Translations under genes and position numbers: made by a program | Shown: positions 1 to 64,000 of the stretch, one piece after another | How positions within the stretch are numbered: the stretch's first letter is position 1 | Layout of the letters: each line of letters starts with the position of its first letter | Assembly: GCA_947628085.1 (NCBI GenBank) | Contig: CANQYM010000005.1 | Location: 3,919-67,918 of the forward strand | Direction: 5' to 3' | DNA length: 64,000 nt | Source of the DNA: an uncultured Clostridia bacterium | GTDB taxonomy: Bacteria; Bacillota; Clostridia; TANB77; CAG-508 | The notes under the pieces: model-generated | Database searches by the model: none | Told to the model about the DNA's origin: nothing | What the model saw: only the letters and a program-made list of their open reading frames with translations

Positions 1-32
1 ACTTATTTAGAAATAGAAAAACTAATAGAAGG

Positions 33-1280
33 TTGAAAAAAGGAATAAATATGAATTTTATAAAAAAATACAAAAGCTTTTTATCAGATATGGTTTTAAA
101 TATGATAGGCTTTGGAATTTATATTGCATCTCAGCAAATTCTATTATTGCCACTGCTTAAAAAAATGGTAGATGTAGATATTTATGCTGGAATGGTATTA
201 TATTTATCAATATTAAATCTTATATGTAATGTAACAGGTGGAGAGCTTGGAAATGTTAGGTTAGTTCAAGATAGTAATTATCAAGAAGAGGGAAAAATAG
301 GAGATTTTTCAAGAATATTGCTTACAATTTCTCCAATAATTTGTATAATTGTTTTTCCAATCTTATTGTATTTAAAATATAGTATAATAGGTAGTATTCT
401 ATTTACATTAACAATTTTAATGGCTAATGTAAGATTATATGCAACATGTTTTTATAGATTAAAGAAAAAATTTAATAAAGTAATTTTTCAAAATTTATGC
501 TATTTAGTTGGAATTATAATTAGTTTAATATTATTTTATTTTTATAAAAATATATATTTATTGCTATTTATACCAGAGCTAATTTCTATAGTCTATGCAC
601 TTAAAAATTCAGATCTTTTAGAAATGAAGTTAAAAAAGACTAAAGAAATGATAAATACTATAAAAAAATTCTTCAAATTAGGATTTGTATCTTTACTCAC
701 AAATTTAATGGCATATTTTGATAAATTTTTAATATATCCAATGTTTGGAGCACTTTCAGTTTCTGTTTATTATGCAGTAACTTCCATGTCAAAAGTTACA
801 AGCTTAATAACAAACCCAATGTCAAGTGTAATATTATCTTGGATTTCAAACATTAATGAAAAAGACAAAAAATCAAAAATAATAAAAATTACAATGTTAG
901 CAAATATACCAGTATTGCTAATAGTTACAATTCTTACAATTCCGCTAACATATATTTTTTTAAAAATACTATACAATGAATTTTTACTAGATGGAATGAT
1001 TTTAATAATTCCAATATCAATAACAAGCGCTTTTGGAACAGCAACATCTCTTATAAAATCTGTATTATTAAAATACAGCAATACAAATAAACTAGTATTT
1101 ACATACATAATATATTTTGCTTCATTTGCAATATTAGGATATACTTTAAGTAAAAATTATGAATTAATAGGATTTACTTTTGCAAACTTAATATCATCAG
1201 TTATTCAGTGGATATTATTTATAGTATTATTAGTAAAATCTAGAAAAGAAATAAACAAGGAGCAAGTAAATGAAAAATAA
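33..1280 (+). CDS. Wzx-like polysaccharide/oligosaccharide flippase (MOP superfamily membrane protein)
   Basis: The 415-aa protein is hydrophobic along its whole length with about 12 predicted TM segments. Its size and topology are typical of Wzx/polysaccharide biosynthesis proteins. It is the first gene of the glycan locus. The RBS is weak, so the start could be the internal ATG at 51. Confidence 0.5.
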   Translation: MKKGINMNFIKKYKSFLSDMVLNMIGFGIYIASQQILLLPLLKKMVDVDIYAGMVLYLSILNLICNVTGGELGNVRLVQDSNYQEEGKIGDFSRILLTISPIICIIVFPILLYLKYSIIGSILFTLTILMANVRLYATCFYRLKKKFNKVIFQNLCYLVGIIISLILFYFYKNIYLLLFIPELISIVYALKNSDLLEMKLKKTKEMINTIKKFFKLGFVSLLTNLMAYFDKFLIYPMFGALSVSVYYAVTSMSKVTSLITNPMSSVILSWISNINEKDKKSKIIKITMLANIPVLLIVTILTIPLTYIFLKILYNEFLLDGMILIIPISITSAFGTATSLIKSVLLKYSNTNKLVFTYIIYFASFAILGYTLSKNYELIGFTFANLISSVIQWILFIVLLVKSRKEINKEQVNEK

Positions 1281-2589
1281 AATTTTGAATAAAAGCAAAT
1301 TGCCAATAATTTTATTTATTATAGTATTTTTAAATTATTTACCATTATTTATGAATAATATAAATACTACAAATTCTATTGCTGTTACTGTAAAACAAAT
1401 GGGAATTGTGTTTGCAGTTGAATGTATTCTTTTAGCACTATTTATTTTAAAAAATACAAAAATAACAAAAGAAACTAAAAGAAATATTGTTTTACTAAGT
1501 ATAGTTACTATAATTACTTTAATAATTCAAGTTAAAAACTTTTTAGAAGGAAAATTTCAAATAATGGATTTAGCAAATATAACTTGCATAACATTAAACA
1601 TAGCTATGCTTTTTATATGTGCTTTAAGCATTATAAAAGTAAAACAAAAATCTATATATCTTTTTTATGTGGGAATAGTTTTAATTGGGATTCTTGCATG
1701 TATAGTTAACTTAATAATATATTCTAAATATATGCCAACAGTATTTGGACTTAAAGGGGAAGCAAGAGTAGTTGATATAAAAAGTTTTTTTGCACATAGA
1801 AATCAATTTGCGTGTTTCTTATATTTTTCTGTAGTTTCTACAATTATTTTATTTTTAAAATCTCATAAAAGAAAGCCAAAAATAGCATTAAGTGTTGTAC
1901 TTTTATTCTTTTTATTTAATTTAATAACAACAGCTTCAAGAACAGGAATATTATGCACAGGAATTTTTCTAACATTATTTTTCATTACCACTAATAAAAT
2001 ACATAAGAAGACGAAAATAATATTGGTTTTATTAGCAATTTTAATTGCAATTTCATGTTGGGGAATGATAACACTTCGTCTTCCAAATCTTGAAGAAAAA
2101 ATAATAAAAGTTTTAGAAAAAGTATTTATAAGAGAAAATTCAATAAAAACTTTTACTGGAAGAAGTGAATTTTGGAATTTAGCTTTTCAAACAATTTCAA
2201 AAAAACCAGTAAATATGCTATTTGGAATTGGCAGATTTGTAGGATTAGAATTATTGAAAGAAAATAATTATGAAGTTACTCAATTTCATAGTTTTTATGT
2301 AGAAGCTTTAGTAGCAGGTGGGATAATGGAATTAATTTATTTTCTATACATATATATAACTGTGCTAAGAAAAGTTTTGAAATCTAATTTAAGAACAAAA
2401 TATAAAAGATTTTATATTTCACTTTATATTAGCTTTGCTATTTACTGTGGTTTTGAAAGCTTAGCAAGATTTTCAATTGGATGTGTAGATACAATGTGTT
2501 TAATTTTTGTAATTACAATACCATTATTGCATGCAAACAGTAAGCTTAATGTAAAAAAATGGAAAAAAGTAGAGGAGAAAAATAAATGA
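1270..2589 (+). CDS. O-antigen ligase family (Wzy_C) membrane protein; candidate Wzy polymerase or WsaB-like O-oligosaccharyl:protein transferase
   Basis: The 439-aa protein has about 10-12 TM segments and a long extracytoplasmic loop (…RSEFWNLAFQ…GIGRF…) with the R…W…GxG pattern of the O-antigen ligase/Wzy_C family. It overlaps the upstream gene by 11 bp, indicating translational coupling. Confidence 0.55.
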   Translation: MKNKILNKSKLPIILFIIVFLNYLPLFMNNINTTNSIAVTVKQMGIVFAVECILLALFILKNTKITKETKRNIVLLSIVTIITLIIQVKNFLEGKFQIMDLANITCITLNIAMLFICALSIIKVKQKSIYLFYVGIVLIGILACIVNLIIYSKYMPTVFGLKGEARVVDIKSFFAHRNQFACFLYFSVVSTIILFLKSHKRKPKIALSVVLLFFLFNLITTASRTGILCTGIFLTLFFITTNKIHKKTKIILVLLAILIAISCWGMITLRLPNLEEKIIKVLEKVFIRENSIKTFTGRSEFWNLAFQTISKKPVNMLFGIGRFVGLELLKENNYEVTQFHSFYVEALVAGGIMELIYFLYIYITVLRKVLKSNLRTKYKRFYISLYISFAIYCGFESLARFSIGCVDTMCLIFVITIPLLHANSKLNVKKWKKVEEKNK

Positions 2590-3632
2590 TTTTAAAAGGC
2601 TTAATTACTTTAATTATATTTGTTATAGCTCCATTTTTATTAGGAGTATTAGTAACAAATTTTCTTGAAAAAGAAAAAAATAATTTGTTATTTGCAATAT
2701 TAATTGGTTATTTAGTAGAATTTGCTATATGTGAGTTAATTTCTGTTCCAATGATTTTTTTGGGACGCAGTTTTAATTTTCTATTTGTTACTTATATACT
2801 TATAATTGGAATTTTAATGATTGCATCAATAATTGTAAATAGAAATAATTTTAAAGAAATGTTTTTTACTATAGTAAAAAACTTAAAAAATGTACCTAAA
2901 CTATTAAGTATTATTTGCATAATATTAGTTGTTTTTCAAATTTATATGTTTGTAGTTTACACACATATAGATGATGATGATGCTTTTTATATTGGCTCTA
3001 TTACTACAACCTTGCAAACAAATACATTATATAAATATTCTCCAACTACAGGGGCAACTTCAGGAGAGCACATGGATTTGAGATATAAATTAGCTCCTTT
3101 TCCATTATTTATGGCAATAGTTTCAAAACTAATTAATATGCATCCAGATATAGTATCACATATCATTTTTCCAATTTTTATGTTGCCAGTAATTTATAGT
3201 ATGTATTATCTTTTAGCAAAAGAATTTTTTAATGAAGACATAAAATCATCATTAATTTTTGTAATAATAATTAACATTTTAAATATGTTTAGTGGTTATT
3301 CAGTAAGAACTATTAGTGCATTCTTACTATTTCGTATATGGCAAGGAAAAGCTATACTTGCAAATTTAATGATGCCAGCAATAGTATTATTTATTTTGAA
3401 GGCAAATAAAAATGACTATAAATTTATATATTGCATTTTAATTATAATACTAACTCTAGCTTCAAATATTACAACAACTATGGCGATAGGATTAATACCA
3501 ATAGAAATAGCTGTAATTTTCTTTGTACTAGAATTTTCTGATTTTAAATTTAAAAGATTTTTTATAAATATGGGAAAAGCTATAATTTGTGCTATGCCAA
3601 GTCTTATTTATGGCTTAATATATTTTTTATAA
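2586..3632 (+). CDS. polytopic membrane protein (EpsG/GT-C-like?), unknown function
   Basis: The 348-aa protein is almost entirely TM helices. Its first loop has an acidic cluster (HIDDDDAFYIGS) that resembles the DD/DE motifs of GT-C glycosyltransferases. It overlaps the upstream stop codon by 4 bp (ATGA). Confidence 0.35.
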   Translation: MILKGLITLIIFVIAPFLLGVLVTNFLEKEKNNLLFAILIGYLVEFAICELISVPMIFLGRSFNFLFVTYILIIGILMIASIIVNRNNFKEMFFTIVKNLKNVPKLLSIICIILVVFQIYMFVVYTHIDDDDAFYIGSITTTLQTNTLYKYSPTTGATSGEHMDLRYKLAPFPLFMAIVSKLINMHPDIVSHIIFPIFMLPVIYSMYYLLAKEFFNEDIKSSLIFVIIINILNMFSGYSVRTISAFLLFRIWQGKAILANLMMPAIVLFILKANKNDYKFIYCILIIILTLASNITTTMAIGLIPIEIAVIFFVLEFSDFKFKRFFINMGKAIICAMPSLIYGLIYFL

Positions 3633-3646
3633 TATGAGGAGAAAAA

Positions 3647-4396
3647 ATGTTAAAAGAAAATATAGAAATAGTAAAAAATTCATTTTTAGAATATAAAGGT
3701 GATGGAATGTATATGACTCTATTTTTAATAGGAATGCTATACATTTTATTAAAAGAGAAAAATAAAAAAATAAAATTATTATTTGTTTTATATCCAATAA
3801 TAATAATGTTTATAACCTTAAATCCAATATTTCATAAAATAATTGGAAATCTTTTTGAAGCTACATATTGGAGACTTTTTTGGCTAATACCTCTAATAAT
3901 TGAAATAGCATATTTTTCAGTATTGCTTATAAAAGAGCAAGAGAAAAAAAACCAAGTAGTAGCATGTGTTGGAATTATATTAATAATAATATTTAGTGGA
4001 AAATTTATATATAATCAAAATAATTTTATAAAAACTGGAAATTTATATAAATTACCAGATGAAAGTGTTTTAGTAGCGCAATTAATTGGAGCAGATGAAG
4101 CAGAATATAAAAAGGCAATTGTTCCTGAAACACTTGTAGCACATATTAGACAAATAGATGCTAGCATAGAGTTATTATACAAAAGAGATCCTGAGGGAAA
4201 ATATTTCGAAAATCCTGCATGGAGAGAATTAAATTCGGGAAATGTGGAAGGAATTACTAAAATTGCTAAAGACAAAAAATGTAATTACATTGTATTTAAA
4301 AAAGCAGCTGTTTTAACTGCCAAAATGGAAGATTACGGCTTTGAGAAAATGACTGAAACGGAAAATTATGCAATTTATAAATACATAGAAAAATAA
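3647..4396 (+). CDS. membrane-anchored protein with C-terminal soluble domain, unknown function
   Basis: The 249-aa protein has its own GGAGA RBS. Four N-terminal TM helices are followed by a roughly 120-aa hydrophilic domain. It could act together with the preceding membrane protein. Confidence 0.3.
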   Translation: MLKENIEIVKNSFLEYKGDGMYMTLFLIGMLYILLKEKNKKIKLLFVLYPIIIMFITLNPIFHKIIGNLFEATYWRLFWLIPLIIEIAYFSVLLIKEQEKKNQVVACVGIILIIIFSGKFIYNQNNFIKTGNLYKLPDESVLVAQLIGADEAEYKKAIVPETLVAHIRQIDASIELLYKRDPEGKYFENPAWRELNSGNVEGITKIAKDKKCNYIVFKKAAVLTAKMEDYGFEKMTETENYAIYKYIEK

Positions 4397-4467
4397 AAAG
4401 TTTATAGGTTTTCTTAAAACCTAAATAAATAAGGAGAATATATTAGTTTAATATATAAAATTGAAAA

Positions 4468-5460
4468 ATGAAAATATTAGTAACAGGTGGTTTAGGATTT
4501 ATTGGTTCACACACAGTAGTTGAACTTGCAAAGGAAAATAATGAAATAATTATTGTAGATAATTTATATAACAGCAAAATTGAAGTTTTAGAAAGACTAG
4601 AGAAAATTACTGGAAAAAAATTTAAATTTTATAGGTATGATTTATTAAATAAAGAAGATTTAGAAAAAGTATTTGAAGAAAATAAAATTGATAGTGTAAT
4701 ACATTTTGCTGGATATAAAGCAGTTGGAGAATCTGTAAAAAAACCATTAATGTATTATTCAAATAATTTAATGAGTACATTAAATCTGTTAAATATAATG
4801 AAAAAATATGATGTAAAAAAATTTATATTTAGTTCATCAGCAACTGTATATGGAAGCAGAGAAACAGCTATATGTATAGAGAGCATGGGAAGAGGAGAAA
4901 CATCTAATCCATATGGAACAACAAAGAGTATGATAGAGAAAATATTAGAAGATTTATATGCTTCAGATAATAGTTGGAACATTACTATTCTTAGATATTT
5001 TAATCCAGTAGGAGCACATGAATCTGGATTAATAGGAGAAGAACCAAATGGAATTCCAAATAATTTAATGCCATATATTATGAAAGTTGCATCAGGAAAA
5101 TTAGAAGTACTAAGTATATTTGGAGATGATTATCCAACACCAGATGGTACAGGAATAAGAGACTATATTCATGTTGTTGATTTAGCAAAAGGACATGTGA
5201 AAGCTTTAGAAAATATGAAACAAGGTTTAAACTATTATAATTTAGGTTCTGGAAAAGGCGTAAGTGTTTTAGAAATGGTAAAAACTTTTGAAAAAGTTAA
5301 TAATGTAAAAGTAAATTATAAAATAGTTGAAAGAAGAGCAGGAGATTTAGCAGAATGCTATGCAGATCCATCTAAAGCATTAAGAGAATTAAACTGGAAA
5401 ACAGAAAAAAGTTTAGAAGATATTTGCAGAGATGCTTGGAATTTTGAAAAAAATAATTAA
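4468..5460 (+). CDS. galE: UDP-glucose 4-epimerase
   Basis: The N-terminus carries the MKILVTGGLGFIGSH Rossmann motif. The protein is 330 aa and has the SDR YxxxK catalytic motif (YGTTKSM), with end-to-end similarity to GalE. Confidence 0.9.
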   Translation: MKILVTGGLGFIGSHTVVELAKENNEIIIVDNLYNSKIEVLERLEKITGKKFKFYRYDLLNKEDLEKVFEENKIDSVIHFAGYKAVGESVKKPLMYYSNNLMSTLNLLNIMKKYDVKKFIFSSSATVYGSRETAICIESMGRGETSNPYGTTKSMIEKILEDLYASDNSWNITILRYFNPVGAHESGLIGEEPNGIPNNLMPYIMKVASGKLEVLSIFGDDYPTPDGTGIRDYIHVVDLAKGHVKALENMKQGLNYYNLGSGKGVSVLEMVKTFEKVNNVKVNYKIVERRAGDLAECYADPSKALRELNWKTEKSLEDICRDAWNFEKNN

Positions 5461-5501
5461 TTGAAATAAAATAAGAAATCAAAAAATAAATAATAATGTA
5501 T

Positions 5502-5547
5502 AAAAGGTTAAAATGTTAAAAAAAGTTAACATTTTAACCTTTTTTTA
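5502..5547 (+). terminator. rho-independent terminator after galE
   Basis: A 16-bp perfect inverted repeat (AAAAGGTTAAAATGTT…AACATTTTAACCTTTT) is followed by T7. Confidence 0.6.
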
Positions 5548-5583
5548 AGCACAAAAAATTCACAATTAAATATTCTTAAAATG

Positions 5584-5612
5584 TTGAAAATGATATGGTT
5601 AAATGATATAAT
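5584..5612 (+). promoter_or_regulatory. sigma-A type promoter for the wzm operon
   Basis: TTGAAA, a 17-bp spacer, then TGaTATAAT (extended -10). It lies 35 bp upstream of wzm. Confidence 0.6.
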
Positions 5613-5627
5613 ACACGAGTAAAATTA

Positions 5628-6440
5628 TTGGGTAAAAAAGGAAAAATTATGGAATTTTTTAAAATACTTTTCAAAAATAGAAAATTAGCAATTAAACTTG
5701 GAAAAAATGATTTTAGAAATAGGTTTGCAAATACAAGCTTAGGAACAGTATGGGGATTTGCACAGCCTTTTGTATTTATGATTACATATGTAATTGTATT
5801 TCAATATATTTTAAAATCTGGAAGCAGTGGAGAATATCCTTATGTTGTTTGGTTTTTACCAGGAATGTCTATGTGGATGTTTTGCAGTGATGCAATTTTA
5901 ACTTCAAGTAATTCAATTAGAAATTATAGCTATTTAGTTAAAAAAGTTGTCTTTCCAGTAGACATTATTCCTGTAATATCACTTACTTCTGCTAGTTTTA
6001 TTGGTATATTTTTAATTACAATTGCAGTAGTTGTTGCATCATTATTTGGATATGTACCAAACTTTATTAATGTTATCTATATACTATTTTGTGCAATTTG
6101 TTTCATAATTGCTTTAACAAGATTTACATCGGCTTTAACTACTGTAGTTCCAGACTTTGCACAATTACTTACAATAGTAATTCAATTATGTATGTGGTTT
6201 ACACCAATAATTTGGAACTTAGATTTTATAGCAGGCTCAAAATTGGTTTATTTATTTAAATGTATGCCATTTACTTATTTAGTAGAGGGATTTAGACAAG
6301 CATTTATGGAACACTCAACAATCATTACAGAAAGTAATTTCCTATTTACAATAATCTTTTGGGCTTTAACAATTTTAATTTTCTTTTGGGGAAATAAAGT
6401 ATTTAAGAAAACAAAAAAAGATTTTGCAGATGTTTTATAA
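5628..6440 (+). CDS. wzm: ABC-2 type polysaccharide/teichoic-acid export permease (Wzm/TagG family)
   Basis: It carries the conserved N-terminal motif DFRNRFANTSLGTVWGFAQP of Wzm/TagG permeases and six TM helices. The likelier start is the ATG at 5649 (MEFFK…), which has an AAGGAAAA RBS. Confidence 0.85.
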   Translation: MGKKGKIMEFFKILFKNRKLAIKLGKNDFRNRFANTSLGTVWGFAQPFVFMITYVIVFQYILKSGSSGEYPYVVWFLPGMSMWMFCSDAILTSSNSIRNYSYLVKKVVFPVDIIPVISLTSASFIGIFLITIAVVVASLFGYVPNFINVIYILFCAICFIIALTRFTSALTTVVPDFAQLLTIVIQLCMWFTPIIWNLDFIAGSKLVYLFKCMPFTYLVEGFRQAFMEHSTIITESNFLFTIIFWALTILIFFWGNKVFKKTKKDFADVL

Positions 6441-6463
6441 AAAAGAATTAAGAGAGGATATAA

Positions 6464-7438
6464 ATGGAAAATACAAATGTAGATATTTTGCTTGCTACAT
6501 ATAATGGAGAAAAATATTTAAAACCACAGCTAGACAGTATTTTATCTCAAAGTTATTCTAATTTTAGATTACTTATATCAGATGATGGTTCAACAGATAA
6601 AACAAAAAGCATTTTAGAAGAATATAGCAAAAAAGATAATAGAATTGTTTTGTTTTTTCAAAAAGAAAATTTAGGAATAATAAAAAATTTTGAATTTTTA
6701 CTAAAAAAAGTAGAAGCAAAATATTATATGTTTTCAGACCAAGATGACATTTGGAAAGAAAACAAAATAGAAAAATCAATTAAAACTTTAGAAGAAACTG
6801 AAAGCGATTTAGTTTATTCTGATCTAGAAGTCGTTGATGAAAATTTAAAAGTAATTTATGAATCTTATTGGAAACTAAAAGGAATTTATAAAAAAATCAA
6901 AAAATACAATAATTTCAAAAGCTTATACTTAAATAATTTTGTCACTGGTTGTACAATGCTTTCAAAAAAAGATTTAATAAATAAATTTTTACCACTTCCA
7001 AAAACTAGTAAATATGTGCTTCATGATTATTGGATTCCATTAATACTTAGTCAAACAGGAAAAATAACCTACATAGAGGAACCTTTAATAAAATATAGAC
7101 AACATAAAAATAATAAAATAGGTTCTAAAAAAAGGTCTGATGAAATAAAAACTTTAGATGAAATAAGAGCTTTATTTATAGATGTGAAAAAACAACATTT
7201 TAAAACTTTTATTGAAAATGAAGATAAATTTATAGATGAAAATGTTAAAACATTAAATAAGAAAGCCTTAACATATTATGAAATGCTAGAGAAAAAGAAA
7301 AATATTAATTTTAGAAATTGGGTATTATTTTTTAAACTTTACAAATATGAAGAATTTGGCTACACAGTGCAAAACTTTTTAATTTTAAACATTCCAATTT
7401 TAGCAAGATTTTTATTTAAATTTAAGAAAAAATCATAA
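6464..7438 (+). CDS. family 2 glycosyltransferase
   Basis: The GT-A N-terminus reads ILLATYNGEKYL…SDDGSTDKT, with a DxD-like SDQDD. The protein is 324 aa. Confidence 0.8.
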   Translation: MENTNVDILLATYNGEKYLKPQLDSILSQSYSNFRLLISDDGSTDKTKSILEEYSKKDNRIVLFFQKENLGIIKNFEFLLKKVEAKYYMFSDQDDIWKENKIEKSIKTLEETESDLVYSDLEVVDENLKVIYESYWKLKGIYKKIKKYNNFKSLYLNNFVTGCTMLSKKDLINKFLPLPKTSKYVLHDYWIPLILSQTGKITYIEEPLIKYRQHKNNKIGSKKRSDEIKTLDEIRALFIDVKKQHFKTFIENEDKFIDENVKTLNKKALTYYEMLEKKKNINFRNWVLFFKLYKYEEFGYTVQNFLILNIPILARFLFKFKKKS

Positions 7439-7479
7439 TATAAAGTGATGATAAAAACAAATAAAAGGAAATATAAATA

Positions 7480-8778
7480 ATGAGTGATACAGTAATTAAA
7501 ATTTCTAATTTAGTAAAAGAATATAAAATGTTTTCAAGGAAAAAAGATAGACTACTTGAGGCAATTCTACCATTTTACACAAAACATACAACATTTAAAG
7601 CATTAGATAATTTAAATTTGGAAATAAAAAAAGGTGAAGTTTTAGGAATTTTAGGAAAAAATGGGGCAGGAAAATCTACTCTTTTGAAAATGATTACAGG
7701 AGTTGTTTCACCAACCGCTGGAGAAATAGAAGTAAATGGAAAAATAAGTTCACTTCTAGAACTTGGAGCAGCTTTTAACCCAGATTTAACAGGATATGAA
7801 AATATATATCAACATGGACAAGTTATGGGTTTATCAGATGAAGAAATTAAAGCAAAAGAAAAGGAAATAATTGATTTTGCAGATATTGGAGAGCACTTAT
7901 CTCAACCAGTAAAAACATATTCATCAGGTATGTTTGCTCGTTTAGCATTTGCTTGTGCAATTAATGTTGATCCAGATATCTTAATTGTAGATGAAGTTCT
8001 ATCTGTTGGAGATATGGCATTTCAACTTAAATGTTTTAAAAAGTTCGAACAATTTAAAAATAATGGAAAAACAATAATATTTGTAACTCATAATATAAAT
8101 GATGTTATGACAAACTGCAACAGAGTTATTATTTTAGAAAATGGTAGAAAAACTTTTGATGGAACTGTAAAAGATGGAATTGATAGATATAAAAAAATAA
8201 TTGTTGGCTTAAACCCAGATGAAAACATTAAAAATGAAAATGAAGAAATAATAATTTCAAACACAGAAACAATTTCAAATGAGAATAATTTAAATACTTG
8301 GAAAAAGGACTTCAATCAAAATCCAAATATGATTGAATATGGAAATAGAGAAGCAGAAGTTATAGACTATGGAGTTTTTGATAAAGATGGAAATCCGGCA
8401 AATATATTTGACAATGGAGATTATATAACTTTTAAATCTAAAGTAAAGTTCAATAAACAAGTTAAAGAGCCAATTTTTACAGTAACCTTAAAAGACTTTA
8501 GTGGAAAAGATGTTACAGGAACAAATTCAAATATAGAAAAAATTGCAACAGGAACATTTGAAAAAGGAGATATAGCTATTGCAGAGTTTACACAAAAAGT
8601 GCCAGTAGCGCCAGGAAAATATACACTTTCTTTTAGCTGTACAAAATATAATGCAAGAGGTTCTTTAGAAGCTTTAGATAGAAAATATGATGCTTTACTT
8701 GTTGAAGTTATTACAACTAAAAGTACAGTTGGATTAATTAGATTAGATTCAAAAATAAATATAAAAAAAATAAATTAA
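7480..8778 (+). CDS. wzt: ABC transporter ATP-binding protein (Wzt/TagH family) with C-terminal glycan-binding extension
   Basis: Walker A (GKNGAGKST), the ABC signature (YSSGMFARLAFA) and Walker B (ILIVDE) are all present. About 190 extra C-terminal residues form a beta-rich domain like the carbohydrate-binding modules of Wzt proteins. Confidence 0.85.
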   Translation: MSDTVIKISNLVKEYKMFSRKKDRLLEAILPFYTKHTTFKALDNLNLEIKKGEVLGILGKNGAGKSTLLKMITGVVSPTAGEIEVNGKISSLLELGAAFNPDLTGYENIYQHGQVMGLSDEEIKAKEKEIIDFADIGEHLSQPVKTYSSGMFARLAFACAINVDPDILIVDEVLSVGDMAFQLKCFKKFEQFKNNGKTIIFVTHNINDVMTNCNRVIILENGRKTFDGTVKDGIDRYKKIIVGLNPDENIKNENEEIIISNTETISNENNLNTWKKDFNQNPNMIEYGNREAEVIDYGVFDKDGNPANIFDNGDYITFKSKVKFNKQVKEPIFTVTLKDFSGKDVTGTNSNIEKIATGTFEKGDIAIAEFTQKVPVAPGKYTLSFSCTKYNARGSLEALDRKYDALLVEVITTKSTVGLIRLDSKINIKKIN

Positions 8779-8846
8779 AGAACATAAGGAATACTTAAAA
8801 TTTAAATTTATAAAGGAGCTATGTAATTTTACATAGATAATATTAA

Positions 8847-11800
8847 ATGGAAGATATCTTATCACAATTTGAAAAAAATATAATTTCTTGGTATCCAATA
8901 GAAAAAAATAAAAAAGTTCTAGAAATTGAAAATTCTGAAGAAATAGTAAATGAATTAAAGACAAAAACTTCAGAAATTAAATCAATATCTCTAGAACAAA
9001 TTTGTGATGCACCTGAAAACGATTTTGACTATGTTGTTTTAATAGGTACTTTTGAAAAGTTGAGTAGTAAAGAAGAAATTTTAAATTTATTAAATTTTGC
9101 TAAAAAAAGTTTAAATAAAGATGGAAAAATTCTTCTAGCTATGAAAAATAAATTCGGTATGAAATATTGGACTGGAGAAAGTATTAACAAAGAAAAACCA
9201 TATTTATCAATAGTGTCAGATAAAGAAAACATATTAGGATTAACGAAAATAAAAAACATTTTAAATGATTTAAATTTAAAATTTAAAATTTATTATGCAC
9301 TTCCTGACTATAAATTAACAAATGTTATTTTTACAGATGATTTTATGCCAGATAATGAGAGTATTGATGCAAGAGATTTAAGTTTTGTAGATAAAGAAAA
9401 TGCTTTAAATTTCTCAGAAAGAGATGCTTATAAACAAATATTAAAAGATGACAAAAATTTATTTCCTTTTTTTGCAAATTCATTTTTTATTGAAATTGGA
9501 AATGCTGAAAACTTTGAAGATGTGAAATTTGTTAGTTTTGGGATTACTAGAAAAAAAGAATATAGAATAAAAACAATTATAAAGAATGATTATGTTTATA
9601 AATATGCAAACGATAACGATTTAACACATATAAATAACATTTTTAAAAATATTGATATATTAAGAAAAAATAATATAGAAGTTCTTGGAGAATTTAAAAA
9701 TGACGGAATAGAGAGTATATTTTTAAAACAAGCAAAATCTCTTGATAAAGTTTTAATGGAAATTTATTTTAGAGAAGGATTAGAAAAAACCATTAAAAGT
9801 ATCGAAGAATTTAGAGAAAAGGTATTAAATAAATTATTAAATGAAAAACTAGATGGAAAAGACATATTTGAAAAATATGAAATTAAATTTCCTTTAGAAT
9901 TAAAAGAAAAAATGCATTTTACTAAAAATGGAATGCTAGACCTAATTTTTCAAAATTGCTTGATAAAAGATAATATTCTATATGCTTATGATCAAGAATG
10001 GTATGAGCAAAATGTTCCAGTAGAATTTATATTATATAGAGCTATAATTTATTTTACTGAACTAAGAAATAATGAGAACATAGATAAAATATTTGAATTA
10101 TTAAATTTAAATGAATATGTAGAGTATTTTGAAGTTTTAGAAAATAAAATTCAAGAAGACTTAGTAGATCAAGACATGTGGAATCTTCATCTAGAAACTG
10201 TTAGAGAAATAGGAAATACTAGAGAAATTTTGGATAATTATAAAAAGAGATTATCTTCTGCAAATACTCATATACAAAACTTAGAAAACAATATTAAACA
10301 ATATGAAGAACATATTGAAAACTATAAAAGCGGAATAGAAGGCTTAACGAAACTTGTTAAAGATAAAGATGAAGAACTTGTAAATTACGCAAATCAATTA
10401 AGAGCAATATCTAACTCACTTTCTTGGAAAATAACAAAACCTGTAAGAATCTTTTCATGGATGTTTAATCCTTTTAATGGTGCAACATTTATTGATAGAA
10501 TAATGCCACCTGGTGGAAAAAGAAGAATAGAATATGATAAAAAACAAACAGAAAAGAAATATGCTAAAAAAGTTGAAAATTACTATAAACTATCAGATGA
10601 AGAAACAGCAGAATATTGGAAAGGAATTGATCACAGAAAATATTTAAAATATGAAAAAAATCTTGAAAGAGAAGAAAAAGATCAATTTTCTGATTATGAA
10701 AAATGGATAAAAGAAAATACACCAAGTGACCAAGAAATTGAAAAACAAGAAAAAACAAAATTTAGAAGAAGACCAAAAATAAGCATTGTAGTGCCACTTT
10801 ATAACACAAATACAGAATTTTTTAGAGAATTATTATATACAGTACATTGTCAAACATACAAAAATTGGGAATTATGTCTGGCAGATGGAAGTGAAGAACC
10901 ATTAGAAGAAATTATATCAATGACTAAGAATGATAAAAGAATAAAATATAAATTTTTAGGCGAAAATAAAGGAATTTCTGAAAATACAAATGAAGCAATA
11001 AAAATGGCTACAGGAAAATACATTTCACTTCTAGACCATGATGATATGCTTGATATAAGTGCTTTGTATGAAGTGGTAAAAGTAATAAATGAAAACAAGA
11101 ATGTAGATTTTATATATACAGACGAAGATAAATTTCATTTCTTAGATGCACCATATTATGAACCACATTTTAAACCAGACTTTGCACCAGACACTCTAAG
11201 AGCAAATAATTATATTTGTCATTATAGTGTATTTAAAAAAGAATTAATAGATAAAATAGGTGGATTTAATCACGATTTTGATGGAGCTCAAGATTTTGAT
11301 ATGATTTTAAGAGCAACAGAAAATGCAAAAAATATTGTTCACATTCCTAAAGTATTATATCATTGGAGAGTTCATAAAAATTCTACTGCAATGCAAACAG
11401 AGGCAAAACCGTATGCAATAGAGGCAGGAAGAAGGGCTATAGAAGCACATTTAGCAAGAATAGGTTTAAAGGGAGAAGTAACAAATGGAGTAAATCCTGG
11501 TACTTATCAAATAAAATATGATGTGATTGGAAATCCAAAAATTTCTATTCTTATGCCAAATAAAGATGAAGTAGAAACTTTGAAAACTTGTATAAACTCT
11601 ATTTTTAGTAAAACAACTTATAGCAATTATGAAATTATAATAATAGAAAATAATAGTGAAACAGATGAAATTTTTGATTATTATAAAGAACTATTAAAAT
11701 CTAATAAAATAAAAATTTTAAACTATAATACTGGAAAGTTTATAGAAAATGAAAAAGAGTGCAGTAAAGAATATTCTAAAGAAAATGAAAGAGAAGGGTT

Positions 11801-21210: not shown

Positions 21211-22108
21211 AAAAGTTGCGGTTATAATGTCAACATATAATGGAGAAAAATATGTAGCAGAACAGCTTGATTCTATTATAAATCAAACATATAAAAACAT
21301 AGAAATAATTGTTAGAGATGATGGTTCTACAGATAGTACAGTAAATATTATAAAAAATTATCAAAAAACTTACGAAAATATTAAATTATATGAAGGCGAA
21401 AATATAGGTTTTATTAAAAGCTTTTTTGAACTTCTTAAAACAACTGAGGCAGATTATTATGCTTATGCGGATCAAGATGATGTGTGGATGGAGAATAAAA
21501 TAGAACTTGCAGTAGACTTATTAGATGAATTAGATGATTCTAAACCTAATATGGCTTTTGGAAATTCAGATTATTATGATGAAAATATGAAACTAATTTC
21601 AAAAGGTCCTAAAAATAGAAAATTTTCATTTCTAACAGCACTATTTGCTTGTGTAACTCAAGGAATGACAATGACTGTAAATAAAACAACTAGAGATATG
21701 ATAATAGAAAATACCCCCAGATCTTGTTTCTTCCATGATTGGTGGACATATCTTTTATGTATTGGACTTGGAAATGTAGCATATAGTAATGAAACAGTTG
21801 TAAAATATAGAAGAAGAAAAGAAAACGCAACATCAGAAGGTCAAGGATATATAAGATTATTAATTTGGAGAATAAAAAATCTTTTATTTAAAGATGGAAT
21901 GAGAGATATTAAACAACAAATGATAAACTTTAAAGACTATTATTATTATCAATTATCAGATGAAAATAAAAAAATTCTAGATTTATTTTCAGAAGAAGAC
22001 TATTCTTTTTCTAATGCTTGTAAAAAAGCTTTTTATAGAGCCAGAATTAGAACAAATATAATAGATGATTTGATGATAAGAATAATATTTTTAATAGGAG
22101 TTTTATAA
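21200..22108 (+). CDS. family 2 glycosyltransferase
   Basis: VAVIMSTYNGEKYVAEQLDSIINQT…RDDGSTDST…DQDD. The protein is 302 aa and is similar to the GT2 at 6464. Confidence 0.8.
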   Translation: MKDKKVAVIMSTYNGEKYVAEQLDSIINQTYKNIEIIVRDDGSTDSTVNIIKNYQKTYENIKLYEGENIGFIKSFFELLKTTEADYYAYADQDDVWMENKIELAVDLLDELDDSKPNMAFGNSDYYDENMKLISKGPKNRKFSFLTALFACVTQGMTMTVNKTTRDMIIENTPRSCFFHDWWTYLLCIGLGNVAYSNETVVKYRRRKENATSEGQGYIRLLIWRIKNLLFKDGMRDIKQQMINFKDYYYYQLSDENKKILDLFSEEDYSFSNACKKAFYRARIRTNIIDDLMIRIIFLIGVL

Positions 22109-23367
22109 TGAATTCAGAAAAAAAGGCTTTTTTGAAAAATTTTATTTGGAATAGTTTAGGTACAGGAATAAACTCTTTTAATTCATTATTTTTCTTAATA
22201 ATTGTAACAAGAGTAAATGATATTCAAACAGCTGGAATATTTTCAATAGCTTATGCAACAGCAACAATTCTTTACACTTTAGCTATGTATTCTGGCAGAC
22301 TTTGCCAAGTAACAGATATAGAAAATAAAATAAAAGATAAAGATTATATTGCAAACAGAGCACTTACTTGTTTCATAATGATAATAGGTGCAACAATTTT
22401 TTTGTGTTTAAAAAGATATTCGGGATTTAAAACTACAATTTTTGCATTACTTGCAATTTTTAAAGGACTAGAAGCTTTTTCAGATATTCTTTATGGTGTA
22501 ATGCAAAAAAATGATATTTTATATAAATCCGGACAATCTTTGTGTTTAAAAGGTTTCATAGGAATAATTCTATTTTTAATTGTAGATTTAGTAACAAGAG
22601 ATTTAAGACTTGCTTGTTTAGCTGTAATTATTGTAAATGTTGCAGTATTAATTATATATGATTATATTTTAATAACAAGAAAACTTATAGATAATAGTAG
22701 TAGAATAAATTATAAAAATGTTTTATCAATATTAAAAAGCGAATTTTTTGTATTTGTAAATTCTTTTGCAGGAATATATATTTTAAATGCCCCTAAATAT
22801 GCAATAGACAATTTTTTAACAGAGGACATTCAAGCGATATATGGTTACATAATGATGCCAGCTACTGTAATGACTTTATTCACACAATTCATAGTAATGC
22901 CTTTTTTAGGCAAAATGAAAGATATGTATGAGAAAAAAGATTTAAAACAACTAGAAGATGTTACTTTTAAAATAAAATTAGTTGTTATTGCATTTGGAGC
23001 TTTTGCAGTTTTAGCAGCATTCTTATTAGGACCAGAATTTTTAGGATTAATATATGGTTTAGATTTAACAGCATACAGAATGAACTTATGTGTAATAATT
23101 GGATCATATATATTCTATGCAATTTCATATATAAATTTAGTAACTTTAACAACAATAAGACATACATTTGTACAGTTTGTAATTTATGTTATTTCAATGG
23201 TTATAGCTTTCACTGGTTCAAATGTTTTAGTTAGAGTTTTAAACTTAGGAATAAATGGTGCAACTTTTTCATGCACAACAACACTTGCAATACAATTTAT
23301 AATGTATACAACAGTTACAAAAATAATTATTCACAAAGAAAATAAAAAATTAGAAGAGCAAAAATAA
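22108..23367 (+). CDS. Wzx-like oligosaccharide flippase (MOP superfamily)
   Basis: The 419-aa protein has 12 TM helices and an N-terminus typical of polysaccharide biosynthesis/Wzx proteins. The start overlaps the upstream stop (ATAATG). Confidence 0.65.
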   Translation: MNSEKKAFLKNFIWNSLGTGINSFNSLFFLIIVTRVNDIQTAGIFSIAYATATILYTLAMYSGRLCQVTDIENKIKDKDYIANRALTCFIMIIGATIFLCLKRYSGFKTTIFALLAIFKGLEAFSDILYGVMQKNDILYKSGQSLCLKGFIGIILFLIVDLVTRDLRLACLAVIIVNVAVLIIYDYILITRKLIDNSSRINYKNVLSILKSEFFVFVNSFAGIYILNAPKYAIDNFLTEDIQAIYGYIMMPATVMTLFTQFIVMPFLGKMKDMYEKKDLKQLEDVTFKIKLVVIAFGAFAVLAAFLLGPEFLGLIYGLDLTAYRMNLCVIIGSYIFYAISYINLVTLTTIRHTFVQFVIYVISMVIAFTGSNVLVRVLNLGINGATFSCTTTLAIQFIMYTTVTKIIIHKENKKLEEQK

Positions 23368-23431
23368 ATTATTTATAAAATTAAGTAGCTAAAACAAAAG
23401 ATAGAAAATATAAAAATAAAAGGAGAAAGAA

Positions 23432-25615
23432 ATGGAGATTTTATACATAATAACATTAATATTACTTGGAATAAGTTTTATGATGTTTAAAAAATCAGAA
23501 GAAAAAATAAACTTCATTAAATGGCTAATAATTTATATTGTTTCACTATTTGGATACAATGTTTTTATTGGAATGCTTTTAGGCTTACTTAACATTACAT
23601 CACATTTATGGCTTTTATCAATTATAAACATAGCTTTTGCAATTCTTTTAGGATTTAAAGCTATAAAAAATAAAGATTTTCAAAAATATTATGTAAGAAA
23701 ATTAGATATAATTTCTATCATTTTTGTTTTAGTGATTTTTGCAGTAATGTTTGTAAAAGATTTATATATCTTTAATGGAGATATATCTCATATGGCAATG
23801 GATTCAGCTATACATTATAGAGCTGCAAAACATTATGCAGACAATTTAAAAATATTTATAAATGTAGAAGACAAAACATTTTTCAATTTTAATGTAATGC
23901 AAACAGGTGCATACATAAATGATGGAATTTTCATGAATGTAATACATGGAATTACTGGAATAGGTCATGAGTATTTGTTTCAAGCATTTGAAACAATGGT
24001 GCTATTTTTAAGCGGACTTTCATTTTATGCATTCTTTGGTGAAAGAATTAAAACTAAACGAGGATTAGTAGCAAGTTTAGTATTATTTGCTTTATATATA
24101 TATGGATATCCATATAATTCTTGGTTTTATGGATTTTCATATTTATCAGTTGGAATAATGATGGTAGCAATTTTGTTACCAATTACTGAATGCTTATATT
24201 CAGAAGAGAAAATTACAAAAAAATTAACAATACCTTTAATTGTTTTGGCAGGAACAGGATTAATTTTCTCATATTGTTTATTTGTGCCAGCAGTTTTTTC
24301 TGCAATATGCATTTACTGTTTCTTAAAAGATATTACTTCAAAAGAAGGAAAAAAATATTTAAAGTTTTTCAAGAAAACAACTTTAATTGTAACTGGGCTA
24401 CTTTTACTAGTTACAGCTGTTGGAATTGGTTACATAGTTGTTCCAACATTCTTTATAGAGGGACAAACCAAATTAACTGAAGCTATAAAACTTGAAGGAG
24501 CAATATATTCTGGAACTTATGAAAACTTAATTCCATATACACCATTTTTAGTTTTATTCTTGGTACAATTAGTAAAAAGAATAAAAAATAAAAGCCTAAG
24601 ATTTTTAGATGTTTTTTCTGTTTTTATAATGGGATATTTAGCACTTCTAATGTTAGGAGTACAATATAATTTAGCATCAAAATACTATATGTATAAAGTA
24701 TATTTTATAATGTGGCTAGTTACATTTAGCATAACAATAGATTACATAAATGAAAATGTAGATAAGAAAATATTTAGAATTGATGCAATAATCATATTTA
24801 TGATATATGTTTTCTTTACAACAAAAGCTATCGCAGTTATAACAAACATTAACATATCAAATCCAGGCAAATATTCAATGAACGATTTATACAATATGTT
24901 TATTGAAAATCTATTTACAATACATGATTTATTAATGTTTTTATTGCTTGCATTTTTCACTGTTTTGCCTCAATTAATAGATAAAATTAATTTAAGTAAA
25001 ATAACAGAAAAATTATCAAGCAAATTTAAATCTGAAAAAATTAAAAATTTATTAAATAAAATATCTGTAATAGAAATTAAAAGAATATGCATATCTGGAT
25101 ATATTTATGTAATTCTTTGGGGCGTATTTGTTTGCGGTTGGGTTTGGTTAAAAGCAGGATTAATAATAAGTGAAGATACAAAACATAATTTGCCAAATCT
25201 TGTTGGAATTTATTATGAAGAAAACTGTAACAACAGAAAATTAGTAGATTTAACTCAAAATCTTAATTCAAATCAAATTAAATTAATTAAATATGCAAGA
25301 GAAAACTTTAAAGATATGACAGTTGAAAATACAGAACTTATGACAAAAGGATACTATCCTAGAGTTTGGTCAACAGCAATGCTAGAATTTTCAAGTGAAA
25401 AAGTTAGATATGAAAATGTTATTCAAGATACAAACATCTATACTTTAAAAGATGCTTTAGAGGACAGTGAGAAAAAATATATAGTAAAATTAGTTTCTAG
25501 AGATGCAAATGATTTAAAAGAATATCAAGAGGAATTAAAAGATGTAAAACAAACAGAAAATGTTGAAATACTTTTAGAGAACGAAAACGGTTATGTAGCT
25601 AAGATTAATAGATAA
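23432..25615 (+). CDS. large polytopic membrane protein with C-terminal soluble domain (uncharacterised, GT-C-like candidate)
   Basis: The 727-aa protein has about 13 TM helices and a roughly 170-aa C-terminal domain. It is paralogous to the next gene (MQTGAYIN, YPYxSxxYGFSYLSV). Both share a first-loop D[SA][AS][IM]HY motif. Confidence 0.4.
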   Translation: MEILYIITLILLGISFMMFKKSEEKINFIKWLIIYIVSLFGYNVFIGMLLGLLNITSHLWLLSIINIAFAILLGFKAIKNKDFQKYYVRKLDIISIIFVLVIFAVMFVKDLYIFNGDISHMAMDSAIHYRAAKHYADNLKIFINVEDKTFFNFNVMQTGAYINDGIFMNVIHGITGIGHEYLFQAFETMVLFLSGLSFYAFFGERIKTKRGLVASLVLFALYIYGYPYNSWFYGFSYLSVGIMMVAILLPITECLYSEEKITKKLTIPLIVLAGTGLIFSYCLFVPAVFSAICIYCFLKDITSKEGKKYLKFFKKTTLIVTGLLLLVTAVGIGYIVVPTFFIEGQTKLTEAIKLEGAIYSGTYENLIPYTPFLVLFLVQLVKRIKNKSLRFLDVFSVFIMGYLALLMLGVQYNLASKYYMYKVYFIMWLVTFSITIDYINENVDKKIFRIDAIIIFMIYVFFTTKAIAVITNINISNPGKYSMNDLYNMFIENLFTIHDLLMFLLLAFFTVLPQLIDKINLSKITEKLSSKFKSEKIKNLLNKISVIEIKRICISGYIYVILWGVFVCGWVWLKAGLIISEDTKHNLPNLVGIYYEENCNNRKLVDLTQNLNSNQIKLIKYARENFKDMTVENTELMTKGYYPRVWSTAMLEFSSEKVRYENVIQDTNIYTLKDALEDSEKKYIVKLVSRDANDLKEYQEELKDVKQTENVEILLENENGYVAKINR

Positions 25616-25668
25616 AATATTTTATAGATTTTTCAAAAATCTAAATTAAATTTAAGGAAGAAAATAAA

Positions 25669-27507
25669 ATGGGAATTTTTTATGCCTTAACAGTTTTGGT
25701 AATGCTTGTTATTTTTGTAATTGTAAAGAAAAGTGACAAGAGATTAAATTTAGTAAGTTGGATTATATTATCTTTAATTTCTTATTTAGGATTTAATATT
25801 TTAGTATGCATGGTATTTGGAGCCATGAATATTACAACAAACTTACTATTCTTATCAATAAGTAATTTAGTTGTAGCTTTAGGACTTGGATTTAAAATAT
25901 TTAAAGATAAAAAAATTCAAAAATTTGAAATAAGAAAAAGAGATTTTATAGCAGTTATAGTTGCTTGTGCTATTGTTTGTTATATGGCAGTTAATCAATA
26001 TAAACCTCTTGCAAAAACGATGGCAAATGCTTCTGTGGATGCTAGTATGCATTATAGTGCAACAATAAATTTTGCAAACAATATGAAAATTTTATCTAAA
26101 ATAGATAATCAAACTGGTTATAACTTTAAAACTATGCAAACAGGTGCATACATAAATACAGGAATTTTTATAAGTATGGTAAGAAGTATTCTTCCAAACT
26201 TTAGAGATTATGTAACATTTAAAATTTTTGAAATGGGAATATTGCTTCTTAACATATTGGCATTTTATATGCTAATATCAGACAAACTAGAAACAAAAGG
26301 AAATTTTGTATTTGGTATATTATTTTTAATTTTATATGGATTTGCATATCCATATACTAGTTTATTATATGGATTTTCATATTTAAGTGTAGCAATTGCT
26401 TTTGCAACAGGATTATTTTACTTAGCAAAAATTTATGATAACCGAAAAGTTAATTTTCCAACAATGCTAAGTTTAATAATACTTATGGGAGTTGGAATAA
26501 TCTTTTCATATTGTTTATTTGTTCCAGCACTATTTGCATTTATTTGTATATATGTATTTTTAAAAGACAAGAAAAAAGAAGAAAAATCTTATTTAAAATT
26601 TTTCAAAAAATCAACTCTTTTAGTTACAGGACTACTTTTAATTGTAACAGCTTTAGCAATATGTTATTTAGTAATTCCAACATTTACAGATAGTGATCAA
26701 AATAAATTAACAGATGCAATTGGATTTGTTGGTGGAAGCTATAAGTCTTTATATCAAGATTTCTTGTTTTATATACCTTTTGTAGTTTTATTTATATATA
26801 AATCTATAAAAAATAAAGATTTAAATTTTCAAGTAGTAGCATTAGCATTACTTGTATTTCAAACAGTTATAACATTTTTAGGATTAGTAAATGGAATAGT
26901 ATCAAGCTACTATTACTATAAAATTTATTATATAATTTGGATTTTATTAGCAGATATTGCTGTTGAAGTTCTATGCAGCATGAAAGATAATAAAGAATTA
27001 GGAGTAGTTTTAAAAACAGCAACAGTAATATGGGTTTGCATAATTTGTTTTGCAATTGGCGGATATGAAGAAAAATTATATGCTAAAAATCCTACAATAA
27101 TGGATACACCAGCAGAACTAAGACTTTCAAAATTAGCTGGAATTTACTATGATACAAATATTTTTGGCATAAAAAATATTAATGCTTCTTGTTTAGTAAA
27201 TCAATACAGGCTTGAGCTTGCAGAACAAATGGGAAAACAGGAAGATATGACACTAAAAAATATGTTAGTTGGTGGAATGAATACTAATTGCAAAGCTTGG
27301 ATGTATGTTGTTTCTGGAATTACATCAGGCGGTGAATCAATAAATGATTTGCAAGTTGCAGTTGTAGAAACTAATGTAGATGATTGGATGAAAAAAGAGG
27401 ATAAAAAATATTTTGTTCTATATGATGAGTCAAATACTTATGAAAATACTGATGATTATGAAGTAGTTTTCAGTAATAGTGCAGGAGTTATTTTAAAGAA
27501 GAAATAA
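25669..27507 (+). CDS. paralogous polytopic membrane protein with C-terminal soluble domain (uncharacterised)
   Basis: The 612-aa protein is about 35-40% identical to the preceding gene across the TM region and has the same domain order. Confidence 0.4.
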   Translation: MGIFYALTVLVMLVIFVIVKKSDKRLNLVSWIILSLISYLGFNILVCMVFGAMNITTNLLFLSISNLVVALGLGFKIFKDKKIQKFEIRKRDFIAVIVACAIVCYMAVNQYKPLAKTMANASVDASMHYSATINFANNMKILSKIDNQTGYNFKTMQTGAYINTGIFISMVRSILPNFRDYVTFKIFEMGILLLNILAFYMLISDKLETKGNFVFGILFLILYGFAYPYTSLLYGFSYLSVAIAFATGLFYLAKIYDNRKVNFPTMLSLIILMGVGIIFSYCLFVPALFAFICIYVFLKDKKKEEKSYLKFFKKSTLLVTGLLLIVTALAICYLVIPTFTDSDQNKLTDAIGFVGGSYKSLYQDFLFYIPFVVLFIYKSIKNKDLNFQVVALALLVFQTVITFLGLVNGIVSSYYYYKIYYIIWILLADIAVEVLCSMKDNKELGVVLKTATVIWVCIICFAIGGYEEKLYAKNPTIMDTPAELRLSKLAGIYYDTNIFGIKNINASCLVNQYRLELAEQMGKQEDMTLKNMLVGGMNTNCKAWMYVVSGITSGGESINDLQVAVVETNVDDWMKKEDKKYFVLYDESNTYENTDDYEVVFSNSAGVILKKK

Positions 27508-27512
27508 TTATA

Positions 27513-28430
27513 TTGCAAATTAAATTTATAGGAGAAAAAATGAAAGTTGCGGCAATAGTAGTAAACTATAATGATGTAGAAGATACAGAAAACTATATAA
27601 AAAATATATCTAATTATAAAGCTATTGATAGAATATTAGTCGTAGATAATATGTCTACGACTGAAAATGCTTTTTCTAGATTAAAAAGTTTAGAAGGAAA
27701 TAATAAAGTAAAAGTTATTCAATCTGAAAAAAATGGTGGATATAATTATGGAAACAATTTTGGAATAAAATATTTAGAAGACCTAAACGAAAAATATGAC
27801 TATTATATTATTTCAAATCCAGATATAGAAATTACTGAAGAAACAATAAAAAAATGTTTAGAAGAAATTCAAAAAGATGAGAAAATTGCTGTTATTGCAC
27901 CAAGAATGTTTAATAAAGAAAATAAACCAATAAGAAGAAGTAGTTGGAAAATAAGAACATTTTGGCTAGATGTAGTTCATTCTACAAGAATATTAGAACT
28001 TCTTTTTTATAAAGTATTAAGAAATGGAGAATATTCAAATAAAGAATATGAACAAGAAAAACTAGAAGTAGAAGCAATTTCAGGAGCATTTTTTATAATA
28101 AGAAGTAATGTTATAAAAGAAATTGGATTTTTTGATGAAAACACATTTTTATTTTATGAAGAAGATATTTTAGCAAAAAAATTATTAAAAGAAAATTTAA
28201 AAACTATTTGCTTAACTAAAGAAAAATTTATTCATTATGAGAGTCAAACTATTGGAAAAACATTTAGCTACTATAAAAAAATGTTACAAATGTATAAAAG
28301 TAAAATGTATTATCACAAAACGTATAACAATATAAATATAATTCAAAAATTTGTTTTTTTACTGTTATTTTTAGTAAGAAACATTGAGCTGATTATTGAA
28401 ATTCCAATGAGAAAAATATTAAAAAAATAA
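27513..28430 (+). CDS. family 2 glycosyltransferase
   Basis: KVAAIVVNYNDVEDT…VVDNMST is a GT2 motif. The more probable start is 27540 (MKVAAIV), which has a GGAGAAAAA RBS. Confidence 0.8.
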   Translation: MQIKFIGEKMKVAAIVVNYNDVEDTENYIKNISNYKAIDRILVVDNMSTTENAFSRLKSLEGNNKVKVIQSEKNGGYNYGNNFGIKYLEDLNEKYDYYIISNPDIEITEETIKKCLEEIQKDEKIAVIAPRMFNKENKPIRRSSWKIRTFWLDVVHSTRILELLFYKVLRNGEYSNKEYEQEKLEVEAISGAFFIIRSNVIKEIGFFDENTFLFYEEDILAKKLLKENLKTICLTKEKFIHYESQTIGKTFSYYKKMLQMYKSKMYYHKTYNNINIIQKFVFLLLFLVRNIELIIEIPMRKILKK

Positions 28431-28433
28431 AAT

Positions 28434-28498
28434 TCAAAAGAGTAATTTATAATAAAAATATATATTAAATTTTAATTATAAGATTGCTCTTTTTTTTG
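28434..28498 (+). terminator. putative rho-independent terminator at the 3' end of the glycan locus
   Basis: An imperfect long hairpin (AAAAGAGUAAUUUAUAAU…AUUAUAAGAUUGCUCUUUU, with G-U pairs) is followed by T8. Confidence 0.45.
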
Positions 28499-28590
28499 TG
28501 TATTTCAAAGCATTACATTTATGTTAAAAGTTTATAAAAAATATTGTAAAAATATACTTTATGTGATATAACAATCGCATATAAGTATAC

Positions 28591-29637
28591 TTGGGGGAAC
28601 TATTGAGAAAAAATATTAAAAACTACGATTTAAATGATTTAAAAGAAGAATTAATTCTTTTAAATGAAAAACCATTTAGAGCAGAACAAATTTTTAAATG
28701 GCTATATAGTGAAAAAGTAAATTCTTTTAATGAAATGACAAATTTATCTTTAGAGCTTAGAAAAAAATTAGAAGAAAATTATTCTTTAGGATTATTTAAA
28801 ATCGAAAAAAAATTAGAATCTGTAGATGGCACAAAAAAATATTTATTTGATTTGCAAGATGAAGAAAAAAACCTAATTGAAAGCGTTTTAATGAGCTATC
28901 ATCATGGATATACAGCTTGTGTATCAAGTCAAATAGGATGCAAAATGGGATGCAAGTTTTGTGCTTCAACAGGAATACCATTTTCAAGAAATCTAGAATC
29001 CGGAGAAATTATTGAGCAAATATTAGAAATTGAAAAAGAAGAAAATATTAAAATTTCTAATATTGTATTTATGGGAATTGGAGAACCTCTAGATAATTAT
29101 GAAAATGTTATGAATGCTATAAAAATAATAAATAATCCAAAAGGGTTAAATATAGGTGCAAGACACATTAGTATTTCAACAAGTGGTTTAGTACCAAAAA
29201 TATACGATTTAGCAGATAGGCAAATTCAATGTACATTATCTGTTTCACTACATAGTAGTAATAATAAAACAAGAAGTGAAATGATGCCAGTAAATAATTC
29301 CTATCCAATAGAAGAATTAATGAAAGCTTGCAAATACTATATAGAAAAAACAAATAAAAGAATTTCTTTTGAATATGCTTTAGCAAAAGATAATAACGAT
29401 AACTTAGAAGATGCAAAAGAGCTTGTAAAATTGCTACACGGAATGCTTGCACATGTGAATTTAATTCCAATAAATAAAATAGAAGATGGAAAATATACCA
29501 AAAGTACTAATGAAAATATAATTAAATTTAGAGATTACCTTAATGATCATGGAATAGTAGCTACTATTAGACGAGAACTAGGTTCTGATATATCTGCTGC
29601 TTGTGGTCAATTGAGAAAGCAGAACTTGAAAGAGTAA
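28591..29637 (+). CDS. rlmN: 23S rRNA (adenine2503-C2)/tRNA methyltransferase, radical SAM
   Basis: It has the radical-SAM motif CKMGCKFCAST and end-to-end RlmN similarity. The start is TTG at 28591 or 28603. Confidence 0.9.
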   Translation: MGELLRKNIKNYDLNDLKEELILLNEKPFRAEQIFKWLYSEKVNSFNEMTNLSLELRKKLEENYSLGLFKIEKKLESVDGTKKYLFDLQDEEKNLIESVLMSYHHGYTACVSSQIGCKMGCKFCASTGIPFSRNLESGEIIEQILEIEKEENIKISNIVFMGIGEPLDNYENVMNAIKIINNPKGLNIGARHISISTSGLVPKIYDLADRQIQCTLSVSLHSSNNKTRSEMMPVNNSYPIEELMKACKYYIEKTNKRISFEYALAKDNNDNLEDAKELVKLLHGMLAHVNLIPINKIEDGKYTKSTNENIIKFRDYLNDHGIVATIRRELGSDISAACGQLRKQNLKE

Positions 29638-29650
29638 AGAGGTGAGGTAA

Positions 29651-30412
29651 GTGAGAATTTTGGCAAAGTCTGATATAGGCAAAGCTAGAGATATGAATCA
29701 AGATTTCTATTATGTATCAGATTTAGAAAAAGACGAATTAAAATTATATATTCTAGCAGATGGTATGGGAGGTTACAAAGGCGGAGAAATAGCAAGTTCT
29801 CTAGCTGTAACAAATGCAAAAAATTATATTAAAAATCATTTTAATAAAACTAAAAAAGATAGAGAAAGCATATTAAAATTATTAAGATATGCTATAGAAT
29901 ATGCTAATATGACTGTACACGATAAGTCACAAGAATCAGAAGACTTAAAAGATATGGGTACTACTTTAGATATCTGTTTAATATATAATAATAAAGTATT
30001 TATAGGTCATGTTGGCGATAGTAGAGTTTATAGAATTCGTAAAAATATAATTAGAAAACTTACAACAGATCATAGCTATGTTGAAAAATTATTAAAAGAA
30101 GGCACAATATCTAAAGAGGAAGCCTTTAATCATCCAAAGAAAAATATGTTAATGAAAGCTTTAGGTTGTAGCTCACTTGTTGAACCTGATGTTATTTGTA
30201 AGGGATTTTTGAAAGATGATATTCTACTTATGTGTTCAGATGGTTTAACAAACATGCTAAAAGAAAGCGAAATATATAATCTTTTATTAAATAACCCAGA
30301 ACATCCGGAAGAAGCTTTAATAAACAATGCAAATGAATTAGGTGGATACGATAATATAACAGCAATTATTATAGACAATATAGATGTTAGCGAAGAAACT
30401 AAGGAGAGATAA
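29651..30412 (+). CDS. stp: PP2C-family Ser/Thr protein phosphatase
   Basis: The protein has PP2C motifs (ADGMGG, DGLTNM) and a GTG start, and lies directly upstream of prkC in the conserved operon order. Confidence 0.9.
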   Translation: MRILAKSDIGKARDMNQDFYYVSDLEKDELKLYILADGMGGYKGGEIASSLAVTNAKNYIKNHFNKTKKDRESILKLLRYAIEYANMTVHDKSQESEDLKDMGTTLDICLIYNNKVFIGHVGDSRVYRIRKNIIRKLTTDHSYVEKLLKEGTISKEEAFNHPKKNMLMKALGCSSLVEPDVICKGFLKDDILLMCSDGLTNMLKESEIYNLLLNNPEHPEEALINNANELGGYDNITAIIIDNIDVSEETKER

Positions 30413-30414
30413 TT

Positions 30415-32457
30415 ATGAATCTTATTGGAAAAATGTTGAATAACAGATATGAGGTTTTAGAAAAAATTGGAAATGGTGGTATGGCAACTGTTTATAAAGC
30501 TAAGTGCCATGTACTAAATAGATATGTTGCTATTAAAATATTAAAAGATGAGTTTACAACAGATAGTGATTTTATAAAGAAATTTAATACAGAAGCTCAA
30601 TCAGCAGCCAGACTTACACATCCAAATATAGTTCAAATTTATGATGTTTGTAATGAAGATAACTTATACTATATTGTAATGGAACTTATACAAGGTAAAA
30701 CATTAAAAGAAATAATAACAGAAGATGGTATTCTTTCTTGGAAATGGTCTGTAAACATTGCAATGCAAATTGCATCAGCACTAGAAACAGCACACAAAAA
30801 CAACATCATACATAGAGATATAAAACCACACAATATAATAATAACAGAAGATGGTATTGCAAAAGTAACAGACTTTGGTATAGCAAAGGCAGTATCAAAC
30901 TCTACTATAACAGCTTTTGGAACAACAATAGGTTCAGTTCACTATTTCTCTCCAGAGCATGCTAGAGGTGGATACACAGATGCAAAATCAGACTTATATT
31001 CTTTAGGAATTGTAATGTATGAAATGCTTACAGGAAAAGTTCCTTTTGATGCAGATACACCAGTGTCTGTTGCATTAAAACAAGTTCAAGAAGAACCAGT
31101 AGATCCTATGAATTATAATCCTAATATACCAATAAGTGTAAATAGAATTATATTAAAAGCAATGCAAAAGGATCCAAACTTTAGATATCAAAATGCAACA
31201 GAAATGCTTAAAGATTTATCATTAGCATTAAAGAAACCAGATGAAGATTTCGTTATTTTAGCTACAAGAAGTGATGATTCACCTACACAAAAAGTTCCTA
31301 CAATATATGAACTTGAAATGGAAAAAAATAATGATAGAAAAGCTCCAAAAATGGGAGAAAATGCTACAACCAAAAAAGAAAATAAAATTAAAGCATTCTA
31401 TTCAAAACATAAATGGGCAAAGCCAGTAACAATTGTTTTAATATCTATACTTGCATTTGTTATTGCAATGTATTCAACAATAGCAATTTTAAATGGAACT
31501 AGACCAAATCAAGTAGAAATTCCAAACGTTTCTGGAGCACAAAATGCTGAAAGAATAAAAAAAGATGAAGCAATTAGTCTTTTAAATAGTTTAGGATTTA
31601 AAGATATTACAGTTGAAGAAGAATATAGTGATGATGTAGAAGAGGGATATGTAATTTCACAATCTCCAGAATATCAAGAAAATTATAAATTTAATTTAAC
31701 ACAAAAAATAAAATTAGTAGTTAGTAAAGGTCAAAAAACAGAAAACTTACCAAAGAAAATCATAGGTAGAGACATTGAAGATGTAAAAAAAGAACTTGAT
31801 GAATTAGAATTAAAATATGAAATAAAAGAAGAAACAAGTGAAAAAGTTGAAAAAGGAATTGTACTTAATGTAGATCCAGAAGAAGGAGAACAAGTAACTG
31901 CAACAACTCTAATAAATCTTACTGTTAGTTCAGGAAGCGCATATAAAGATGTAGTTGTACCTAGCGTTTTAAATGAAACACAAGAAAACGCTGTAAATAG
32001 ATTATCTGAATTAAAACTAATAGTAAATGTTTCTTATGAAGAAGATGCTTCAAAATCTGACGGAATAGTTGTTTCACAAAGTGTTCCATCAGGAAAAACA
32101 TTAAAAGAAGGAGATACAATAGAAGTTGTTGTAAATAAACAACCAACTAGATCAACTTTAACAGTAAATGTAAACTTAAAGTCTTTAATGGGATATACGG
32201 AACCATCTTCAACTGTTCAAAATACAGCAGATGGTAATACATTTACAACAACTCCAGAAATACCAAAAGCAAATGTTGTAATTACAGTTGGAGAAGATAC
32301 AATTTTAAGTGATGCTTATTCAATGACCAAAACAGATATATCTGCTTCACATACTACTTCTGGAGTAAAAGAAGTAAAAGTTAAAGTAGATGGTGTAACA
32401 AAGTATACTCAAACAGTAGACTTCAATAAAGGAAGCCAAACAATTAATGTTAAATAA
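30415..32457 (+). CDS. prkC: Ser/Thr protein kinase with three PASTA repeats
   Basis: The kinase domain has GNGGMATVYKA, HRDIKPHN and DFGIA motifs, followed by a TM helix and three PASTA-like repeats. The protein is 680 aa. Confidence 0.9.
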   Translation: MNLIGKMLNNRYEVLEKIGNGGMATVYKAKCHVLNRYVAIKILKDEFTTDSDFIKKFNTEAQSAARLTHPNIVQIYDVCNEDNLYYIVMELIQGKTLKEIITEDGILSWKWSVNIAMQIASALETAHKNNIIHRDIKPHNIIITEDGIAKVTDFGIAKAVSNSTITAFGTTIGSVHYFSPEHARGGYTDAKSDLYSLGIVMYEMLTGKVPFDADTPVSVALKQVQEEPVDPMNYNPNIPISVNRIILKAMQKDPNFRYQNATEMLKDLSLALKKPDEDFVILATRSDDSPTQKVPTIYELEMEKNNDRKAPKMGENATTKKENKIKAFYSKHKWAKPVTIVLISILAFVIAMYSTIAILNGTRPNQVEIPNVSGAQNAERIKKDEAISLLNSLGFKDITVEEEYSDDVEEGYVISQSPEYQENYKFNLTQKIKLVVSKGQKTENLPKKIIGRDIEDVKKELDELELKYEIKEETSEKVEKGIVLNVDPEEGEQVTATTLINLTVSSGSAYKDVVVPSVLNETQENAVNRLSELKLIVNVSYEEDASKSDGIVVSQSVPSGKTLKEGDTIEVVVNKQPTRSTLTVNVNLKSLMGYTEPSSTVQNTADGNTFTTTPEIPKANVVITVGEDTILSDAYSMTKTDISASHTTSGVKEVKVKVDGVTKYTQTVDFNKGSQTINVK

Positions 32458-32461
32458 GTTA

Positions 32462-32531
32462 AAAGAGGCATTATTTGAACTATAGTCAAAAGATAAAATT
32501 AAAATTAGTTCTAAAAATGCCTCTTATTTTT
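32462..32531 (+). terminator. nested hairpin, putative terminator/attenuator between prkC and rpe
   Basis: An outer 10-bp stem (AAGAGGCATT / AATGCCTCTT) encloses an inner GAACTA/TAGTTC hairpin and is followed by ATTTTTAT. Confidence 0.4.
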
Positions 32532-32545
32532 ATAAAGGAGAAATT

Positions 32546-33208
32546 ATGGTAGAAGTATCAGCATCAATATTAACTTTAGAAAAAGAAAATGCAATAAAAA
32601 TGATGTACAATTTAGAAGCAGGAAAAATAGATTATTTTCACATAGATGTAATGGATGGAAAATTTGTAGAAAAAGATACAACTAAAATAATGAAAGATTA
32701 TGCATTAACTGCTTCACACATTTCTAATTTAGGATTAGATGTGCATCTAATGGTAAAAAATGTAGAAAAATTTATAGATGAATATTCAATGTTAGAACCA
32801 GAAATAATAACATTTCATATAGAAGCTACAAAAAATGAAGAAAGAACGAAGAGTGTTATTGAAGAAATTAAAAATATTGGTTCTAGAGTTGGAATTGCAA
32901 TAAGCCCAGATACGAATATAGATGAAATAAAGCCATATTTACCTTATGTTCATATGGTATTAGTAATGACTGTTGTTCCGGGAAAAGGAGGACAAAAACT
33001 AATACCAGATACTTTAGAAAAAGTAAAAGCTTTAAAAAAATATATTGATGAAAATAACATCGATATAGATATAGAAGTTGATGGTGGAATAAATGATGAA
33101 ACAGCAAATAAAGCAGTAGAGTCTGGTGCAAATATTTTAGTTGCTGGAAACTACTTGATTACTTCTGAAAATATTGGAGAAGCAGTAAAAAAAATAAAAG
33201 AATGCTAA
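32546..33208 (+). CDS. rpe: ribulose-phosphate 3-epimerase
   Basis: SASIL…HIDVMDGKFV…DVHLMV are Rpe motifs. The protein is 220 aa. Confidence 0.8.
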   Translation: MVEVSASILTLEKENAIKMMYNLEAGKIDYFHIDVMDGKFVEKDTTKIMKDYALTASHISNLGLDVHLMVKNVEKFIDEYSMLEPEIITFHIEATKNEERTKSVIEEIKNIGSRVGIAISPDTNIDEIKPYLPYVHMVLVMTVVPGKGGQKLIPDTLEKVKALKKYIDENNIDIDIEVDGGINDETANKAVESGANILVAGNYLITSENIGEAVKKIKEC

Positions 33209-33279
33209 CAATATAAATATCGAAAGCAAAAGAAAAAAATAAAATATAATAAAAAATAAAATAAAAAGGGAGGTTTGTT

Positions 33280-34638
33280 ATGAAAAAAGTAACAAAAATT
33301 GTAGTAATTTTAGCTATTGCTATTTTATTTGCATCAAATATGGCATTTGCAATTGAAAACCCAAATTTAAATATTGTATTTGATCAAACAGCATTAGAAG
33401 AATTACAAAATTCAGAAGATCAAGATGCATCACTTATAGATATAGAAAATGGCATTATGCCTATATCTGAAGATGCACTTGAAAATGGAGAAGAAAATCC
33501 AATACCAGAGGAATGGTTAAGAGATGTTGAAACAGAAGACGACTTAGAACCACAAGTAGGAGATATGTTTAAAACAGAAGAAAATTTAAAAATTGAAAAA
33601 ACTGTTTATGGTGATGTATTTGTTATTGCAAAATCACTTGAAATTACTTCAGATGCCGTAATAGATGGAAATGTATTTATTATTGCAGAAGACCTTAAAA
33701 TTTCAGGAACAGTATATTCTTATGTATATGCTGTGGCAAACAACATAGAAGTTAGCGGAACAGTAAATGGTATGTATGCAGTTGCAAAAAATAAAATTAC
33801 TATAGCAGAAGGCGCAGAAGTATACAAAGATCTAAAAATAGCAGGAAAAGATATTGATATAAATGGTGTGGTAGATCGTAATATTTTAACTATGTCAGAA
33901 AATATTAATATTGGTGAAAACTCAGCAATATATGGAAAACTTACTTATAGCGGAAATTTAGAAGGAAACAAAGATGCAATATATGGTGAAACAGTTAAAT
34001 ATGAAATATCAAATGGAGAAGAAAAAGAAGAGCCATCTACTAAAGAAATTATTATAGCGGATATTATAGATGTAGCTGTTAAAGCTGTTATTGCTTTAAT
34101 ATTTATTGCTTTAATTGTGGGTATTTCAAAATCAAATAAATCAAAATTTGATACTATGAAACCAATAGATTATATTAAAGACTTATTTATAGGACTTTTA
34201 TTTATAATTATTGTACCTATTGTATCTATAATATTGATGTTTACTTTAATAGGATTACCATTTGCATTAATAATATTAGCTCTATATGTAATAGTTCTTT
34301 ACCTTGCTTTAACATTTTTATCATTTGAAATTGCAAAAGCAATTTTAAAAGAATCAAATTCAAAAGTAAACATTATTGGTGTTGCATTACTAGTTTATAT
34401 AGGTTTAGAAATACTTTCTTTAATACCAGGATGTGGTGGCTTAATAAGATTCCTTGCTATTTTACTAGGAATTTCTGCTGAATTAAAAATATTTAAGAAA
34501 AACAAAGAAGAAAAGACTCTAGAAGTAGTAAAAGTTACAGAAAGCAAAGTAGAAGAGAAAAAAGAGTTAGAAGATAAAACAGAAAATAAAGAAGAAGTTA
34601 AAGAAGAATCTAAAGATGAAAATGAAACAAAAGAATAA
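33280..34638 (+). CDS. membrane protein with extracytoplasmic beta-helix-like repeat domain (bactofilin/DUF4097-like), four C-terminal TM helices and a K/E-rich tail
   Basis: It has a signal peptide (MKKVTKIVVILAIAILFASNMAFA), an acidic linker, then repeats of the form GDVFVIA…DGNVFIIAED…SGTV…SGTVNG. Four TM helices and a charged tail (EEKKELEDKTENKEEVKEESKDENETKE) follow. Confidence 0.4.
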   Translation: MKKVTKIVVILAIAILFASNMAFAIENPNLNIVFDQTALEELQNSEDQDASLIDIENGIMPISEDALENGEENPIPEEWLRDVETEDDLEPQVGDMFKTEENLKIEKTVYGDVFVIAKSLEITSDAVIDGNVFIIAEDLKISGTVYSYVYAVANNIEVSGTVNGMYAVAKNKITIAEGAEVYKDLKIAGKDIDINGVVDRNILTMSENINIGENSAIYGKLTYSGNLEGNKDAIYGETVKYEISNGEEKEEPSTKEIIIADIIDVAVKAVIALIFIALIVGISKSNKSKFDTMKPIDYIKDLFIGLLFIIIVPIVSIILMFTLIGLPFALIILALYVIVLYLALTFLSFEIAKAILKESNSKVNIIGVALLVYIGLEILSLIPGCGGLIRFLAILLGISAELKIFKKNKEEKTLEVVKVTESKVEEKKELEDKTENKEEVKEESKDENETKE

Positions 34639-34712
34639 AAATAAAAAGTATAATTATAATTATAAAAAATTAGTAAAAAGAATAAACTAAAAAATATTAT
34701 AATAGGATTAAT

Positions 34713-35346
34713 ATGAAAAGTAAAAAAGAAGCAATAGAAATAATAAAAATTTTAAAAGATTATTATAAAGATGCAACTTGTAGTTTGAATTTTTCAACAC
34801 CATTTGAGATGCTAATTTCAGTTATTCTCTCTGCGCAATGCACAGATGAAAGAGTAAATAAAACAACACCAGACCTATTTCAAAAATATGGAACACCTCA
34901 AAAAATGGCAGATGCAGAAATAAAAGATATTGAAAAAATAATTCATCCATGTGGATTCTATAAAAATAAATCAAAAAGCATAAAAGAATGTAGCAAAATG
35001 ATTGTAGAAAAATTTAATCGGTAAAGTACCAGAAACCATGGAAGAATTGCAAAGTTTGCCAGGTGTTGGAAGAAAAACTGCTAATGTTGTTATGTTAGAA
35101 GCTTTTCATAATCCACAAGGAATTGCTGTTGATACTCATGCAAAAAGAATATCAAATAAAGTAGGACTTTCAAATAAAGCAGAGCCAGAAAAAATAGAAC
35201 AAGATTTATTAAAACAAATTCCAAAAGAGTTTTATTATGATGTAAATCATCTATTAGTATGGCATGGAAGAAACATTTGCAGTGCAAGAAATCCAAAATG
35301 TGATAATTGTCCTATAAATAAATATTGTGATTCTTATAAAAAATAA
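34713..35346 (+). pseudogene. nth: endonuclease III (Nth), split by +1 frameshift in this sequence
   Basis: ORF 34713-35024 encodes the HhH N-terminal half. ORF 35038-35346 encodes the C-terminal half, including the [4Fe-4S] CX6CX2CX5C cluster (CSARNPKCDNCPINKYC). Deleting C35019 (AAT-c-GGT) gives …[25 protein letters not shown]…, a continuous roughly 211-aa Nth. Confidence 0.8.
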
Positions 35347-35352
35347 AATAAG

Positions 35353-35393
35353 AAAGCTCAAGTATTAATAAATATTTGAGCTTATTTATTTTT
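35353..35393 (+). terminator. rho-independent terminator after nth
   Basis: The hairpin AAGCTCAAGTATT…AATATTTGAGCTT is followed by ATTTATTTTT. Confidence 0.55.
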
Positions 35394-35479
35394 ACCCTTA
35401 ATTTCAATTGACTTTAAATTAATATTTTTATATAATGCATACGTGATTGAAATTAATTTTTAGGAGGAAATAAAAACAT

Positions 35480-36472
35480 ATGAACTTTATAGAAACTATT
35501 AAAGAAAGAGCAAGAAACAATATTAAAAAAATTGTTTTACCAGAGGCTTCAGATTTAAGAACAATTAAGGCAGCAGAAATTGCATTAAAAGAAAAATATG
35601 CAGAAATTGTTTTAATAGGAAATAAAGAAAAAGTACTAAAGTTAGCAGAAGAAAACAATGTAGATATATCAAATGCAACAATAGTAGATCCTTTAAGTTC
35701 TGAAAAAAGAGAAAACTACGCAAATGAATTATACGAATTAAGAAAAGCAAAAGGAATGACTTTAGAACAAGCAGATGAGCTTATAAAAGATGAAGTATAT
35801 TTTGGAATGATGATGGTCAAAATGGGAGATGGCGATGGACTAGTATCAGGAGCTATTCACTCATCATCAGATACTTTAAGACCAGCACTTCAAATTTTAA
35901 AAACTGCACCAGGAACTAAACTTGTTTCAGCATTCTTTTTAATGGTTGTTCCAAACTGTGAGTATGGAGAAAATGGAGTTTTTGTTTTTGGAGATTGTGG
36001 ATTAAATCAAAATCCAACAGCTGAGGAATTAGCAGAAATAGCACATTCTTCTAAAGAAAGTTTCGAACATTTAGTAGGAAAAGAATCTAGAGTTGCTATG
36101 CTTTCTTATTCTACAAAAGGAAGTGCTAAATCAGACCTTACACAAAAAGTTATTGATGCAACAAATATGGTAAAAGAAAGATATCCAGAAATTAAAGTAG
36201 ATGGAGAACTACAATTAGATTCAGCAATAATTCCAGAAGTTGCTAAAAGTAAAGCACCAGATAGCACAATTGCAGGATATGCAAATACATTAATATTTCC
36301 AGATTTAAATGCAGGAAATATTGGATATAAATTAACTCAAAGATTAGCAAAAGCAGAAGCATATGGACCTCTTTGCCAAGGAATAGCAAGACCAGTAAAT
36401 GATTTATCAAGAGGATGCTCAGCAGAAGATATAGCAGGTGTTATAGCAATAACTGCTGTTCAAGCACAATAA
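35480..36472 (+). CDS. pta: phosphate acetyltransferase
   Basis: The 330-aa protein is class-I Pta similar along its whole length (…GNIGYKLTQRLAKAEAYGPLCQGIARPVNDLSRG…) and lies upstream of ackA. Confidence 0.9.
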   Translation: MNFIETIKERARNNIKKIVLPEASDLRTIKAAEIALKEKYAEIVLIGNKEKVLKLAEENNVDISNATIVDPLSSEKRENYANELYELRKAKGMTLEQADELIKDEVYFGMMMVKMGDGDGLVSGAIHSSSDTLRPALQILKTAPGTKLVSAFFLMVVPNCEYGENGVFVFGDCGLNQNPTAEELAEIAHSSKESFEHLVGKESRVAMLSYSTKGSAKSDLTQKVIDATNMVKERYPEIKVDGELQLDSAIIPEVAKSKAPDSTIAGYANTLIFPDLNAGNIGYKLTQRLAKAEAYGPLCQGIARPVNDLSRGCSAEDIAGVIAITAVQAQ

Positions 36473-36547
36473 AGAGCTTTATTTTAAGTTATTACTTAAA
36501 GTACAAATGAATATAATGAAAATATATTAAACTTTGGGAGGAATAAA

Positions 36548-37747
36548 ATGAAAATCTTAGTAGTAAATTGTGGAAGTTCATCACTAAAATATCAATTAAT
36601 AGATATGCAAGATGAAAAACTTCTAGCAAAAGGAAATTTTGAAAGAATAGGAGAAAAAGAAGCATTTGTTACACATAAAGTTGGAGGAGAAAAATATGTA
36701 ATAAAATCTCCTGTAATGAATCATGAAGAAGCTTTAAAAATTGTTCTTGAACAACTAGTTCATAAAGATTATGGTGTTATAAAAAATTTATCAGAAATTT
36801 CAGCAGTAGGACATAGATTAGTTCATGGTGGAGAGATATTTGATAAATCTGTTATTATAGATGAAGATGTAATTGAAAAATATGCTTCTTGTTCTAGTTT
36901 AGCACCACTTCATAATCCAGCAACAATACTTGGAATAAGGGCATGTCAAAAAGCAATGCCAGGAATTCCAATGGTTGGAGTATTCGATACAGCTTTTCAT
37001 CAAACAATGCCAAAAGAAAATTATTTATATCCTATTCCTTATGAATATTATGAAAAATATGGAATAAGAAAATATGGATTTCATGGAACATCTCATCAAT
37101 ATGTATCAAAAAGATGTGCTGAATTAGTTGGAAAACCAATTGAAAAATTAAAAATAGTAACTTGTCATTTAGGACAAGGTGCATCAATTTGTGCAATAGA
37201 TGGAGGAAAATCTATTAATACTTCTATGGGACTTTCACCTTTAGGAGGAATAGCAATGGTTACTCGTTCAGGAGACTTAGATCCATCAGTTGTTACAGAA
37301 ATAATGGAAAGAGAAAACTTAACTCCTAAAGAAGTAAATACTCTTTTAAATAAAAAATCTGGACTATACGGAATAACAGGGTTAAATCCAGACTTTAGAG
37401 AAATAGAACTTGCATCTTATGAAGATGACAAACCAAAAGCAAAAGTTGCAATAGAATTATTTACCAAAACAATAGCTGAATTTGTTGCAAAATATGCTGT
37501 ATCTTTAAAAGGAATAGATTGTCTAGTGTTTACTGGAGGTATTGGAGAAAATCAAATAAATATTAGAAAAAAAATATGTGAAGACTTAGAATGGATGGGA
37601 GTAAAATTAGATCTAGAAAAAAATAATGTAAGAAGTGAAGAAAGAAAAATTTCAACAGAAGATTCTAAAATACTAACTTATATAATTCCAACAGATGAAG
37701 AAATGGTTATTGCAAGAGATACAAAATCATTAGTAGAAAGTTTATAA
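36548..37747 (+). CDS. ackA: acetate kinase
   Basis: The protein starts MKILVVNCGSSSLKYQL and has the VGHRLVHGG, AFHQTMP, HGTSHQY and E384-equivalent catalytic residues. It is 399 aa. Confidence 0.9.
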   Translation: MKILVVNCGSSSLKYQLIDMQDEKLLAKGNFERIGEKEAFVTHKVGGEKYVIKSPVMNHEEALKIVLEQLVHKDYGVIKNLSEISAVGHRLVHGGEIFDKSVIIDEDVIEKYASCSSLAPLHNPATILGIRACQKAMPGIPMVGVFDTAFHQTMPKENYLYPIPYEYYEKYGIRKYGFHGTSHQYVSKRCAELVGKPIEKLKIVTCHLGQGASICAIDGGKSINTSMGLSPLGGIAMVTRSGDLDPSVVTEIMERENLTPKEVNTLLNKKSGLYGITGLNPDFREIELASYEDDKPKAKVAIELFTKTIAEFVAKYAVSLKGIDCLVFTGGIGENQINIRKKICEDLEWMGVKLDLEKNNVRSEERKISTEDSKILTYIIPTDEEMVIARDTKSLVESL

Positions 37748-37776
37748 AATATTTAAATTTATAGGGGGAAGTTCTT

Positions 37777-38976
37777 ATGAAAGTATTAGTATTAAACTGT
37801 GGAAGCTCATCTTTAAAATGTCAGTTAATAGACATGGAAAAAAACGAAAGAATAATGAAAGGTCATTATGATAGAATAGGTGGTTCAAGATCATCACTTA
37901 GATTTAATGTAAGAGGCAATAAAACAGTTATTGAACACCCTGCTAGAGACTTTGAAGAAGCAATATCAGAAATTTTAAATCTATTAGTAAGCAAAGAATT
38001 TGGAGCAATTGAAAGCTTTGATGAAATTGGAGCAGTAGGACATAGAATAGTTCATGGTGGTGAAAAATTTAAGAATTCAGTTCTTATAGATGATGAAGTT
38101 ATTAAAGCAATTGAAGATTGTGTTACTCTAGCACCACTTCATAATCCAGCTGGACTTGCTGGAATAGATGCTTGTAGAAAATTATTACCAAATACCCCAA
38201 TGGTAGCTGTATTTGATACATCTTTCCATCAAACTATGGAAGAAAAAGCATTTATTTATCAATTGCCATATAAATATTATGAAGACTATAAAATTAGAAA
38301 ATATGGTTTTCATGGAATATCACATAGATATGTAGCAGGAAGAATAGCAGAGTTGCTACATAACGAACATTTAAAAGTAATAAATTGCCATTTAGGACAA
38401 GGTGCATCACTTTGTGCAATAAAAGATGGAAAATCTGTAGATACTACTATGGGATTAACACCTCTTGCTGGAATACCAATGGGAACAAGATCTGGAGATG
38501 TTGATCCATCTATTATTCCAACAGTAATGAAACTATATGATATAAAACCAGATGAAATGCTTAGAATATTAAATAAAGAATCAGGAGCATGGGGCGTATC
38601 TGGAGTTTCAACAGATTTTAGAGATATTGAAAGAACTGCAGCAGCAGGAGATGAAAGATCAATATTAGCTCTAGAAAGTAGAGCATACATAATTGCCCAA
38701 TATATTGCAAAATTTATAGTTACTTTAAATGGTGTTGATGTTATTACTTTTGCTGGTGGTGTAGGTGAAAATGGTTTCGAAGAAAGAGAAAGAATTTGTA
38801 ATTATCTAGAATGTTTTGGTATTAAACTAGATAAGGAAAAAAATAAAATAAGAGGAGAAGAAGCTGAAATTTCAGCAGACAACTCAAAAGCAAAAATATA
38901 TATTGTACCAACAAACGAAGAAATATTAATAGCACAAGATACTTATGAATTAGCTAAAAAGGTAAAAAATAAATAA
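37777..38976 (+). CDS. acetate/propionate kinase family paralog 2
   Basis: The protein starts MKVLVLNCGSSSLKCQL. It is 399 aa, retains all catalytic residues (N7, R91, H180, R241, E384 equivalents), and is about 45% identical to ackA. Confidence 0.8.
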   Translation: MKVLVLNCGSSSLKCQLIDMEKNERIMKGHYDRIGGSRSSLRFNVRGNKTVIEHPARDFEEAISEILNLLVSKEFGAIESFDEIGAVGHRIVHGGEKFKNSVLIDDEVIKAIEDCVTLAPLHNPAGLAGIDACRKLLPNTPMVAVFDTSFHQTMEEKAFIYQLPYKYYEDYKIRKYGFHGISHRYVAGRIAELLHNEHLKVINCHLGQGASLCAIKDGKSVDTTMGLTPLAGIPMGTRSGDVDPSIIPTVMKLYDIKPDEMLRILNKESGAWGVSGVSTDFRDIERTAAAGDERSILALESRAYIIAQYIAKFIVTLNGVDVITFAGGVGENGFEERERICNYLECFGIKLDKEKNKIRGEEAEISADNSKAKIYIVPTNEEILIAQDTYELAKKVKNK

Positions 38977-39070
38977 TATTAAATTTTATTAAAAGATAAT
39001 TTAATATATGAATTAATTATGATATTTCTAAAAGTCAATATAAAATAAGCTTTTTAAAGAAAGGATTTTT

Positions 39071-40258
39071 ATGAAAATATTAGTTTTAAATTGCGGTAGT
39101 TCTTCACTAAAATTTCAACTTATAGATATGAAAAATGAAGAAACAATGGCAAAAGGAAATTTTGAAAGAATAGGTGGAATGAAAACAACTCTTAAATTAA
39201 ATGTAAGAGGAAAAAAAGAGGAATTACTTCACATAGCAAGAGATTTTGATGAAGCAATTGAATTTGTTTTAGAAGTTTTACAAAAGCCAGAATATAAATT
39301 AATAAAAAATTTAAAGGAAATTAAAGCAGTAGGACACAGAATTGTTCATGGCGGAGAAATGTTTAGTTCTTCTGTTTTAATAAATGATGAAGTTATAGAA
39401 GAAATAGAAAAATGCATTGACTTAGCTCCACTTCATAATCCAGCTGGAGTTGCAGGAATAAAAGCAGCTAGAAAAGTTTTACCAAATGTTCCAATGGTTG
39501 CAGTTTTCGACACAGCATTTCATCAAACTATGGAGCCTAAAGCTTATGTATATCAAATACCATATAGATATTATACAAGCTATAAAATTCGTAAATATGG
39601 TTTTCATGGAACAAGTCACAAATATGTAGCTCAAAGAATTTGTGAATTAGAAGGAAAAAACAAAAAATTAATAAATTGCCATTTAGGACAAGGTGCATCA
39701 CTTTGTGCAATAAAAGATGGAAAATCTATAGACACATCTATGGGATTAACACCTCTTGCAGGAATTCCTATGGCAACAAGATGTGGGGATATAGACCCTG
39801 CAATAATACCATATATTATGAAAAGAGATAATTTAGGACCAGAAGATATAGAAGAAGTTCTAAATAAGCAATCAGGAGCATGGGGCGTATCTGGAGTTTC
39901 AACGGACTTTAAAGATATTGAAGACGGATATAATATGGGAGACCAGAGATCTATTTTAACTTTAGATAACCAAGCATATAAAATTGCACAATATATAGGA
40001 GAATATATGATATCTCTTGGCGGATTAGATGTTTTAACTTTTGCTGGTGGAGTTGGAGAAAACGGAATAGAAACAAGAGAAAGAGTTTGCAAATATTTAG
40101 AACCTTTTGGAGCTAAATTAGATTTAAAAGCAAATAAAGTAAGAGGAAAAGAAGTTTGCATTTCTGCTCCAGATTCTAAAATAAAAATTTATGTTATTCC
40201 AACAAATGAAGAATTAATGATAGCAAAAGAAACTTATGAAATTGTAAATAATAAGTAA
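39071..40258 (+). CDS. acetate/propionate kinase family paralog 3
   Basis: The protein starts MKILVLNCGSSSLKFQL and is 395 aa. It is most similar to paralog 2 (SGAWGVSGVSTDF[KR]DIE, NCHLGQGASLCAIKDGKS). Confidence 0.8.
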   Translation: MKILVLNCGSSSLKFQLIDMKNEETMAKGNFERIGGMKTTLKLNVRGKKEELLHIARDFDEAIEFVLEVLQKPEYKLIKNLKEIKAVGHRIVHGGEMFSSSVLINDEVIEEIEKCIDLAPLHNPAGVAGIKAARKVLPNVPMVAVFDTAFHQTMEPKAYVYQIPYRYYTSYKIRKYGFHGTSHKYVAQRICELEGKNKKLINCHLGQGASLCAIKDGKSIDTSMGLTPLAGIPMATRCGDIDPAIIPYIMKRDNLGPEDIEEVLNKQSGAWGVSGVSTDFKDIEDGYNMGDQRSILTLDNQAYKIAQYIGEYMISLGGLDVLTFAGGVGENGIETRERVCKYLEPFGAKLDLKANKVRGKEVCISAPDSKIKIYVIPTNEELMIAKETYEIVNNK

Positions 40259-40290
40259 AGAGAATTGTTTTTACAATTCTCTTTTTTATT
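40257..40290. terminator. bidirectional rho-independent terminator between convergent ack paralog 3 and rqcH
   Basis: The hairpin AAGAGAATTGT-TTTT-ACAATTCTCTT is followed by TTTTTTATTTT, and the reverse complement is also T-rich. Confidence 0.7.
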
Positions 40291-42001
40291 TTACTATAAT
40301 TGTTTTAAAATTACTGTAAATAACCATTCCAGGTTTACTTCCAGAAAGCTTTTTTACAAACTTAGAATAGCAATAATCAACAGAAACGTTTAATGAATTA
40401 TAAGCTTTACTATTTTCTTTTGCAATGCAAGCACATTTAAATAAAACATTTTCAGGAATTTCATCTAAGTCTAAATTTTCAGGATTTCTCAAAAGCACAT
40501 GACTTCCGTGTATTTTTTGTGTATGAAACCAAACATCATTAGGATTTGCAAGCTTTAAACTTATATGGTCATTTTGAATATTGTTTTTTCCAATATAAAT
40601 TGTAAATCCTTCAAAATTAATTTTTTCAAGTTCCATAGTGTAACTAGTAGATATTTTTTTAGTAGAAATTTTATTTTTTTTGTTAATATTTTTTCTGGTA
40701 GCAATATTTTCAGAAATTTCTTCGTAGACTTCATTTATATCATTAACATTTTTTGCATTGCTTAAATTAAAAACAATGCTTTCAATATAAGTTAATTCTT
40801 TTTCAGCTTCCTTTTTCTGCTCTGTAACAATAGTAAGAGCATTTTTTAATTTATTATATTTTTTAAAATATTTTTCAATATTTTTTTGCACAGAAAAACT
40901 CTTATCTAAAGGTATTGTTATTAAATGATTTTCATCATAATAATTTTCCACTGTAATTTCAGAAAGATTTGAATCTGAGTCTATTTTATAAAGATTTGCA
41001 GTAAGAAGCTCTCCGTACAATCTAAATTTATCTTTTTCTTCACATTCTTTAAGTTTAGAATTTATATTTTCAATTTTTTTATTAACTTTTTTAAGTGCAT
41101 CAGAAACAACTTTAAGCAAGCTATTTCTTGAATTAATAAATAATGCATTTGATTCTTTATTATAATAAAAGTCATCTAAAAAGAAATTTATATTTGTAGA
41201 TGAATTAAATTCACTATTATTTGCCTCTTGATTTAAAACTATCGTATAATCTTTTTCATTTATTAGTTTACAAGAAACATTTAAAGTTCCCATATTTTGT
41301 ATTAATTCATTTATATAATTAAATAAATTTTCTAAATTTGCAGAAGAAAAATCTGAGTCATTTATATTTAATATTTTTAAAGTTTCTTTTACAAAAGGTT
41401 TGCTAAAACCAATAAATTTACTTGTAAGAAGACTGGTTAAAGATTTTGTATTAGATGTGTTTACAAAATTTATGAAGTCATCTTTACTTATGTTTAAAAA
41501 GCTAGTTTTATTTATTGGAGTAAAAACATATTCATGTGCTGGAAGAAGTTCTCTTGTTGTATTATCAAAATGTTTTAATGTGTCAATTATAATGTTATTT
41601 TCATTTGTTAAAATAATATTACTTTGTCTACTCATAATTTCAACAAATAATTTTCTTAAAACTAAATCATTTAAGTCATTATAACATTCAAAATCTATTT
41701 CAACTGTTCTTTCTAAATCGTAGTTAGAAATATTAACAATTTTTCCATTAATTAAATATTTTCTAAGAAGCATACAATAATTGTAGGCATTTTGAGGATT
41801 TGGTTTAGAATGATTTGTTAAAGAAATTCTACAAAATTCTGGATTTGCAGAAATGTTTAAAGCGTAATTTATTCCATTATTATAAAGACCTAAAACAATT
41901 TCATTTTTATTAGGTTCAAAAACTTTATTTACTTTTGCTCCAATAATAGTATTTTTAAGTTCTGTTACAACAGATTTTGTAATGAATCCATCAAAAGCCA
42001 T
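40286..42001 (-). CDS. rqcH: ribosome quality control protein RqcH / FbpA-NFACT family
   Basis: The 571-aa protein has the N-terminal MAFDGFITKSVVTELK…G…VNKVFEP motif typical of Rqc2/NEMF/FbpA, a central coiled coil, and a C-terminal NFACT-R-like region. Confidence 0.8.
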   Translation of the reverse strand: MAFDGFITKSVVTELKNTIIGAKVNKVFEPNKNEIVLGLYNNGINYALNISANPEFCRISLTNHSKPNPQNAYNYCMLLRKYLINGKIVNISNYDLERTVEIDFECYNDLNDLVLRKLFVEIMSRQSNIILTNENNIIIDTLKHFDNTTRELLPAHEYVFTPINKTSFLNISKDDFINFVNTSNTKSLTSLLTSKFIGFSKPFVKETLKILNINDSDFSSANLENLFNYINELIQNMGTLNVSCKLINEKDYTIVLNQEANNSEFNSSTNINFFLDDFYYNKESNALFINSRNSLLKVVSDALKKVNKKIENINSKLKECEEKDKFRLYGELLTANLYKIDSDSNLSEITVENYYDENHLITIPLDKSFSVQKNIEKYFKKYNKLKNALTIVTEQKKEAEKELTYIESIVFNLSNAKNVNDINEVYEEISENIATRKNINKKNKISTKKISTSYTMELEKINFEGFTIYIGKNNIQNDHISLKLANPNDVWFHTQKIHGSHVLLRNPENLDLDEIPENVLFKCACIAKENSKAYNSLNVSVDYCYSKFVKKLSGSKPGMVIYSNFKTIIVK

Positions 42002-42120
42002 TAAAATATCTCCTTATAAATTAATATGTAATATATTATAGCTTTAAGTTAAAAAAGTCAATTATTTAGTGTATTTATATTTTTCAACTAGAATATTTAT
42101 ATTTTTAGCTAATAAGTTTT

Positions 42121-42268
42121 TATCTGATTAAATATATCTTTATTAGTGACTTGGTGTCGCAATCTTCTTTTTTAAAATAAAACAAAAGGAAGATTGCTCC
42201 AATCGCCCTTCGCTTACGCTTCGGTTGGTCGCTTACGCGTCACTTATAAAGATATATTTAATCACATA
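42121..42268. repeat. 148-bp imperfect palindromic element with GC-rich core in the rqcH/pgi divergent intergenic region
   Basis: Terminal inverted repeats GATTAAATATATCTTTAT(T/A)AGTGAC at 42126-42150 and 42239-42263 have 1 mismatch, or about 30 bp with 2. The core is roughly 55% GC in a 27% GC genome and holds an inner 9-bp hairpin GCAATCTTC…GAAGATTGC. A 10-bp direct repeat TCGCTTACGC occurs at 42210-42219 and 42229-42238. Confidence 0.6.
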
Positions 42269-42340
42269 AAAACTATTTAGAAAATTAATATAACTAATAA
42301 AATTTTTGTTAAAAAATTTCACATAAAAAACATATAATTT

Positions 42341-42361
42341 TTGCAAAGCATGTGATATAAT
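42341..42361 (+). promoter_or_regulatory. candidate extended -10 promoter for pgi
   Basis: TGaTATAAT at 42353-42361 has no good -35. It lies about 25 bp upstream of the pgi ORF. Confidence 0.3.
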
Positions 42362-42386
42362 CTCTGTGTAAAAATAGAATTTTTAA

Positions 42387-43727
42387 ATGAAAGGAGAGTA
42401 TGATGAAAAATCATACAAAAATATTATGGTTAGATTTAATTTAGAAAATTCAGGTTTACAAGAAAAGATGATTAATGAATATAGTGGTGAAGTTAGCAAA
42501 ATACATAAAAAACTTCATAAAAATGCAAATGAAGAAACAGAATTTTTAGGATGGATTGAACTTCCAACAAATTATGATAAAACAGAGTTTAATAGAATAA
42601 AAAAAGCCGCTAAAAAAATACAAAAGGATTCAGATGTATTAGTTGTTATAGGAATAGGTGGATCTTATTTAGGAGCTAGAGCAGTTATAGATAGTTTGTC
42701 ACATACTTTTTATAATTCTATGCCAGAAAGAAAAAGAAAGATGCCTCAAATTGTTTATGCTGGAAATAATTTAAGTCCAGTTTATATGAATGATTTATTA
42801 GAATTTGTTTCAGATAAAGATATTTCTATAAATGTAATTTCAAAATCAGGAACTACAACAGAGCCTGCCATTGCATTTAGAATTTTTAGAGAAGTTCTAG
42901 AAACAAAATATGGAGTAGATGAAGCAAGAAAAAGAATTTATGTTACAACAGATAAGCAAAGAGGAGCTTTAAAAACATTATCAAATGAAGAAAAATATGA
43001 AACTTTTGTTATTCCAGATAATATAGGTGGAAGATTTTCAGTTCTTACAGCTGTTGGATTACTTCCAATAGCAGCAGCTGGAATAAATATAGATAAATTA
43101 ATGGAAGGAGCAAGAAAAGCACAAGAAGCTTATTCAGATTCTAATTTAAAGAAAAATGATTGCTATAAATATGCAGTTGCAAGAAATTTACTATATAAAT
43201 CAGGAAAGACAATAGAAATTTTAGCAAACTATGAACCAAAACTTCATTATTTTACAGAATGGTGGAAACAACTTTATGGAGAAAGTGAAGGAAAAGATTT
43301 AAAAGGTATTTTCCCAGCTGGTGTTGATTTAACTACAGACCTACATTCAATGGGACAATATATTCAAGATGGAAAAAGAGATTTAATAGAAACAGTATTA
43401 AAAGTAAAAGAAAATGAATCTGAAATCACTATTCAACCAGATGACCAAAACTTAGATGGTTTAAATTATTTGGCTGGAAAAACTTTAGGATATGTTAATA
43501 ATAAAGCTATGGAAGGAACAGTTCAAGCACATGTTACAGGAAAAGTTCCAAACTTTATGGTACAAATAGACAGATTAGATGAAGAAAATATTGGAGAATT
43601 AATTTATTTCTTTGAAAAAGCTTGTGCAATGTCTGGTTCAATATTAGGAGTAAATCCTTTCAATCAACCAGGTGTAGAAGAATATAAAAAGAATATGTTT
43701 AAACTTCTAAAAAAACCAGGATATTAA
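42387..43727 (+). CDS. pgi: glucose-6-phosphate isomerase
   Basis: The 446-aa protein is a Firmicute-type Pgi with ([15 protein letters not shown]…, [14 protein letters not shown]). The true start may be the ATG at 42426, because a GGAGAG RBS-like sequence lies inside the first codons. Confidence 0.9.
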
Positions 43728-43765
43728 TATGAAAAAAGATAATAAAATGTACTAAATTAAAAAAT

Positions 43766-43796
43766 AAAAATAGGCCGTATAGCCTATTTTTTATTT
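43766..43796. terminator. bidirectional terminator between pgi and the convergent minus-strand ORF
   Basis: AAAATAGGC-CGTATA-GCCTATTTTTT. The stem is 9 bp, with a T-run downstream and an A-run upstream. Confidence 0.7.
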
Positions 43797-43802
43797 ATAT
43801 AT

Positions 43803-44261
43803 TTATGTATTTTTAATTTCTTCTTTGTTATCTTTTTTGACTTCTTTAGATTTTTCAGTATTTTCTACTTCTTCTTTTTTTTCTTCTGAAGGTGTAAGAT
43901 TTTGTAATTCTTGCTTAAGAGAAGCAGTTTCACTTGCTAAACTTAAATCATTTAAATTTTCTAAATTATCTAATTTTTTAGATATTAAAGTTAATTTTCT
44001 TAAAACAGCTATTTTCCAATAGCCATCTTGAACTTCTTTACTTGCATTTGAAGTTGCAAGTAATGCAATTGCTAAGAAAATTAAAGTTGAAACAATAATT
44101 ATTATAGGTTTTAAATTATTAGAAAAACGTAGAACGTCTACCATACATGAACTAATTAGAATTCCTAAAATTGCTCCTATAACGCAAAAAACAATCATTA
44201 TAAATGTTTTCTTCACTTTTACAAATAATAAATATCTTCTATAAGCATCTTCATCATACAT
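43803..44261 (-). CDS. hypothetical membrane protein with coiled-coil and K/E-rich C-terminus
   Basis: The 152-aa protein has two N-terminal TM helices followed by a heptad-rich segment and a charged tail. It is flanked by a terminator and a divergent promoter region, and I could not assign a family. Confidence 0.45.
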   Translation of the reverse strand: MYDEDAYRRYLLFVKVKKTFIMIVFCVIGAILGILISSCMVDVLRFSNNLKPIIIIVSTLIFLAIALLATSNASKEVQDGYWKIAVLRKLTLISKKLDNLENLNDLSLASETASLKQELQNLTPSEEKKEEVENTEKSKEVKKDNKEEIKNT

Positions 44262-44415
44262 AATTTTTTCCCCCTATAAAAACTATATTTTGATTATATT
44301 ATTTTAAATTATTTAAGTCAATAAAAGATAAATAAATATTGAAAAAAATACTTTTCCATGATAAAATTTGTTTGTAAAATTTTAAATAATATCCTAGAAA
44401 AACTGGAGAAAATAT

Positions 44416-46465
44416 ATGGTAGATTTAGAAAAAAATATACAATACATAAAAGGAGTAGGACCTAATCGTGCTACTCTTTTAAATAAATTAGGTATTTTTT
44501 CTTTAAAAGACCTTATAACTTATTTCCCACGTGAATATGAAGATAGAGGAAAACCCAAAAAAATTGCTGAAGTTGTAGATGGTGATGAAGCTTTAATTTA
44601 TGCATATCCAGTTGGAAGAGTGAATGAAGTAAGAATTAGAAAAAATCTTATGATAAGTAAATTAATAGTTAGAGATGAAACTGGAAGTATGCTTGTTACT
44701 TGGTATAATAAATCTTATTTAAAAAACATTTTTAAGCCAAATGTAGAATATAAATTTTATGGGAAAATATCTAGAAAATATGGAAGACCAGAAATGCAAG
44801 AGCCTGTATATGAAGAAAAAATTTTTGAAAAAAATACAGGTAAAATAATTCCAATATATCCTCTTACATATAACTTATCTCAAAATGTTATTAGAAAAAT
44901 AATAGAAAGTGGATTAAATGAAGTTAAAGGAAAGCTAGATGAAACTTTACCAGAATACATATTAAAAAAATATAATTTATATGATTATAATACTGCAATT
45001 CATCAAATACATTTTCCAGAAACTTTTGAAAGTTTTAGTTTAGCTAAAAAAAGATTAGTTTTTGAGGAACTTTTTTCTATGCAACTTGCGCTTTTAAGCT
45101 TAAAAAATAAATATGAAATTAAAAAGCAAGGAATTGCATTTAGTAAAGAAGCAAAAATGTCAGAAATAATAGATAAATTGCCATTTAAACTAACAAAAGC
45201 ACAGCTTAGAGTTCTAGAAGAAATAGATAAGGACATGGAAAGTGATAAACCAATGAATAGATTAATGCAAGGAGATGTTGGCTCTGGAAAAACAGTTGTT
45301 GCATTAATTTCTGCATATAAAGCAGTAAAATCAGGTTATCAAGCTGTTATAATGGCACCAACTGCAATACTTGCATCACAACATTTAGAAAGCTTTAATG
45401 AAATTTTAAAAGAAACTGGAATAAGATGCGAGCTTTTAATTAGCGGAATTTCTAAAAAGAAAAAAGAAGATATATTAAAACGATTAGAAGATGGAGAAAT
45501 AGATATTTTAATAGGAACACATGCAGTTTTAGAAGAAAATGTTGTGTTTAAAAATTTGGGATTAGTAGTTACAGATGAGCAACATAGATTTGGAGTTAGA
45601 CAAAGAAGCATAATAGTAGAAAAAGGAACAAATCCAGATGTTTTAGTTATGACAGCAACACCAATTCCAAGGACTTTAGCATTAATTCTATATGGAGATT
45701 TAGACATATCTATTATTGATGAGCTTCCTCCAAACAGAAAAAAGATAGAAACGTATGCTGTTACAAAAGGAATGGAACAAAGGGTAAATAACTTTATTAC
45801 TAAAAATATTGAAGAAGGTAGACAATGCTACATAGTTTGCCCATTAGTAGAAGAAAATGAAGAAATAAATGCAAAATCTGTAATGGAGATTTATGAAAAT
45901 TATAAAAATAATGTTTTTCCACAGTTTAGGGTAGAATATTTGCATGGTAAAATGAGACCAAAAGAAAAAGACGAAATAATGGAAAGATTTAAAAATGGAG
46001 AAATAGACATTTTAGTTTCTACTACTGTTATAGAAGTTGGTGTAAATGTTCCAAATAGCAACATTATGGTTATTCAAAATGCAGAAAGATTTGGGTTAGC
46101 TCAACTTCATCAATTAAGAGGAAGAGTTGGACGTCGGAGAATATCAGTCTTATTGTATTTTAAAATATCAAGGAAATTCACAAATCATAAGAGAAAGAAT
46201 GAAAGTTATTTCAAGCACAAATGATGGATTTGTTATTTCTGAAAAAGACTTAGAACTAAGAGGTTCAGGAGAATTTTTTGGAACAAGGCAACATGGTATA
46301 CCAGAATTTAAAATCGCTAATTTATTTGAAGATGTGGGAATGTTAAAACAGGTTCAAGGCGTTGTGTTAGAAATAATAGACAAAGATCCACTACTTGAAA
46401 AAGAAGAGAATAAATTACTAAAAAAATTAGTTGATGATAAATTTAAAGATAGAATAGAAATATAA
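44416..46465 (+). pseudogene. recG: ATP-dependent DNA helicase RecG, split by +1 frameshift near the C-terminus in this sequence
   Basis: The N-terminal wedge domain (MVDLEKNIQYIKGVGPNRATLLNKLGI) and helicase motifs (GDVGSGKT, DEQHRFG, QLRGRVGR) are present. ORF1 ends …GRVGRRRISV…*. Deleting C46135 (CGT-c-GGA) gives …RGRVGRGEYQSYCILKYQG… and a continuous roughly 682-aa RecG. Confidence 0.85.
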
Positions 46466-46491
46466 TTCACAAATATTTCACTCTATTGTAA

Positions 46492-46520
46492 TTGACAAAC
46501 CCAAACAAAGATAATACAAT
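46492..46520 (+). promoter_or_regulatory. sigma-A type promoter downstream of recG
   Basis: TTGACA, a 17-bp spacer, then TACAAT. It lies 28 bp upstream of the small ORF at 46549. Confidence 0.55.
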
Positions 46521-46548
46521 ATATACGTTAATTTGAAAGAAAAAGAGG

Positions 46549-46746
46549 ATGTTTAAGTTGAGAATATTTTTACTAGTTATAGGAACAGTATCACTTGTTT
46601 TAGGTGTTAAATTTATATATGATGCAAGGCCAATAGTTAAAAAATATTTTAGTTTTGGTGATAAAAATGAAGCTGTTTTTGGTCTTAAATTTTTTGGATT
46701 TTTATTACTAGTATTAGGTACTGTAATAATGTACTTTAATTTTTAA
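46549..46746 (+). CDS. small two-TM membrane protein (hypothetical)
   Basis: The 65-aa protein has an AAGAGG RBS and two hydrophobic helices. Confidence 0.4.
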   Translation: MFKLRIFLLVIGTVSLVLGVKFIYDARPIVKKYFSFGDKNEAVFGLKFFGFLLLVLGTVIMYFNF

Positions 46747-46779
46747 ACATAAACTTATTACTTGAAAGGATGAAAATTT

Positions 46780-48426
46780 ATGATAATAACTTATGAAAAC
46801 AAACAAATAGAAGCTAAAGAAGGAAGCACAATAAGAGATGCTTTAAGAGAAGAAATTGAAAAAAGTACTATAAAAGATATTATAGCTGCTAGATTTAATA
46901 ATTCTATTGAATCTTTAAATGCTCCAATTACAGAAGATGGAAATGTTGAGTTTATCAATAGAACAGATAAAGATGGTAGAATTATTTACATTAGAGGTTT
47001 ACTTTTCTTAATGAGCAAAGCTTTTTCTGAAGTATATCCAGAAGCTTTACTTACTGTAAACTATCAAGTTTCAAATGCAATGTTTGGAACAATTGATAAT
47101 ATGAAAGTCACAGAAGAAATGATTTCTAAAGTAAAACAAAGAATGCAAGAAATAATAGATGCTGACTTACCAATAAGAAAAGTAATGATGACACAAGAAG
47201 AAGCAGAAGAGTTTTATAAAAAAGAGGAAACAATTAAAGGAAGACTTCAAACATCAATAAATAAAGAAAAAGTTTCTTTATATTATTGCGGAAATTATTA
47301 TAATTATTTTTACGGAACAATGCCTATTTCTACTGGATTCGCAAAAATATATGATTTAGTTACATATAGAGATGGATTTTTAGTAAAATATCCTAGTGTT
47401 ACAGAACCAAACATTATAAATCCAAATACAGATACTAGTATAAAATTAGTTTCTGCTATGGATGAATATGATGAAATAAATAAATTAATGAAAATAAATA
47501 CAGTTCATAGATTAAACAGAAAAATAAAATCACCAGGAGGAGAAAAAGAACTAATATTAATTTCAGAGGCATTACATGAAAAGAAAATTGCTGAAATAGC
47601 ACAAAAAATAAAAGATAGAAAAAATGTTAGAATGGTGCTTATTGCAGGTCCATCATCTTCTGGTAAAACTACTTTTGCAACAAAACTTGGAATGAGCTTA
47701 AAAATTAATGGAATAAAGCCAGTAACAATTTCTGTAGATAATTATTTTGTTGAAAGAAAAGATAATCCAAAAGATGAGCAAGGTAATTATGATTTTGAAT
47801 GCATAGAAGCTTTAGACTTAGATTTATTTAATAAACAATTATTAGATTTATTAGCAGGAAGAGAAGTAGACCTTCCAACATTTAATTTTAAAACAGGTCA
47901 AAAAGAATATAAAGGAAATAAATTAAAACTTGCAAGTGACGAAATTTTAATTATAGAAGGAATCCATTGCCTAAACGATAAATTAACAAATTTAATTCCA
48001 AAAGAAAATAAATTTAAAGTTTATATAAGTGACCTAACAGTATTAAACATCGATTACTATAATAGAATTTCTACAACAGATACAAGACTTATAAGAAGAA
48101 TTGTAAGGGATTATAACTTTAGAAATTACACAGCAGAACATACTTTAAAAATGTGGTATTCTGTAAACAGAGGAGAACAAAAAAATATATTCCCATATCA
48201 AGAAGAAGCAGATTGTATGTTTAATTCTTCAATTGTATATGAGCTTGCAGTACTTAAAAAATATGCTTTACCTCTATTAAATGAAATACCTAAAACTTCT
48301 AGAGAATATAGTGAAGCAAGAAGATTAATTACATTACTTAAATATTTTGAAGACATGGACGATAGTTTAATACCAAATAATTCTCTTTTAAGAGAGTTTA
48401 TAGGTGGAAGTATATTCGATTATTAA
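46780..48426 (+). CDS. TGS-domain / uridine-kinase-family P-loop nucleoside kinase-like protein
   Basis: The N-terminus is a TGS-like beta-grasp (MIITYENKQIEAKEGSTIRDAL). There is a Walker A motif (GPSSSGKTTF) and a Udk-like core (DNYF…, …IIEGIHCLND…). Confidence 0.5.
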   Translation: MIITYENKQIEAKEGSTIRDALREEIEKSTIKDIIAARFNNSIESLNAPITEDGNVEFINRTDKDGRIIYIRGLLFLMSKAFSEVYPEALLTVNYQVSNAMFGTIDNMKVTEEMISKVKQRMQEIIDADLPIRKVMMTQEEAEEFYKKEETIKGRLQTSINKEKVSLYYCGNYYNYFYGTMPISTGFAKIYDLVTYRDGFLVKYPSVTEPNIINPNTDTSIKLVSAMDEYDEINKLMKINTVHRLNRKIKSPGGEKELILISEALHEKKIAEIAQKIKDRKNVRMVLIAGPSSSGKTTFATKLGMSLKINGIKPVTISVDNYFVERKDNPKDEQGNYDFECIEALDLDLFNKQLLDLLAGREVDLPTFNFKTGQKEYKGNKLKLASDEILIIEGIHCLNDKLTNLIPKENKFKVYISDLTVLNIDYYNRISTTDTRLIRRIVRDYNFRNYTAEHTLKMWYSVNRGEQKNIFPYQEEADCMFNSSIVYELAVLKKYALPLLNEIPKTSREYSEARRLITLLKYFEDMDDSLIPNNSLLREFIGGSIFDY

Positions 48427-48431
48427 AAGGA

Positions 48432-48749
48432 ATGTATAAAATGTCAAATTTTACAGTTATTGATGAAGAATTTATTTGTGAAAATTGCAAAACGAAAGTT
48501 CCAAAACTAGGATATTCTTGTAGAAATCATTGTCCAGTTTGTTTATATTCTAAGCATGTAGATATAAATCCAGGCGATAGATTAGAAACTTGTCATGGAA
48601 TGCTAGAACCAATAGGAATAGAAACAAATAGCAAAAAAGGATATGTTATAGTTTTTAAATGTAAAAAATGTGGTGCAATTAGAAAAAATAAAGTAGCAGA
48701 AGATGATAATATGGACTTAATTATAAAATTAAGTGTTAATAAAAATTAA
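48432..48749 (+). CDS. RNHCP-domain zinc-ribbon protein
   Basis: The cysteine pattern is CENCKT…CRNHCPVCLYSKH…CKKCG. The protein is 105 aa. Confidence 0.5.
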   Translation: MYKMSNFTVIDEEFICENCKTKVPKLGYSCRNHCPVCLYSKHVDINPGDRLETCHGMLEPIGIETNSKKGYVIVFKCKKCGAIRKNKVAEDDNMDLIIKLSVNKN

Positions 48750-48786
48750 AAACGCAAATGAAAATGAATTTGAAGGGAATTTTTAA

Positions 48787-49263
48787 ATGAAAAAGAATAA
48801 AAAACTTGTAAGGATTTTTCTTTTTATATTAATTGTTTTATGGGCTGTATTTGTATTTAGTCTTTCTAATCAAAATGGGGAAGATTCTTCTGGTTTAAGT
48901 AGAAAAATAGTTGAATTTTTCACTAAAGATGAAAATGTTATAAAAGCAGTTGAACCATATGTAAGAAAAGCAGCTCATTTTAGTGAATATGGTTTAGGAG
49001 GAGTTCTATTTTTACTATTATTTAGTACTTATGAATGGTCAGATAGAAGAATGATTTTCACATCTATACCTCTTGGAACATGGTATGCAATTACAGATGA
49101 AGTTCATCAATTAATGGTAGATCAAAGAAATGGTTCTGTATTTGATGTATATATAGATACGATGGGTTTTGCAACAGGTGTTTTAAGTATGCTTTTAATT
49201 TTAAAAATAATAGAAATTGCAAAAAATAAGAAAAAATCAAAAAATTTAAAAGGAGAAGTTTAA
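48787..49263 (+). CDS. VanZ-family membrane protein
   Basis: The TM helices flank conserved RKAAHFSEYGLGG and DEVHQ motifs. The protein is 158 aa. Confidence 0.65.
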   Translation: MKKNKKLVRIFLFILIVLWAVFVFSLSNQNGEDSSGLSRKIVEFFTKDENVIKAVEPYVRKAAHFSEYGLGGVLFLLLFSTYEWSDRRMIFTSIPLGTWYAITDEVHQLMVDQRNGSVFDVYIDTMGFATGVLSMLLILKIIEIAKNKKKSKNLKGEV

Positions 49264-50969
49264 TGATTGATTTTAAAGAAATCATAGCAGAAAAAATTGC
49301 AAATCAAACAGAACTTAATAAAGAAGAAATTAAACAATATATAGAATTGCCACCAAATACAGATTTGGGAGATTATGCATTTCCTTGTTTTAAACTTGCT
49401 AAAGCTTTAAAAAAATCTCCTCAAATGATAGCAGAAGAATTAAAAGAGAAATTAACATTAGACGAAAACATAACAAAAATTGAAATTGTAGGTGGATATT
49501 TAAATTTCTTCATAAATAAAGTTATTTTATCTAAAGAAGTTCTAGAAGAAATAGAAAACAAAGAAGAAAACTATGGTTCAAATAATAGTGGAGAAAATAA
49601 AACAGTTTTAGTAGAATATTCTTCTCCCAATATTGCAAAGCCATTTCACATAGGTCATTTAAGAAATACAGTAATAGGAGCTTCTTTATATAAAATTTAT
49701 AAATTTTTAGGTTATAACACTGTAGGAATAAATCATTTAGGAGACTATGGAACTCAATTTGGTAAAATGATTGAAGGCTATAAAAGGTGGGAAAAAGAGT
49801 ACGATATAGAAAATAATCCTATAGATGAACTTACAAACATATATGTTAGAATAAATAATCTTTGTAAAGAAGATGAAAGTGTTTTAGAATTATGTAGAGA
49901 TAACTTTAGAAAATTAGAAGAGGGCGACGAATACTGCTTAGAAGTATGGAATAAATTAAAAGATTTAAGTTTAAAAGAATTTCAAAAAACTTATGATTTA
50001 CTTGGAGTAAAATTTGATTCTTTAAAAGGTGAAGCTTTTTATTCAGATAAAATAGATGAAGTAGTAGATAAGCTAGAAGAAAAAGGAATACTACAAGATT
50101 CAGAAGGTGCTAAAATAGTAGATTTAGAAGATAAAGGATTAGGAGTTTGCATAATAAAAAAATCAAATGGCTCTACCATTTATGCAACAAGAGATTTAGC
50201 AGCTATTCTTTATAGAGTTAGAACATATAATTTCGATAAATGTTTATATGTTGTAGCATATGAACAAAATCTTCATTTTAAACAAATTTTTGAAGTTGCA
50301 AAATATTTAGATATTCCAGAAAAATGTTTAAATGGACTAGAACATGTTTCTTATGGAATGGTAAGACTTGTTACTGGAAAAATGTCTACAAGAGAAGGAA
50401 CTGTTATAAAAGTAAATGAGCTATTAGAAGAGGCAATAGAAAGAGCTAAAAAGATTATAGAAGAAAAAAATCCAGAAATGGAAAATAAAGATGAAGAGGC
50501 TAAAAAAATAGGATTAGGAGCAGTTATTTTTAATAATGTTTCTAATACCATAATAAAAGATCAGGTTTTTGATTGGAACACAGTTTTAAATTTCAATGGA
50601 GAAACAGGACCTTATATACAATATATATATGTTAGAACAAAAAGTGTTTTAGAAAAAGTAGATGAAATACCAAATTTAAAAGATATTAACTATGAGCTTT
50701 TGCAAGATAAAGAAAGCCAAAAAGTAATATTTAACTTATACAATTTTGAAAATATTTTAATGCAAGTAGTTCAAAAAAATGAGCCATCACTTTTAGCAAG
50801 ATACTTAATAACTTTAAGTCAAAACTATAGTAATTTCTATAATGAAAATAAAATCATAGATGAAAATAAAGAAGTTCAAAATGCAAGAATAGCACTTACA
50901 AAAGCTGTAAACATCGTTTTAAAACAAGGTGCTAGTCTTCTTGGAATAGAAATGCCAAACAAAATGTAA
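49263..50969 (+). CDS. argS: arginine--tRNA ligase
   Basis: It has the class-I HIGH motif (PFHIGHLRNTVIG) and the ArgS N-terminal Add-1 and anticodon-binding domains. The protein is 568 aa and its start overlaps the upstream stop (TAATG). Confidence 0.9.
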   Translation: MIDFKEIIAEKIANQTELNKEEIKQYIELPPNTDLGDYAFPCFKLAKALKKSPQMIAEELKEKLTLDENITKIEIVGGYLNFFINKVILSKEVLEEIENKEENYGSNNSGENKTVLVEYSSPNIAKPFHIGHLRNTVIGASLYKIYKFLGYNTVGINHLGDYGTQFGKMIEGYKRWEKEYDIENNPIDELTNIYVRINNLCKEDESVLELCRDNFRKLEEGDEYCLEVWNKLKDLSLKEFQKTYDLLGVKFDSLKGEAFYSDKIDEVVDKLEEKGILQDSEGAKIVDLEDKGLGVCIIKKSNGSTIYATRDLAAILYRVRTYNFDKCLYVVAYEQNLHFKQIFEVAKYLDIPEKCLNGLEHVSYGMVRLVTGKMSTREGTVIKVNELLEEAIERAKKIIEEKNPEMENKDEEAKKIGLGAVIFNNVSNTIIKDQVFDWNTVLNFNGETGPYIQYIYVRTKSVLEKVDEIPNLKDINYELLQDKESQKVIFNLYNFENILMQVVQKNEPSLLARYLITLSQNYSNFYNENKIIDENKEVQNARIALTKAVNIVLKQGASLLGIEMPNKM

Positions 50970-50993
50970 AAAGTAAAATAGGAGGTGAAAAAT

Positions 50994-64000: not shown

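Follow-up and report, generated by a model that had tools for sequence, protein, structure and literature searches.

Loci for rhamnose-rich wall polysaccharides in the Lactobacillales, namely cwps (rgp plus wps) of Lactococcus, gacA-L of Streptococcus pyogenes and epa of Enterococcus faecalis, are, like the locus described here, single co-oriented blocks that combine an ABC-dependent backbone with a GtrB-like undecaprenyl-phosphate (Und-P) sugar synthase, cytoplasmic glycosyltransferases (GTs), a Wzx-family flippase and at least one GT-C enzyme, and that hold a conserved core beside more variable specificity genes (PMC9574508, PMC7188991). How the lactococcal rhamnan is terminated is merely hypothesised, via a cap sugar added by RgpE (PMC9574508). 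Dedicated terminators are known from other ABC-dependent systems. WbdD of Escherichia coli O9a and Klebsiella pneumoniae O3 (PDB 4azs, 4azt, 4uw0) consists of a methyltransferase (residues 1-210), a kinase (211-459) and a coiled coil from residue 460, belongs to an export system coupled to a Wzt with a carbohydrate-binding module (CBM), and recruits a separate polymerase, WbdA (PMC3482155). The experimentally characterised ORF6 of K. pneumoniae O7, whose partners are Wzm and a CBM-bearing Wzt, is a single polypeptide in which a methyltransferase fold at the N-terminus is followed by a kinase domain that had not been annotated, by a coiled-coil spacer and by two GT2 modules at the C-terminus (PMC11231755). 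The slg locus of Geobacillus stearothermophilus (WsaP, WsaB, WsaE, Wzm/Wzt) also makes a Gram-positive ABC-dependent glycan, with an enzyme joining an N-terminal methyltransferase to two GTs, a priming phosphoglycosyltransferase and a Wzy_C protein (PMC2943079). Finally, three- and four-component extracytoplasmic systems (GtrA/B/C; CsbB/YfhO; GacIJKL; GT136 pentofuranose) act outside the membrane on a polymer that is already complete, and consist of a polyprenyl-phosphate-sugar synthase, a GtrA or MOP/Wzx flippase and a GT-C enzyme (PMC8035078, PMC11127046).

The locus analysed here comes from an uncultured, Gram-positive-type rabbit-gut Clostridia bacterium (MAG Lapin-005__bin45), in a window of 64 kb. 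Its layout matches the models for L. lactis Wps and S. pyogenes GacI-L acting on an ABC-made backbone (PMC9574508). It differs from the cwps, gac and epa loci in its host, which is not one of the Lactobacillales, in lacking rml genes in or near the locus, in GT-C proteins from families outside Pfam/CAZy assignment, and in the presence of a Wzt_C domain on Wzt and of a WbdD-type kinase/coiled-coil terminator. To our knowledge, the cwps, gac and epa loci have no terminator of the WbdD type.

Extent, gene content and conservation

The glycan-assembly gene cluster is real and spans at least 37 kb (Table 1). Its genes are tightly packed in one orientation and are followed at once by rlmN, stp and prkC, the last encoding a PASTA-kinase, consistent with a Gram-positive wall. 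The edge of the window cuts the locus, and at least 8.7 kb more of it lies upstream, with genes for a PglF-like dehydratase, a DegT aminotransferase, a PglC-type priming transferase (Bac_transf), an ATP-grasp protein, a FemAB protein and a GT4. The sequence-only reading had started the locus at position 1 and named galE as its sole nucleotide-sugar gene, which these upstream genes reveal as an artefact of the window edge. Otherwise most of its gene list stood up to profile HMM searches (Wzm, Wzt with Wzt_C, GalE, five single GT2s of which one is GtrB-like, Wzy_C, and three double-GT2 paralogs, counting the C-terminal half of the 1202-aa protein), the exceptions being a frameshifted gtrA and a YfhO label. 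Neither the window nor the 8.7 kb upstream contains an LCP ligase, a TagO/WecA-type primer or rml genes, so that neither a link to peptidoglycan nor any particular backbone sugar is supported.

Table 1. Features of the locus, in window coordinates
Feature	Position	Strand	Evidence or remark
Divergent Wzx/MOP-family flippase, 415 aa (409 aa in public assemblies)	33..1280	+	about 10 predicted TM segments
Wzy_C-family membrane protein, 439 aa	1270..2589	+	PF04932, E 7.8e-12, 45.6 bits vs cutoff 31.7; about 10 TM
DUF6077 polytopic membrane protein	2586..3632	+	PF19554, E 1.9e-92; about 10 TM
249-aa membrane protein, kept beside galE	3647..4396	+	3 TM segments
GalE, UDP-glucose 4-epimerase	4468..5460	+	TIGR01179, 438 bits vs cutoff 262
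Promoter-like site, best	5584..5612	+	gap before wzm; 11/12 consensus + extended -10 TG; suggestive only
Wzm, ABC-2 permease	5628..6440	+	PF01061, E 1.9e-16
Single GT2 between wzm and wzt	6464..7438	+	PF00535, E 1.6e-29
Wzt ATPase with C-terminal glycan-binding domain	7480..8778	+	ABC_tran + Wzt_C, E 3.8e-35
Putative terminator-polymerase fusion, 1202 aa	8847..12455	+	AF2 model, Foldseek, profile search, two GT2
Double-GT2 enzyme, 649 aa, candidate polymerase	12455..14404	+	two GT2 stretches
Double-GT2 enzyme, 623 aa, candidate polymerase	14406..16277	+	two GT2 stretches
GtrA-family flippase gene, frameshifted	16320..16839	+	72-aa ORF + tail in another frame
Promoter-like site, second best	16883..16910	+	gap before gtrB-like gene; 11/12 consensus + TG; suggestive only
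GtrB/AglJ-like polyprenyl-phosphate glycosyltransferase	16950..17891	+	GT2; TIGR04182, 225 bits, below cutoff 325
Single GT2, constant neighbour of gtrB-like gene	17893..18933	+	PF00535, E 4e-38
DUF7657/DUF7654 polytopic protein, 745 aa, candidate extracytoplasmic transferase	18973..21210	+	PF24677, E 5e-99; PF24672, E 4e-38
Single GT2	21200..22108	+	PF00535, E 1.4e-26
Highly conserved Wzx/MOP-family flippase, 419 aa	22108..23367	+	Polysacc_synt, E 0.0045
Predicted GT-C-fold membrane glycosyltransferase, 727 aa	23432..25615	+	AF2 pLDDT 83.3, pTM 0.82; Foldseek
612-aa paralog of the 727-aa protein	25669..27507	+	43% identity, first ~390 residues; shared BLAST cluster
Single GT2 with C-terminal TM segment, last gene before rlmN	27513..28430	+	PF00535, E 8e-12

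Core gene order and sequence are kept across genera at 71-87% identity. Wzm is 82-87% identical to its relatives, and in L090, a relative from another lineage, the 649-aa double-GT2 enzyme (whose gene belongs to a tandem triplication of ~1.9 kb) has a 646-aa orthologue at 82% identity, the 623-aa enzyme a 599-aa orthologue at 71%, and the GT2 next to the gtrB-like gene an 82% identical counterpart in the equal position. The GT2 between wzm and wzt holds its place in L090, L092 and L093, and in the same three relatives galE is adjoined by orthologues of the 249-aa protein, for which profile searches gave no family match. Identities to relatives are just 52-60% for the Wzy_C protein, whose gene is duplicated in tandem in L092, and about 50% for the DUF6077 protein. 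In the nearest species the right-hand genes match rlmN, stp and prkC in level of conservation.

These comparisons also bear on the proposal that the block arrived by horizontal transfer as an island at an insertion hotspot before rlmN, where it would have displaced fmt and rsmB. The GC content of the block (0.22-0.27) is somewhat below that of the downstream housekeeping genes (0.28-0.30), and the gene upstream of rlmN varies among family members, being in distant relatives a U32 peptidase gene, a DUF6320 gene after a HemN-like gene, a GatD-like gene after MurT, or ClpX or Asd. However, GC is as low elsewhere within the window, no tRNA, integrase or flanking repeats were found, and the closest 6-8 species carry the same genes before rlmN, with identities that track rlmN. 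Neither fmt, nor rsmB, nor an island signature occurred upstream of rlmN in 80 related genomes. We therefore regard the island as largely refuted and highly improbable.

The predicted chain-terminating fusion and membrane glycosyltransferases

Judged from its AF2 model, the 1202-aa protein joins a WbdD-like terminator to a pair of GT2 domains. Residues 1-165 form a degenerate methyltransferase fold and residues about 210-440 a kinase fold; a coiled coil (442-522) follows, then the motif NSLSWKITKP and the two GT2 domains (about 640-1140). The model, of high confidence (pLDDT 87.8), has Rossmann, kinase and 80-residue helix segments, and among its top 12 Foldseek matches are WbdD structures that span methyltransferase and kinase over 490-590 aligned columns, at modest scores (E about 1e-5, TM about 0.2). 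Other top matches were a choline-kinase-family protein and the Rio2 and PRPK kinases. A profile search with the terminator matched class I methyltransferases (E 2e-6) and gave no sequence-level similarity to WbdD, with which domain order and boundaries nevertheless agree (PMC3482155). The kinase catalytic-loop motif DLxFQN and the motif YDQEW, by eye of APH/choline-kinase (Brenner) type, are invariant across 56 homologues. Spacer lengths step by heptads (121, 128, 135 and 142 residues), and in other genera the terminator part exists as a standalone protein of ~540 aa. The architecture thus bears out the earlier call of a WsaE/WbdD-like terminator.

In the subclade of the query, SAM motif I (EIGAGxG) has become EIE-NSEE and ~25 residues are deleted, so the methyltransferase domain is probably vestigial and the cap a phosphate instead of a methyl-phosphate. 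The closest known match by architecture is ORF6, whose orthologues likewise occur with or without fused GT modules (PMC11231755). Unlike ORF6, the protein has lost SAM motif I and part of the Rossmann fold, which makes a phosphate-only cap likely; it also has no CBM between kinase and coiled coil, and a Gram-positive host. From WbdD it differs in the degenerate methyltransferase and the fused polymerase domains, and from WsaE in the degenerate methyltransferase and the presence of a kinase domain. The best solved relatives of its neighbour Wzt are full-length O-antigen Wzt (7k2t, 8dku) and TarH/TagH.

The best 15 PDB matches of the 727-aa protein in Foldseek are all GT-C enzymes (DPY19, AftA, AglB, PglB, Pmt and EmbB), at modest E-values (1e-3 to 0.3). 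Its family comprises 452 homologues, none annotated, is without a Pfam model and has a loop with invariant Asp124/His128. The 612-aa gene is related to it also through nucleotide repeats D5, D6 and D8. The two proteins had been called GT-C paralogs, which agrees with the modelled fold and their identity, and they appear to form an undescribed GT-C family outside Pfam. The 745-aa protein, by contrast, loses its "YfhO-like" label: YfhO was not matched at E <= 1, and the HMM searches give DUF7657 and DUF7654. Profile comparison found no similarity between it and the 727-aa family; a Pseudomonas plasmid homologue adjoins a GT2 and an ABC-transporter glycan cluster. The DUF6077 protein, with a loop acidic motif read by eye as HIDDDDAFY, may possibly have a GT-C-like role.

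Both flippases expected from the sequence alone were supported through their relatives, since members of both families match PF01943. Among the best 120 of 981 homologues of the 419-aa protein, all 82-100% identical to it, about 14 carry PF01943, including relatives at 85-87% identity, and names such as 'O-antigen/teichoic acid export membrane protein' occur in their source records. The 415-aa protein itself matches no Pfam family; of 44 members sampled from the 782 representatives of its family, nine match PF01943, two PF13440 and one PelG. GtrA cannot be counted as a working member of the decoration module in this strain: once repaired, the gene aligns on both sides of the shift with the intact 198-aa orthologue of L090 (PF04138), and the frameshift is identical in 4 assemblies, making it a pseudogene. 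The GtrB-like protein has C-terminal TM segments at 233-282, and the last GT2 shows weak matches to a rhamnosyltransferase subfamily and GlfT1. Compared with the three- and four-component systems, GtrA is inactivated, the GT-C candidates match neither YfhO, Glucos_trans_II nor PMT, and the presence of several cytoplasmic GT2s points to donors that are oligosaccharides and not single sugars.

A probable composite wall polysaccharide and its alternatives

By analogy, the locus on balance probably builds a complex cell-wall-associated polysaccharide like those of lactococci, streptococci and enterococci. Of the earlier choice between an S-layer or flagellin glycan and a secondary wall polymer, the wall side is thus preferred. 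The combination of ABC exporter and terminator, Wzx, Wzy_C and polyprenyl-phosphate-sugar/GT-C routes also stands, but it is not unusual in Gram-positive wall loci, since cwps, GAC and EPA join equal modules (PMC9574508). In the scheme that we infer, which extends to all substrates, to what the cap is, to the sequence of events and to the anchoring on peptidoglycan, the three double-GT2 paralogs and a single GT2 would polymerise the backbone in the cytoplasm on undecaprenyl phosphate, with GalE supplying UDP-Gal or UDP-GalNAc. The N-terminal module of the 1202-aa protein, a kinase on a coiled-coil spacer, would end chain growth, and Wzt_C would bind the capped end before export by Wzm/Wzt. Outside the membrane the polymer would receive side chains from lipid-linked donors: the GtrB-like enzyme and cytoplasmic GT2s would load undecaprenyl phosphate with sugars or oligosaccharides, which, GtrA being broken, would cross the membrane through a Wzx-type flippase, and GT-C-fold enzymes (727 aa, 612 aa and probably DUF7657) would add them to the backbone, by transfer or by polymerisation. 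The upstream module (PglF-like dehydratase, aminotransferase, PglC-type primer, ATP-grasp/FemAB, GT4, then the penultimate, Wzx gene and Wzy_C) may form a second unit with an N-acylated 4-amino-trideoxyhexose, either polymerised by Wzy_C or serving as the primer or linkage end of the same polymer.

The Wzy_C protein may act either as a polymerase or as a ligase/O-oligosaccharyltransferase, the latter with a protein or lipid as acceptor. On this second role turns the alternative of O-glycosylation of an S-layer or other surface protein (slg/Wsa-type or Neisseria pgl-type), in which a single glycan would be started by the PglC-type enzyme, given an adaptor by GT4, extended by the double GT2s, capped by the terminator, exported by Wzm/Wzt and passed to a protein by a WsaB/PglL-like Wzy_C. 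The sole priming transferase seen across at least 37 kb is indeed the PglC-type enzyme near the Wzy_C gene, and we take the set of dehydratase, aminotransferase, priming transferase, GT4, flippase and Wzy_C to mirror bacillosamine-based protein glycosylation. Geobacillus slg shares the priming transferase, wzm/wzt, a trifunctional WsaE and the Wzy_C protein WsaB; however, the primer here is small and not of the 5-TM WbaP type, rml and a nearby S-layer gene are absent, Wzx, GtrB and GT-C modules are extra, and the 439-aa Wzy_C protein is without the additional TPR/C-terminal domain reported for WsfB and PglL (PMC2943079). Moreover, the window contains no gene for an S-layer or SLH protein or for any other candidate target, a Wzx directly adjoining Wzy_C suits the Wzx/Wzy route, the tandem Wzy_C pair in L092 counts against this reading, and the core shows housekeeping-level conservation across genera, unlike strain-variable slg clusters. 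We keep protein glycosylation as an unlikely but live rival.

Two or three independent glycans might also lie side by side, i.e., an upstream Wzx/Wzy heteropolymer (capsule/EPS-like), an ABC-dependent homopolymer and an unrelated GT-C decoration, for example of lipoteichoic acid. Promoter-like sites are in total not more numerous than in shuffled sequence, but the strongest of them are located in the two largest intergenic gaps, and distant relatives combine the sub-modules differently: L016 and L020 have a single GT-C gene beside rlmN, L019 and L021 show a rearranged gene order, and a pilin/sortase cassette, itself fitting a Gram-positive wall, interrupts the locus in L090. Against this, the block is co-oriented and tightly packed, L092, L093 and L010-L018 share its gene order, the Wzx/Wzy module has no CpsBCD/Wzz or LCP genes with it, and experimentally characterised Gram-positive loci of this design yield one composite polymer (PMC9574508). 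Separate glycans thus seem unlikely.

Each module of the locus has counterparts known elsewhere, and its novelty lies in the unusual putative chain-terminating enzyme and the undescribed family of predicted membrane glycosyltransferases. That its core is so well conserved from genus to genus speaks for a housekeeping wall polymer rather than for an S-layer glycan of the strain-variable kind.

Extent, setting and conservation of the gene block

All genes from 33 to 28430 lie on the + strand, as the sequence-only reading had described, and are closely packed. That reading also placed the beginning of the locus at the window start, but the window edge cuts it, and a public contig (L005) continues it for at least 8.7 kb upstream. 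There we found a GT2 fused to a GtrA_DPMS_TM domain, a PglF-like 4,6-dehydratase (CoA_binding_3 + Polysacc_synt_2), a DegT aminotransferase, a 207-aa Bac_transf (PglC-type) priming transferase, which was the only PGT seen in the locus and may prime the ABC-exported chain, an ATP-grasp protein, a FemAB-family protein and a GT4, directly followed by the window's first two genes. Because the locus extends past the window edge, galE is the sole nucleotide-sugar gene within the window alone; upstream, the dehydratase and the aminotransferase join it. The fusion gene is separated from the PglF-like gene by an 82-aa ORF (L005 1049-1297) that looks antitoxin-like by eye.

Pfam and NCBIfam gave no family match for four proteins (415, 249, 727 and 612 aa) and a sub-threshold one for the 419-aa protein, and a literature search on DUF6077, DUF7657 and DUF7654 found nothing. 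In a promoter scan, which counted no more sites than in shuffled sequence, the top two promoter-like sites fell in the intergenic gaps before wzm and before gtrB and may be taken as suggestive hints.

Features of the locus, in window coordinates or, for domains, residues of the 1202-aa protein
Feature	Position	Strand	Support or content
Sub-module M1	mostly upstream of window, reaching 4396	+	PglC-primed Wzx/Wzy_C unit
415-aa protein	33-1280	+	
Wzy_C protein	1270-2589	+	PF04932, 45.6 bits vs cutoff 31.7
DUF6077 protein	2586-3632	+	Pfam/NCBIfam
249-aa protein	3647-4396	+	
Sub-module M2	4468-16277	+	ABC backbone and terminator
GalE	4468-5460	+	Pfam/NCBIfam
Wzm, ABC-2 permease	5628-6440	+	PF01061, E 1.9e-16
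GT2 between wzm and wzt	6464-7438	+	Pfam/NCBIfam
Wzt with Wzt_C	7480-8778	+	PF00005, E 1.6e-24; PF14524
1202-aa protein	8847-12455	+	two GT2 domains (Pfam/NCBIfam)
Rossmann-like domain	residues 1 to ~165		AlphaFold model
Alpha/beta kinase-like domain	residues ~210-440		AlphaFold model
Single 80-residue helix	residues 442-522		AlphaFold model
Short helix with conserved NSLSWKITKP motif	after the helix ending at residue 522		AlphaFold model
Sub-module M3	16320-21210	+	gtrA (broken), gtrB, GT2, DUF7657
gtrA-like gene	16320-16839	+	frameshifted
GtrB/AglJ-like GT2	16950-17891	+	PF00535; C-terminal TM segments 233-282
Single GT2s	17893, 21200, 27513	+	Pfam/NCBIfam
745-aa protein	18973-21210	+	DUF7657, DUF7654
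Sub-module M4	21200-28430	+	GT2, Wzx, two GT-C proteins, GT2
419-aa protein	22108-23367	+	
727-aa protein	23432-25615	+	
612-aa protein	25669-27507	+	

The window (GC ~24%) matches an ENA rabbit-gut metagenome contig at 100% identity over 22 kb, and its rlmN shares 99% identity with the one in the MAG "uncultured Clostridia bacterium Lapin-005__bin45". Every one of the 80 nearest rlmN loci came from uncultured low-GC Clostridia MAGs (Clostridium sp. CAG:354, CAG:575, CAG:343 and Candidatus Scatovivens among them), one being a 1.55-Mb complete chromosome. On its 3′ side the block is followed, as had been read, by rlmN, the PP2C phosphatase and the PASTA kinase, and then by rpe, a bactofilin-like protein, pta and three acetate kinases; an NRPS and housekeeping genes make up the remainder of the window, in which Rfam and tRNA scans gave no matches. 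Several features of this remainder are recorded for themselves. Endonuclease III seems split into an HhH-GPD ORF (34713-35024) and an ORF with the HHH and Fe-S motifs (35038-35346), possibly a pseudogene or an internal stop. Window 35480-40258 holds pta and then three tandem acetate-kinase-family paralogs (36548-37747, 37777-38976 and 39071-40258). The NRPS (52233-61507) consists of two ORFs with an 80-nt overlap, C-A and then T-C-A-T-reductase, which could reflect a frameshift or two genes, and after it a 7TM histidine-kinase N-terminal region and an HATPase domain lie in separate overlapping ORFs.

The proposal that the block occupies an insertion hotspot where it displaced fmt or rsmB is essentially refuted. 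Neither gene was ever found upstream of rlmN in other family members, where U32 peptidase, DUF6320, a HemN-like gene, MurT, ClpX and Asd occur instead, and the locus has no tRNA, integrase or flanking repeat. A genomic island was likewise rejected when judged by integration marks (tRNA, integrase, direct repeats), an unoccupied site in near relatives and a break in composition. The right-hand genes sit before rlmN in the 6-8 closest species. The orthologous locus of a different genus (L090) encodes in order a 254-aa protein, galE, a pilin/sortase insertion, wzm, a GT2, wzt, a standalone terminator, two double GT2s, an intact gtrA, two Glucos_trans_II proteins, a gtrB-like gene, a GT2 and DUF7657, with most genes 67-82% identical to those of the window and the 249/254-aa protein and the terminator lower. 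Its insertion between galE and wzm (L090 1839-6663) carries two pilin genes (Cna_B/SpaA, GramPos_pilinD1) and a sortase. Two related loci (L092 and L093) keep the entire left module, with identities to our locus of 88% for the PglF-like protein, 81% for DegT, 80% for the PGT, 71-73% for the 415-aa Wzx, 52-60% for Wzy_C (duplicated in L092), ~50% for DUF6077 and 35% for FemAB. The locus is ancestral to the clade and not an island.

Backbone export and the putative terminator-polymerase fusion

The exporter was borne out as read: Wzm and the Wzt ATPase were matched by their families, the nearest solved relatives of the ATPase being Wzt and TarH, and the C-terminal carbohydrate-binding domain of Wzt matched PF14524 with 121 bits (E 3.8e-35) against a cutoff of 30.4. 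The five single GT2s (at 6464, 16950, which is the GtrB-like one, 17893, 21200 and 27513) and the three tandem double-GT2 enzymes were also recovered. The latter, one of them inside the 1202-aa protein, are paralogs 50-60% identical to each other and form a 1.9-kb tandem triplication.

Many related MAGs encode the first ~540 residues of the 1202-aa protein as a protein by themselves; so does L090, while the window, L092 and L093 have this terminator part fused to GT2s. Homologues at a greater distance (35-40% identity) have Pfam domains of class I SAM-methyltransferases and keep SAM motif I as EIGAGxG, where the query and its subclade read EIE-NSEE/QIG-EDxE and, in the alignment, have ~25 residues of the Rossmann fold deleted. 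The fold is kept and the glycine-rich motif of SAM-dependent methyltransferases is not, and since motif I is lost the terminator is probably without methylation activity. In contrast, the motifs G-x-x-D-L-x-F-Q-N and Y-D-Q-E-W did not vary in 56/56 aligned sequences, D365, N370 and D382 included; by eye they are reminiscent of the Brenner phosphotransferase motif found in APH and choline kinases.

An AlphaFold model (pLDDT 87.8) comprises the four segments tabulated above. Searched against the PDB with Foldseek it retrieved five WbdD entries within the top 12, in alignments of 490-590 columns and at E ~1e-5; TM-scores were low (~0.2), which is to be expected if the domains are oriented otherwise and a long helix differs. 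Other matches were generic class I methyltransferases, a choline/ethanolamine kinase-family protein, Rio2 and PRPK. A family profile searched against PDB sequences matched class I methyltransferases (E 2e-6) and did not find WbdD. The published boundaries of WbdD (MTase 1-210, kinase 211-459, coiled coil from 460; PMC3482155) are almost collinear with the model. Of the WsaE/WbdD-like terminator proposed from sequence, the coiled-coil architecture and the modelled kinase fold hold, and methyltransferase motif I and detectable sequence homology to WbdD do not.

The spacer between the kinase YDQEW and NSxSWK measured mainly 121, 128, 135 or 142 residues in 99 homologues, that is, whole heptads, so that a coiled-coil ruler fits, and the predicted coiled coil 442-522 would serve as a length ruler or spacer. 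In the homologue set P0001-P0120 of window 8847-10706, one outlier has a spacer of 210 residues. We infer that the N-terminal part would be a chain terminator phosphorylating the non-reducing end. The nearest published architecture is ORF6 of the Klebsiella pneumoniae O7 locus, in which an N-terminal methyltransferase is followed by an unannotated kinase, a coiled coil and, at the C terminus, two GT2 modules (PMC11231755). Its orthologues exist with and without the GT modules (PMC11231755), as do the members of the 1202-aa family.

Flippases, ligase-like and GT-C-like membrane proteins

The GtrA flippase of the sequence-only reading was not found as an intact PF04138 4-TM protein of ~120-200 aa. 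Its gene has a frameshift near 16520-16535 (ATTTTTAGGCGGC), where a 72-aa ORF ends at 16538 and the remainder runs in another frame to 16839. Both halves align with the intact 198-aa orthologue of the other genus (L090 15447-16043), which carries PF04138; the frame-repaired protein reached no better than E 0.004 against NCBIfam gtrA_1. The frameshifted sequence recurs in four assemblies from different samples and may be a fixed pseudogene or be read through. GtrB has both the GT2 catalytic domain and the C-terminal TM helices of its type, and scored 225 bits with TIGR04182, below the equivalog cutoff of 325, with weaker matches to DPhHxTase and PpgS.

The two proteins read as Wzx-like flippases, unrelated to each other at BLAST level, had 8-10 TM segments in a crude hydropathy scan, where ~12 are expected for Wzx/MOP. 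The 419-aa protein stayed under the cutoff with PF01943/PF13440 (E 0.0045, 16.9 bits), and relatives 85-87% identical to it carry PF01943. Its 981 homologues include source names such as "O-antigen/teichoic acid export membrane protein", and among the top 120 clusters, 82-100% identical, ~14 have PF01943. The 415-aa protein (409 aa in public assemblies) had no Pfam match of its own; 9 of 44 sampled members of its family of 782 representatives carry PF01943, and the family profile gave nothing useful against PDB sequences. We therefore assign both as putative divergent Wzx/MOP proteins, through their relatives and not their own scores. The 419-aa protein is conserved to the same degree as the adjoining housekeeping genes and far more than its GT-C neighbours (~50-65%), which suggests that its lipid-linked substrate may be conserved.

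The assignment of the Wzy_C protein to the O-antigen-ligase family stands, with PF04932 above the gathering score. This family spans ligase, polymerase and O-OTase activities, and the protein may be a polymerase or a ligase/O-OTase, as the Wzx beside it and the PGT and GT4 upstream fit either. At L092 5127-7717 the window's single Wzy_C gene has as its counterpart a tandem pair of paralogs, whose proteins share 41% and 52% identity with that of the window.

None of the 452 homologues of the 727-aa protein is annotated, and its family profile gave nothing useful against PDB sequences. The top 15 PDB matches of its model (pLDDT 83.3, pTM 0.82) were all GT-C (DPY19, AftA, AglB, PglB, Pmt4, Pmt1/2 and EmbB), with probabilities of 0.82-1.0 and weak E-values of 1e-3 to 0.3. 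An invariant Asp124/His128/Tyr129 cluster lies in the loop following the fourth helix, which by the positive-inside rule is predicted to face outward. With the 612-aa protein a paralog (43% identical over 390 residues), the two agree with the GT-C-like pair of the earlier reading.

The 745-aa protein, labelled YfhO-like, contained DUF7657 and DUF7654 only; YfhO (PF09586) was rejected, with no match at E <= 1 and no NCBIfam match. Profile methods gave no link from DUF7657 to GT-C: its profile found nothing useful among PDB sequences, and hhalign against the 727-aa family detected no relation (probability 2.9%). The sole homologue in the plasmid database (27% identity, E 2e-14) is encoded on Pseudomonas asturiensis plasmid pCC1524 (L094 74868-76868), where its neighbours are a GT2, a 1457-aa glycosyltransferase and the ATPase/permease pair of an ABC transporter; given this neighbourhood of a GT2 and an ABC pair, a role of DUF7657 in modifying ABC-exported glycans would fit.

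Pathway reading and relation to known systems

The layout agrees with the published model of Gram-positive rhamnose-rich wall polysaccharides (Rha-CWPS), in which three-/four-component or "complex" systems decorate, on the outer side of the membrane, a backbone that an ABC transporter exports (PMC9574508). In the L. lactis WpsA-J and S. pyogenes GacI-L systems an oligosaccharide is assembled on Und-P by cytoplasmic GTs together with a GtrB-like enzyme; a member of the Wzx family carries it across the membrane, and its polymerisation and attachment fall to GT-C enzymes (PMC9574508). Rha-CWPS loci (rgp/cwps/epa/gac) encode rmlABCD and rhamnosyltransferases, whereas our locus has no rml genes and its weak matches to the TIGR01556 subfamily are far under the cutoff. 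It therefore works like these systems and is not a member of them. A capsule-type Wzy pathway was rejected, as no CpsBCD/Wzz or LCP genes were seen.

Glycosylation of an S-layer or another protein through O-linkage, to which the sequence-only reading had likened the locus, is plausible: the Geobacillus slg cluster shares core parts with it (PMC2943079), and the only primer lies beside Wzy_C. We rate it lower because the locus is conserved at housekeeping level, Wzx adjoins Wzy_C and no target protein gene was found. The distinguishing slg features (an S-layer or target gene, rml or dedicated sugar genes, a WbaP-type primer) were absent from the window and the upstream 8.7 kb, as were an LCP gene and a TagO/WecA-type primer. 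S-layer genes may lie elsewhere than the slg cluster (PMC2943079), so the missing features are not decisive. Possibly, independent glycans are encoded side by side.

This is a real, well-populated glycan locus, of a composite design that loci of Lactobacillales already show. Four features make it a variant: the pairing of Wzt_C-gated export with decoration of the Wps kind; a GT-C family that lacks annotation; a GtrA that is broken; and, as modelled, a kinase terminator in a Firmicute that has a degenerate methyltransferase and is fused to polymerase domains. Tentatively, and with more doubt than confidence, we picture a lineage relying on a housekeeping, rhamnose-free wall glycopolymer whose length a kinase-only terminator would determine (a pseudo-methyltransferase/kinase with a heptad-stepped coiled-coil ruler, fused to a polymerase), whose bare phosphate cap would be read by Wzt_C, and whose side chains would be polymerised or attached by the unrecognised 727/612-aa GT-C family, fed by the unusually conserved Wzx. 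If true, these small-genome, low-GC uncultured gut Clostridia would have a Gram-positive counterpart of the capping chemistry of O-antigens, coupled to extracytoplasmic assembly of the Wps type.

The analysis extends the wall-polysaccharide design of an ABC-made backbone with extracytoplasmic GT-C decoration beyond Lactobacillales, into a widespread and uncultured lineage of gut Clostridia, and defines a GT-C family of >450 members that lacks a Pfam model. The modelled terminator would be a Firmicutes example of the WbdD/ORF6-type coiled-coil class alongside a CBM-bearing Wzt, and its sequence points to a putative natural kinase-only version of a methyl-phosphate capping enzyme. Such wall polymers are typically phage receptors and host-interaction determinants, which makes the locus relevant to the ecology of abundant gut bacteria.

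Follow-up and report, generated by a model that had tools for sequence, protein, structure and literature searches.

The locus analysed here, part of a 64,000-nucleotide stretch of DNA from an uncultured Clostridia bacterium (the window), raises the question of what two adjacent genes for large polytopic membrane proteins, A and B, contribute to a cassette of glycosylation genes. An earlier note on this DNA had presented them as paralogs of unknown family and as candidate glycosyltransferases of the GT-C type, the GT-C fold being shared by enzymes that work outside the membrane, where they add sugars delivered on lipid carriers to polymers of the cell surface. The answer reached here is that A and B are probably diverged copies in an undescribed family of GT-C-fold glycosyltransferases, which would move sugar from a lipid-linked donor to a wall glycopolymer.

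The two open reading frames are full-length and lie side by side on the + strand (Table 1), as had been claimed. The N-terminal 392 aa of A and B share 43% identity (BLASTP, E 6e-101), the C-terminal part gives a weak match (20% identity, E 2e-4), and profile-profile comparison of A orthologs with B orthologs by hhalign aligns 603 columns with a probability of 100%; the proteins are therefore paralogs along their full length. Every sequence block quoted in the earlier note was recovered from the pair: MQTGAYIN[DT]GIF at residue 156, YPY[NT]S at residues 226/227 together with YGFSYLSV, CLFVPA at residue 282 and YLKFFKK[ST]TL[IL]VTGLL at about residue 309. All the residues that are invariant in the family are kept in B.

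The family itself carries no name. Neither A nor B has a Pfam or NCBIfam match, including to the named GT-C profiles (PMT_2, YfhO, STT3, Glucos_trans_II, DUF2142, DUF6056/GT_STM0557_N and DUF7657), no PDB sequence match was obtained with the profile of either protein, and their database relatives are without exception unnamed or annotated as "hypothetical protein", in agreement with the unknown family first suspected. Clustering at 50% identity divides this family into 724 groups, whose members come from gut Clostridia and Bacilli, all of the source organisms being uncultured metagenome-assembled genomes. PF19528 is touched by only one of 59 members (E 2e-6), and local hhalign comparisons of the family with GtrII, DUF6056-like and DUF7657 alignments are not significant: the probability is below 1% for GtrII, the DUF6056-like match amounts to 17% over 86 columns around the YPxN region, and DUF7657 reaches 7-38%, its nominal 93% arising in global mode only, with a per-column confidence near zero. 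Two characterised families were considered and rejected. Oligosaccharyltransferases (STT3/PglB/AglB, GT66) are recognised by the motif WWDYG together with a large periplasmic domain at the C-terminus; A and B have no WWD, no STT3 Pfam match and a C-terminal domain of only ~150 aa. Protein O-mannosyltransferases (GT39) display DE in their first loop and possess MIR domains; A and B contain no loop-1 DE and no PMT or MIR Pfam match.

The fold points to the GT-C superfamily. In a Foldseek search of the PDB with the AF2 model of A (pLDDT 82.9, pTM 0.82), the 17 best matches are all GT-C enzymes, with probabilities of 0.92-1.00, and unrelated folds start at a probability of 0.35 or lower. Among these matches are CeDPY19 (E 6e-4) and ArnT (5f15, E 1.7e-3, target TM-score 0.44), as well as AglB, AftA, Pmt4, PglB, AftB and Pmt1/2. 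A GT-C core was thus matched rather than the transporter-like fold that the earlier note had named as the outcome contrary to its proposal. Sequence identity to the matched enzymes is 8-14%, and TM-scores against the solved structures, when normalised to the query, are low at 0.24-0.35. According to a review, HHpred finds the same structural homologs for characterised Gram-positive GT-C enzymes (PMC8035078). Taken at the level of the predicted fold and of the genomic context, these data support the view that A and B represent a sequence family that is new, within a type of enzyme that is well known.

Hydropathy, AF2 secondary structure and family-wide K/R counts place ~16 membrane helices in A and ~14 in B, instead of the ~13 first counted in both; the bundle of the GT-C superfamily has roughly 7-13 helices or more. 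An extracytoplasmic N-terminus is predicted, and three extra N-terminal helices precede the one that enters the candidate catalytic loop, so that four helices lie ahead of this loop in A and B versus one in canonical GT-C enzymes. The soluble C-terminal domain is present, but its predicted size is ~150 aa in both proteins and not 150-250 aa as had been estimated. A is longer than B because an insertion, and not a bigger soluble domain, adds helices and a cytoplasmic loop: residues 477-555 together with helix 556-574 account for two extra helices in the membrane (497-515 and 556-574) and for a loop on the cytoplasmic side that is rich in Lys, and the insertion is missing from B and from relatives of roughly 600 aa. 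The C-terminal domain of A, which has no family match in Pfam and no structural match in Foldseek of its own, is possibly an acceptor-binding domain.

The motif D-[SA]-[AS]-[IM]-H-Y, assigned by the earlier note to the first loop, does belong to the first large extracytoplasmic loop (residues 110-178), but this loop follows TM4 and not TM1. According to the AF2 model and the K/R counts, D124 opens an amphipathic helix (123-138) within it. No feature of the family is conserved more strongly than the proposed Asp/His pair: neither D124 nor H128 varies among 59 diverse members with identities of 21-61%, G234, Y281, G356, Y418 and K422 are likewise invariant, and all of these residues map to the predicted outer face when K/R counts are read by the positive-inside rule. 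A scan of the whole of A detected no DxD, DE or DD; in B, DE occurs only at residue 586, inside the C-terminal domain, and WWD was found in neither protein. A DxD, DE or DD motif is usual in GT-C enzymes (PMC8035078), whose common features are an outward-facing loop that holds amphipathic helices and a conserved Asp and, after it, a bundle of several helices (PMC11127046). D124 would provide the conserved acidic residue that the superfamily shows in an extracytoplasmic loop close to the start of the core, ahead of juxtamembrane helices, as a modified motif, D-x3-H. Like ArnT (GT83), DPY19, PglB/AglB, PMT and AftA/AftB, A and B have an Asp-bearing outward loop and then a multi-helix bundle, and like ArnT and other solved GT-Cs they conserve Tyr/Lys near the outer leaflet that could bind phosphate. 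Unlike the solved enzymes, they present a single Asp plus His in place of DxD/DE/DD, lack the WWD motif and the MIR domain, and carry three additional N-terminal helices behind an N-terminus predicted to be outside.

Table 1. Features of the glycosylation cassette and its surroundings (positions counted from the first letter of the window)
Feature	Position	Strand	Description	Basis
ABC-transporter-dependent glycopolymer genes	5628..16277	+	Wzm permease, GT2, Wzt ATPase with Wzt_C, three large multi-GT2 proteins	Pfam
gtrA-family flippase gene	16320..16839	+	split by one-base insertion (extra C at 16524)	ortholog Pfam match
GtrB/DPMS-type GT2	16950..17891	+	two C-terminal membrane helices	NCBIfam AglJ 1.5e-66, Dol-P-hexose transferase 1.6e-23, PpgS 6e-19
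Cytoplasmic GT2	17893..18933	+	GT2 of the cassette	Pfam Glycos_transf_2 4e-38; synteny
DUF7657/DUF7654 protein	18973..21210	+	745 aa; predicted third GT-C-fold protein of the cassette, R-x-x-R-T-D-E-W loop	Pfam, AF2, Foldseek
GT2	21200..22108	+	accompanies Wzx and the A family, also in the distant loci L034, L050, L051	Pfam 1.4e-26
Wzx-like putative flippase	22108..23367	+	MOP superfamily; always directly upstream of A in the cassette	Pfam, synteny
Gene A	23432..25615	+	727-aa polytopic membrane protein, predicted GT-C fold, ~16 membrane helices, C-terminal extracytoplasmic domain	ORF, AF2, Foldseek
DSAIHY of A	23801..23818	+	residues 124-129; candidate catalytic Asp and His	conservation, AF2, K/R counts
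A-specific insertion	24860..25096	+	residues 477-555	AF2 secondary structure, alignment statistics, family member lengths
C-terminal alpha/beta domain of A	25154..25612	+	residues 575-727; predicted outside the membrane	AF2 secondary structure; even helix count with N-terminus outside
Gene B	25669..27507	+	612 aa, paralog of A, ~14 membrane helices, C-terminal extracytoplasmic domain	BLASTP, hhalign
DASMHY of B	26038..26055	+	residues 124-129; equivalent of the A motif	BLASTP, conservation
C-terminal domain of B	27067..27504	+	residues 467-612; weak similarity to A counterpart	BLASTP, hhalign
GT2, last cassette gene	27513..28430	+	rhamnosyl- or galactofuranosyl-transferase-like	Pfam 8e-12, NCBIfam rhamnosyltran 3e-10; synteny

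A, B and the DUF7657 protein belong to a co-directional cassette (gtrA, GtrB-like GT2, GT2, DUF7657, GT2, Wzx-like, A, B, GT2) that follows an ABC-transporter polysaccharide locus. The order from GtrB through GT2, DUF7657, GT2, Wzx, A and B to the last GT2 is kept in ~30 related genomes, and no terminator-like site falls in the intergenic gaps of the cassette, the two on the + strand sitting within genes. Both a GtrB-type, membrane-linked GT-A enzyme, which bears out the neighbour named in the earlier note, and co-encoded predicted GT-C enzymes are present, as in a transmembrane glycosylation system of three or four components. The former is a putative polyprenyl-phosphate sugar synthase that would make the lipid-linked donor, and its AglJ, Dol-P-hexose transferase and PpgS matches agree with the Und-P-sugar synthase expected there. 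Two genes are candidates for the flippase. The gtrA-family gene is interrupted by its one-base insertion, an intact ortholog in locus L024 matching Pfam GtrA_DPMS_TM at 2.7e-16, and the Wzx-like gene is intact but below the Pfam cutoff, with a Polysacc_synt match of E 0.0045 that covers positions 2-269 of 274. Since 11 of 17 orthologs of the latter match Polysacc_synt (best E 4e-5), the Wzx flippase claimed as a neighbour is retained as a tentative assignment.

The DUF7657 protein, suggested beforehand as a further member of the GT-C group, indeed models as one (pLDDT 73, the top 7 Foldseek matches all being GT-C enzymes). Its RTDEW motif was located, with R149, R152, D154 and E155 invariant; the DDDD motif also mentioned occurs in a 348-aa protein (DUF6077). 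DUF7657/DUF7654 (PF24677, PF24672) and the A/B family repeatedly co-occur and share the cassette, a predicted GT-C fold, a similar length and a C-terminal outer alpha/beta domain, whereas their loop motifs, RTDEW and D-x3-H, differ. The view that four GT-C enzymes in one locus would be unusual did not hold, several GT-C genes per locus being common in this clade: related loci carry GtrII, DUF2142, DUF6056/GT_STM0557_N and DUF7657 genes, the slot upstream of GtrB being filled by the known GT-C families GtrII or DUF2142, GT_STM0557_N (GtrC-type) genes adjoin other family members, and one related contig has six large membrane proteins in succession. Distant members retain the GT2, Wzx, GT2 and A set (L034, L050, L051), and locus L060 combines GT2, a GacJ-like DUF2304 gene, GT2 and A. 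Many others stand alone among housekeeping genes (peptidase U32, RNase R, UvrA, rlmN), and the tie to this polysaccharide locus is therefore not universal.

Several known systems follow a comparable logic. The serotype-converting Gtr systems resemble the cassette in their three components (PMC11127046, PMC2909390); GtrII (PF14264) and GtrC/STM0557 (PF19528, DUF6056/GT_STM0557_N) occupy the same genomic niche as A and B, which are longer and bear a C-terminal outer domain. GacI/J/K/L is a precedent for a Wzx-type flippase working with a GT-C enzyme (bioRxiv 10.1101/180810), and a MATE-family flippase is used by the GT136 system (PMC11127046). GacI/J/K/L and our cassette both follow an ABC-transporter-dependent pathway for a wall polysaccharide, and both unite a polytopic GT-C enzyme (predicted in the cassette) with a GtrB-type Und-P-sugar synthase and a Wzx-type flippase (tentative in the cassette); the DUF2304 gene of L060, which shares its cassette with a family member, is similar to GacJ. 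In contrast, GacL has a PMT_2 Pfam domain (PMC8035078) and A and B have no Pfam match, and the cassette has two paralogs, to which it adds the DUF7657 protein of predicted GT-C fold, a gtrA-family gene and three further GT2s.

In lactococci, WpsA-J offer another precedent, with WpsH and WpsJ as the GT-C enzymes of the rhamnan-pellicle (PSP) pathway (PMC10821137), and the cassette is similar in placing several GT-C-fold proteins, a GtrB-like initiator, cytoplasmic glycosyltransferases and a Wzx-like flippase beside an ABC-exported backbone. It is conceivable, although unlikely, that labour is divided likewise, the GtrB-like enzyme priming Und-P, the three GT2s building a short oligosaccharide on it, Wzx flipping this, one GT-C protein (A, B or DUF7657) polymerising the units and another ligating the chain en bloc to the backbone. 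Such a scheme would suit Wzx-type flippases, whose usual cargo is oligosaccharide units, and the co-travel of GT2, Wzx, GT2 and A in distant loci. It would also suit the mixture of one GtrB-like, three soluble GT2s, one Wzx-like and three GT-C-fold proteins, which parallels WpsA/B, WpsC-F, WpsG, WpsH and WpsJ (PMC10821137). However, GacK is a Wzx-type flippase able to serve a monosaccharide donor (bioRxiv 10.1101/180810), and the GT2s might equally work on the backbone of the ABC pathway. Moreover, single-copy family members exist with no Wzx or GT2 neighbour, and neither a chain-length regulator nor any sign of a polymer was identified; WpsH/WpsJ are likened to A/B by locus composition, and roles as polymerase and ligase are speculative here.

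That A and B, like PMT, DPY19 or oligosaccharyltransferases, glycosylate proteins, with Ser/Thr-rich or S-layer/surface proteins as candidate targets, is improbable. The protein-modifying DPY19, AglB, PglB and Pmt1/2/4 are among the best structural matches, streptococci reportedly glycosylate proteins by means of GtrB plus a GT-C enzyme, and the family adjoins an rlmN-PP2C-PASTA kinase operon even where there is no glycan locus; yet the matches to ArnT and AftA/AftB, whose acceptors are lipids or glycans, are just as good, neither the WWD motif nor a MIR, STT3 or PMT Pfam match was found, and a polysaccharide locus is the immediate context in the ~30 genomes. Finally, the low TM-scores, the missing canonical DxD motif and the lack of detectable sequence kinship to any named GT-C family would also fit non-enzymes (structural, scaffold or transport proteins with a GT-C-like bundle) or a misleading AF2 model, but this is very improbable given that all 17 top matches come from one superfamily, with nothing else above a probability of 0.35, that a few polar/aromatic outer-face residues are invariant in an active-site-like manner in 59 members down to 21% identity, and that the genomic setting is a glycosylation cassette.

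Returning to A and B as glycosyltransferases of a wall glycopolymer, the following route can be envisaged. The GtrB-like GT2 would load a sugar onto undecaprenyl phosphate at the cytoplasmic face, the neighbouring GT2 enzymes might extend it, and the Wzx-like and/or GtrA-like protein would flip the lipid-linked sugar to the outer face. There, A and B would each offer the lipid-phosphate donor a groove whose lining is formed by outward-facing residues that are invariant (D124, H128, N163, Y226/P227, Y281, G356/Y359 and Y418/Y419/K422), with D124 as the candidate catalytic base and Tyr/Lys/His holding the phosphate. The glycosyl unit would then be moved to a cell-wall glycopolymer, most likely the product of the upstream Wzm/Wzt genes, which is the probable acceptor for the cassette. 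The C-terminal 150-aa outer domain would aid in holding this acceptor, and the paralogs may differ in the position, linkage or acceptor that they serve.

A more far-reaching version of this reading, which we regard as doubtful, is that A and B would found a new CAZy-type GT-C family of atypical architecture, set apart by the outside N-terminus, the three extra helices, D-x3-H in place of DxD and an acceptor domain of their own at the C-terminus, and that in these gut Clostridia they would act with DUF7657 proteins in a pathway primed on Und-P and fed by Wzx, where a side polymer is assembled by GT-C enzymes and ligated by them onto the ABC-exported backbone. To our knowledge, a pathway of this kind has so far been proposed for lactococci only.

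The surface glycans of bacteria, which phages use as receptors and the host perceives as antigens, owe their fine structure to GT-C glycosyltransferases, enzymes that are difficult to spot from sequence. In the window, whose G+C content is about 25% and whose + strand carries nearly all genes, an earlier note had pointed to two adjacent paralogous membrane proteins of no named family, here A and B, as candidate enzymes of this class. Both reading frames were found as described (Table), and all the motifs quoted at the time are present in A and in B. By BLASTP the first 392 residues of A and B are 43% identical (E 6e-101), and their C-terminal regions show weak similarity (20% identity, E 2e-4). 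Since profiles of A orthologs and B orthologs align over 603 columns with a probability of 100%, the two proteins can be considered paralogs along their full length.

The absence of a named family has been confirmed at several levels. Neither protein matches Pfam-A or NCBIfam even at an E of 0.1, and when A, B and 59 members of the family were compared with both collections no usable family emerged, the sole match of note being a stray one to PF19528. A word-indexed search recovered 452 relatives, none of them with a Pfam domain and few of them named, always as 'hypothetical protein'. When 1.84 billion cluster representatives were searched exhaustively with a profile, 724 clusters (at 50% identity), from animal-gut Clostridia and Bacilli, passed a threshold of E <= 1e-3 and 570 one of E <= 1e-10, with a typical length of about 600 aa, as in B; the sequences of the PDB, searched with two family profiles, gave no match. 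A scan of GTDB species genomes located family members at 53 loci, all of them in uncultured Clostridia MAGs from rabbit, sheep, deer, mouse, chicken and human gut, several of which carry the name Candidatus Scatovivens. One rabbit-gut MAG contig is about 97% identical to the window at the protein level, and more distant members are held by 'Bacilli bacterium' MAGs.

At the structural level, an AlphaFold2 model of A built from 29 input sequences (mean pLDDT 82.9, pTM 0.82) was compared with the PDB using Foldseek. Ranks 1-17 are occupied exclusively by GT-C glycosyltransferases with probabilities of 0.92-1.00, including the C-mannosyltransferase DPY19 (E 6e-4), ArnT (E 1.7e-3, target TM-score 0.44), archaeal AglB, AftA, Pmt4, PglB, AftB and Pmt1/2, while unrelated folds start at a probability of 0.35 and the remainder fall below 0.1. 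The matches returned are therefore GT-C and not transporter-like, and the proposed GT-C nature of A and B is supported by the modeled fold as well as by the genomic context. According to a review, several characterised Gram-positive GT-C enzymes likewise have no Pfam domain, and HHpred yields an identical set of homologs for these characterised enzymes (PMC8035078). A comparable discovery founded the glycosyltransferase family GT136 in 2024 (PMC11127046).

The topology was derived by combining the helices of the model with Lys/Arg counts across the family (residue numbers are those of A). The N-terminus would lie outside, followed by membrane helices 2-18, 28-52, 59-80 and 90-109, a large outward-facing loop (110-178) with predicted amphipathic helices at 123-138 and 158-175, ten more membrane helices up to residue 476, and at the C-terminus an alpha/beta domain, about 150 residues long and likewise placed outside. 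This arrangement of four plus ten helices, with two more in A, replaces the approximately 13 previously counted. An insertion at 477-555, together with helix 556-574, sets A apart from B and most relatives, and is predicted to contribute two membrane helices and a Lys-rich cytoplasmic loop. The extra length of A is thus explained by this insertion and not by a larger soluble domain; a soluble C-terminal domain of 150-250 residues had been anticipated, and it is indeed predicted, but only at the lower size and without being longer in A. Unlike canonical GT-C enzymes, which start with the helix leading into the loop, A and B would have three helices before it.

In an alignment of 59 members sharing 21-61% identity, D124, H128, G234, Y281, G356, Y418 and K422 are invariant, and conservation is 90% or higher at N163, Y226, P227, F235, Y237, F284, P286, Y359, P371, Y419 and N600; all these positions map to the predicted outer face or to outer helix ends. 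The first amphipathic helix of the loop begins with D124, in a position that would correspond to that of the catalytic Asp of GT-C enzymes (PMC11127046). The loop motif had been likened to the DE/DD signature, and its Asp and His are invariant. Yet DxD, DE and DD are all absent from A, which makes the motif unusual, and the centre would therefore consist of one Asp plus a His (D-x3-H). The Tyr/Tyr/Lys group at 418-422 could plausibly provide phosphate ligands.

Table. Coordinates of features in the window and in related loci (L numbers) of other genomes
Feature	Position	Strand	Description
Polytopic protein	33-1280	+	415 aa
Wzy_C-type gene	1270-2589
DUF6077 protein	2586-3632	+	348 aa; HIDDDD after fourth helix
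Glycan-locus protein	3647-4396	+	249 aa
Cassette gene 1, gtrA-family	16320-16839	+	extra C at 16524
Cassette gene 2, GtrB/DPMS-type GT2			two C-terminal helices; NCBIfam AglJ, Dol-P-hexose transferase, PpgS
Cassette gene 3, GT2
Cassette gene 4, DUF7657/DUF7654	18973-21210	+	745 aa
Cassette gene 5, GT2
Cassette gene 6, Wzx-like			Polysacc_synt below cutoff
Cassette gene 7, A	23432-25615	+	727 aa
Cassette gene 8, B	25669-27507	+	612 aa
Cassette gene 9, final GT2
Final GT2 of the cassette plus rlmN/PP2C phosphatase/PASTA Ser-Thr kinase operon	27513-32457		directly downstream of family members
NRPS ORF 1	52233-54668	+	C-A; A domain ends at profile position 369 of 384
NRPS ORF 2	54589-59691	+	T-C-A-T plus terminal reductase
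gtrA with identical insertion, L004	2889-3420
gtrA with identical insertion, L005	2928-3450
Third family copies, L036/L037/L040/L022/L025/L033	around 10000-16300		amid housekeeping genes
Membrane-protein array, L063	2619-13431		six successive genes, 536-641 aa
Variable slot, L010, L013, L015, L018, L029, L038, L039	about 1200-3500
Variable slot, L032	464-2518

A and B belong to a nine-gene cassette in which neighbouring genes overlap or abut. Between the cassette genes no terminator-like sites occur, which is compatible with an operon; the number of promoter hits did not exceed that in shuffled sequence. The GtrB-type neighbour that had been claimed is present (best NCBIfam match AglJ, 1.5e-66). 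The claimed Wzx neighbour is weakly supported through its orthologs, 11 of 17 of which match Polysacc_synt (best E 4e-5), the window copy itself scoring below the cutoff; searches of PDB sequences with alignments of the Wzx-like and DUF7657 proteins gave no match. Upstream of the cassette lies an ABC-transporter-dependent polysaccharide locus. It encodes a Wzm permease, a Wzt ATPase that includes a Wzt_C domain, four GT2 proteins, the largest of 1202 aa, and GalE (4468-5460; its NCBIfam score exceeds the cutoff), whose presence hints at Gal or GalNAc as the sugar in the product of the GtrB-like enzyme.

The cassette order is kept in about 30 related genomes, always with rlmN, the PP2C phosphatase and the PASTA kinase next, and the GT2, Wzx, GT2 and A segment is retained in more distant ones (L034, L050, L051). 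Other genomes have a single copy of about 620 aa between a U32 peptidase gene and rlmN, with glycan genes absent nearby. In some genomes a third copy is found elsewhere, adjoining a DUF6056 gene and an antisense DUF7657 gene. DUF6056 corresponds to GT_STM0557_N in newer Pfam, STM0557 being gtrC of a Salmonella gtr operon (PMC2909390). One contig carries DUF2142, DUF7657, GT2, DUF2304, GT2 and a family member in succession; GacJ, which assists the GlcNAc-P-Und synthase GacI, belongs to DUF2304 (bioRxiv 10.1101/180810). Considering these conserved neighbours across arrangements, the family accompanies components of lipid-linked extracytoplasmic glycosylation. The occurrence of four GT-C proteins in one locus had been regarded as unusual; it is not so in this clade, given arrays of large membrane proteins such as that of L063, which comprises two members of the A/B family, one GT_STM0557_N protein and three unannotated ones.

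Two further features of these loci deserve mention. The rlmN operon lies directly downstream of family members at about 45 loci, separated from them only by the terminal GT2 and, at some loci, one extra gene, and this position holds even for lone family genes without glycan neighbours. This could be the location that the family occupied ancestrally, or it could reflect a functional link to wall sensing. In addition, the slot upstream of the GtrB-like gene varies, being occupied by gtrA, by a GtrII (PF14264) GT-C gene or, in one genome, by a GtrA-DUF2142 fusion, which suggests cassette exchange diversifying the surface glycan.

It can be proposed that the GtrB-like enzyme would charge undecaprenyl phosphate, that the adjacent GT2s would possibly extend the lipid-linked sugar, and that the Wzx-like and/or GtrA-like protein would flip it. 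A and B, which have diverged in their C-terminal outer domains, would then move the glycosyl unit onto a wall polymer, each at a position or linkage of its own; the polysaccharide exported by the upstream ABC pathway is the probable acceptor. One of the two closest worked examples is GacI/J/K/L of group A Streptococcus, where a Wzx-type flippase and a GT-C enzyme act on an ABC-exported rhamnan (bioRxiv 10.1101/180810); the other is the lactococcal WpsA-J pathway (PMC10821137). Following the lactococcal logic, an Und-P-primed oligosaccharide would be polymerised by one GT-C enzyme and ligated by another, a reading favored by the fact that three soluble GT2s and three GT-C proteins travel with one Wzx, and which we nevertheless hold to be unlikely. 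Less likely still is that A and B glycosylate proteins, and a non-enzymatic role appears very improbable.

The GT-C proposal had been extended to the 745-aa DUF7657/DUF7654 protein. The top seven PDB matches of its AlphaFold2 model (pLDDT 73) are all GT-C enzymes, comprising DPY19, yeast and canine STT3, ArnT (target TM-score 0.47-0.48), AftA and ALG12, and for this reason the protein is assigned a GT-C fold. Its RTDEW loop, of low confidence in the model, contains invariant R149, R152, D154 and E155 (R-x-x-R-T-D-E-W). The predicted fold is shared, but homology to A and B is not demonstrable from sequence, local hhalign giving 7% with default and 38% with permissive settings; a nominal 93% match was rejected, as it appeared in global mode only and with per-column confidence near zero. 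Links of the A/B family to GtrII (hhalign probability <1%) and to DUF6056-like proteins (0.2-17%) were likewise discarded. The DUF6077 protein, also suggested as a further member, does carry HIDDDD. Literature searches on DUF7657 and DUF6077 returned nothing. The DUF6077 gene overlaps the Wzy_C-type gene, upstream of which lies the 415-aa polytopic protein, and the three may form a separate Wzx/Wzy-like module. This polytopic protein and the 249-aa glycan-locus protein have zero Pfam/NCBIfam matches.

The gtrA-family gene of the cassette contains one extra base (context TTT AGG C GGC), which leaves a 72-codon ORF and the remainder in a shifted frame; past the insertion, frame 0 reads a rare CGG codon and then a stop at 16536. 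The identical insertion occurs in two more species-level MAGs, and in more distant relatives the ORF is uninterrupted and spans 158-194 codons, the L024 copy matching GtrA_DPMS_TM. Between the window and L005, both with the insertion, dN/dS is 0.16 upstream and 0.07 downstream in the shifted frame, and the conserved downstream stretch holds a transmembrane segment preceding the first ATG (16663) of that frame. On account of this conservation the shifted frame still appears to be translated, and the sequence suggests programmed +1 frameshifting at the rare CGG codon, or other recoding, rather than a dead gene. Elsewhere in the window, an NRPS is encoded by two overlapping ORFs, an overlap that suggests a frameshift or assembly error in a single gene; a two-module NRPS with a terminal reductase would release a dipeptide aldehyde or alcohol.

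Altogether, A and B represent an undescribed sequence family inside a well-known superfamily and a well-known type of system, and no new mechanism is implied. With its putative D-x3-H centre, its own C-terminal domain and a predicted extension of three helices at the N-terminus, which would itself lie outside, the family could reasonably be put forward as a new CAZy family and is a candidate new glycosyltransferase family for glyco-engineering. A GT-C assignment would also give a function to two Pfam domains of unknown function, DUF7657 and DUF7654. For the A/B family, the GT-C label would improve the annotation of many gut MAGs and would flag a conserved wall-polysaccharide decoration cassette in an uncultured lineage.

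Follow-up and report, generated by a model that had tools for sequence, protein, structure and literature searches.

A conserved pta locus with three anciently duplicated acetate kinase genes, probably kinetic isozymes, in an uncultured lineage of gut Clostridia

Introduction

Among described systems, the closest parallel to the locus considered here is the acetate kinase pair of Lactococcus lactis, AckA1 and AckA2, which are encoded by neighbouring genes, are 68% identical and represent two monophyletic types (Chan et al., 2014, PMC3956926). Their kcat values differ 8-fold and their Km values for acetate 12-fold, AckA1 being the high-turnover and AckA2 the form with high acetate affinity, and together they keep acetate metabolism robust across widely varying acetate concentrations (PMC3956926). 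Multiple ACK genes have been counted in 320 species of 135 genera, with three in Lactobacillus sakei (Chan et al., 2014, PMC3956926), so that the premise of the initial annotation of the present DNA, a single ackA as the norm in Firmicutes, was too strong. Since isozymes of acetate kinase have been described before and are common, the finding presented below adds to an existing theme rather than founding a new one.

The DNA in question, referred to here as the window, is a stretch of 64,000 nucleotides from an uncultured bacterium of the TANB77/CAG-508 clade, a widespread uncultured gut clade with reduced genomes that has recently been linked to cancer immunotherapy response (PMC11680825). In the window, pta is followed by three genes of the acetate kinase family. 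The reading we prefer, to which we assign a probability of roughly 0.6, is that of a conserved fermentation operon encoding Pta and three kinetic acetate kinase isozymes, whose divergence would lie on the nucleotide/phosphoryl side of the catalytic site, the acetate pocket being unchanged.

Results

As in the canonical pta-ackA operon of Clostridia and other Firmicutes, pta comes first and ack follows; unlike in that operon, the kinase gene is triplicated. The first gene, pta (35480..36472, + strand), encodes a short-form phosphate acetyltransferase of 330 amino acids according to the list of open reading frames and the profile matches (TIGR00651, 396 bits against a cut-off of 311; NF007233, 415 bits against a cut-off of 310; PF01515 over the full length). 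It is followed by three acetate kinase paralogs, also on the + strand: ack1 (36548..37747, 399 aa), ack2 (37777..38976, 399 aa) and ack3 (39071..40258, 395 aa), which belong to the ortholog groups G1, G2 and G3, respectively. The open reading frames together with end-to-end matches to PF00871 (500, 464 and 480 bits for ack1, ack2 and ack3; cut-off 22) and the scores for the ackA model TIGR00016 (501, 469 and 481 bits; cut-off 293) confirm the annotated order of pta and three full-length acetate-kinase-family genes. All three kinases align over their full length with solved AckA structures (E-values of 1e-123 to 1e-145), the three groups being 54-56% identical to AckA of Thermotoga maritima (2iir), and a protein database search with ack2 returned only close orthologs (at least 84% identity), annotated as acetate kinase. 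At 65% amino-acid identity, ack2 and ack3 are closer to each other than to ack1 (50% for ack1/ack2 and 52% for ack1/ack3), as had been noticed initially. The accompanying description of the first copy as the canonical AckA is less clear, since its family score is just slightly higher than those of the other two and it carries the rarest residue in the active-site loop, Val239, discussed below.

The spacers along pta-ack1-ack2-ack3 measure 75, 29 and 94 bp, and a purine-rich RBS-like stretch lies 5' of all four starts (AGGAGG, GGGAGG and AGGGGGAAG, with a weaker AAAGGA in front of ack3), which bears out the earlier remark that each kinase copy has its own RBS and that the spacers between the copies are short, with the qualification that the stretch of ack3 is weaker. 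The neighbours of the locus are nth, an NFACT-family gene and pgi. A terminator-like hairpin with a T-run (35354..35383, + strand; a 13-pair stem, then ATTTATTTTT) closes the upstream nth gene and would form the upstream boundary of the unit. A sigma-70-type promoter-like site (35408..35436, + strand; TTGACT, a 17-nt spacer and TATAAT, 11/12 consensus positions) is the top match of the region by consensus and is a candidate promoter, about 45 bp 5' of the pta start. At the other end, a bidirectional terminator-like hairpin (40257..40284; a 12-pair stem with T-runs on both strands) separates ack3 from the NFACT-family gene, which is convergent with it (40286-42001, - strand). The spacers between the four genes contain no terminator-like site on the + strand, and promoter-like matches there reach 9/12 at most, which is chance level. 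In this genome pta-ack1-ack2-ack3 is thus laid out as what is probably a single transcription unit, and, because neither a terminator nor a convincing promoter lies between the copies in the window, differential regulation is not evident here. The L. lactis genes differ in this respect: a terminator lies between them and they have separate promoters there. Neither the region 5' of pta nor any spacer contains a match to a CcpA cre-like operator (TGWAANCGNTNWCA, up to two mismatches); over the whole window 84 such matches were found against 65 ± 10 expected, barely above chance. Whole-window scans for Rfam families and tRNAs found nothing, and hence neither a riboswitch nor a leader RNA at the operon.

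The co-location and probable co-transcription of the three genes might be taken to suggest heteromeric or regulatory use, with the paralogs forming heterodimers or with one copy acting mainly as an acetyl phosphate regulator or sensor. Acetate kinases are dimers, and those of L. lactis are homodimeric; however, the activities of the two L. lactis isozymes are additive, and the authors regarded them as isozymes and not as subunits (PMC3956926). Inserted genes, some of them on the opposite strand, separate the copies in several related species, a finding that argues against a strict need for co-expression, and all three copies keep all catalytic residues, which argues against a purely regulatory copy. 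We consider such an arrangement most improbable.

The pta-ack1-ack2-ack3 arrangement is old. Within a Scatovivens-like lineage of the gut (TANB77/CAG-508 in GTDB), 30 genomes at species level share the gene order, and about 30-40 retain the three ortholog groups. In neighbour-joining trees, which are adequate for grouping, not for rooting the first duplication, G1, G2 and G3 had bootstrap values of 100, 87 and 100 per 100, and G2+G3 of 100. A tree of 166 sequences recovered each of these four groupings in 40/40 replicates and placed all copies of the lineage, together with those of a two-copy sister lineage, in an exclusive clade (34/40). The copies of the lineage cluster apart from 127 family representatives and from E. 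coli AckA and TdcD, the two E. coli proteins belonging to a clade of 11 members that contains no window copy. Since all the copies form an exclusive clade of the lineage, they were duplicated within it and not transferred, and horizontal acquisition of ack2 and ack3, which we had considered, is rejected. The three ortholog groups are old and separate across the lineage, each type being monophyletic as in the L. lactis pair. All three groups are under similar purifying selection, with median dN/dS of 0.164 for G1, 0.126 for G2 and 0.134 for G3. The third gene is less stable than the others, being absent beside ack2 in three genomes and frameshifted in four, some of the frameshifts possibly being assembly errors.

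These observations bear on the idea that the three genes simply provide dosage, that is, that all do the same job in an organism for which Pta-Ack substrate-level phosphorylation is the main ATP source and a high flux is needed. The catalytic and pocket make-up of the copies is identical, one predicted transcription unit holds all three, the genomes of the lineage are reduced and its metabolism is presumably fermentative (PMC11680825), and loss or frameshift of ack3 in some species would be expected if it were partly dispensable. Dosage copies, however, are usually young or homogenised, whereas those here are 50-65% identical and have stayed apart as three ortholog groups throughout a family-level radiation; G1, G2 and G3 have equally low dN/dS; and the groups have fixed residues specific to them, one of which is located in a functionally tested active-site loop. 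On balance, redundancy of this kind appears unlikely to us.

Residues are numbered below as in AckA of Methanosarcina thermophila, the numbering having been verified against the 1g99 sequence. Common to all three copies are N7, S10-12, K14, R91, D148, H180, H208, R241, D283, G331, E334 and E384, and N7, S10-S12, K14, R91, D148, H180, R241 and E384 are kept in all complete orthologs. The acetate pocket consists of V93, L122, F179 and P232 in ack1, ack2 and ack3 alike; this combination is the consensus of the 127 family representatives, and these residues are retained by at least 94% of the members of each ortholog group. Catalytic and pocket residues together are unchanged in nearly all of the orthologs (34 in G1, 40 in G2 and 34 in G3), and they are the same as in AckA of T. 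maritima (2iir) and M. thermophila (1g99), Val93, Leu122 and Pro232 being cited for the latter enzyme as the determinants of acetate binding (PMC4390882). With their catalytic residues retained, their ortholog groups conserved and purifying selection acting on them, copies 2 and 3 are not decaying duplicates, in agreement with the initial annotation. From the unaltered acetate pocket and the complete catalytic set we infer that ack1, ack2 and ack3 all encode active, acetate-specific kinases.

It had also been proposed that the copies are sub-functionalised for different acyl chains, with one or two of them serving as propionate, butyrate or branched-chain acyl kinases in amino-acid fermentation. 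Long-term retention of diverged paralogs, which we do find, would be compatible with different substrates. Acetate kinases in general have some propionate activity, and two changes close to the pocket could be read in the same direction: a second-shell change in ack2, T182I, two residues from H180 and three from F179, and residue 234, adjoining P232 and L233, which is Gly, Ala and Ala in the three copies and Glu in most of the family. However, ordinary family members often carry Ile182, and often Ala or Gly at 234, and V93, L122, F179 and P232 themselves, the pocket positions that had been singled out for inspection, are identical in the three groups. Relative to TdcD, PduW and Buk, with which they have the ASKHA acetokinase fold family in common, the copies differ in several ways. 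Their identity to E. coli TdcD, which has Ala instead of Val at position 93, is 41-43%, and none of them groups with TdcD in the tree; their scores for the propionate kinase model NF009045 (401, 393 and 401 bits for ack1, ack2 and ack3) and the butyrate kinase model TIGR02707 (70, 55 and 53 bits) lie far under the equivalog cut-offs of 580 and 289; the sole phosphotransacylase of the operon is a normal Pta; and there are no tdc, pdu or ptb genes near the operon. Of the sub-functionalisation proposal, then, the long-term retention of diverged copies stands and fits sub-functionalisation as such, while specialisation for propionate, butyrate or branched-chain substrates is in our estimation improbable.

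Each ortholog group has fixed residues of its own, 67 group-specific positions in total, and, as judged from the alignments, the fixed differences among the three groups lie on the nucleotide/phosphoryl side, most clearly at Gly239 of LOOP3. This residue is Val in G1 (34/34), Gly in G2 (40/40) and Ala in G3 (34/34), with ack1, ack2 and ack3 following their groups; among the 127 family representatives Val is found in none and Ala in six. Position 211 is Gln instead of Asn in all three copies, a residue present in 2/127 representatives; compared with the canonical AckA enzymes, all copies thus differ at 211, and ack1 and ack3 differ also at the highly conserved Gly239 of LOOP3. Further differences are found at residue 15 of PHOSPHATE1 (Tyr in ack1, Cys in ack2, Phe in ack3), at residue 332 of ADENOSINE (Ile or Val) and at residue 285 of LOOP4 (Arg or Lys, with Lys in ack3). 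Most of the other group-specific residues, such as Y15C/F, E32D, T182I and S227T, are within ordinary family variation (among the 127 representatives, position 15 is Phe in 56, Tyr in 52 and Cys in 6, and position 182 is Ile in 22) and may be neutral. In a narrow first sample, the positions of Y15C, E32D, T182I and S227T had looked conserved and ack2 had accordingly seemed functionally deviant, a view we abandoned when the same residues proved ordinary in the 127 representatives.

In M. thermophila AckA, which in its wild-type form uses all NTPs, Gly239 reaches into the active site and forms a hydrogen bond with Asn211; the G239A substitution reduces the specific activity about 14-fold and moves the relative activity towards TTP and CTP, and a raised relative activity with these two nucleotides is seen for G239S as well (PMC4390882). 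The partner residue at 211 is Gln in all copies of the present locus, and therefore substitutions at 239 may act differently here from the way they do in the M. thermophila enzyme. These facts invite the thought that the copies differ in the NDP/NTP, purine or pyrimidine, or other phosphoryl donor that they use: residue 239 is the only rare group-fixed change in the active site, Gln211 is rare as well, and the mutants of the M. thermophila enzyme do shift towards TTP and CTP. A precedent of a kind comes from mycoplasmas without ndk, for which a passage in PMC6609329, citing Pollack 2002, describes glycolytic kinases filling the NDP-kinase role. However, NTP selection in M. thermophila AckA depends mainly on Gly331 (PMC4390882), which is invariant in all three copies, and changes at Asn211 and Gly239 lowered activity without substantially altering NTP selection, according to the same authors. 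Donor specialisation in the broad sense thus seems quite unlikely. The more specific version, in which Val239, Gly239 and Ala239 in LOOP3, on the shared Gln211, would give the copies different NDP/NTP preferences and acetyl phosphate would directly regenerate purine and pyrimidine NTPs in a reduced genome, in place of nucleoside diphosphate kinase or as a supplement to it, must be considered very doubtful.

Discussion

The reading of the locus as Pta with three kinetic isozymes can be put in simple terms. Pta would convert acetyl-CoA to acetyl phosphate, and three anciently duplicated acetate kinases, all predicted to be active, would catalyse the reversible reaction of acetyl phosphate and ADP to acetate and ATP. 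The isozymes would differ in kcat, in Km for acetate or acetyl phosphate, and/or in nucleotide usage. Because the copies are old, intact and equipped with the same acetate pocket, the locus most likely represents the known theme of paired acetate kinase isozymes expanded to three enzymes, with no new chemistry. Kinetic differences among the copies are likewise what we regard as most likely, by analogy with such pairs and from the one residue that has been mutagenised in a distant homolog.

The analogy with L. lactis AckA1 and AckA2 is a fairly close one. In both cases the paralogs are neighbouring and co-directional, and the 68% identity of the L. lactis pair compares with 65% for ack2/ack3 and 50-52% for either of these with ack1. 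In both, catalytic and substrate-binding residues are conserved and positions in the ATP site differ, including the equivalent of Ile332, which is Val or Ile. Unlike the L. lactis pair, the present set consists of three copies and not two, forms one predicted operon with pta, and belongs to an uncultured Clostridia lineage of the gut with reduced genomes. [quoted passage not shown] The natural Val, Gly and Ala variants at LOOP3 position 239, on the shared Gln211, offer a ready comparison set for the influence of this loop on turnover and on the use of nucleotides.

A minor observation concerns the ack1 gene of the closest relative, to which ack1 of the window shows a lower identity, for which gene conversion between paralogs was considered as an explanation. 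We rejected it: the divergent patch of about 170 nt lies in ack1 of the relative and not in that of the window, and it is 67-69% identical to the relative's own paralogs, matching neither.

Operon structure and family membership

The four genes follow one another on the + strand of the window: pta (35480-36472, 330 aa, passing the phosphate acetyltransferase models), ack1 (36548-37747, 399 aa), ack2 (37777-38976, 399 aa) and ack3 (39071-40258, 395 aa), with spacers of 75, 29 and 94 bp and a purine-rich RBS-like stretch before each of the four start codons. In profile searches, each kinase matches PF00871 at full length and TIGR00016 far over its cut-off, and the structurally solved acetate kinases from Thermotoga maritima and Methanosarcina thermophila align with all three over their entire length (E-values 1e-123 to 1e-145). 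The initial annotation, which described pta followed by three full-length kinases with their own RBS-like stretches and short spacers, is accurate by the ORF list and the profiles, and its view of ack2 and ack3 as mutually closest agrees with their amino-acid identity of 65%, versus 52% for ack1/ack3 and 50% for ack1/ack2. By profile score, catalytic residues and acetate pocket the three copies belong to the acetate kinase family. They fall outside the TdcD and Buk families, their scores staying well short of the equivalog cut-offs for propionate and butyrate kinase.

Consensus matching, on which the promoter and terminator calls at the operon entirely depend, gave as the top match of the region a promoter-like site at 35408-35436 (TTGACT, 17 nt, TATAAT; 11 of 12 consensus positions), directly 3' of a terminator-like hairpin closing the upstream gene, and a bidirectional terminator-like hairpin at 40257-40284, 3' of ack3. 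Between the four genes no + strand terminator-like site was seen, promoter-like matches within the operon region stayed at chance level, and no cre-like operator was found at the operon. For the window genome, we infer a single pta-ack1-ack2-ack3 transcript as the simplest reading.

Conservation and origin of the copies

When one genome of each species was scanned, the window came closest to MAGs of uncultured Clostridia recovered from the gut of rabbits, ruminants, chickens, mice and humans, several of which bear the name Candidatus Scatovivens. GTDB assigns Scatovivens faecipullorum to family CAG-508 of order TANB77 (PMC13106387), an order described as uncultured and reduced in genome size (PMC11680825). 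The G+C of the window is 22-30%. The complete order pta-ack1-ack2-ack3 occurs in 30 species-level genomes, and six further loci, ended by contig edges, agree with it. An ack2 protein identical to that of the window is also encoded on metagenome contigs in ENA, where the gene order is unchanged. Spacing among relatives is loose: 19-807 bp for pta-ack1, 22-439 bp for ack1-ack2 with a 6.3-kb insertion at one locus, and anything between an overlap and a 1.6-kb gap for ack2-ack3. Some related species carry whole genes, opposite-strand ones included, between the ack copies, so the need for co-transcription is not conserved. The loci concerned are, in their own coordinates, L005, L007, L009 and L042 (upstream of ack2 at about 8000), L037 and L038 (8200-9400) and L019 (9823-10971); in one case ack1 and ack2 are split by some 6 kb of membrane-protein genes, among them an opposite-strand one, and in another a single ORF separates ack2 from ack3.

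The least stable copy is ack3, missing next to ack2 in L007, L042 and L035, the most divergent locus, and frameshifted in L019, L030, L031 and L034; some of these frameshifts may be assembly errors, because L019 and L034 carry frameshifts in other genes too. The nearest relative, L039, is 92-100% identical to the window across the four operon proteins. Its ack1 contains, at about 7060-7235 (window 36837-37007), a patch, some 170 nt long, with only 68-70% identity to all other ack1 genes and no greater closeness to the ack2 or ack3 of L039; the remainder of the gene is 96.5% identical to the window. The patch, which has the look of a short tract recombined in from some more distant homolog, explains why ack1 is only 92% identical between the two, versus 97-100% for pta, ack2 and ack3.

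Neighbor-joining bootstraps supported the ortholog groups of ack1, ack2 and ack3 (G1, G2 and G3) at 100, 87 and 100 of 100, with G2+G3 monophyletic at 100. In a 166-sequence tree that included, besides 127 full-length family representatives from an exhaustive search, AckA and TdcD of E. coli and both solved enzymes, G1, G2, G3 and G2+G3 each recurred in 40/40, and all copies of the CAG-508 lineage, together with those of a sister group of MAGs having pta and two ack copies, formed an exclusive clade (34/40). The paralogs therefore arose by duplications inside the lineage, first separating G1 from the G2/G3 ancestor and next G2 from G3. For rooting the first of these with respect to the sister's two copies, support was low, the grouping G1+SB+L053 having 53/100 and 14/40. 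When the kinases were placed with AckA and TdcD, as the annotation had suggested, no copy joined the TdcD of E. coli, which sits with E. coli AckA in a separate 11-member clade; acquisition from a propionate-kinase-type gene is thereby ruled out.

No copy showed relaxed constraint or marked acceleration by dN/dS or outgroup identity: median pairwise Nei-Gojobori dN/dS (pairs with dS < 1.5) was 0.164 for G1, 0.126 for G2 and 0.134 for G3, and identity to T. maritima AckA was similar (0.56, 0.55 and 0.54).

Active sites and possible functional divergence

With M. thermophila numbering checked against the 1g99 sequence, N7, S10-12, K14, R91, D148, H180, H208, R241, D283, G331, E334 and E384 are invariant in every complete ortholog of the three groups, bearing out the claim that all copies retain their catalytic residues. 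Plain gene dosage, by which the copies would count through their number, is an unlikely account. Sixty-seven positions are fixed differently among G1, G2 and G3.

Sub-functionalisation, as proposed initially, is plausible in general; its acyl-chain form, with copies devoted to propionate, butyrate or branched-chain acyl-phosphates, is not supported. The acetate pocket V93, L122, F179 and P232 is common to the three groups and is the family consensus (100, 115, 103 and 122 of the 127 representatives), whereas E. coli TdcD has Ala at 93. This shared pocket and the sub-cut-off scores for propionate and butyrate kinases leave acyl-chain specialisation without a sequence basis and make it doubtful, though enzymology could still overturn this.

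The differences that we consider most suggestive lie on the nucleotide side. LOOP3 residue 239 is Val in 34/34 G1, Gly in 40/40 G2 and Ala in 34/34 G3, against 109 Gly, 7 Ser, 6 Ala and no Val among the family representatives. In M. thermophila AckA, Gly239 reaches into the active site, forming a hydrogen bond with Asn211, itself in contact with the ATP beta-phosphate, and G239A lowers specific activity about 14-fold while raising relative TTP/CTP activity, an effect on NTP selection that its authors call modest (PMC4390882). Asn211 (PHOSPHATE2) is itself replaced by Gln in every kinase copy of the lineage and the two-copy sister, a rare state (2/127 representatives). Copy A of the sister has Gly239 and its copy B has Cys or Val there, the split being the same, and Gly-type and non-Gly-type enzymes therefore coexist across the wider clade. 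At the ATP site, G1 carries Ile and G3 carries Val at residue 332, a position that likewise differs between L. lactis AckA1 and AckA2 (PMC3956926); in 22/34 G3 the residue that stacks on the adenine ring, 285, is Lys. Specialisation of the copies for different nucleotides would draw on these substitutions; given the modest G239A effect, we regard it as improbable. Y15 to C/F, E32D, T182I and S227T, unusual against a first narrow sample, were discounted as ordinary among the 127 representatives.

Multiple ACK genes are common (320 species, 135 genera; three copies in Lb. sakei; Chan et al. 2014, PMC3956926). The closest analogue of the operon is the neighbouring L. lactis pair ackA1/ackA2, 68% identical, encoding homodimeric isozymes that differ 8-fold in kcat and 12-fold in Km for acetate and complement each other between high and low acetate (PMC3956926). 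The window copies resemble that pair in their phylogenetic relationship; unlike it, they give no sign of separate transcription, and they number three and are joined to pta. Heteromers of the paralogs seem very improbable. We consider it most likely, with a probability of roughly 0.6, that the three copies act as acetate kinase isozymes, which would differ in turnover, affinity and perhaps nucleotide use. The interest lies mainly in the fact that an uncultured, medically noted gut clade with reduced genomes has retained three copies, and in the natural LOOP3 variation among them.

Other features of the window

Upstream of pta, a frameshift splits nth (endonuclease III; 34713-35346) into ORFs 34713-35024 and 35038-35346; the gene is unbroken in relative L037 (3017-3679, 220 aa) but split likewise in two ENA assemblies (coverage about 4.7x), so the gene may truly be a pseudogene or the assemblies may share an error. 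An apparent split also affects recG (44416-46465), whose main ORF (44416-46224) has an odd tail; a separate 88-aa ORF with the RecG C-terminal domain (PF19833) lies at 18423-18689 of L076, corresponding to about 46199-46465 here. A large non-ribosomal peptide synthetase (52233-59691; C-A-T-C-A-T domains and a terminal reductase-like domain), with a frameshift near 54589-54668 within the first adenylation domain, is unexpected in a reduced genome; we take its architecture to resemble that of gut-Clostridia dipeptide-aldehyde synthetases. Scans of the whole 64 kb turned up neither a tRNA gene nor any Rfam family above gathering score. A long co-directional cluster at 1-28430, presumably devoted to cell-envelope polysaccharide synthesis, comprises genes for glycosyltransferases, an epimerase and membrane proteins as well as ABC-transporter-like genes. 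The + strand carries nearly all genes of the window, and every 2-kb interval has positive GC skew but one, 40001-42000, where it is about zero.

Follow-up and report, generated by a model that had tools for sequence, protein, structure and literature searches.

A palindromic insertion with an apparently invertible core between rqcH and pgi in uncultured gut Clostridia

The spacer between the divergent genes rqcH and pgi of an uncultured rabbit-gut Clostridia bacterium contains a small non-coding palindromic element, the core of which appears to be an invertible DNA segment because both of its orientations are found at the same site in close relatives. The element was studied within a window of 64 kb, the whole stretch of DNA that was analysed. 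An earlier annotation of this DNA, made without database searches and referred to below as the sequence-only reading, had drawn attention to the palindrome and assigned the flanking genes to rqcH and pgi, in agreement with our Pfam results. The inversion of the core is a property new relative to that reading. Judging from the spacers of related contigs, the element as a whole is a lineage-specific insertion, which sister lineages do not carry. We classify it as a new member of the intergenic elements, invertible or mobile, that are bounded by inverted repeats.

Results

Architecture, composition, and folding of the palindrome

A repeat search identified two arms of 42 nt that are 90% complementary and separated by a spacer of 88 nt, the core (Table 1). 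The inner 25 nt of the arms (42126-42150 and 42239-42263) differ by a single mismatch and have the sequence GATTAAATATATCTTTAT(T/A)AGTGAC, which the sequence-only reading had recognized as near-perfect inverted repeats; the complete arms are longer than it had stated. This sequence was present at just two sites in the 64-kb window, the two arms, for 0 expected by chance. Among the inverted repeats of the window with a spacer of at most 400 bp, the rqcH-pgi palindrome is the longest. The remaining inverted repeats of the window are terminator-like hairpins or low-complexity sequence.

Table 1. Coordinates of the palindromic element, its parts, and the neighbouring genes and promoter-like sites in the window.
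Feature	Position	Strand	Basis
Lineage-specific insertion, ~250 bp	42067..42317		Alignments and spacers of L006, L014, and L017 compared with the window
Left arm, 42 nt	42109..42150		90% complementary to the right arm, repeat search
Right arm, 42 nt	42239..42280		Repeat search
Left copy of the 19-bp TGATTAAATATATCTTTAT, same in both arms; includes the 11-mer TGATTAAATAT	42125..42143		Mapping of arm mismatches across the window, L002, and L005
Right copy (reverse complement) of the 19-bp stretch	42246..42264		Mismatch mapping
Minimal inverted segment, 102 bp (core plus inner 7 nt of each arm), with mismatch positions 42144 and 42245	42144..42245		Cores of relatives
Core, 88 bp, 43% GC	42151..42238
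Bulged hairpin with AT-rich loop; lower stem TTGG/CCAA, upper stem GCAATCTTC/GAAGATTGC	42151..42202
31-nt GC-rich motif AGCGACCAACCGAAGCGTAAGCG[A/G/T]AGGGCGA	42203..42233	-	L013 metagenome match, alignment, and scan of every locus for the motif
Two direct copies of TCGCTTACGC(T/G)TC (42210-42222 and 42229-42241)	42210..42241	+	Repeat search
rqcH, NFACT family, 571 aa	40286..42001	-	Pfam PF05833 and PF05670 (NFACT_N, NFACT-R_1)
pgi; probable start ATG 42426, mechanical ORF from 42387	42426..43727	+	PF00342; homologues of 433 aa
rqcH promoter-like site TTGACT, 17 nt, TAATAT; outside the element	42033..42061	-	Consensus scan; -35 region kept in L006, L014, and L017
pgi promoter-like sites TTAAAA, 18 nt, TATAAT (42309-42338) and extended -10 TGTGATATAAT (42350-42360); outside the element	42309..42360	+
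Weak candidate hybrid promoter GCGACA (-35-like, hairpin end of core), 18 nt, TATATT (-10-like, arm)	42131..42160	-	Consensus scan, 9/12

The GC content of the window is 25.4% (25% for the genome), slightly different from the value of about 27% first proposed for the surroundings of the element. The GC content increases to 34% in the 148-bp span of the palindrome and to 43% in the 88-bp core. A value above 50%, as previously reported for the core, was obtained only for its 3' 48 nt (58% GC), which are the maximum of the window. The full palindrome displayed a very high folding potential in comparison with shuffled sequences (z = -9.2 and -10.2 for RNA, and -8.8 for DNA). The core without the arms was modestly structured (z of about -2.2 on either strand).

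The repeat search also recovered the inner hairpin of the core (GCAATCTTC...GAAGATTGC) and the direct repeat TCGCTTACGC, both of which had been noticed in the sequence-only reading. The direct repeat is present in two copies of 13 nt with 92% identity, and the heptamer CGTAAGC is confined to these two copies in the 64-kb window. The 31-nt motif could fold into a small hairpin, CC-GAA-GC-GUAA-GC-GNA-GG. The outer part of the arm, TCA[C/G]ATAAAAAC, is similar to the native sequence TTCACATAAAAAAC located immediately upstream of pgi (repeat search). This resemblance hints that part of the arms may derive from a duplication of local sequence near pgi.

Inversion of the core among close relatives

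Close relatives were defined as contigs with an identical or near-identical Pgi. They originated from rabbit-gut metagenomes (samples ERZ27249512, ERZ27249555, ERZ27249446, and ERZ27060145) and from the MAG GCA_947601495.1 (uncultured Clostridia bacterium, Lapin-005 bin45), which is the species representative. L002 and L010 are one contig, and L004 is partial. The core was in the orientation of the window in L001, which is identical to the window, and in L005. The opposite orientation was found at the same site in L002/L010, in L003, and in the partial contig L004. Each orientation was present in at least two independent assemblies. The cores of L002 and L003 matched the core of the window at 84 of 90 positions as the reverse complement, compared to 46 of 107 positions in the forward direction. 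BLAST comparison of the window with its relatives returned the element as a minus-strand match within plus-strand flanks. The overall identity of the relatives ranged from 94 to 98% (94.5% for the window versus L002 and about 98% for L002 versus L005), and the opposite orientations divide lineages that are 2-6% apart in sequence. An additional contig, L041, displayed a different upstream context.

The position of the residual differences between the arms provided information on the extent of the inversion. In the flipped relatives, the inner T/A mismatch of the arms (42144 and 42245) changed sides along with the core, whereas the outer differences (left arm, TAATAAG; right arm, AAATAG or TAATAG) were fixed in place in all lineages compared. 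Thus, the centre of the palindrome (at least 102 bp, 42144-42245) was inverted in place, with no re-insertion of the whole element. The strand exchange leading to inversion occurred within a 19-bp exchange zone, TGATTAAATATATCTTTAT, which is identical in both arms. The orientations were compared on assembled contigs, and short-read assemblers with k of at least 21 should be unable to confuse the two orientations since the longest perfect repeat stretch is 19 bp. One or a few historical flips would suffice since the orientation differs between lineages that have diverged by 2-6%.

Between the window and the L002 lineage, the inner arms and all non-loop positions of the core were unchanged except for one variable position of the motif. 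In the close relatives compared, the remaining core substitutions were all located in the loop of the hairpin, the stems being invariant. This variation was too low for a covariation test.

Presence and absence of the element in the rqcH-pgi spacer

Comparison of the rqcH-pgi spacer among relatives, an approach already advocated in the sequence-only reading, revealed that the element is present or absent depending upon the lineage, in addition to the occurrence of its core in both orientations. The spacers of the sister lineages L014 to L016 (RqcH 95% identical) and L017 (82% identical) contained 46 and 25 bp of unrelated AT-rich filler, respectively, and that of L006 contained 0 bp of filler. 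The -35 region of rqcH and the promoter region of pgi were retained in all of these lineages. In comparison to these empty sites, the edges of the ~250-bp insertion (about 42067-42317) were not clean. Neither the edges of the arms nor those of the core are flanked by target-site duplications in the window, and comparison with the empty sites did not reveal any. An empty palindrome, in which the arms would be abutted without the core, was absent from the relatives, and the lineages devoid of the core were also devoid of the arms.

A related element at an unrelated locus

A 22-mer from the core was used to search JGI metagenomes and matched a single contig, L013. The matching element is located between the co-directional obg and acyltransferase genes of rumen bacteria. 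Its arms are perfect over 15 nt (CAAAATATTTAATCA and TGATTAAATATTTTG) and located 163 nt apart. In the obg-acyltransferase spacer of L013, L018, L022, and L023, 30 of the 31 positions of the GC-rich motif are the same as in the window. The motif is followed, on the same strand and at the same relative position, by a bulged hairpin with an AT-rich loop that is unrelated in sequence. The window and L013-type elements have the core motif in common and differ in their full arm sequences. The 11-mer TGATTAAATAT is common to the arms of both elements, and the two arms of the rqcH-pgi element hold its only copies in the 64-kb window (0.67 copies expected). With respect to the core, the 11-mer has one polarity in the window element and the reverse polarity in the L013-type element, an observation that is compatible with a recombinase site but not with a transposon end. 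On the basis of the common motif, the rqcH-pgi and L013-type elements appear to form a small, previously undescribed sequence family, for which the query strings are AGCGACCAACCGAAGCGTAAGCGNAGGGCGA (mismatches allowed) and paired TGATTAAATAT arms. The near-identity of the motif at two unrelated loci with diverged surroundings, together with the unchanged core of the close relatives, points to a sequence-specific function or to recent horizontal spread.

The L013-type element was in one orientation throughout, in four complete (L013, L018, L022, and L023) and three partial (L019 to L021) assemblies. It was absent from L024 to L026, in which the acyltransferase is 98% identical, and from a relative displaying 73% identity. 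Strains lacking the element carry the sequence of its right arm natively. Directly after the stop codon of obg, L031 to L034, L038, and L039 retain about 60 nt (GCTGCGGTTGGTTGCTGAAGATACGCCTTTACTCGCTTATTAAAT) from the right end of the L013-type element as a decayed remnant (for example at positions 1760-1830 of L031). The presence of the remnant in a relative with a 77%-identical acyltransferase indicates that the L013-type element is old at the obg locus.

Additional observations were made on these contigs. A 7-nt direct repeat is located just inside both arms of the L013 element (5380-5386 and 5537-5543; plus strand, ACGAGTA and ACGAGTG; opposite strand, ACTCGTT). This repeat, which may reflect a duplication or chance, has no counterpart in the window element. 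Three independent Logan assemblies (L019, L020, and L021) break at the same base, which is the boundary of the motif, between GGTCGCT and GAGCGCGCC. The metaSPAdes contig L004 begins at the first base of the core of the rqcH-pgi element. These contig ends suggest the presence of a repeat or variant junction in the corresponding samples. Finally, a 58-bp indel containing a hairpin (TCTTGTAATATAGACGTAAGTTGTATGATTTAATGCAAGA...) is located upstream of lexA in L013 (~2600-2780, minus strand) and in L018, L022, and L023 (~4600-4700), and is absent from L019, L020, and L024. The indel holds CGTAAG and GATTTAAT strings that are reminiscent of the element.

Searches for additional copies, RNA families, and recombination enzymes

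No second copy of the arms or of the core was found in the 64-kb window. In a search of a genome collection with the 19-mer of the arms, a paired match was only obtained in MAG GCA_947601495.1, at one locus, indicating that there is no regulon of sites sharing these arms. The five other matches of the 19-mer, all single and in unrelated taxa, were attributed to chance. One of them, in an Oscillospiraceae contig (L009), is located within coding-like sequence of normal GC content and has no partner arm. An nhmmer profile search of about 300 kb of examined DNA did not reveal any further copies, including diverged ones. Exact-pattern scans of viral contigs with the arm and core motifs gave 0 matches, and BLAST searches of plasmids and phages returned only short AT-rich or chance matches. 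A 34-nt motif match in a Rhizobium plasmid was considered as fortuitous, as the intergenic spacer in which it lies is an ordinary one and no insertion sequence is found in its vicinity.

Recombinases, integrases, and transposases were not detected among the approximately 44 ORFs of the window (Pfam and NCBIfam), nor in the examined flanks of the relatives or of L013. The mobile or insertion origin considered in the sequence-only reading was therefore only partially borne out. It is in agreement with the absence of the insertion from sister lineages and with the related element at an unrelated locus, but not with the absence of a target-site duplication and of a transposase, nor with the presence of the arms at one locus of the representative genome with no flanking duplication.

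Other known types of sequence were considered. Rfam cmscan at E-values up to 10, which had been recommended as a check, returned only noise for the window and L013-type elements. ARAGORN detected no tRNA or tmRNA in the element, as anticipated in the case of tRNA. A coding function was rejected since no ORF is conserved between the window and L013-type elements. Comparison by eye with dif/Xer sites, attC, hix, MOBQ oriT, ssoA origins, and group II intron domain V did not reveal any convincing fit. The terminal repeats of the IS66 family begin with GTAAGCG (PMC11946415, PMC12888890), a heptamer that occurs twice in the core. Descent from IS66 was rejected, and the resemblance attributed to chance, because both copies lie at a single end, in direct orientation. 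An inverted partner, the 8-bp duplication that is part of the family definition (PMC11946415), and a transposase are all missing, and the conserved motif continues on both sides of the heptamer.

Promoter-like sequences of the rqcH-pgi region

The element had been thought to occupy the promoter positions of rqcH and pgi. The best promoter-like sites of both genes are located outside the element and are kept in relatives lacking it, based for pgi on the alignment of L006, L014, and L017. In the interior of the element, a consensus scan revealed no convincing promoter or terminator. In particular, no T run characteristic of intrinsic terminators follows the hairpins on either strand. The weak hybrid promoter formed by the core and the arm was not significant (7 sites of 9/12 in the region for 4.6 expected). 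It is directed towards rqcH in the window and would be directed towards pgi in the flipped form. A consensus scan indicated that it is not conserved in the L013-type element.

The ATG at 42426 is the most likely initiation codon of pgi because the homologues comprise 433 aa. In the leader of the gene, the Shine-Dalgarno sequence (AGGAGAG, 42392-42398) is 27 nt upstream of this codon. The interval contains a 7-bp hairpin (GTATGAT, loop, ATCATAC; 42398-42416), the stem of which is also present in L014 and L017 with different loops; the spacing is normal in L006. The initiation codon of pgi is overlapped by an ORF of 15 codons that begins at ATG 42400. The leader may contain a structure-bridged ribosome-binding site or encode a leader peptide.

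Discussion

Comparison with invertons and with families of intergenic repeats

The rqcH-pgi element resembles invertons, such as those of the Mpi type in Bacteroides, fimS in Escherichia coli, and the RecV-dependent cwpV and flgB switches in Clostridioides difficile, since it is a short intergenic segment that has inverted repeats at its borders and occurs in either orientation at one locus. RecV and Mpi act in trans from elsewhere in the genome (Mpi is also cited in PMC11602134). In contrast to known invertons, the element has no recombinase in the 64 kb of the window or the examined flanks, and no clear internal promoter. It also differs by its housekeeping neighbours, which are not surface-structure genes, by orientations that are seen to differ only between lineages (assembled contigs), and by the association of a recent insertion with a conserved GC-rich module. 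The size of the element is typical, as more than 75% of the 10,983 invertons identified by PhaseFinder are shorter than 300 bases (PMC11602134).

The element shares several features with the Correia (Neisseria), ERIC (enterobacterial), and bcr1 (Bacillus cereus) families, including the absence of coding capacity, a size of approximately 150-170 bp, terminal inverted repeats of about 25 nt or more, a strong hairpin potential, an intergenic location, and presence or absence depending upon the strain. Correia, ERIC, and bcr1 are multi-copy families with defined target duplications. In contrast, the arms are single in the representative genome, no duplication is visible, and the two known members have a common core motif and different arms. 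With respect to the hallmarks of MITEs, terminal inverted repeats were found, but not target-site duplications or multiple copies of the arms in the representative MAG.

Proposed mechanism and alternatives

Our preferred explanation, proposed tentatively and with less than even confidence, is that the core is an inverton-type invertible segment carried by a lineage-specific MITE-like palindromic insertion located between the rqcH and pgi promoters. A recombinase encoded elsewhere in the genome would recognize the arms and catalyze the flip, with TGATTAAATAT, common to both types of elements, as a candidate recognition site. We infer that the enzyme would act in trans because the exchange zone is short (19 bp), the arms are conserved, and the 11-mer is present in both elements. 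Efficient RecA-dependent exchange usually needs roughly 23-27 bp, and the 19-bp zone is below that size. The conserved module of the core, comprising the 31-nt motif and the bulged hairpin, could act as an accessory or recognition sequence, or as a directional cargo. More speculatively, the hairpin end of the core could supply a -35-like box which, in combination with TATATT in either arm, would create a promoter reading out of the element, towards rqcH in the window and towards pgi in the opposite orientation. The effect on the expression of the two genes would probably be modest because each gene keeps its own promoter. The inverton-type explanation is weakened by the single orientation of the L013-type element, and by the housekeeping nature of rqcH and pgi, as invertons are reported to be often located near cell-surface genes (PMC11892184).

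Alternatively, the element could be a passive MITE-like palindromic insert that arrived once in the ancestor of the clade and has no host function. Its spacer would have undergone one or a few inversions through recombination between the inverted repeats or through replication template switching, and each orientation would have been fixed by lineage. This scenario is the main alternative, and we rate it only slightly below the inverton-type explanation. It would account for the presence or absence of the elements among close relatives at both loci, and for the restriction of the difference in orientation to lineages diverged by 2-6%. The lack of a recombinase nearby, the lack of a significant promoter or terminator in the element, and the decayed remnant in the 77%-identity relative, which is what junk DNA would leave, are also in its favour. 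Long arms separated by a short spacer are a known substrate of RecA-independent inversion. However, a passive insert does not readily explain why the inner arms and the non-loop core are unchanged, apart from one motif position, between lineages that are 94.5% identical, or why the 31-nt motif is nearly identical at two unrelated loci of different organisms amid diverged surroundings. In addition, the identical stretch of 19 bp is short for homologous recombination, target-site duplications were not found, the arms are single in the representative genome, and no other copy is present in about 300 kb. In another scenario, which is much less probable, the core with its short ends (WAGTGAC/GTCACTW) would be a small mobile unit inserted independently, in either orientation, in the centre of a pre-existing palindrome, the arms being the target. 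The flipped unit does end inside the arms, the module recurs elsewhere between arms of a different sequence, and the right arm of the L013-type element is native in strains without the element. Nevertheless, this scenario requires two independent events at the same nucleotide in sister lineages, relatives contain no empty palindrome, core-less lineages have no arms, and the boundaries of the core in the window carry no duplication.

The two remaining explanations, both raised in the sequence-only reading, attribute a conventional function to the palindrome. The core might be the gene of a structured small RNA, the arms being incidental, as suggested by the conserved GC-rich motif, which is conspicuous in a genome of 25% GC, and by the succession of a GNRA-capped (GUAA) hairpin and a second hairpin, an arrangement kept in the L013-type element despite sequence turnover. 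We regard a small RNA as improbable in view of the absence of an Rfam match for either element at E-values up to 10, the z value of about -2.2 of the core on either strand, the lack of a promoter and terminator pair, and the absence of the element from sister lineages. Least probable of all is a cruciform or operator co-regulating the divergent rqcH and pgi promoters. The symmetric position of the palindrome between the promoters and its very high hairpin potential fit this role. Such an operator is nonetheless very unlikely because the sister lineages manage both promoters, separated by 0 to 46 bp, without the element, and the related L013-type element is located between co-directional genes. 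The 88-nt loop is also unfavourable to cruciform extrusion.

Returning to the inverton-type explanation, its extension to the family is more speculative still. It is conceivable, although we consider it unlikely as a whole, that the 31-nt GC-rich motif and the bulged hairpin are the signature of a so far undescribed family of small palindromic elements, invertible and spreading horizontally among very AT-rich gut and rumen Clostridia, which would be flipped in trans by a recombinase via their TGATTAAATAT arms. The module would be an accessory site or a directional RNA or promoter cargo, leading to orientation-dependent expression of loci such as rqcH and pgi. Should an enzyme drive the flip reversibly, central metabolism (pgi) and ribosome quality control (rqcH) would come under phase variation in uncultured gut Clostridia, and the elements would define a new family of recombination sites and cargo that can be searched for in metagenomes. 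If the inversion is instead a fixed event in a selfish insert, the element would be a minor case of repeat-mediated rearrangement and would call for caution in the annotation of GC-rich islands in AT-rich genomes.

Additional observations on the window

The approximately 44 ORFs of the window encode a glycosyltransferase and ABC-transporter cluster, RlmN, a PP2C phosphatase, a PASTA kinase, Rpe, Pta, three acetate kinases, RqcH, Pgi, RecG, ArgS, an NRPS-like protein, and a two-component system. Within the glycosyltransferase cluster, three large consecutive ORFs (22108-27507; 419, 727, and 612 aa) had no match in Pfam or NCBIfam. The NRPS-like ORF (52233-54668), which encodes condensation and AMP-binding domains, is followed by an overlapping ORF of 1700 aa (54589-59691). 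The region 35480-40258 contains pta and, after it, three acetate kinase paralogues in tandem (36548-37747, 37777-38976, and 39071-40258). In the L002 and L005 lineage, a sortase gene is found upstream of rqcH in place of an acetate kinase paralogue, revealing a synteny break immediately beside the element. Finally, recG (44416-46465) is split into an ORF of 602 aa (44416-46224) and an overlapping or adjacent ORF of 88 aa (~46199-46465) encoding a RecG_dom3_C domain. The same split is present in L001, L002, and L005, indicating that it is conserved and does not result from a sequencing error.
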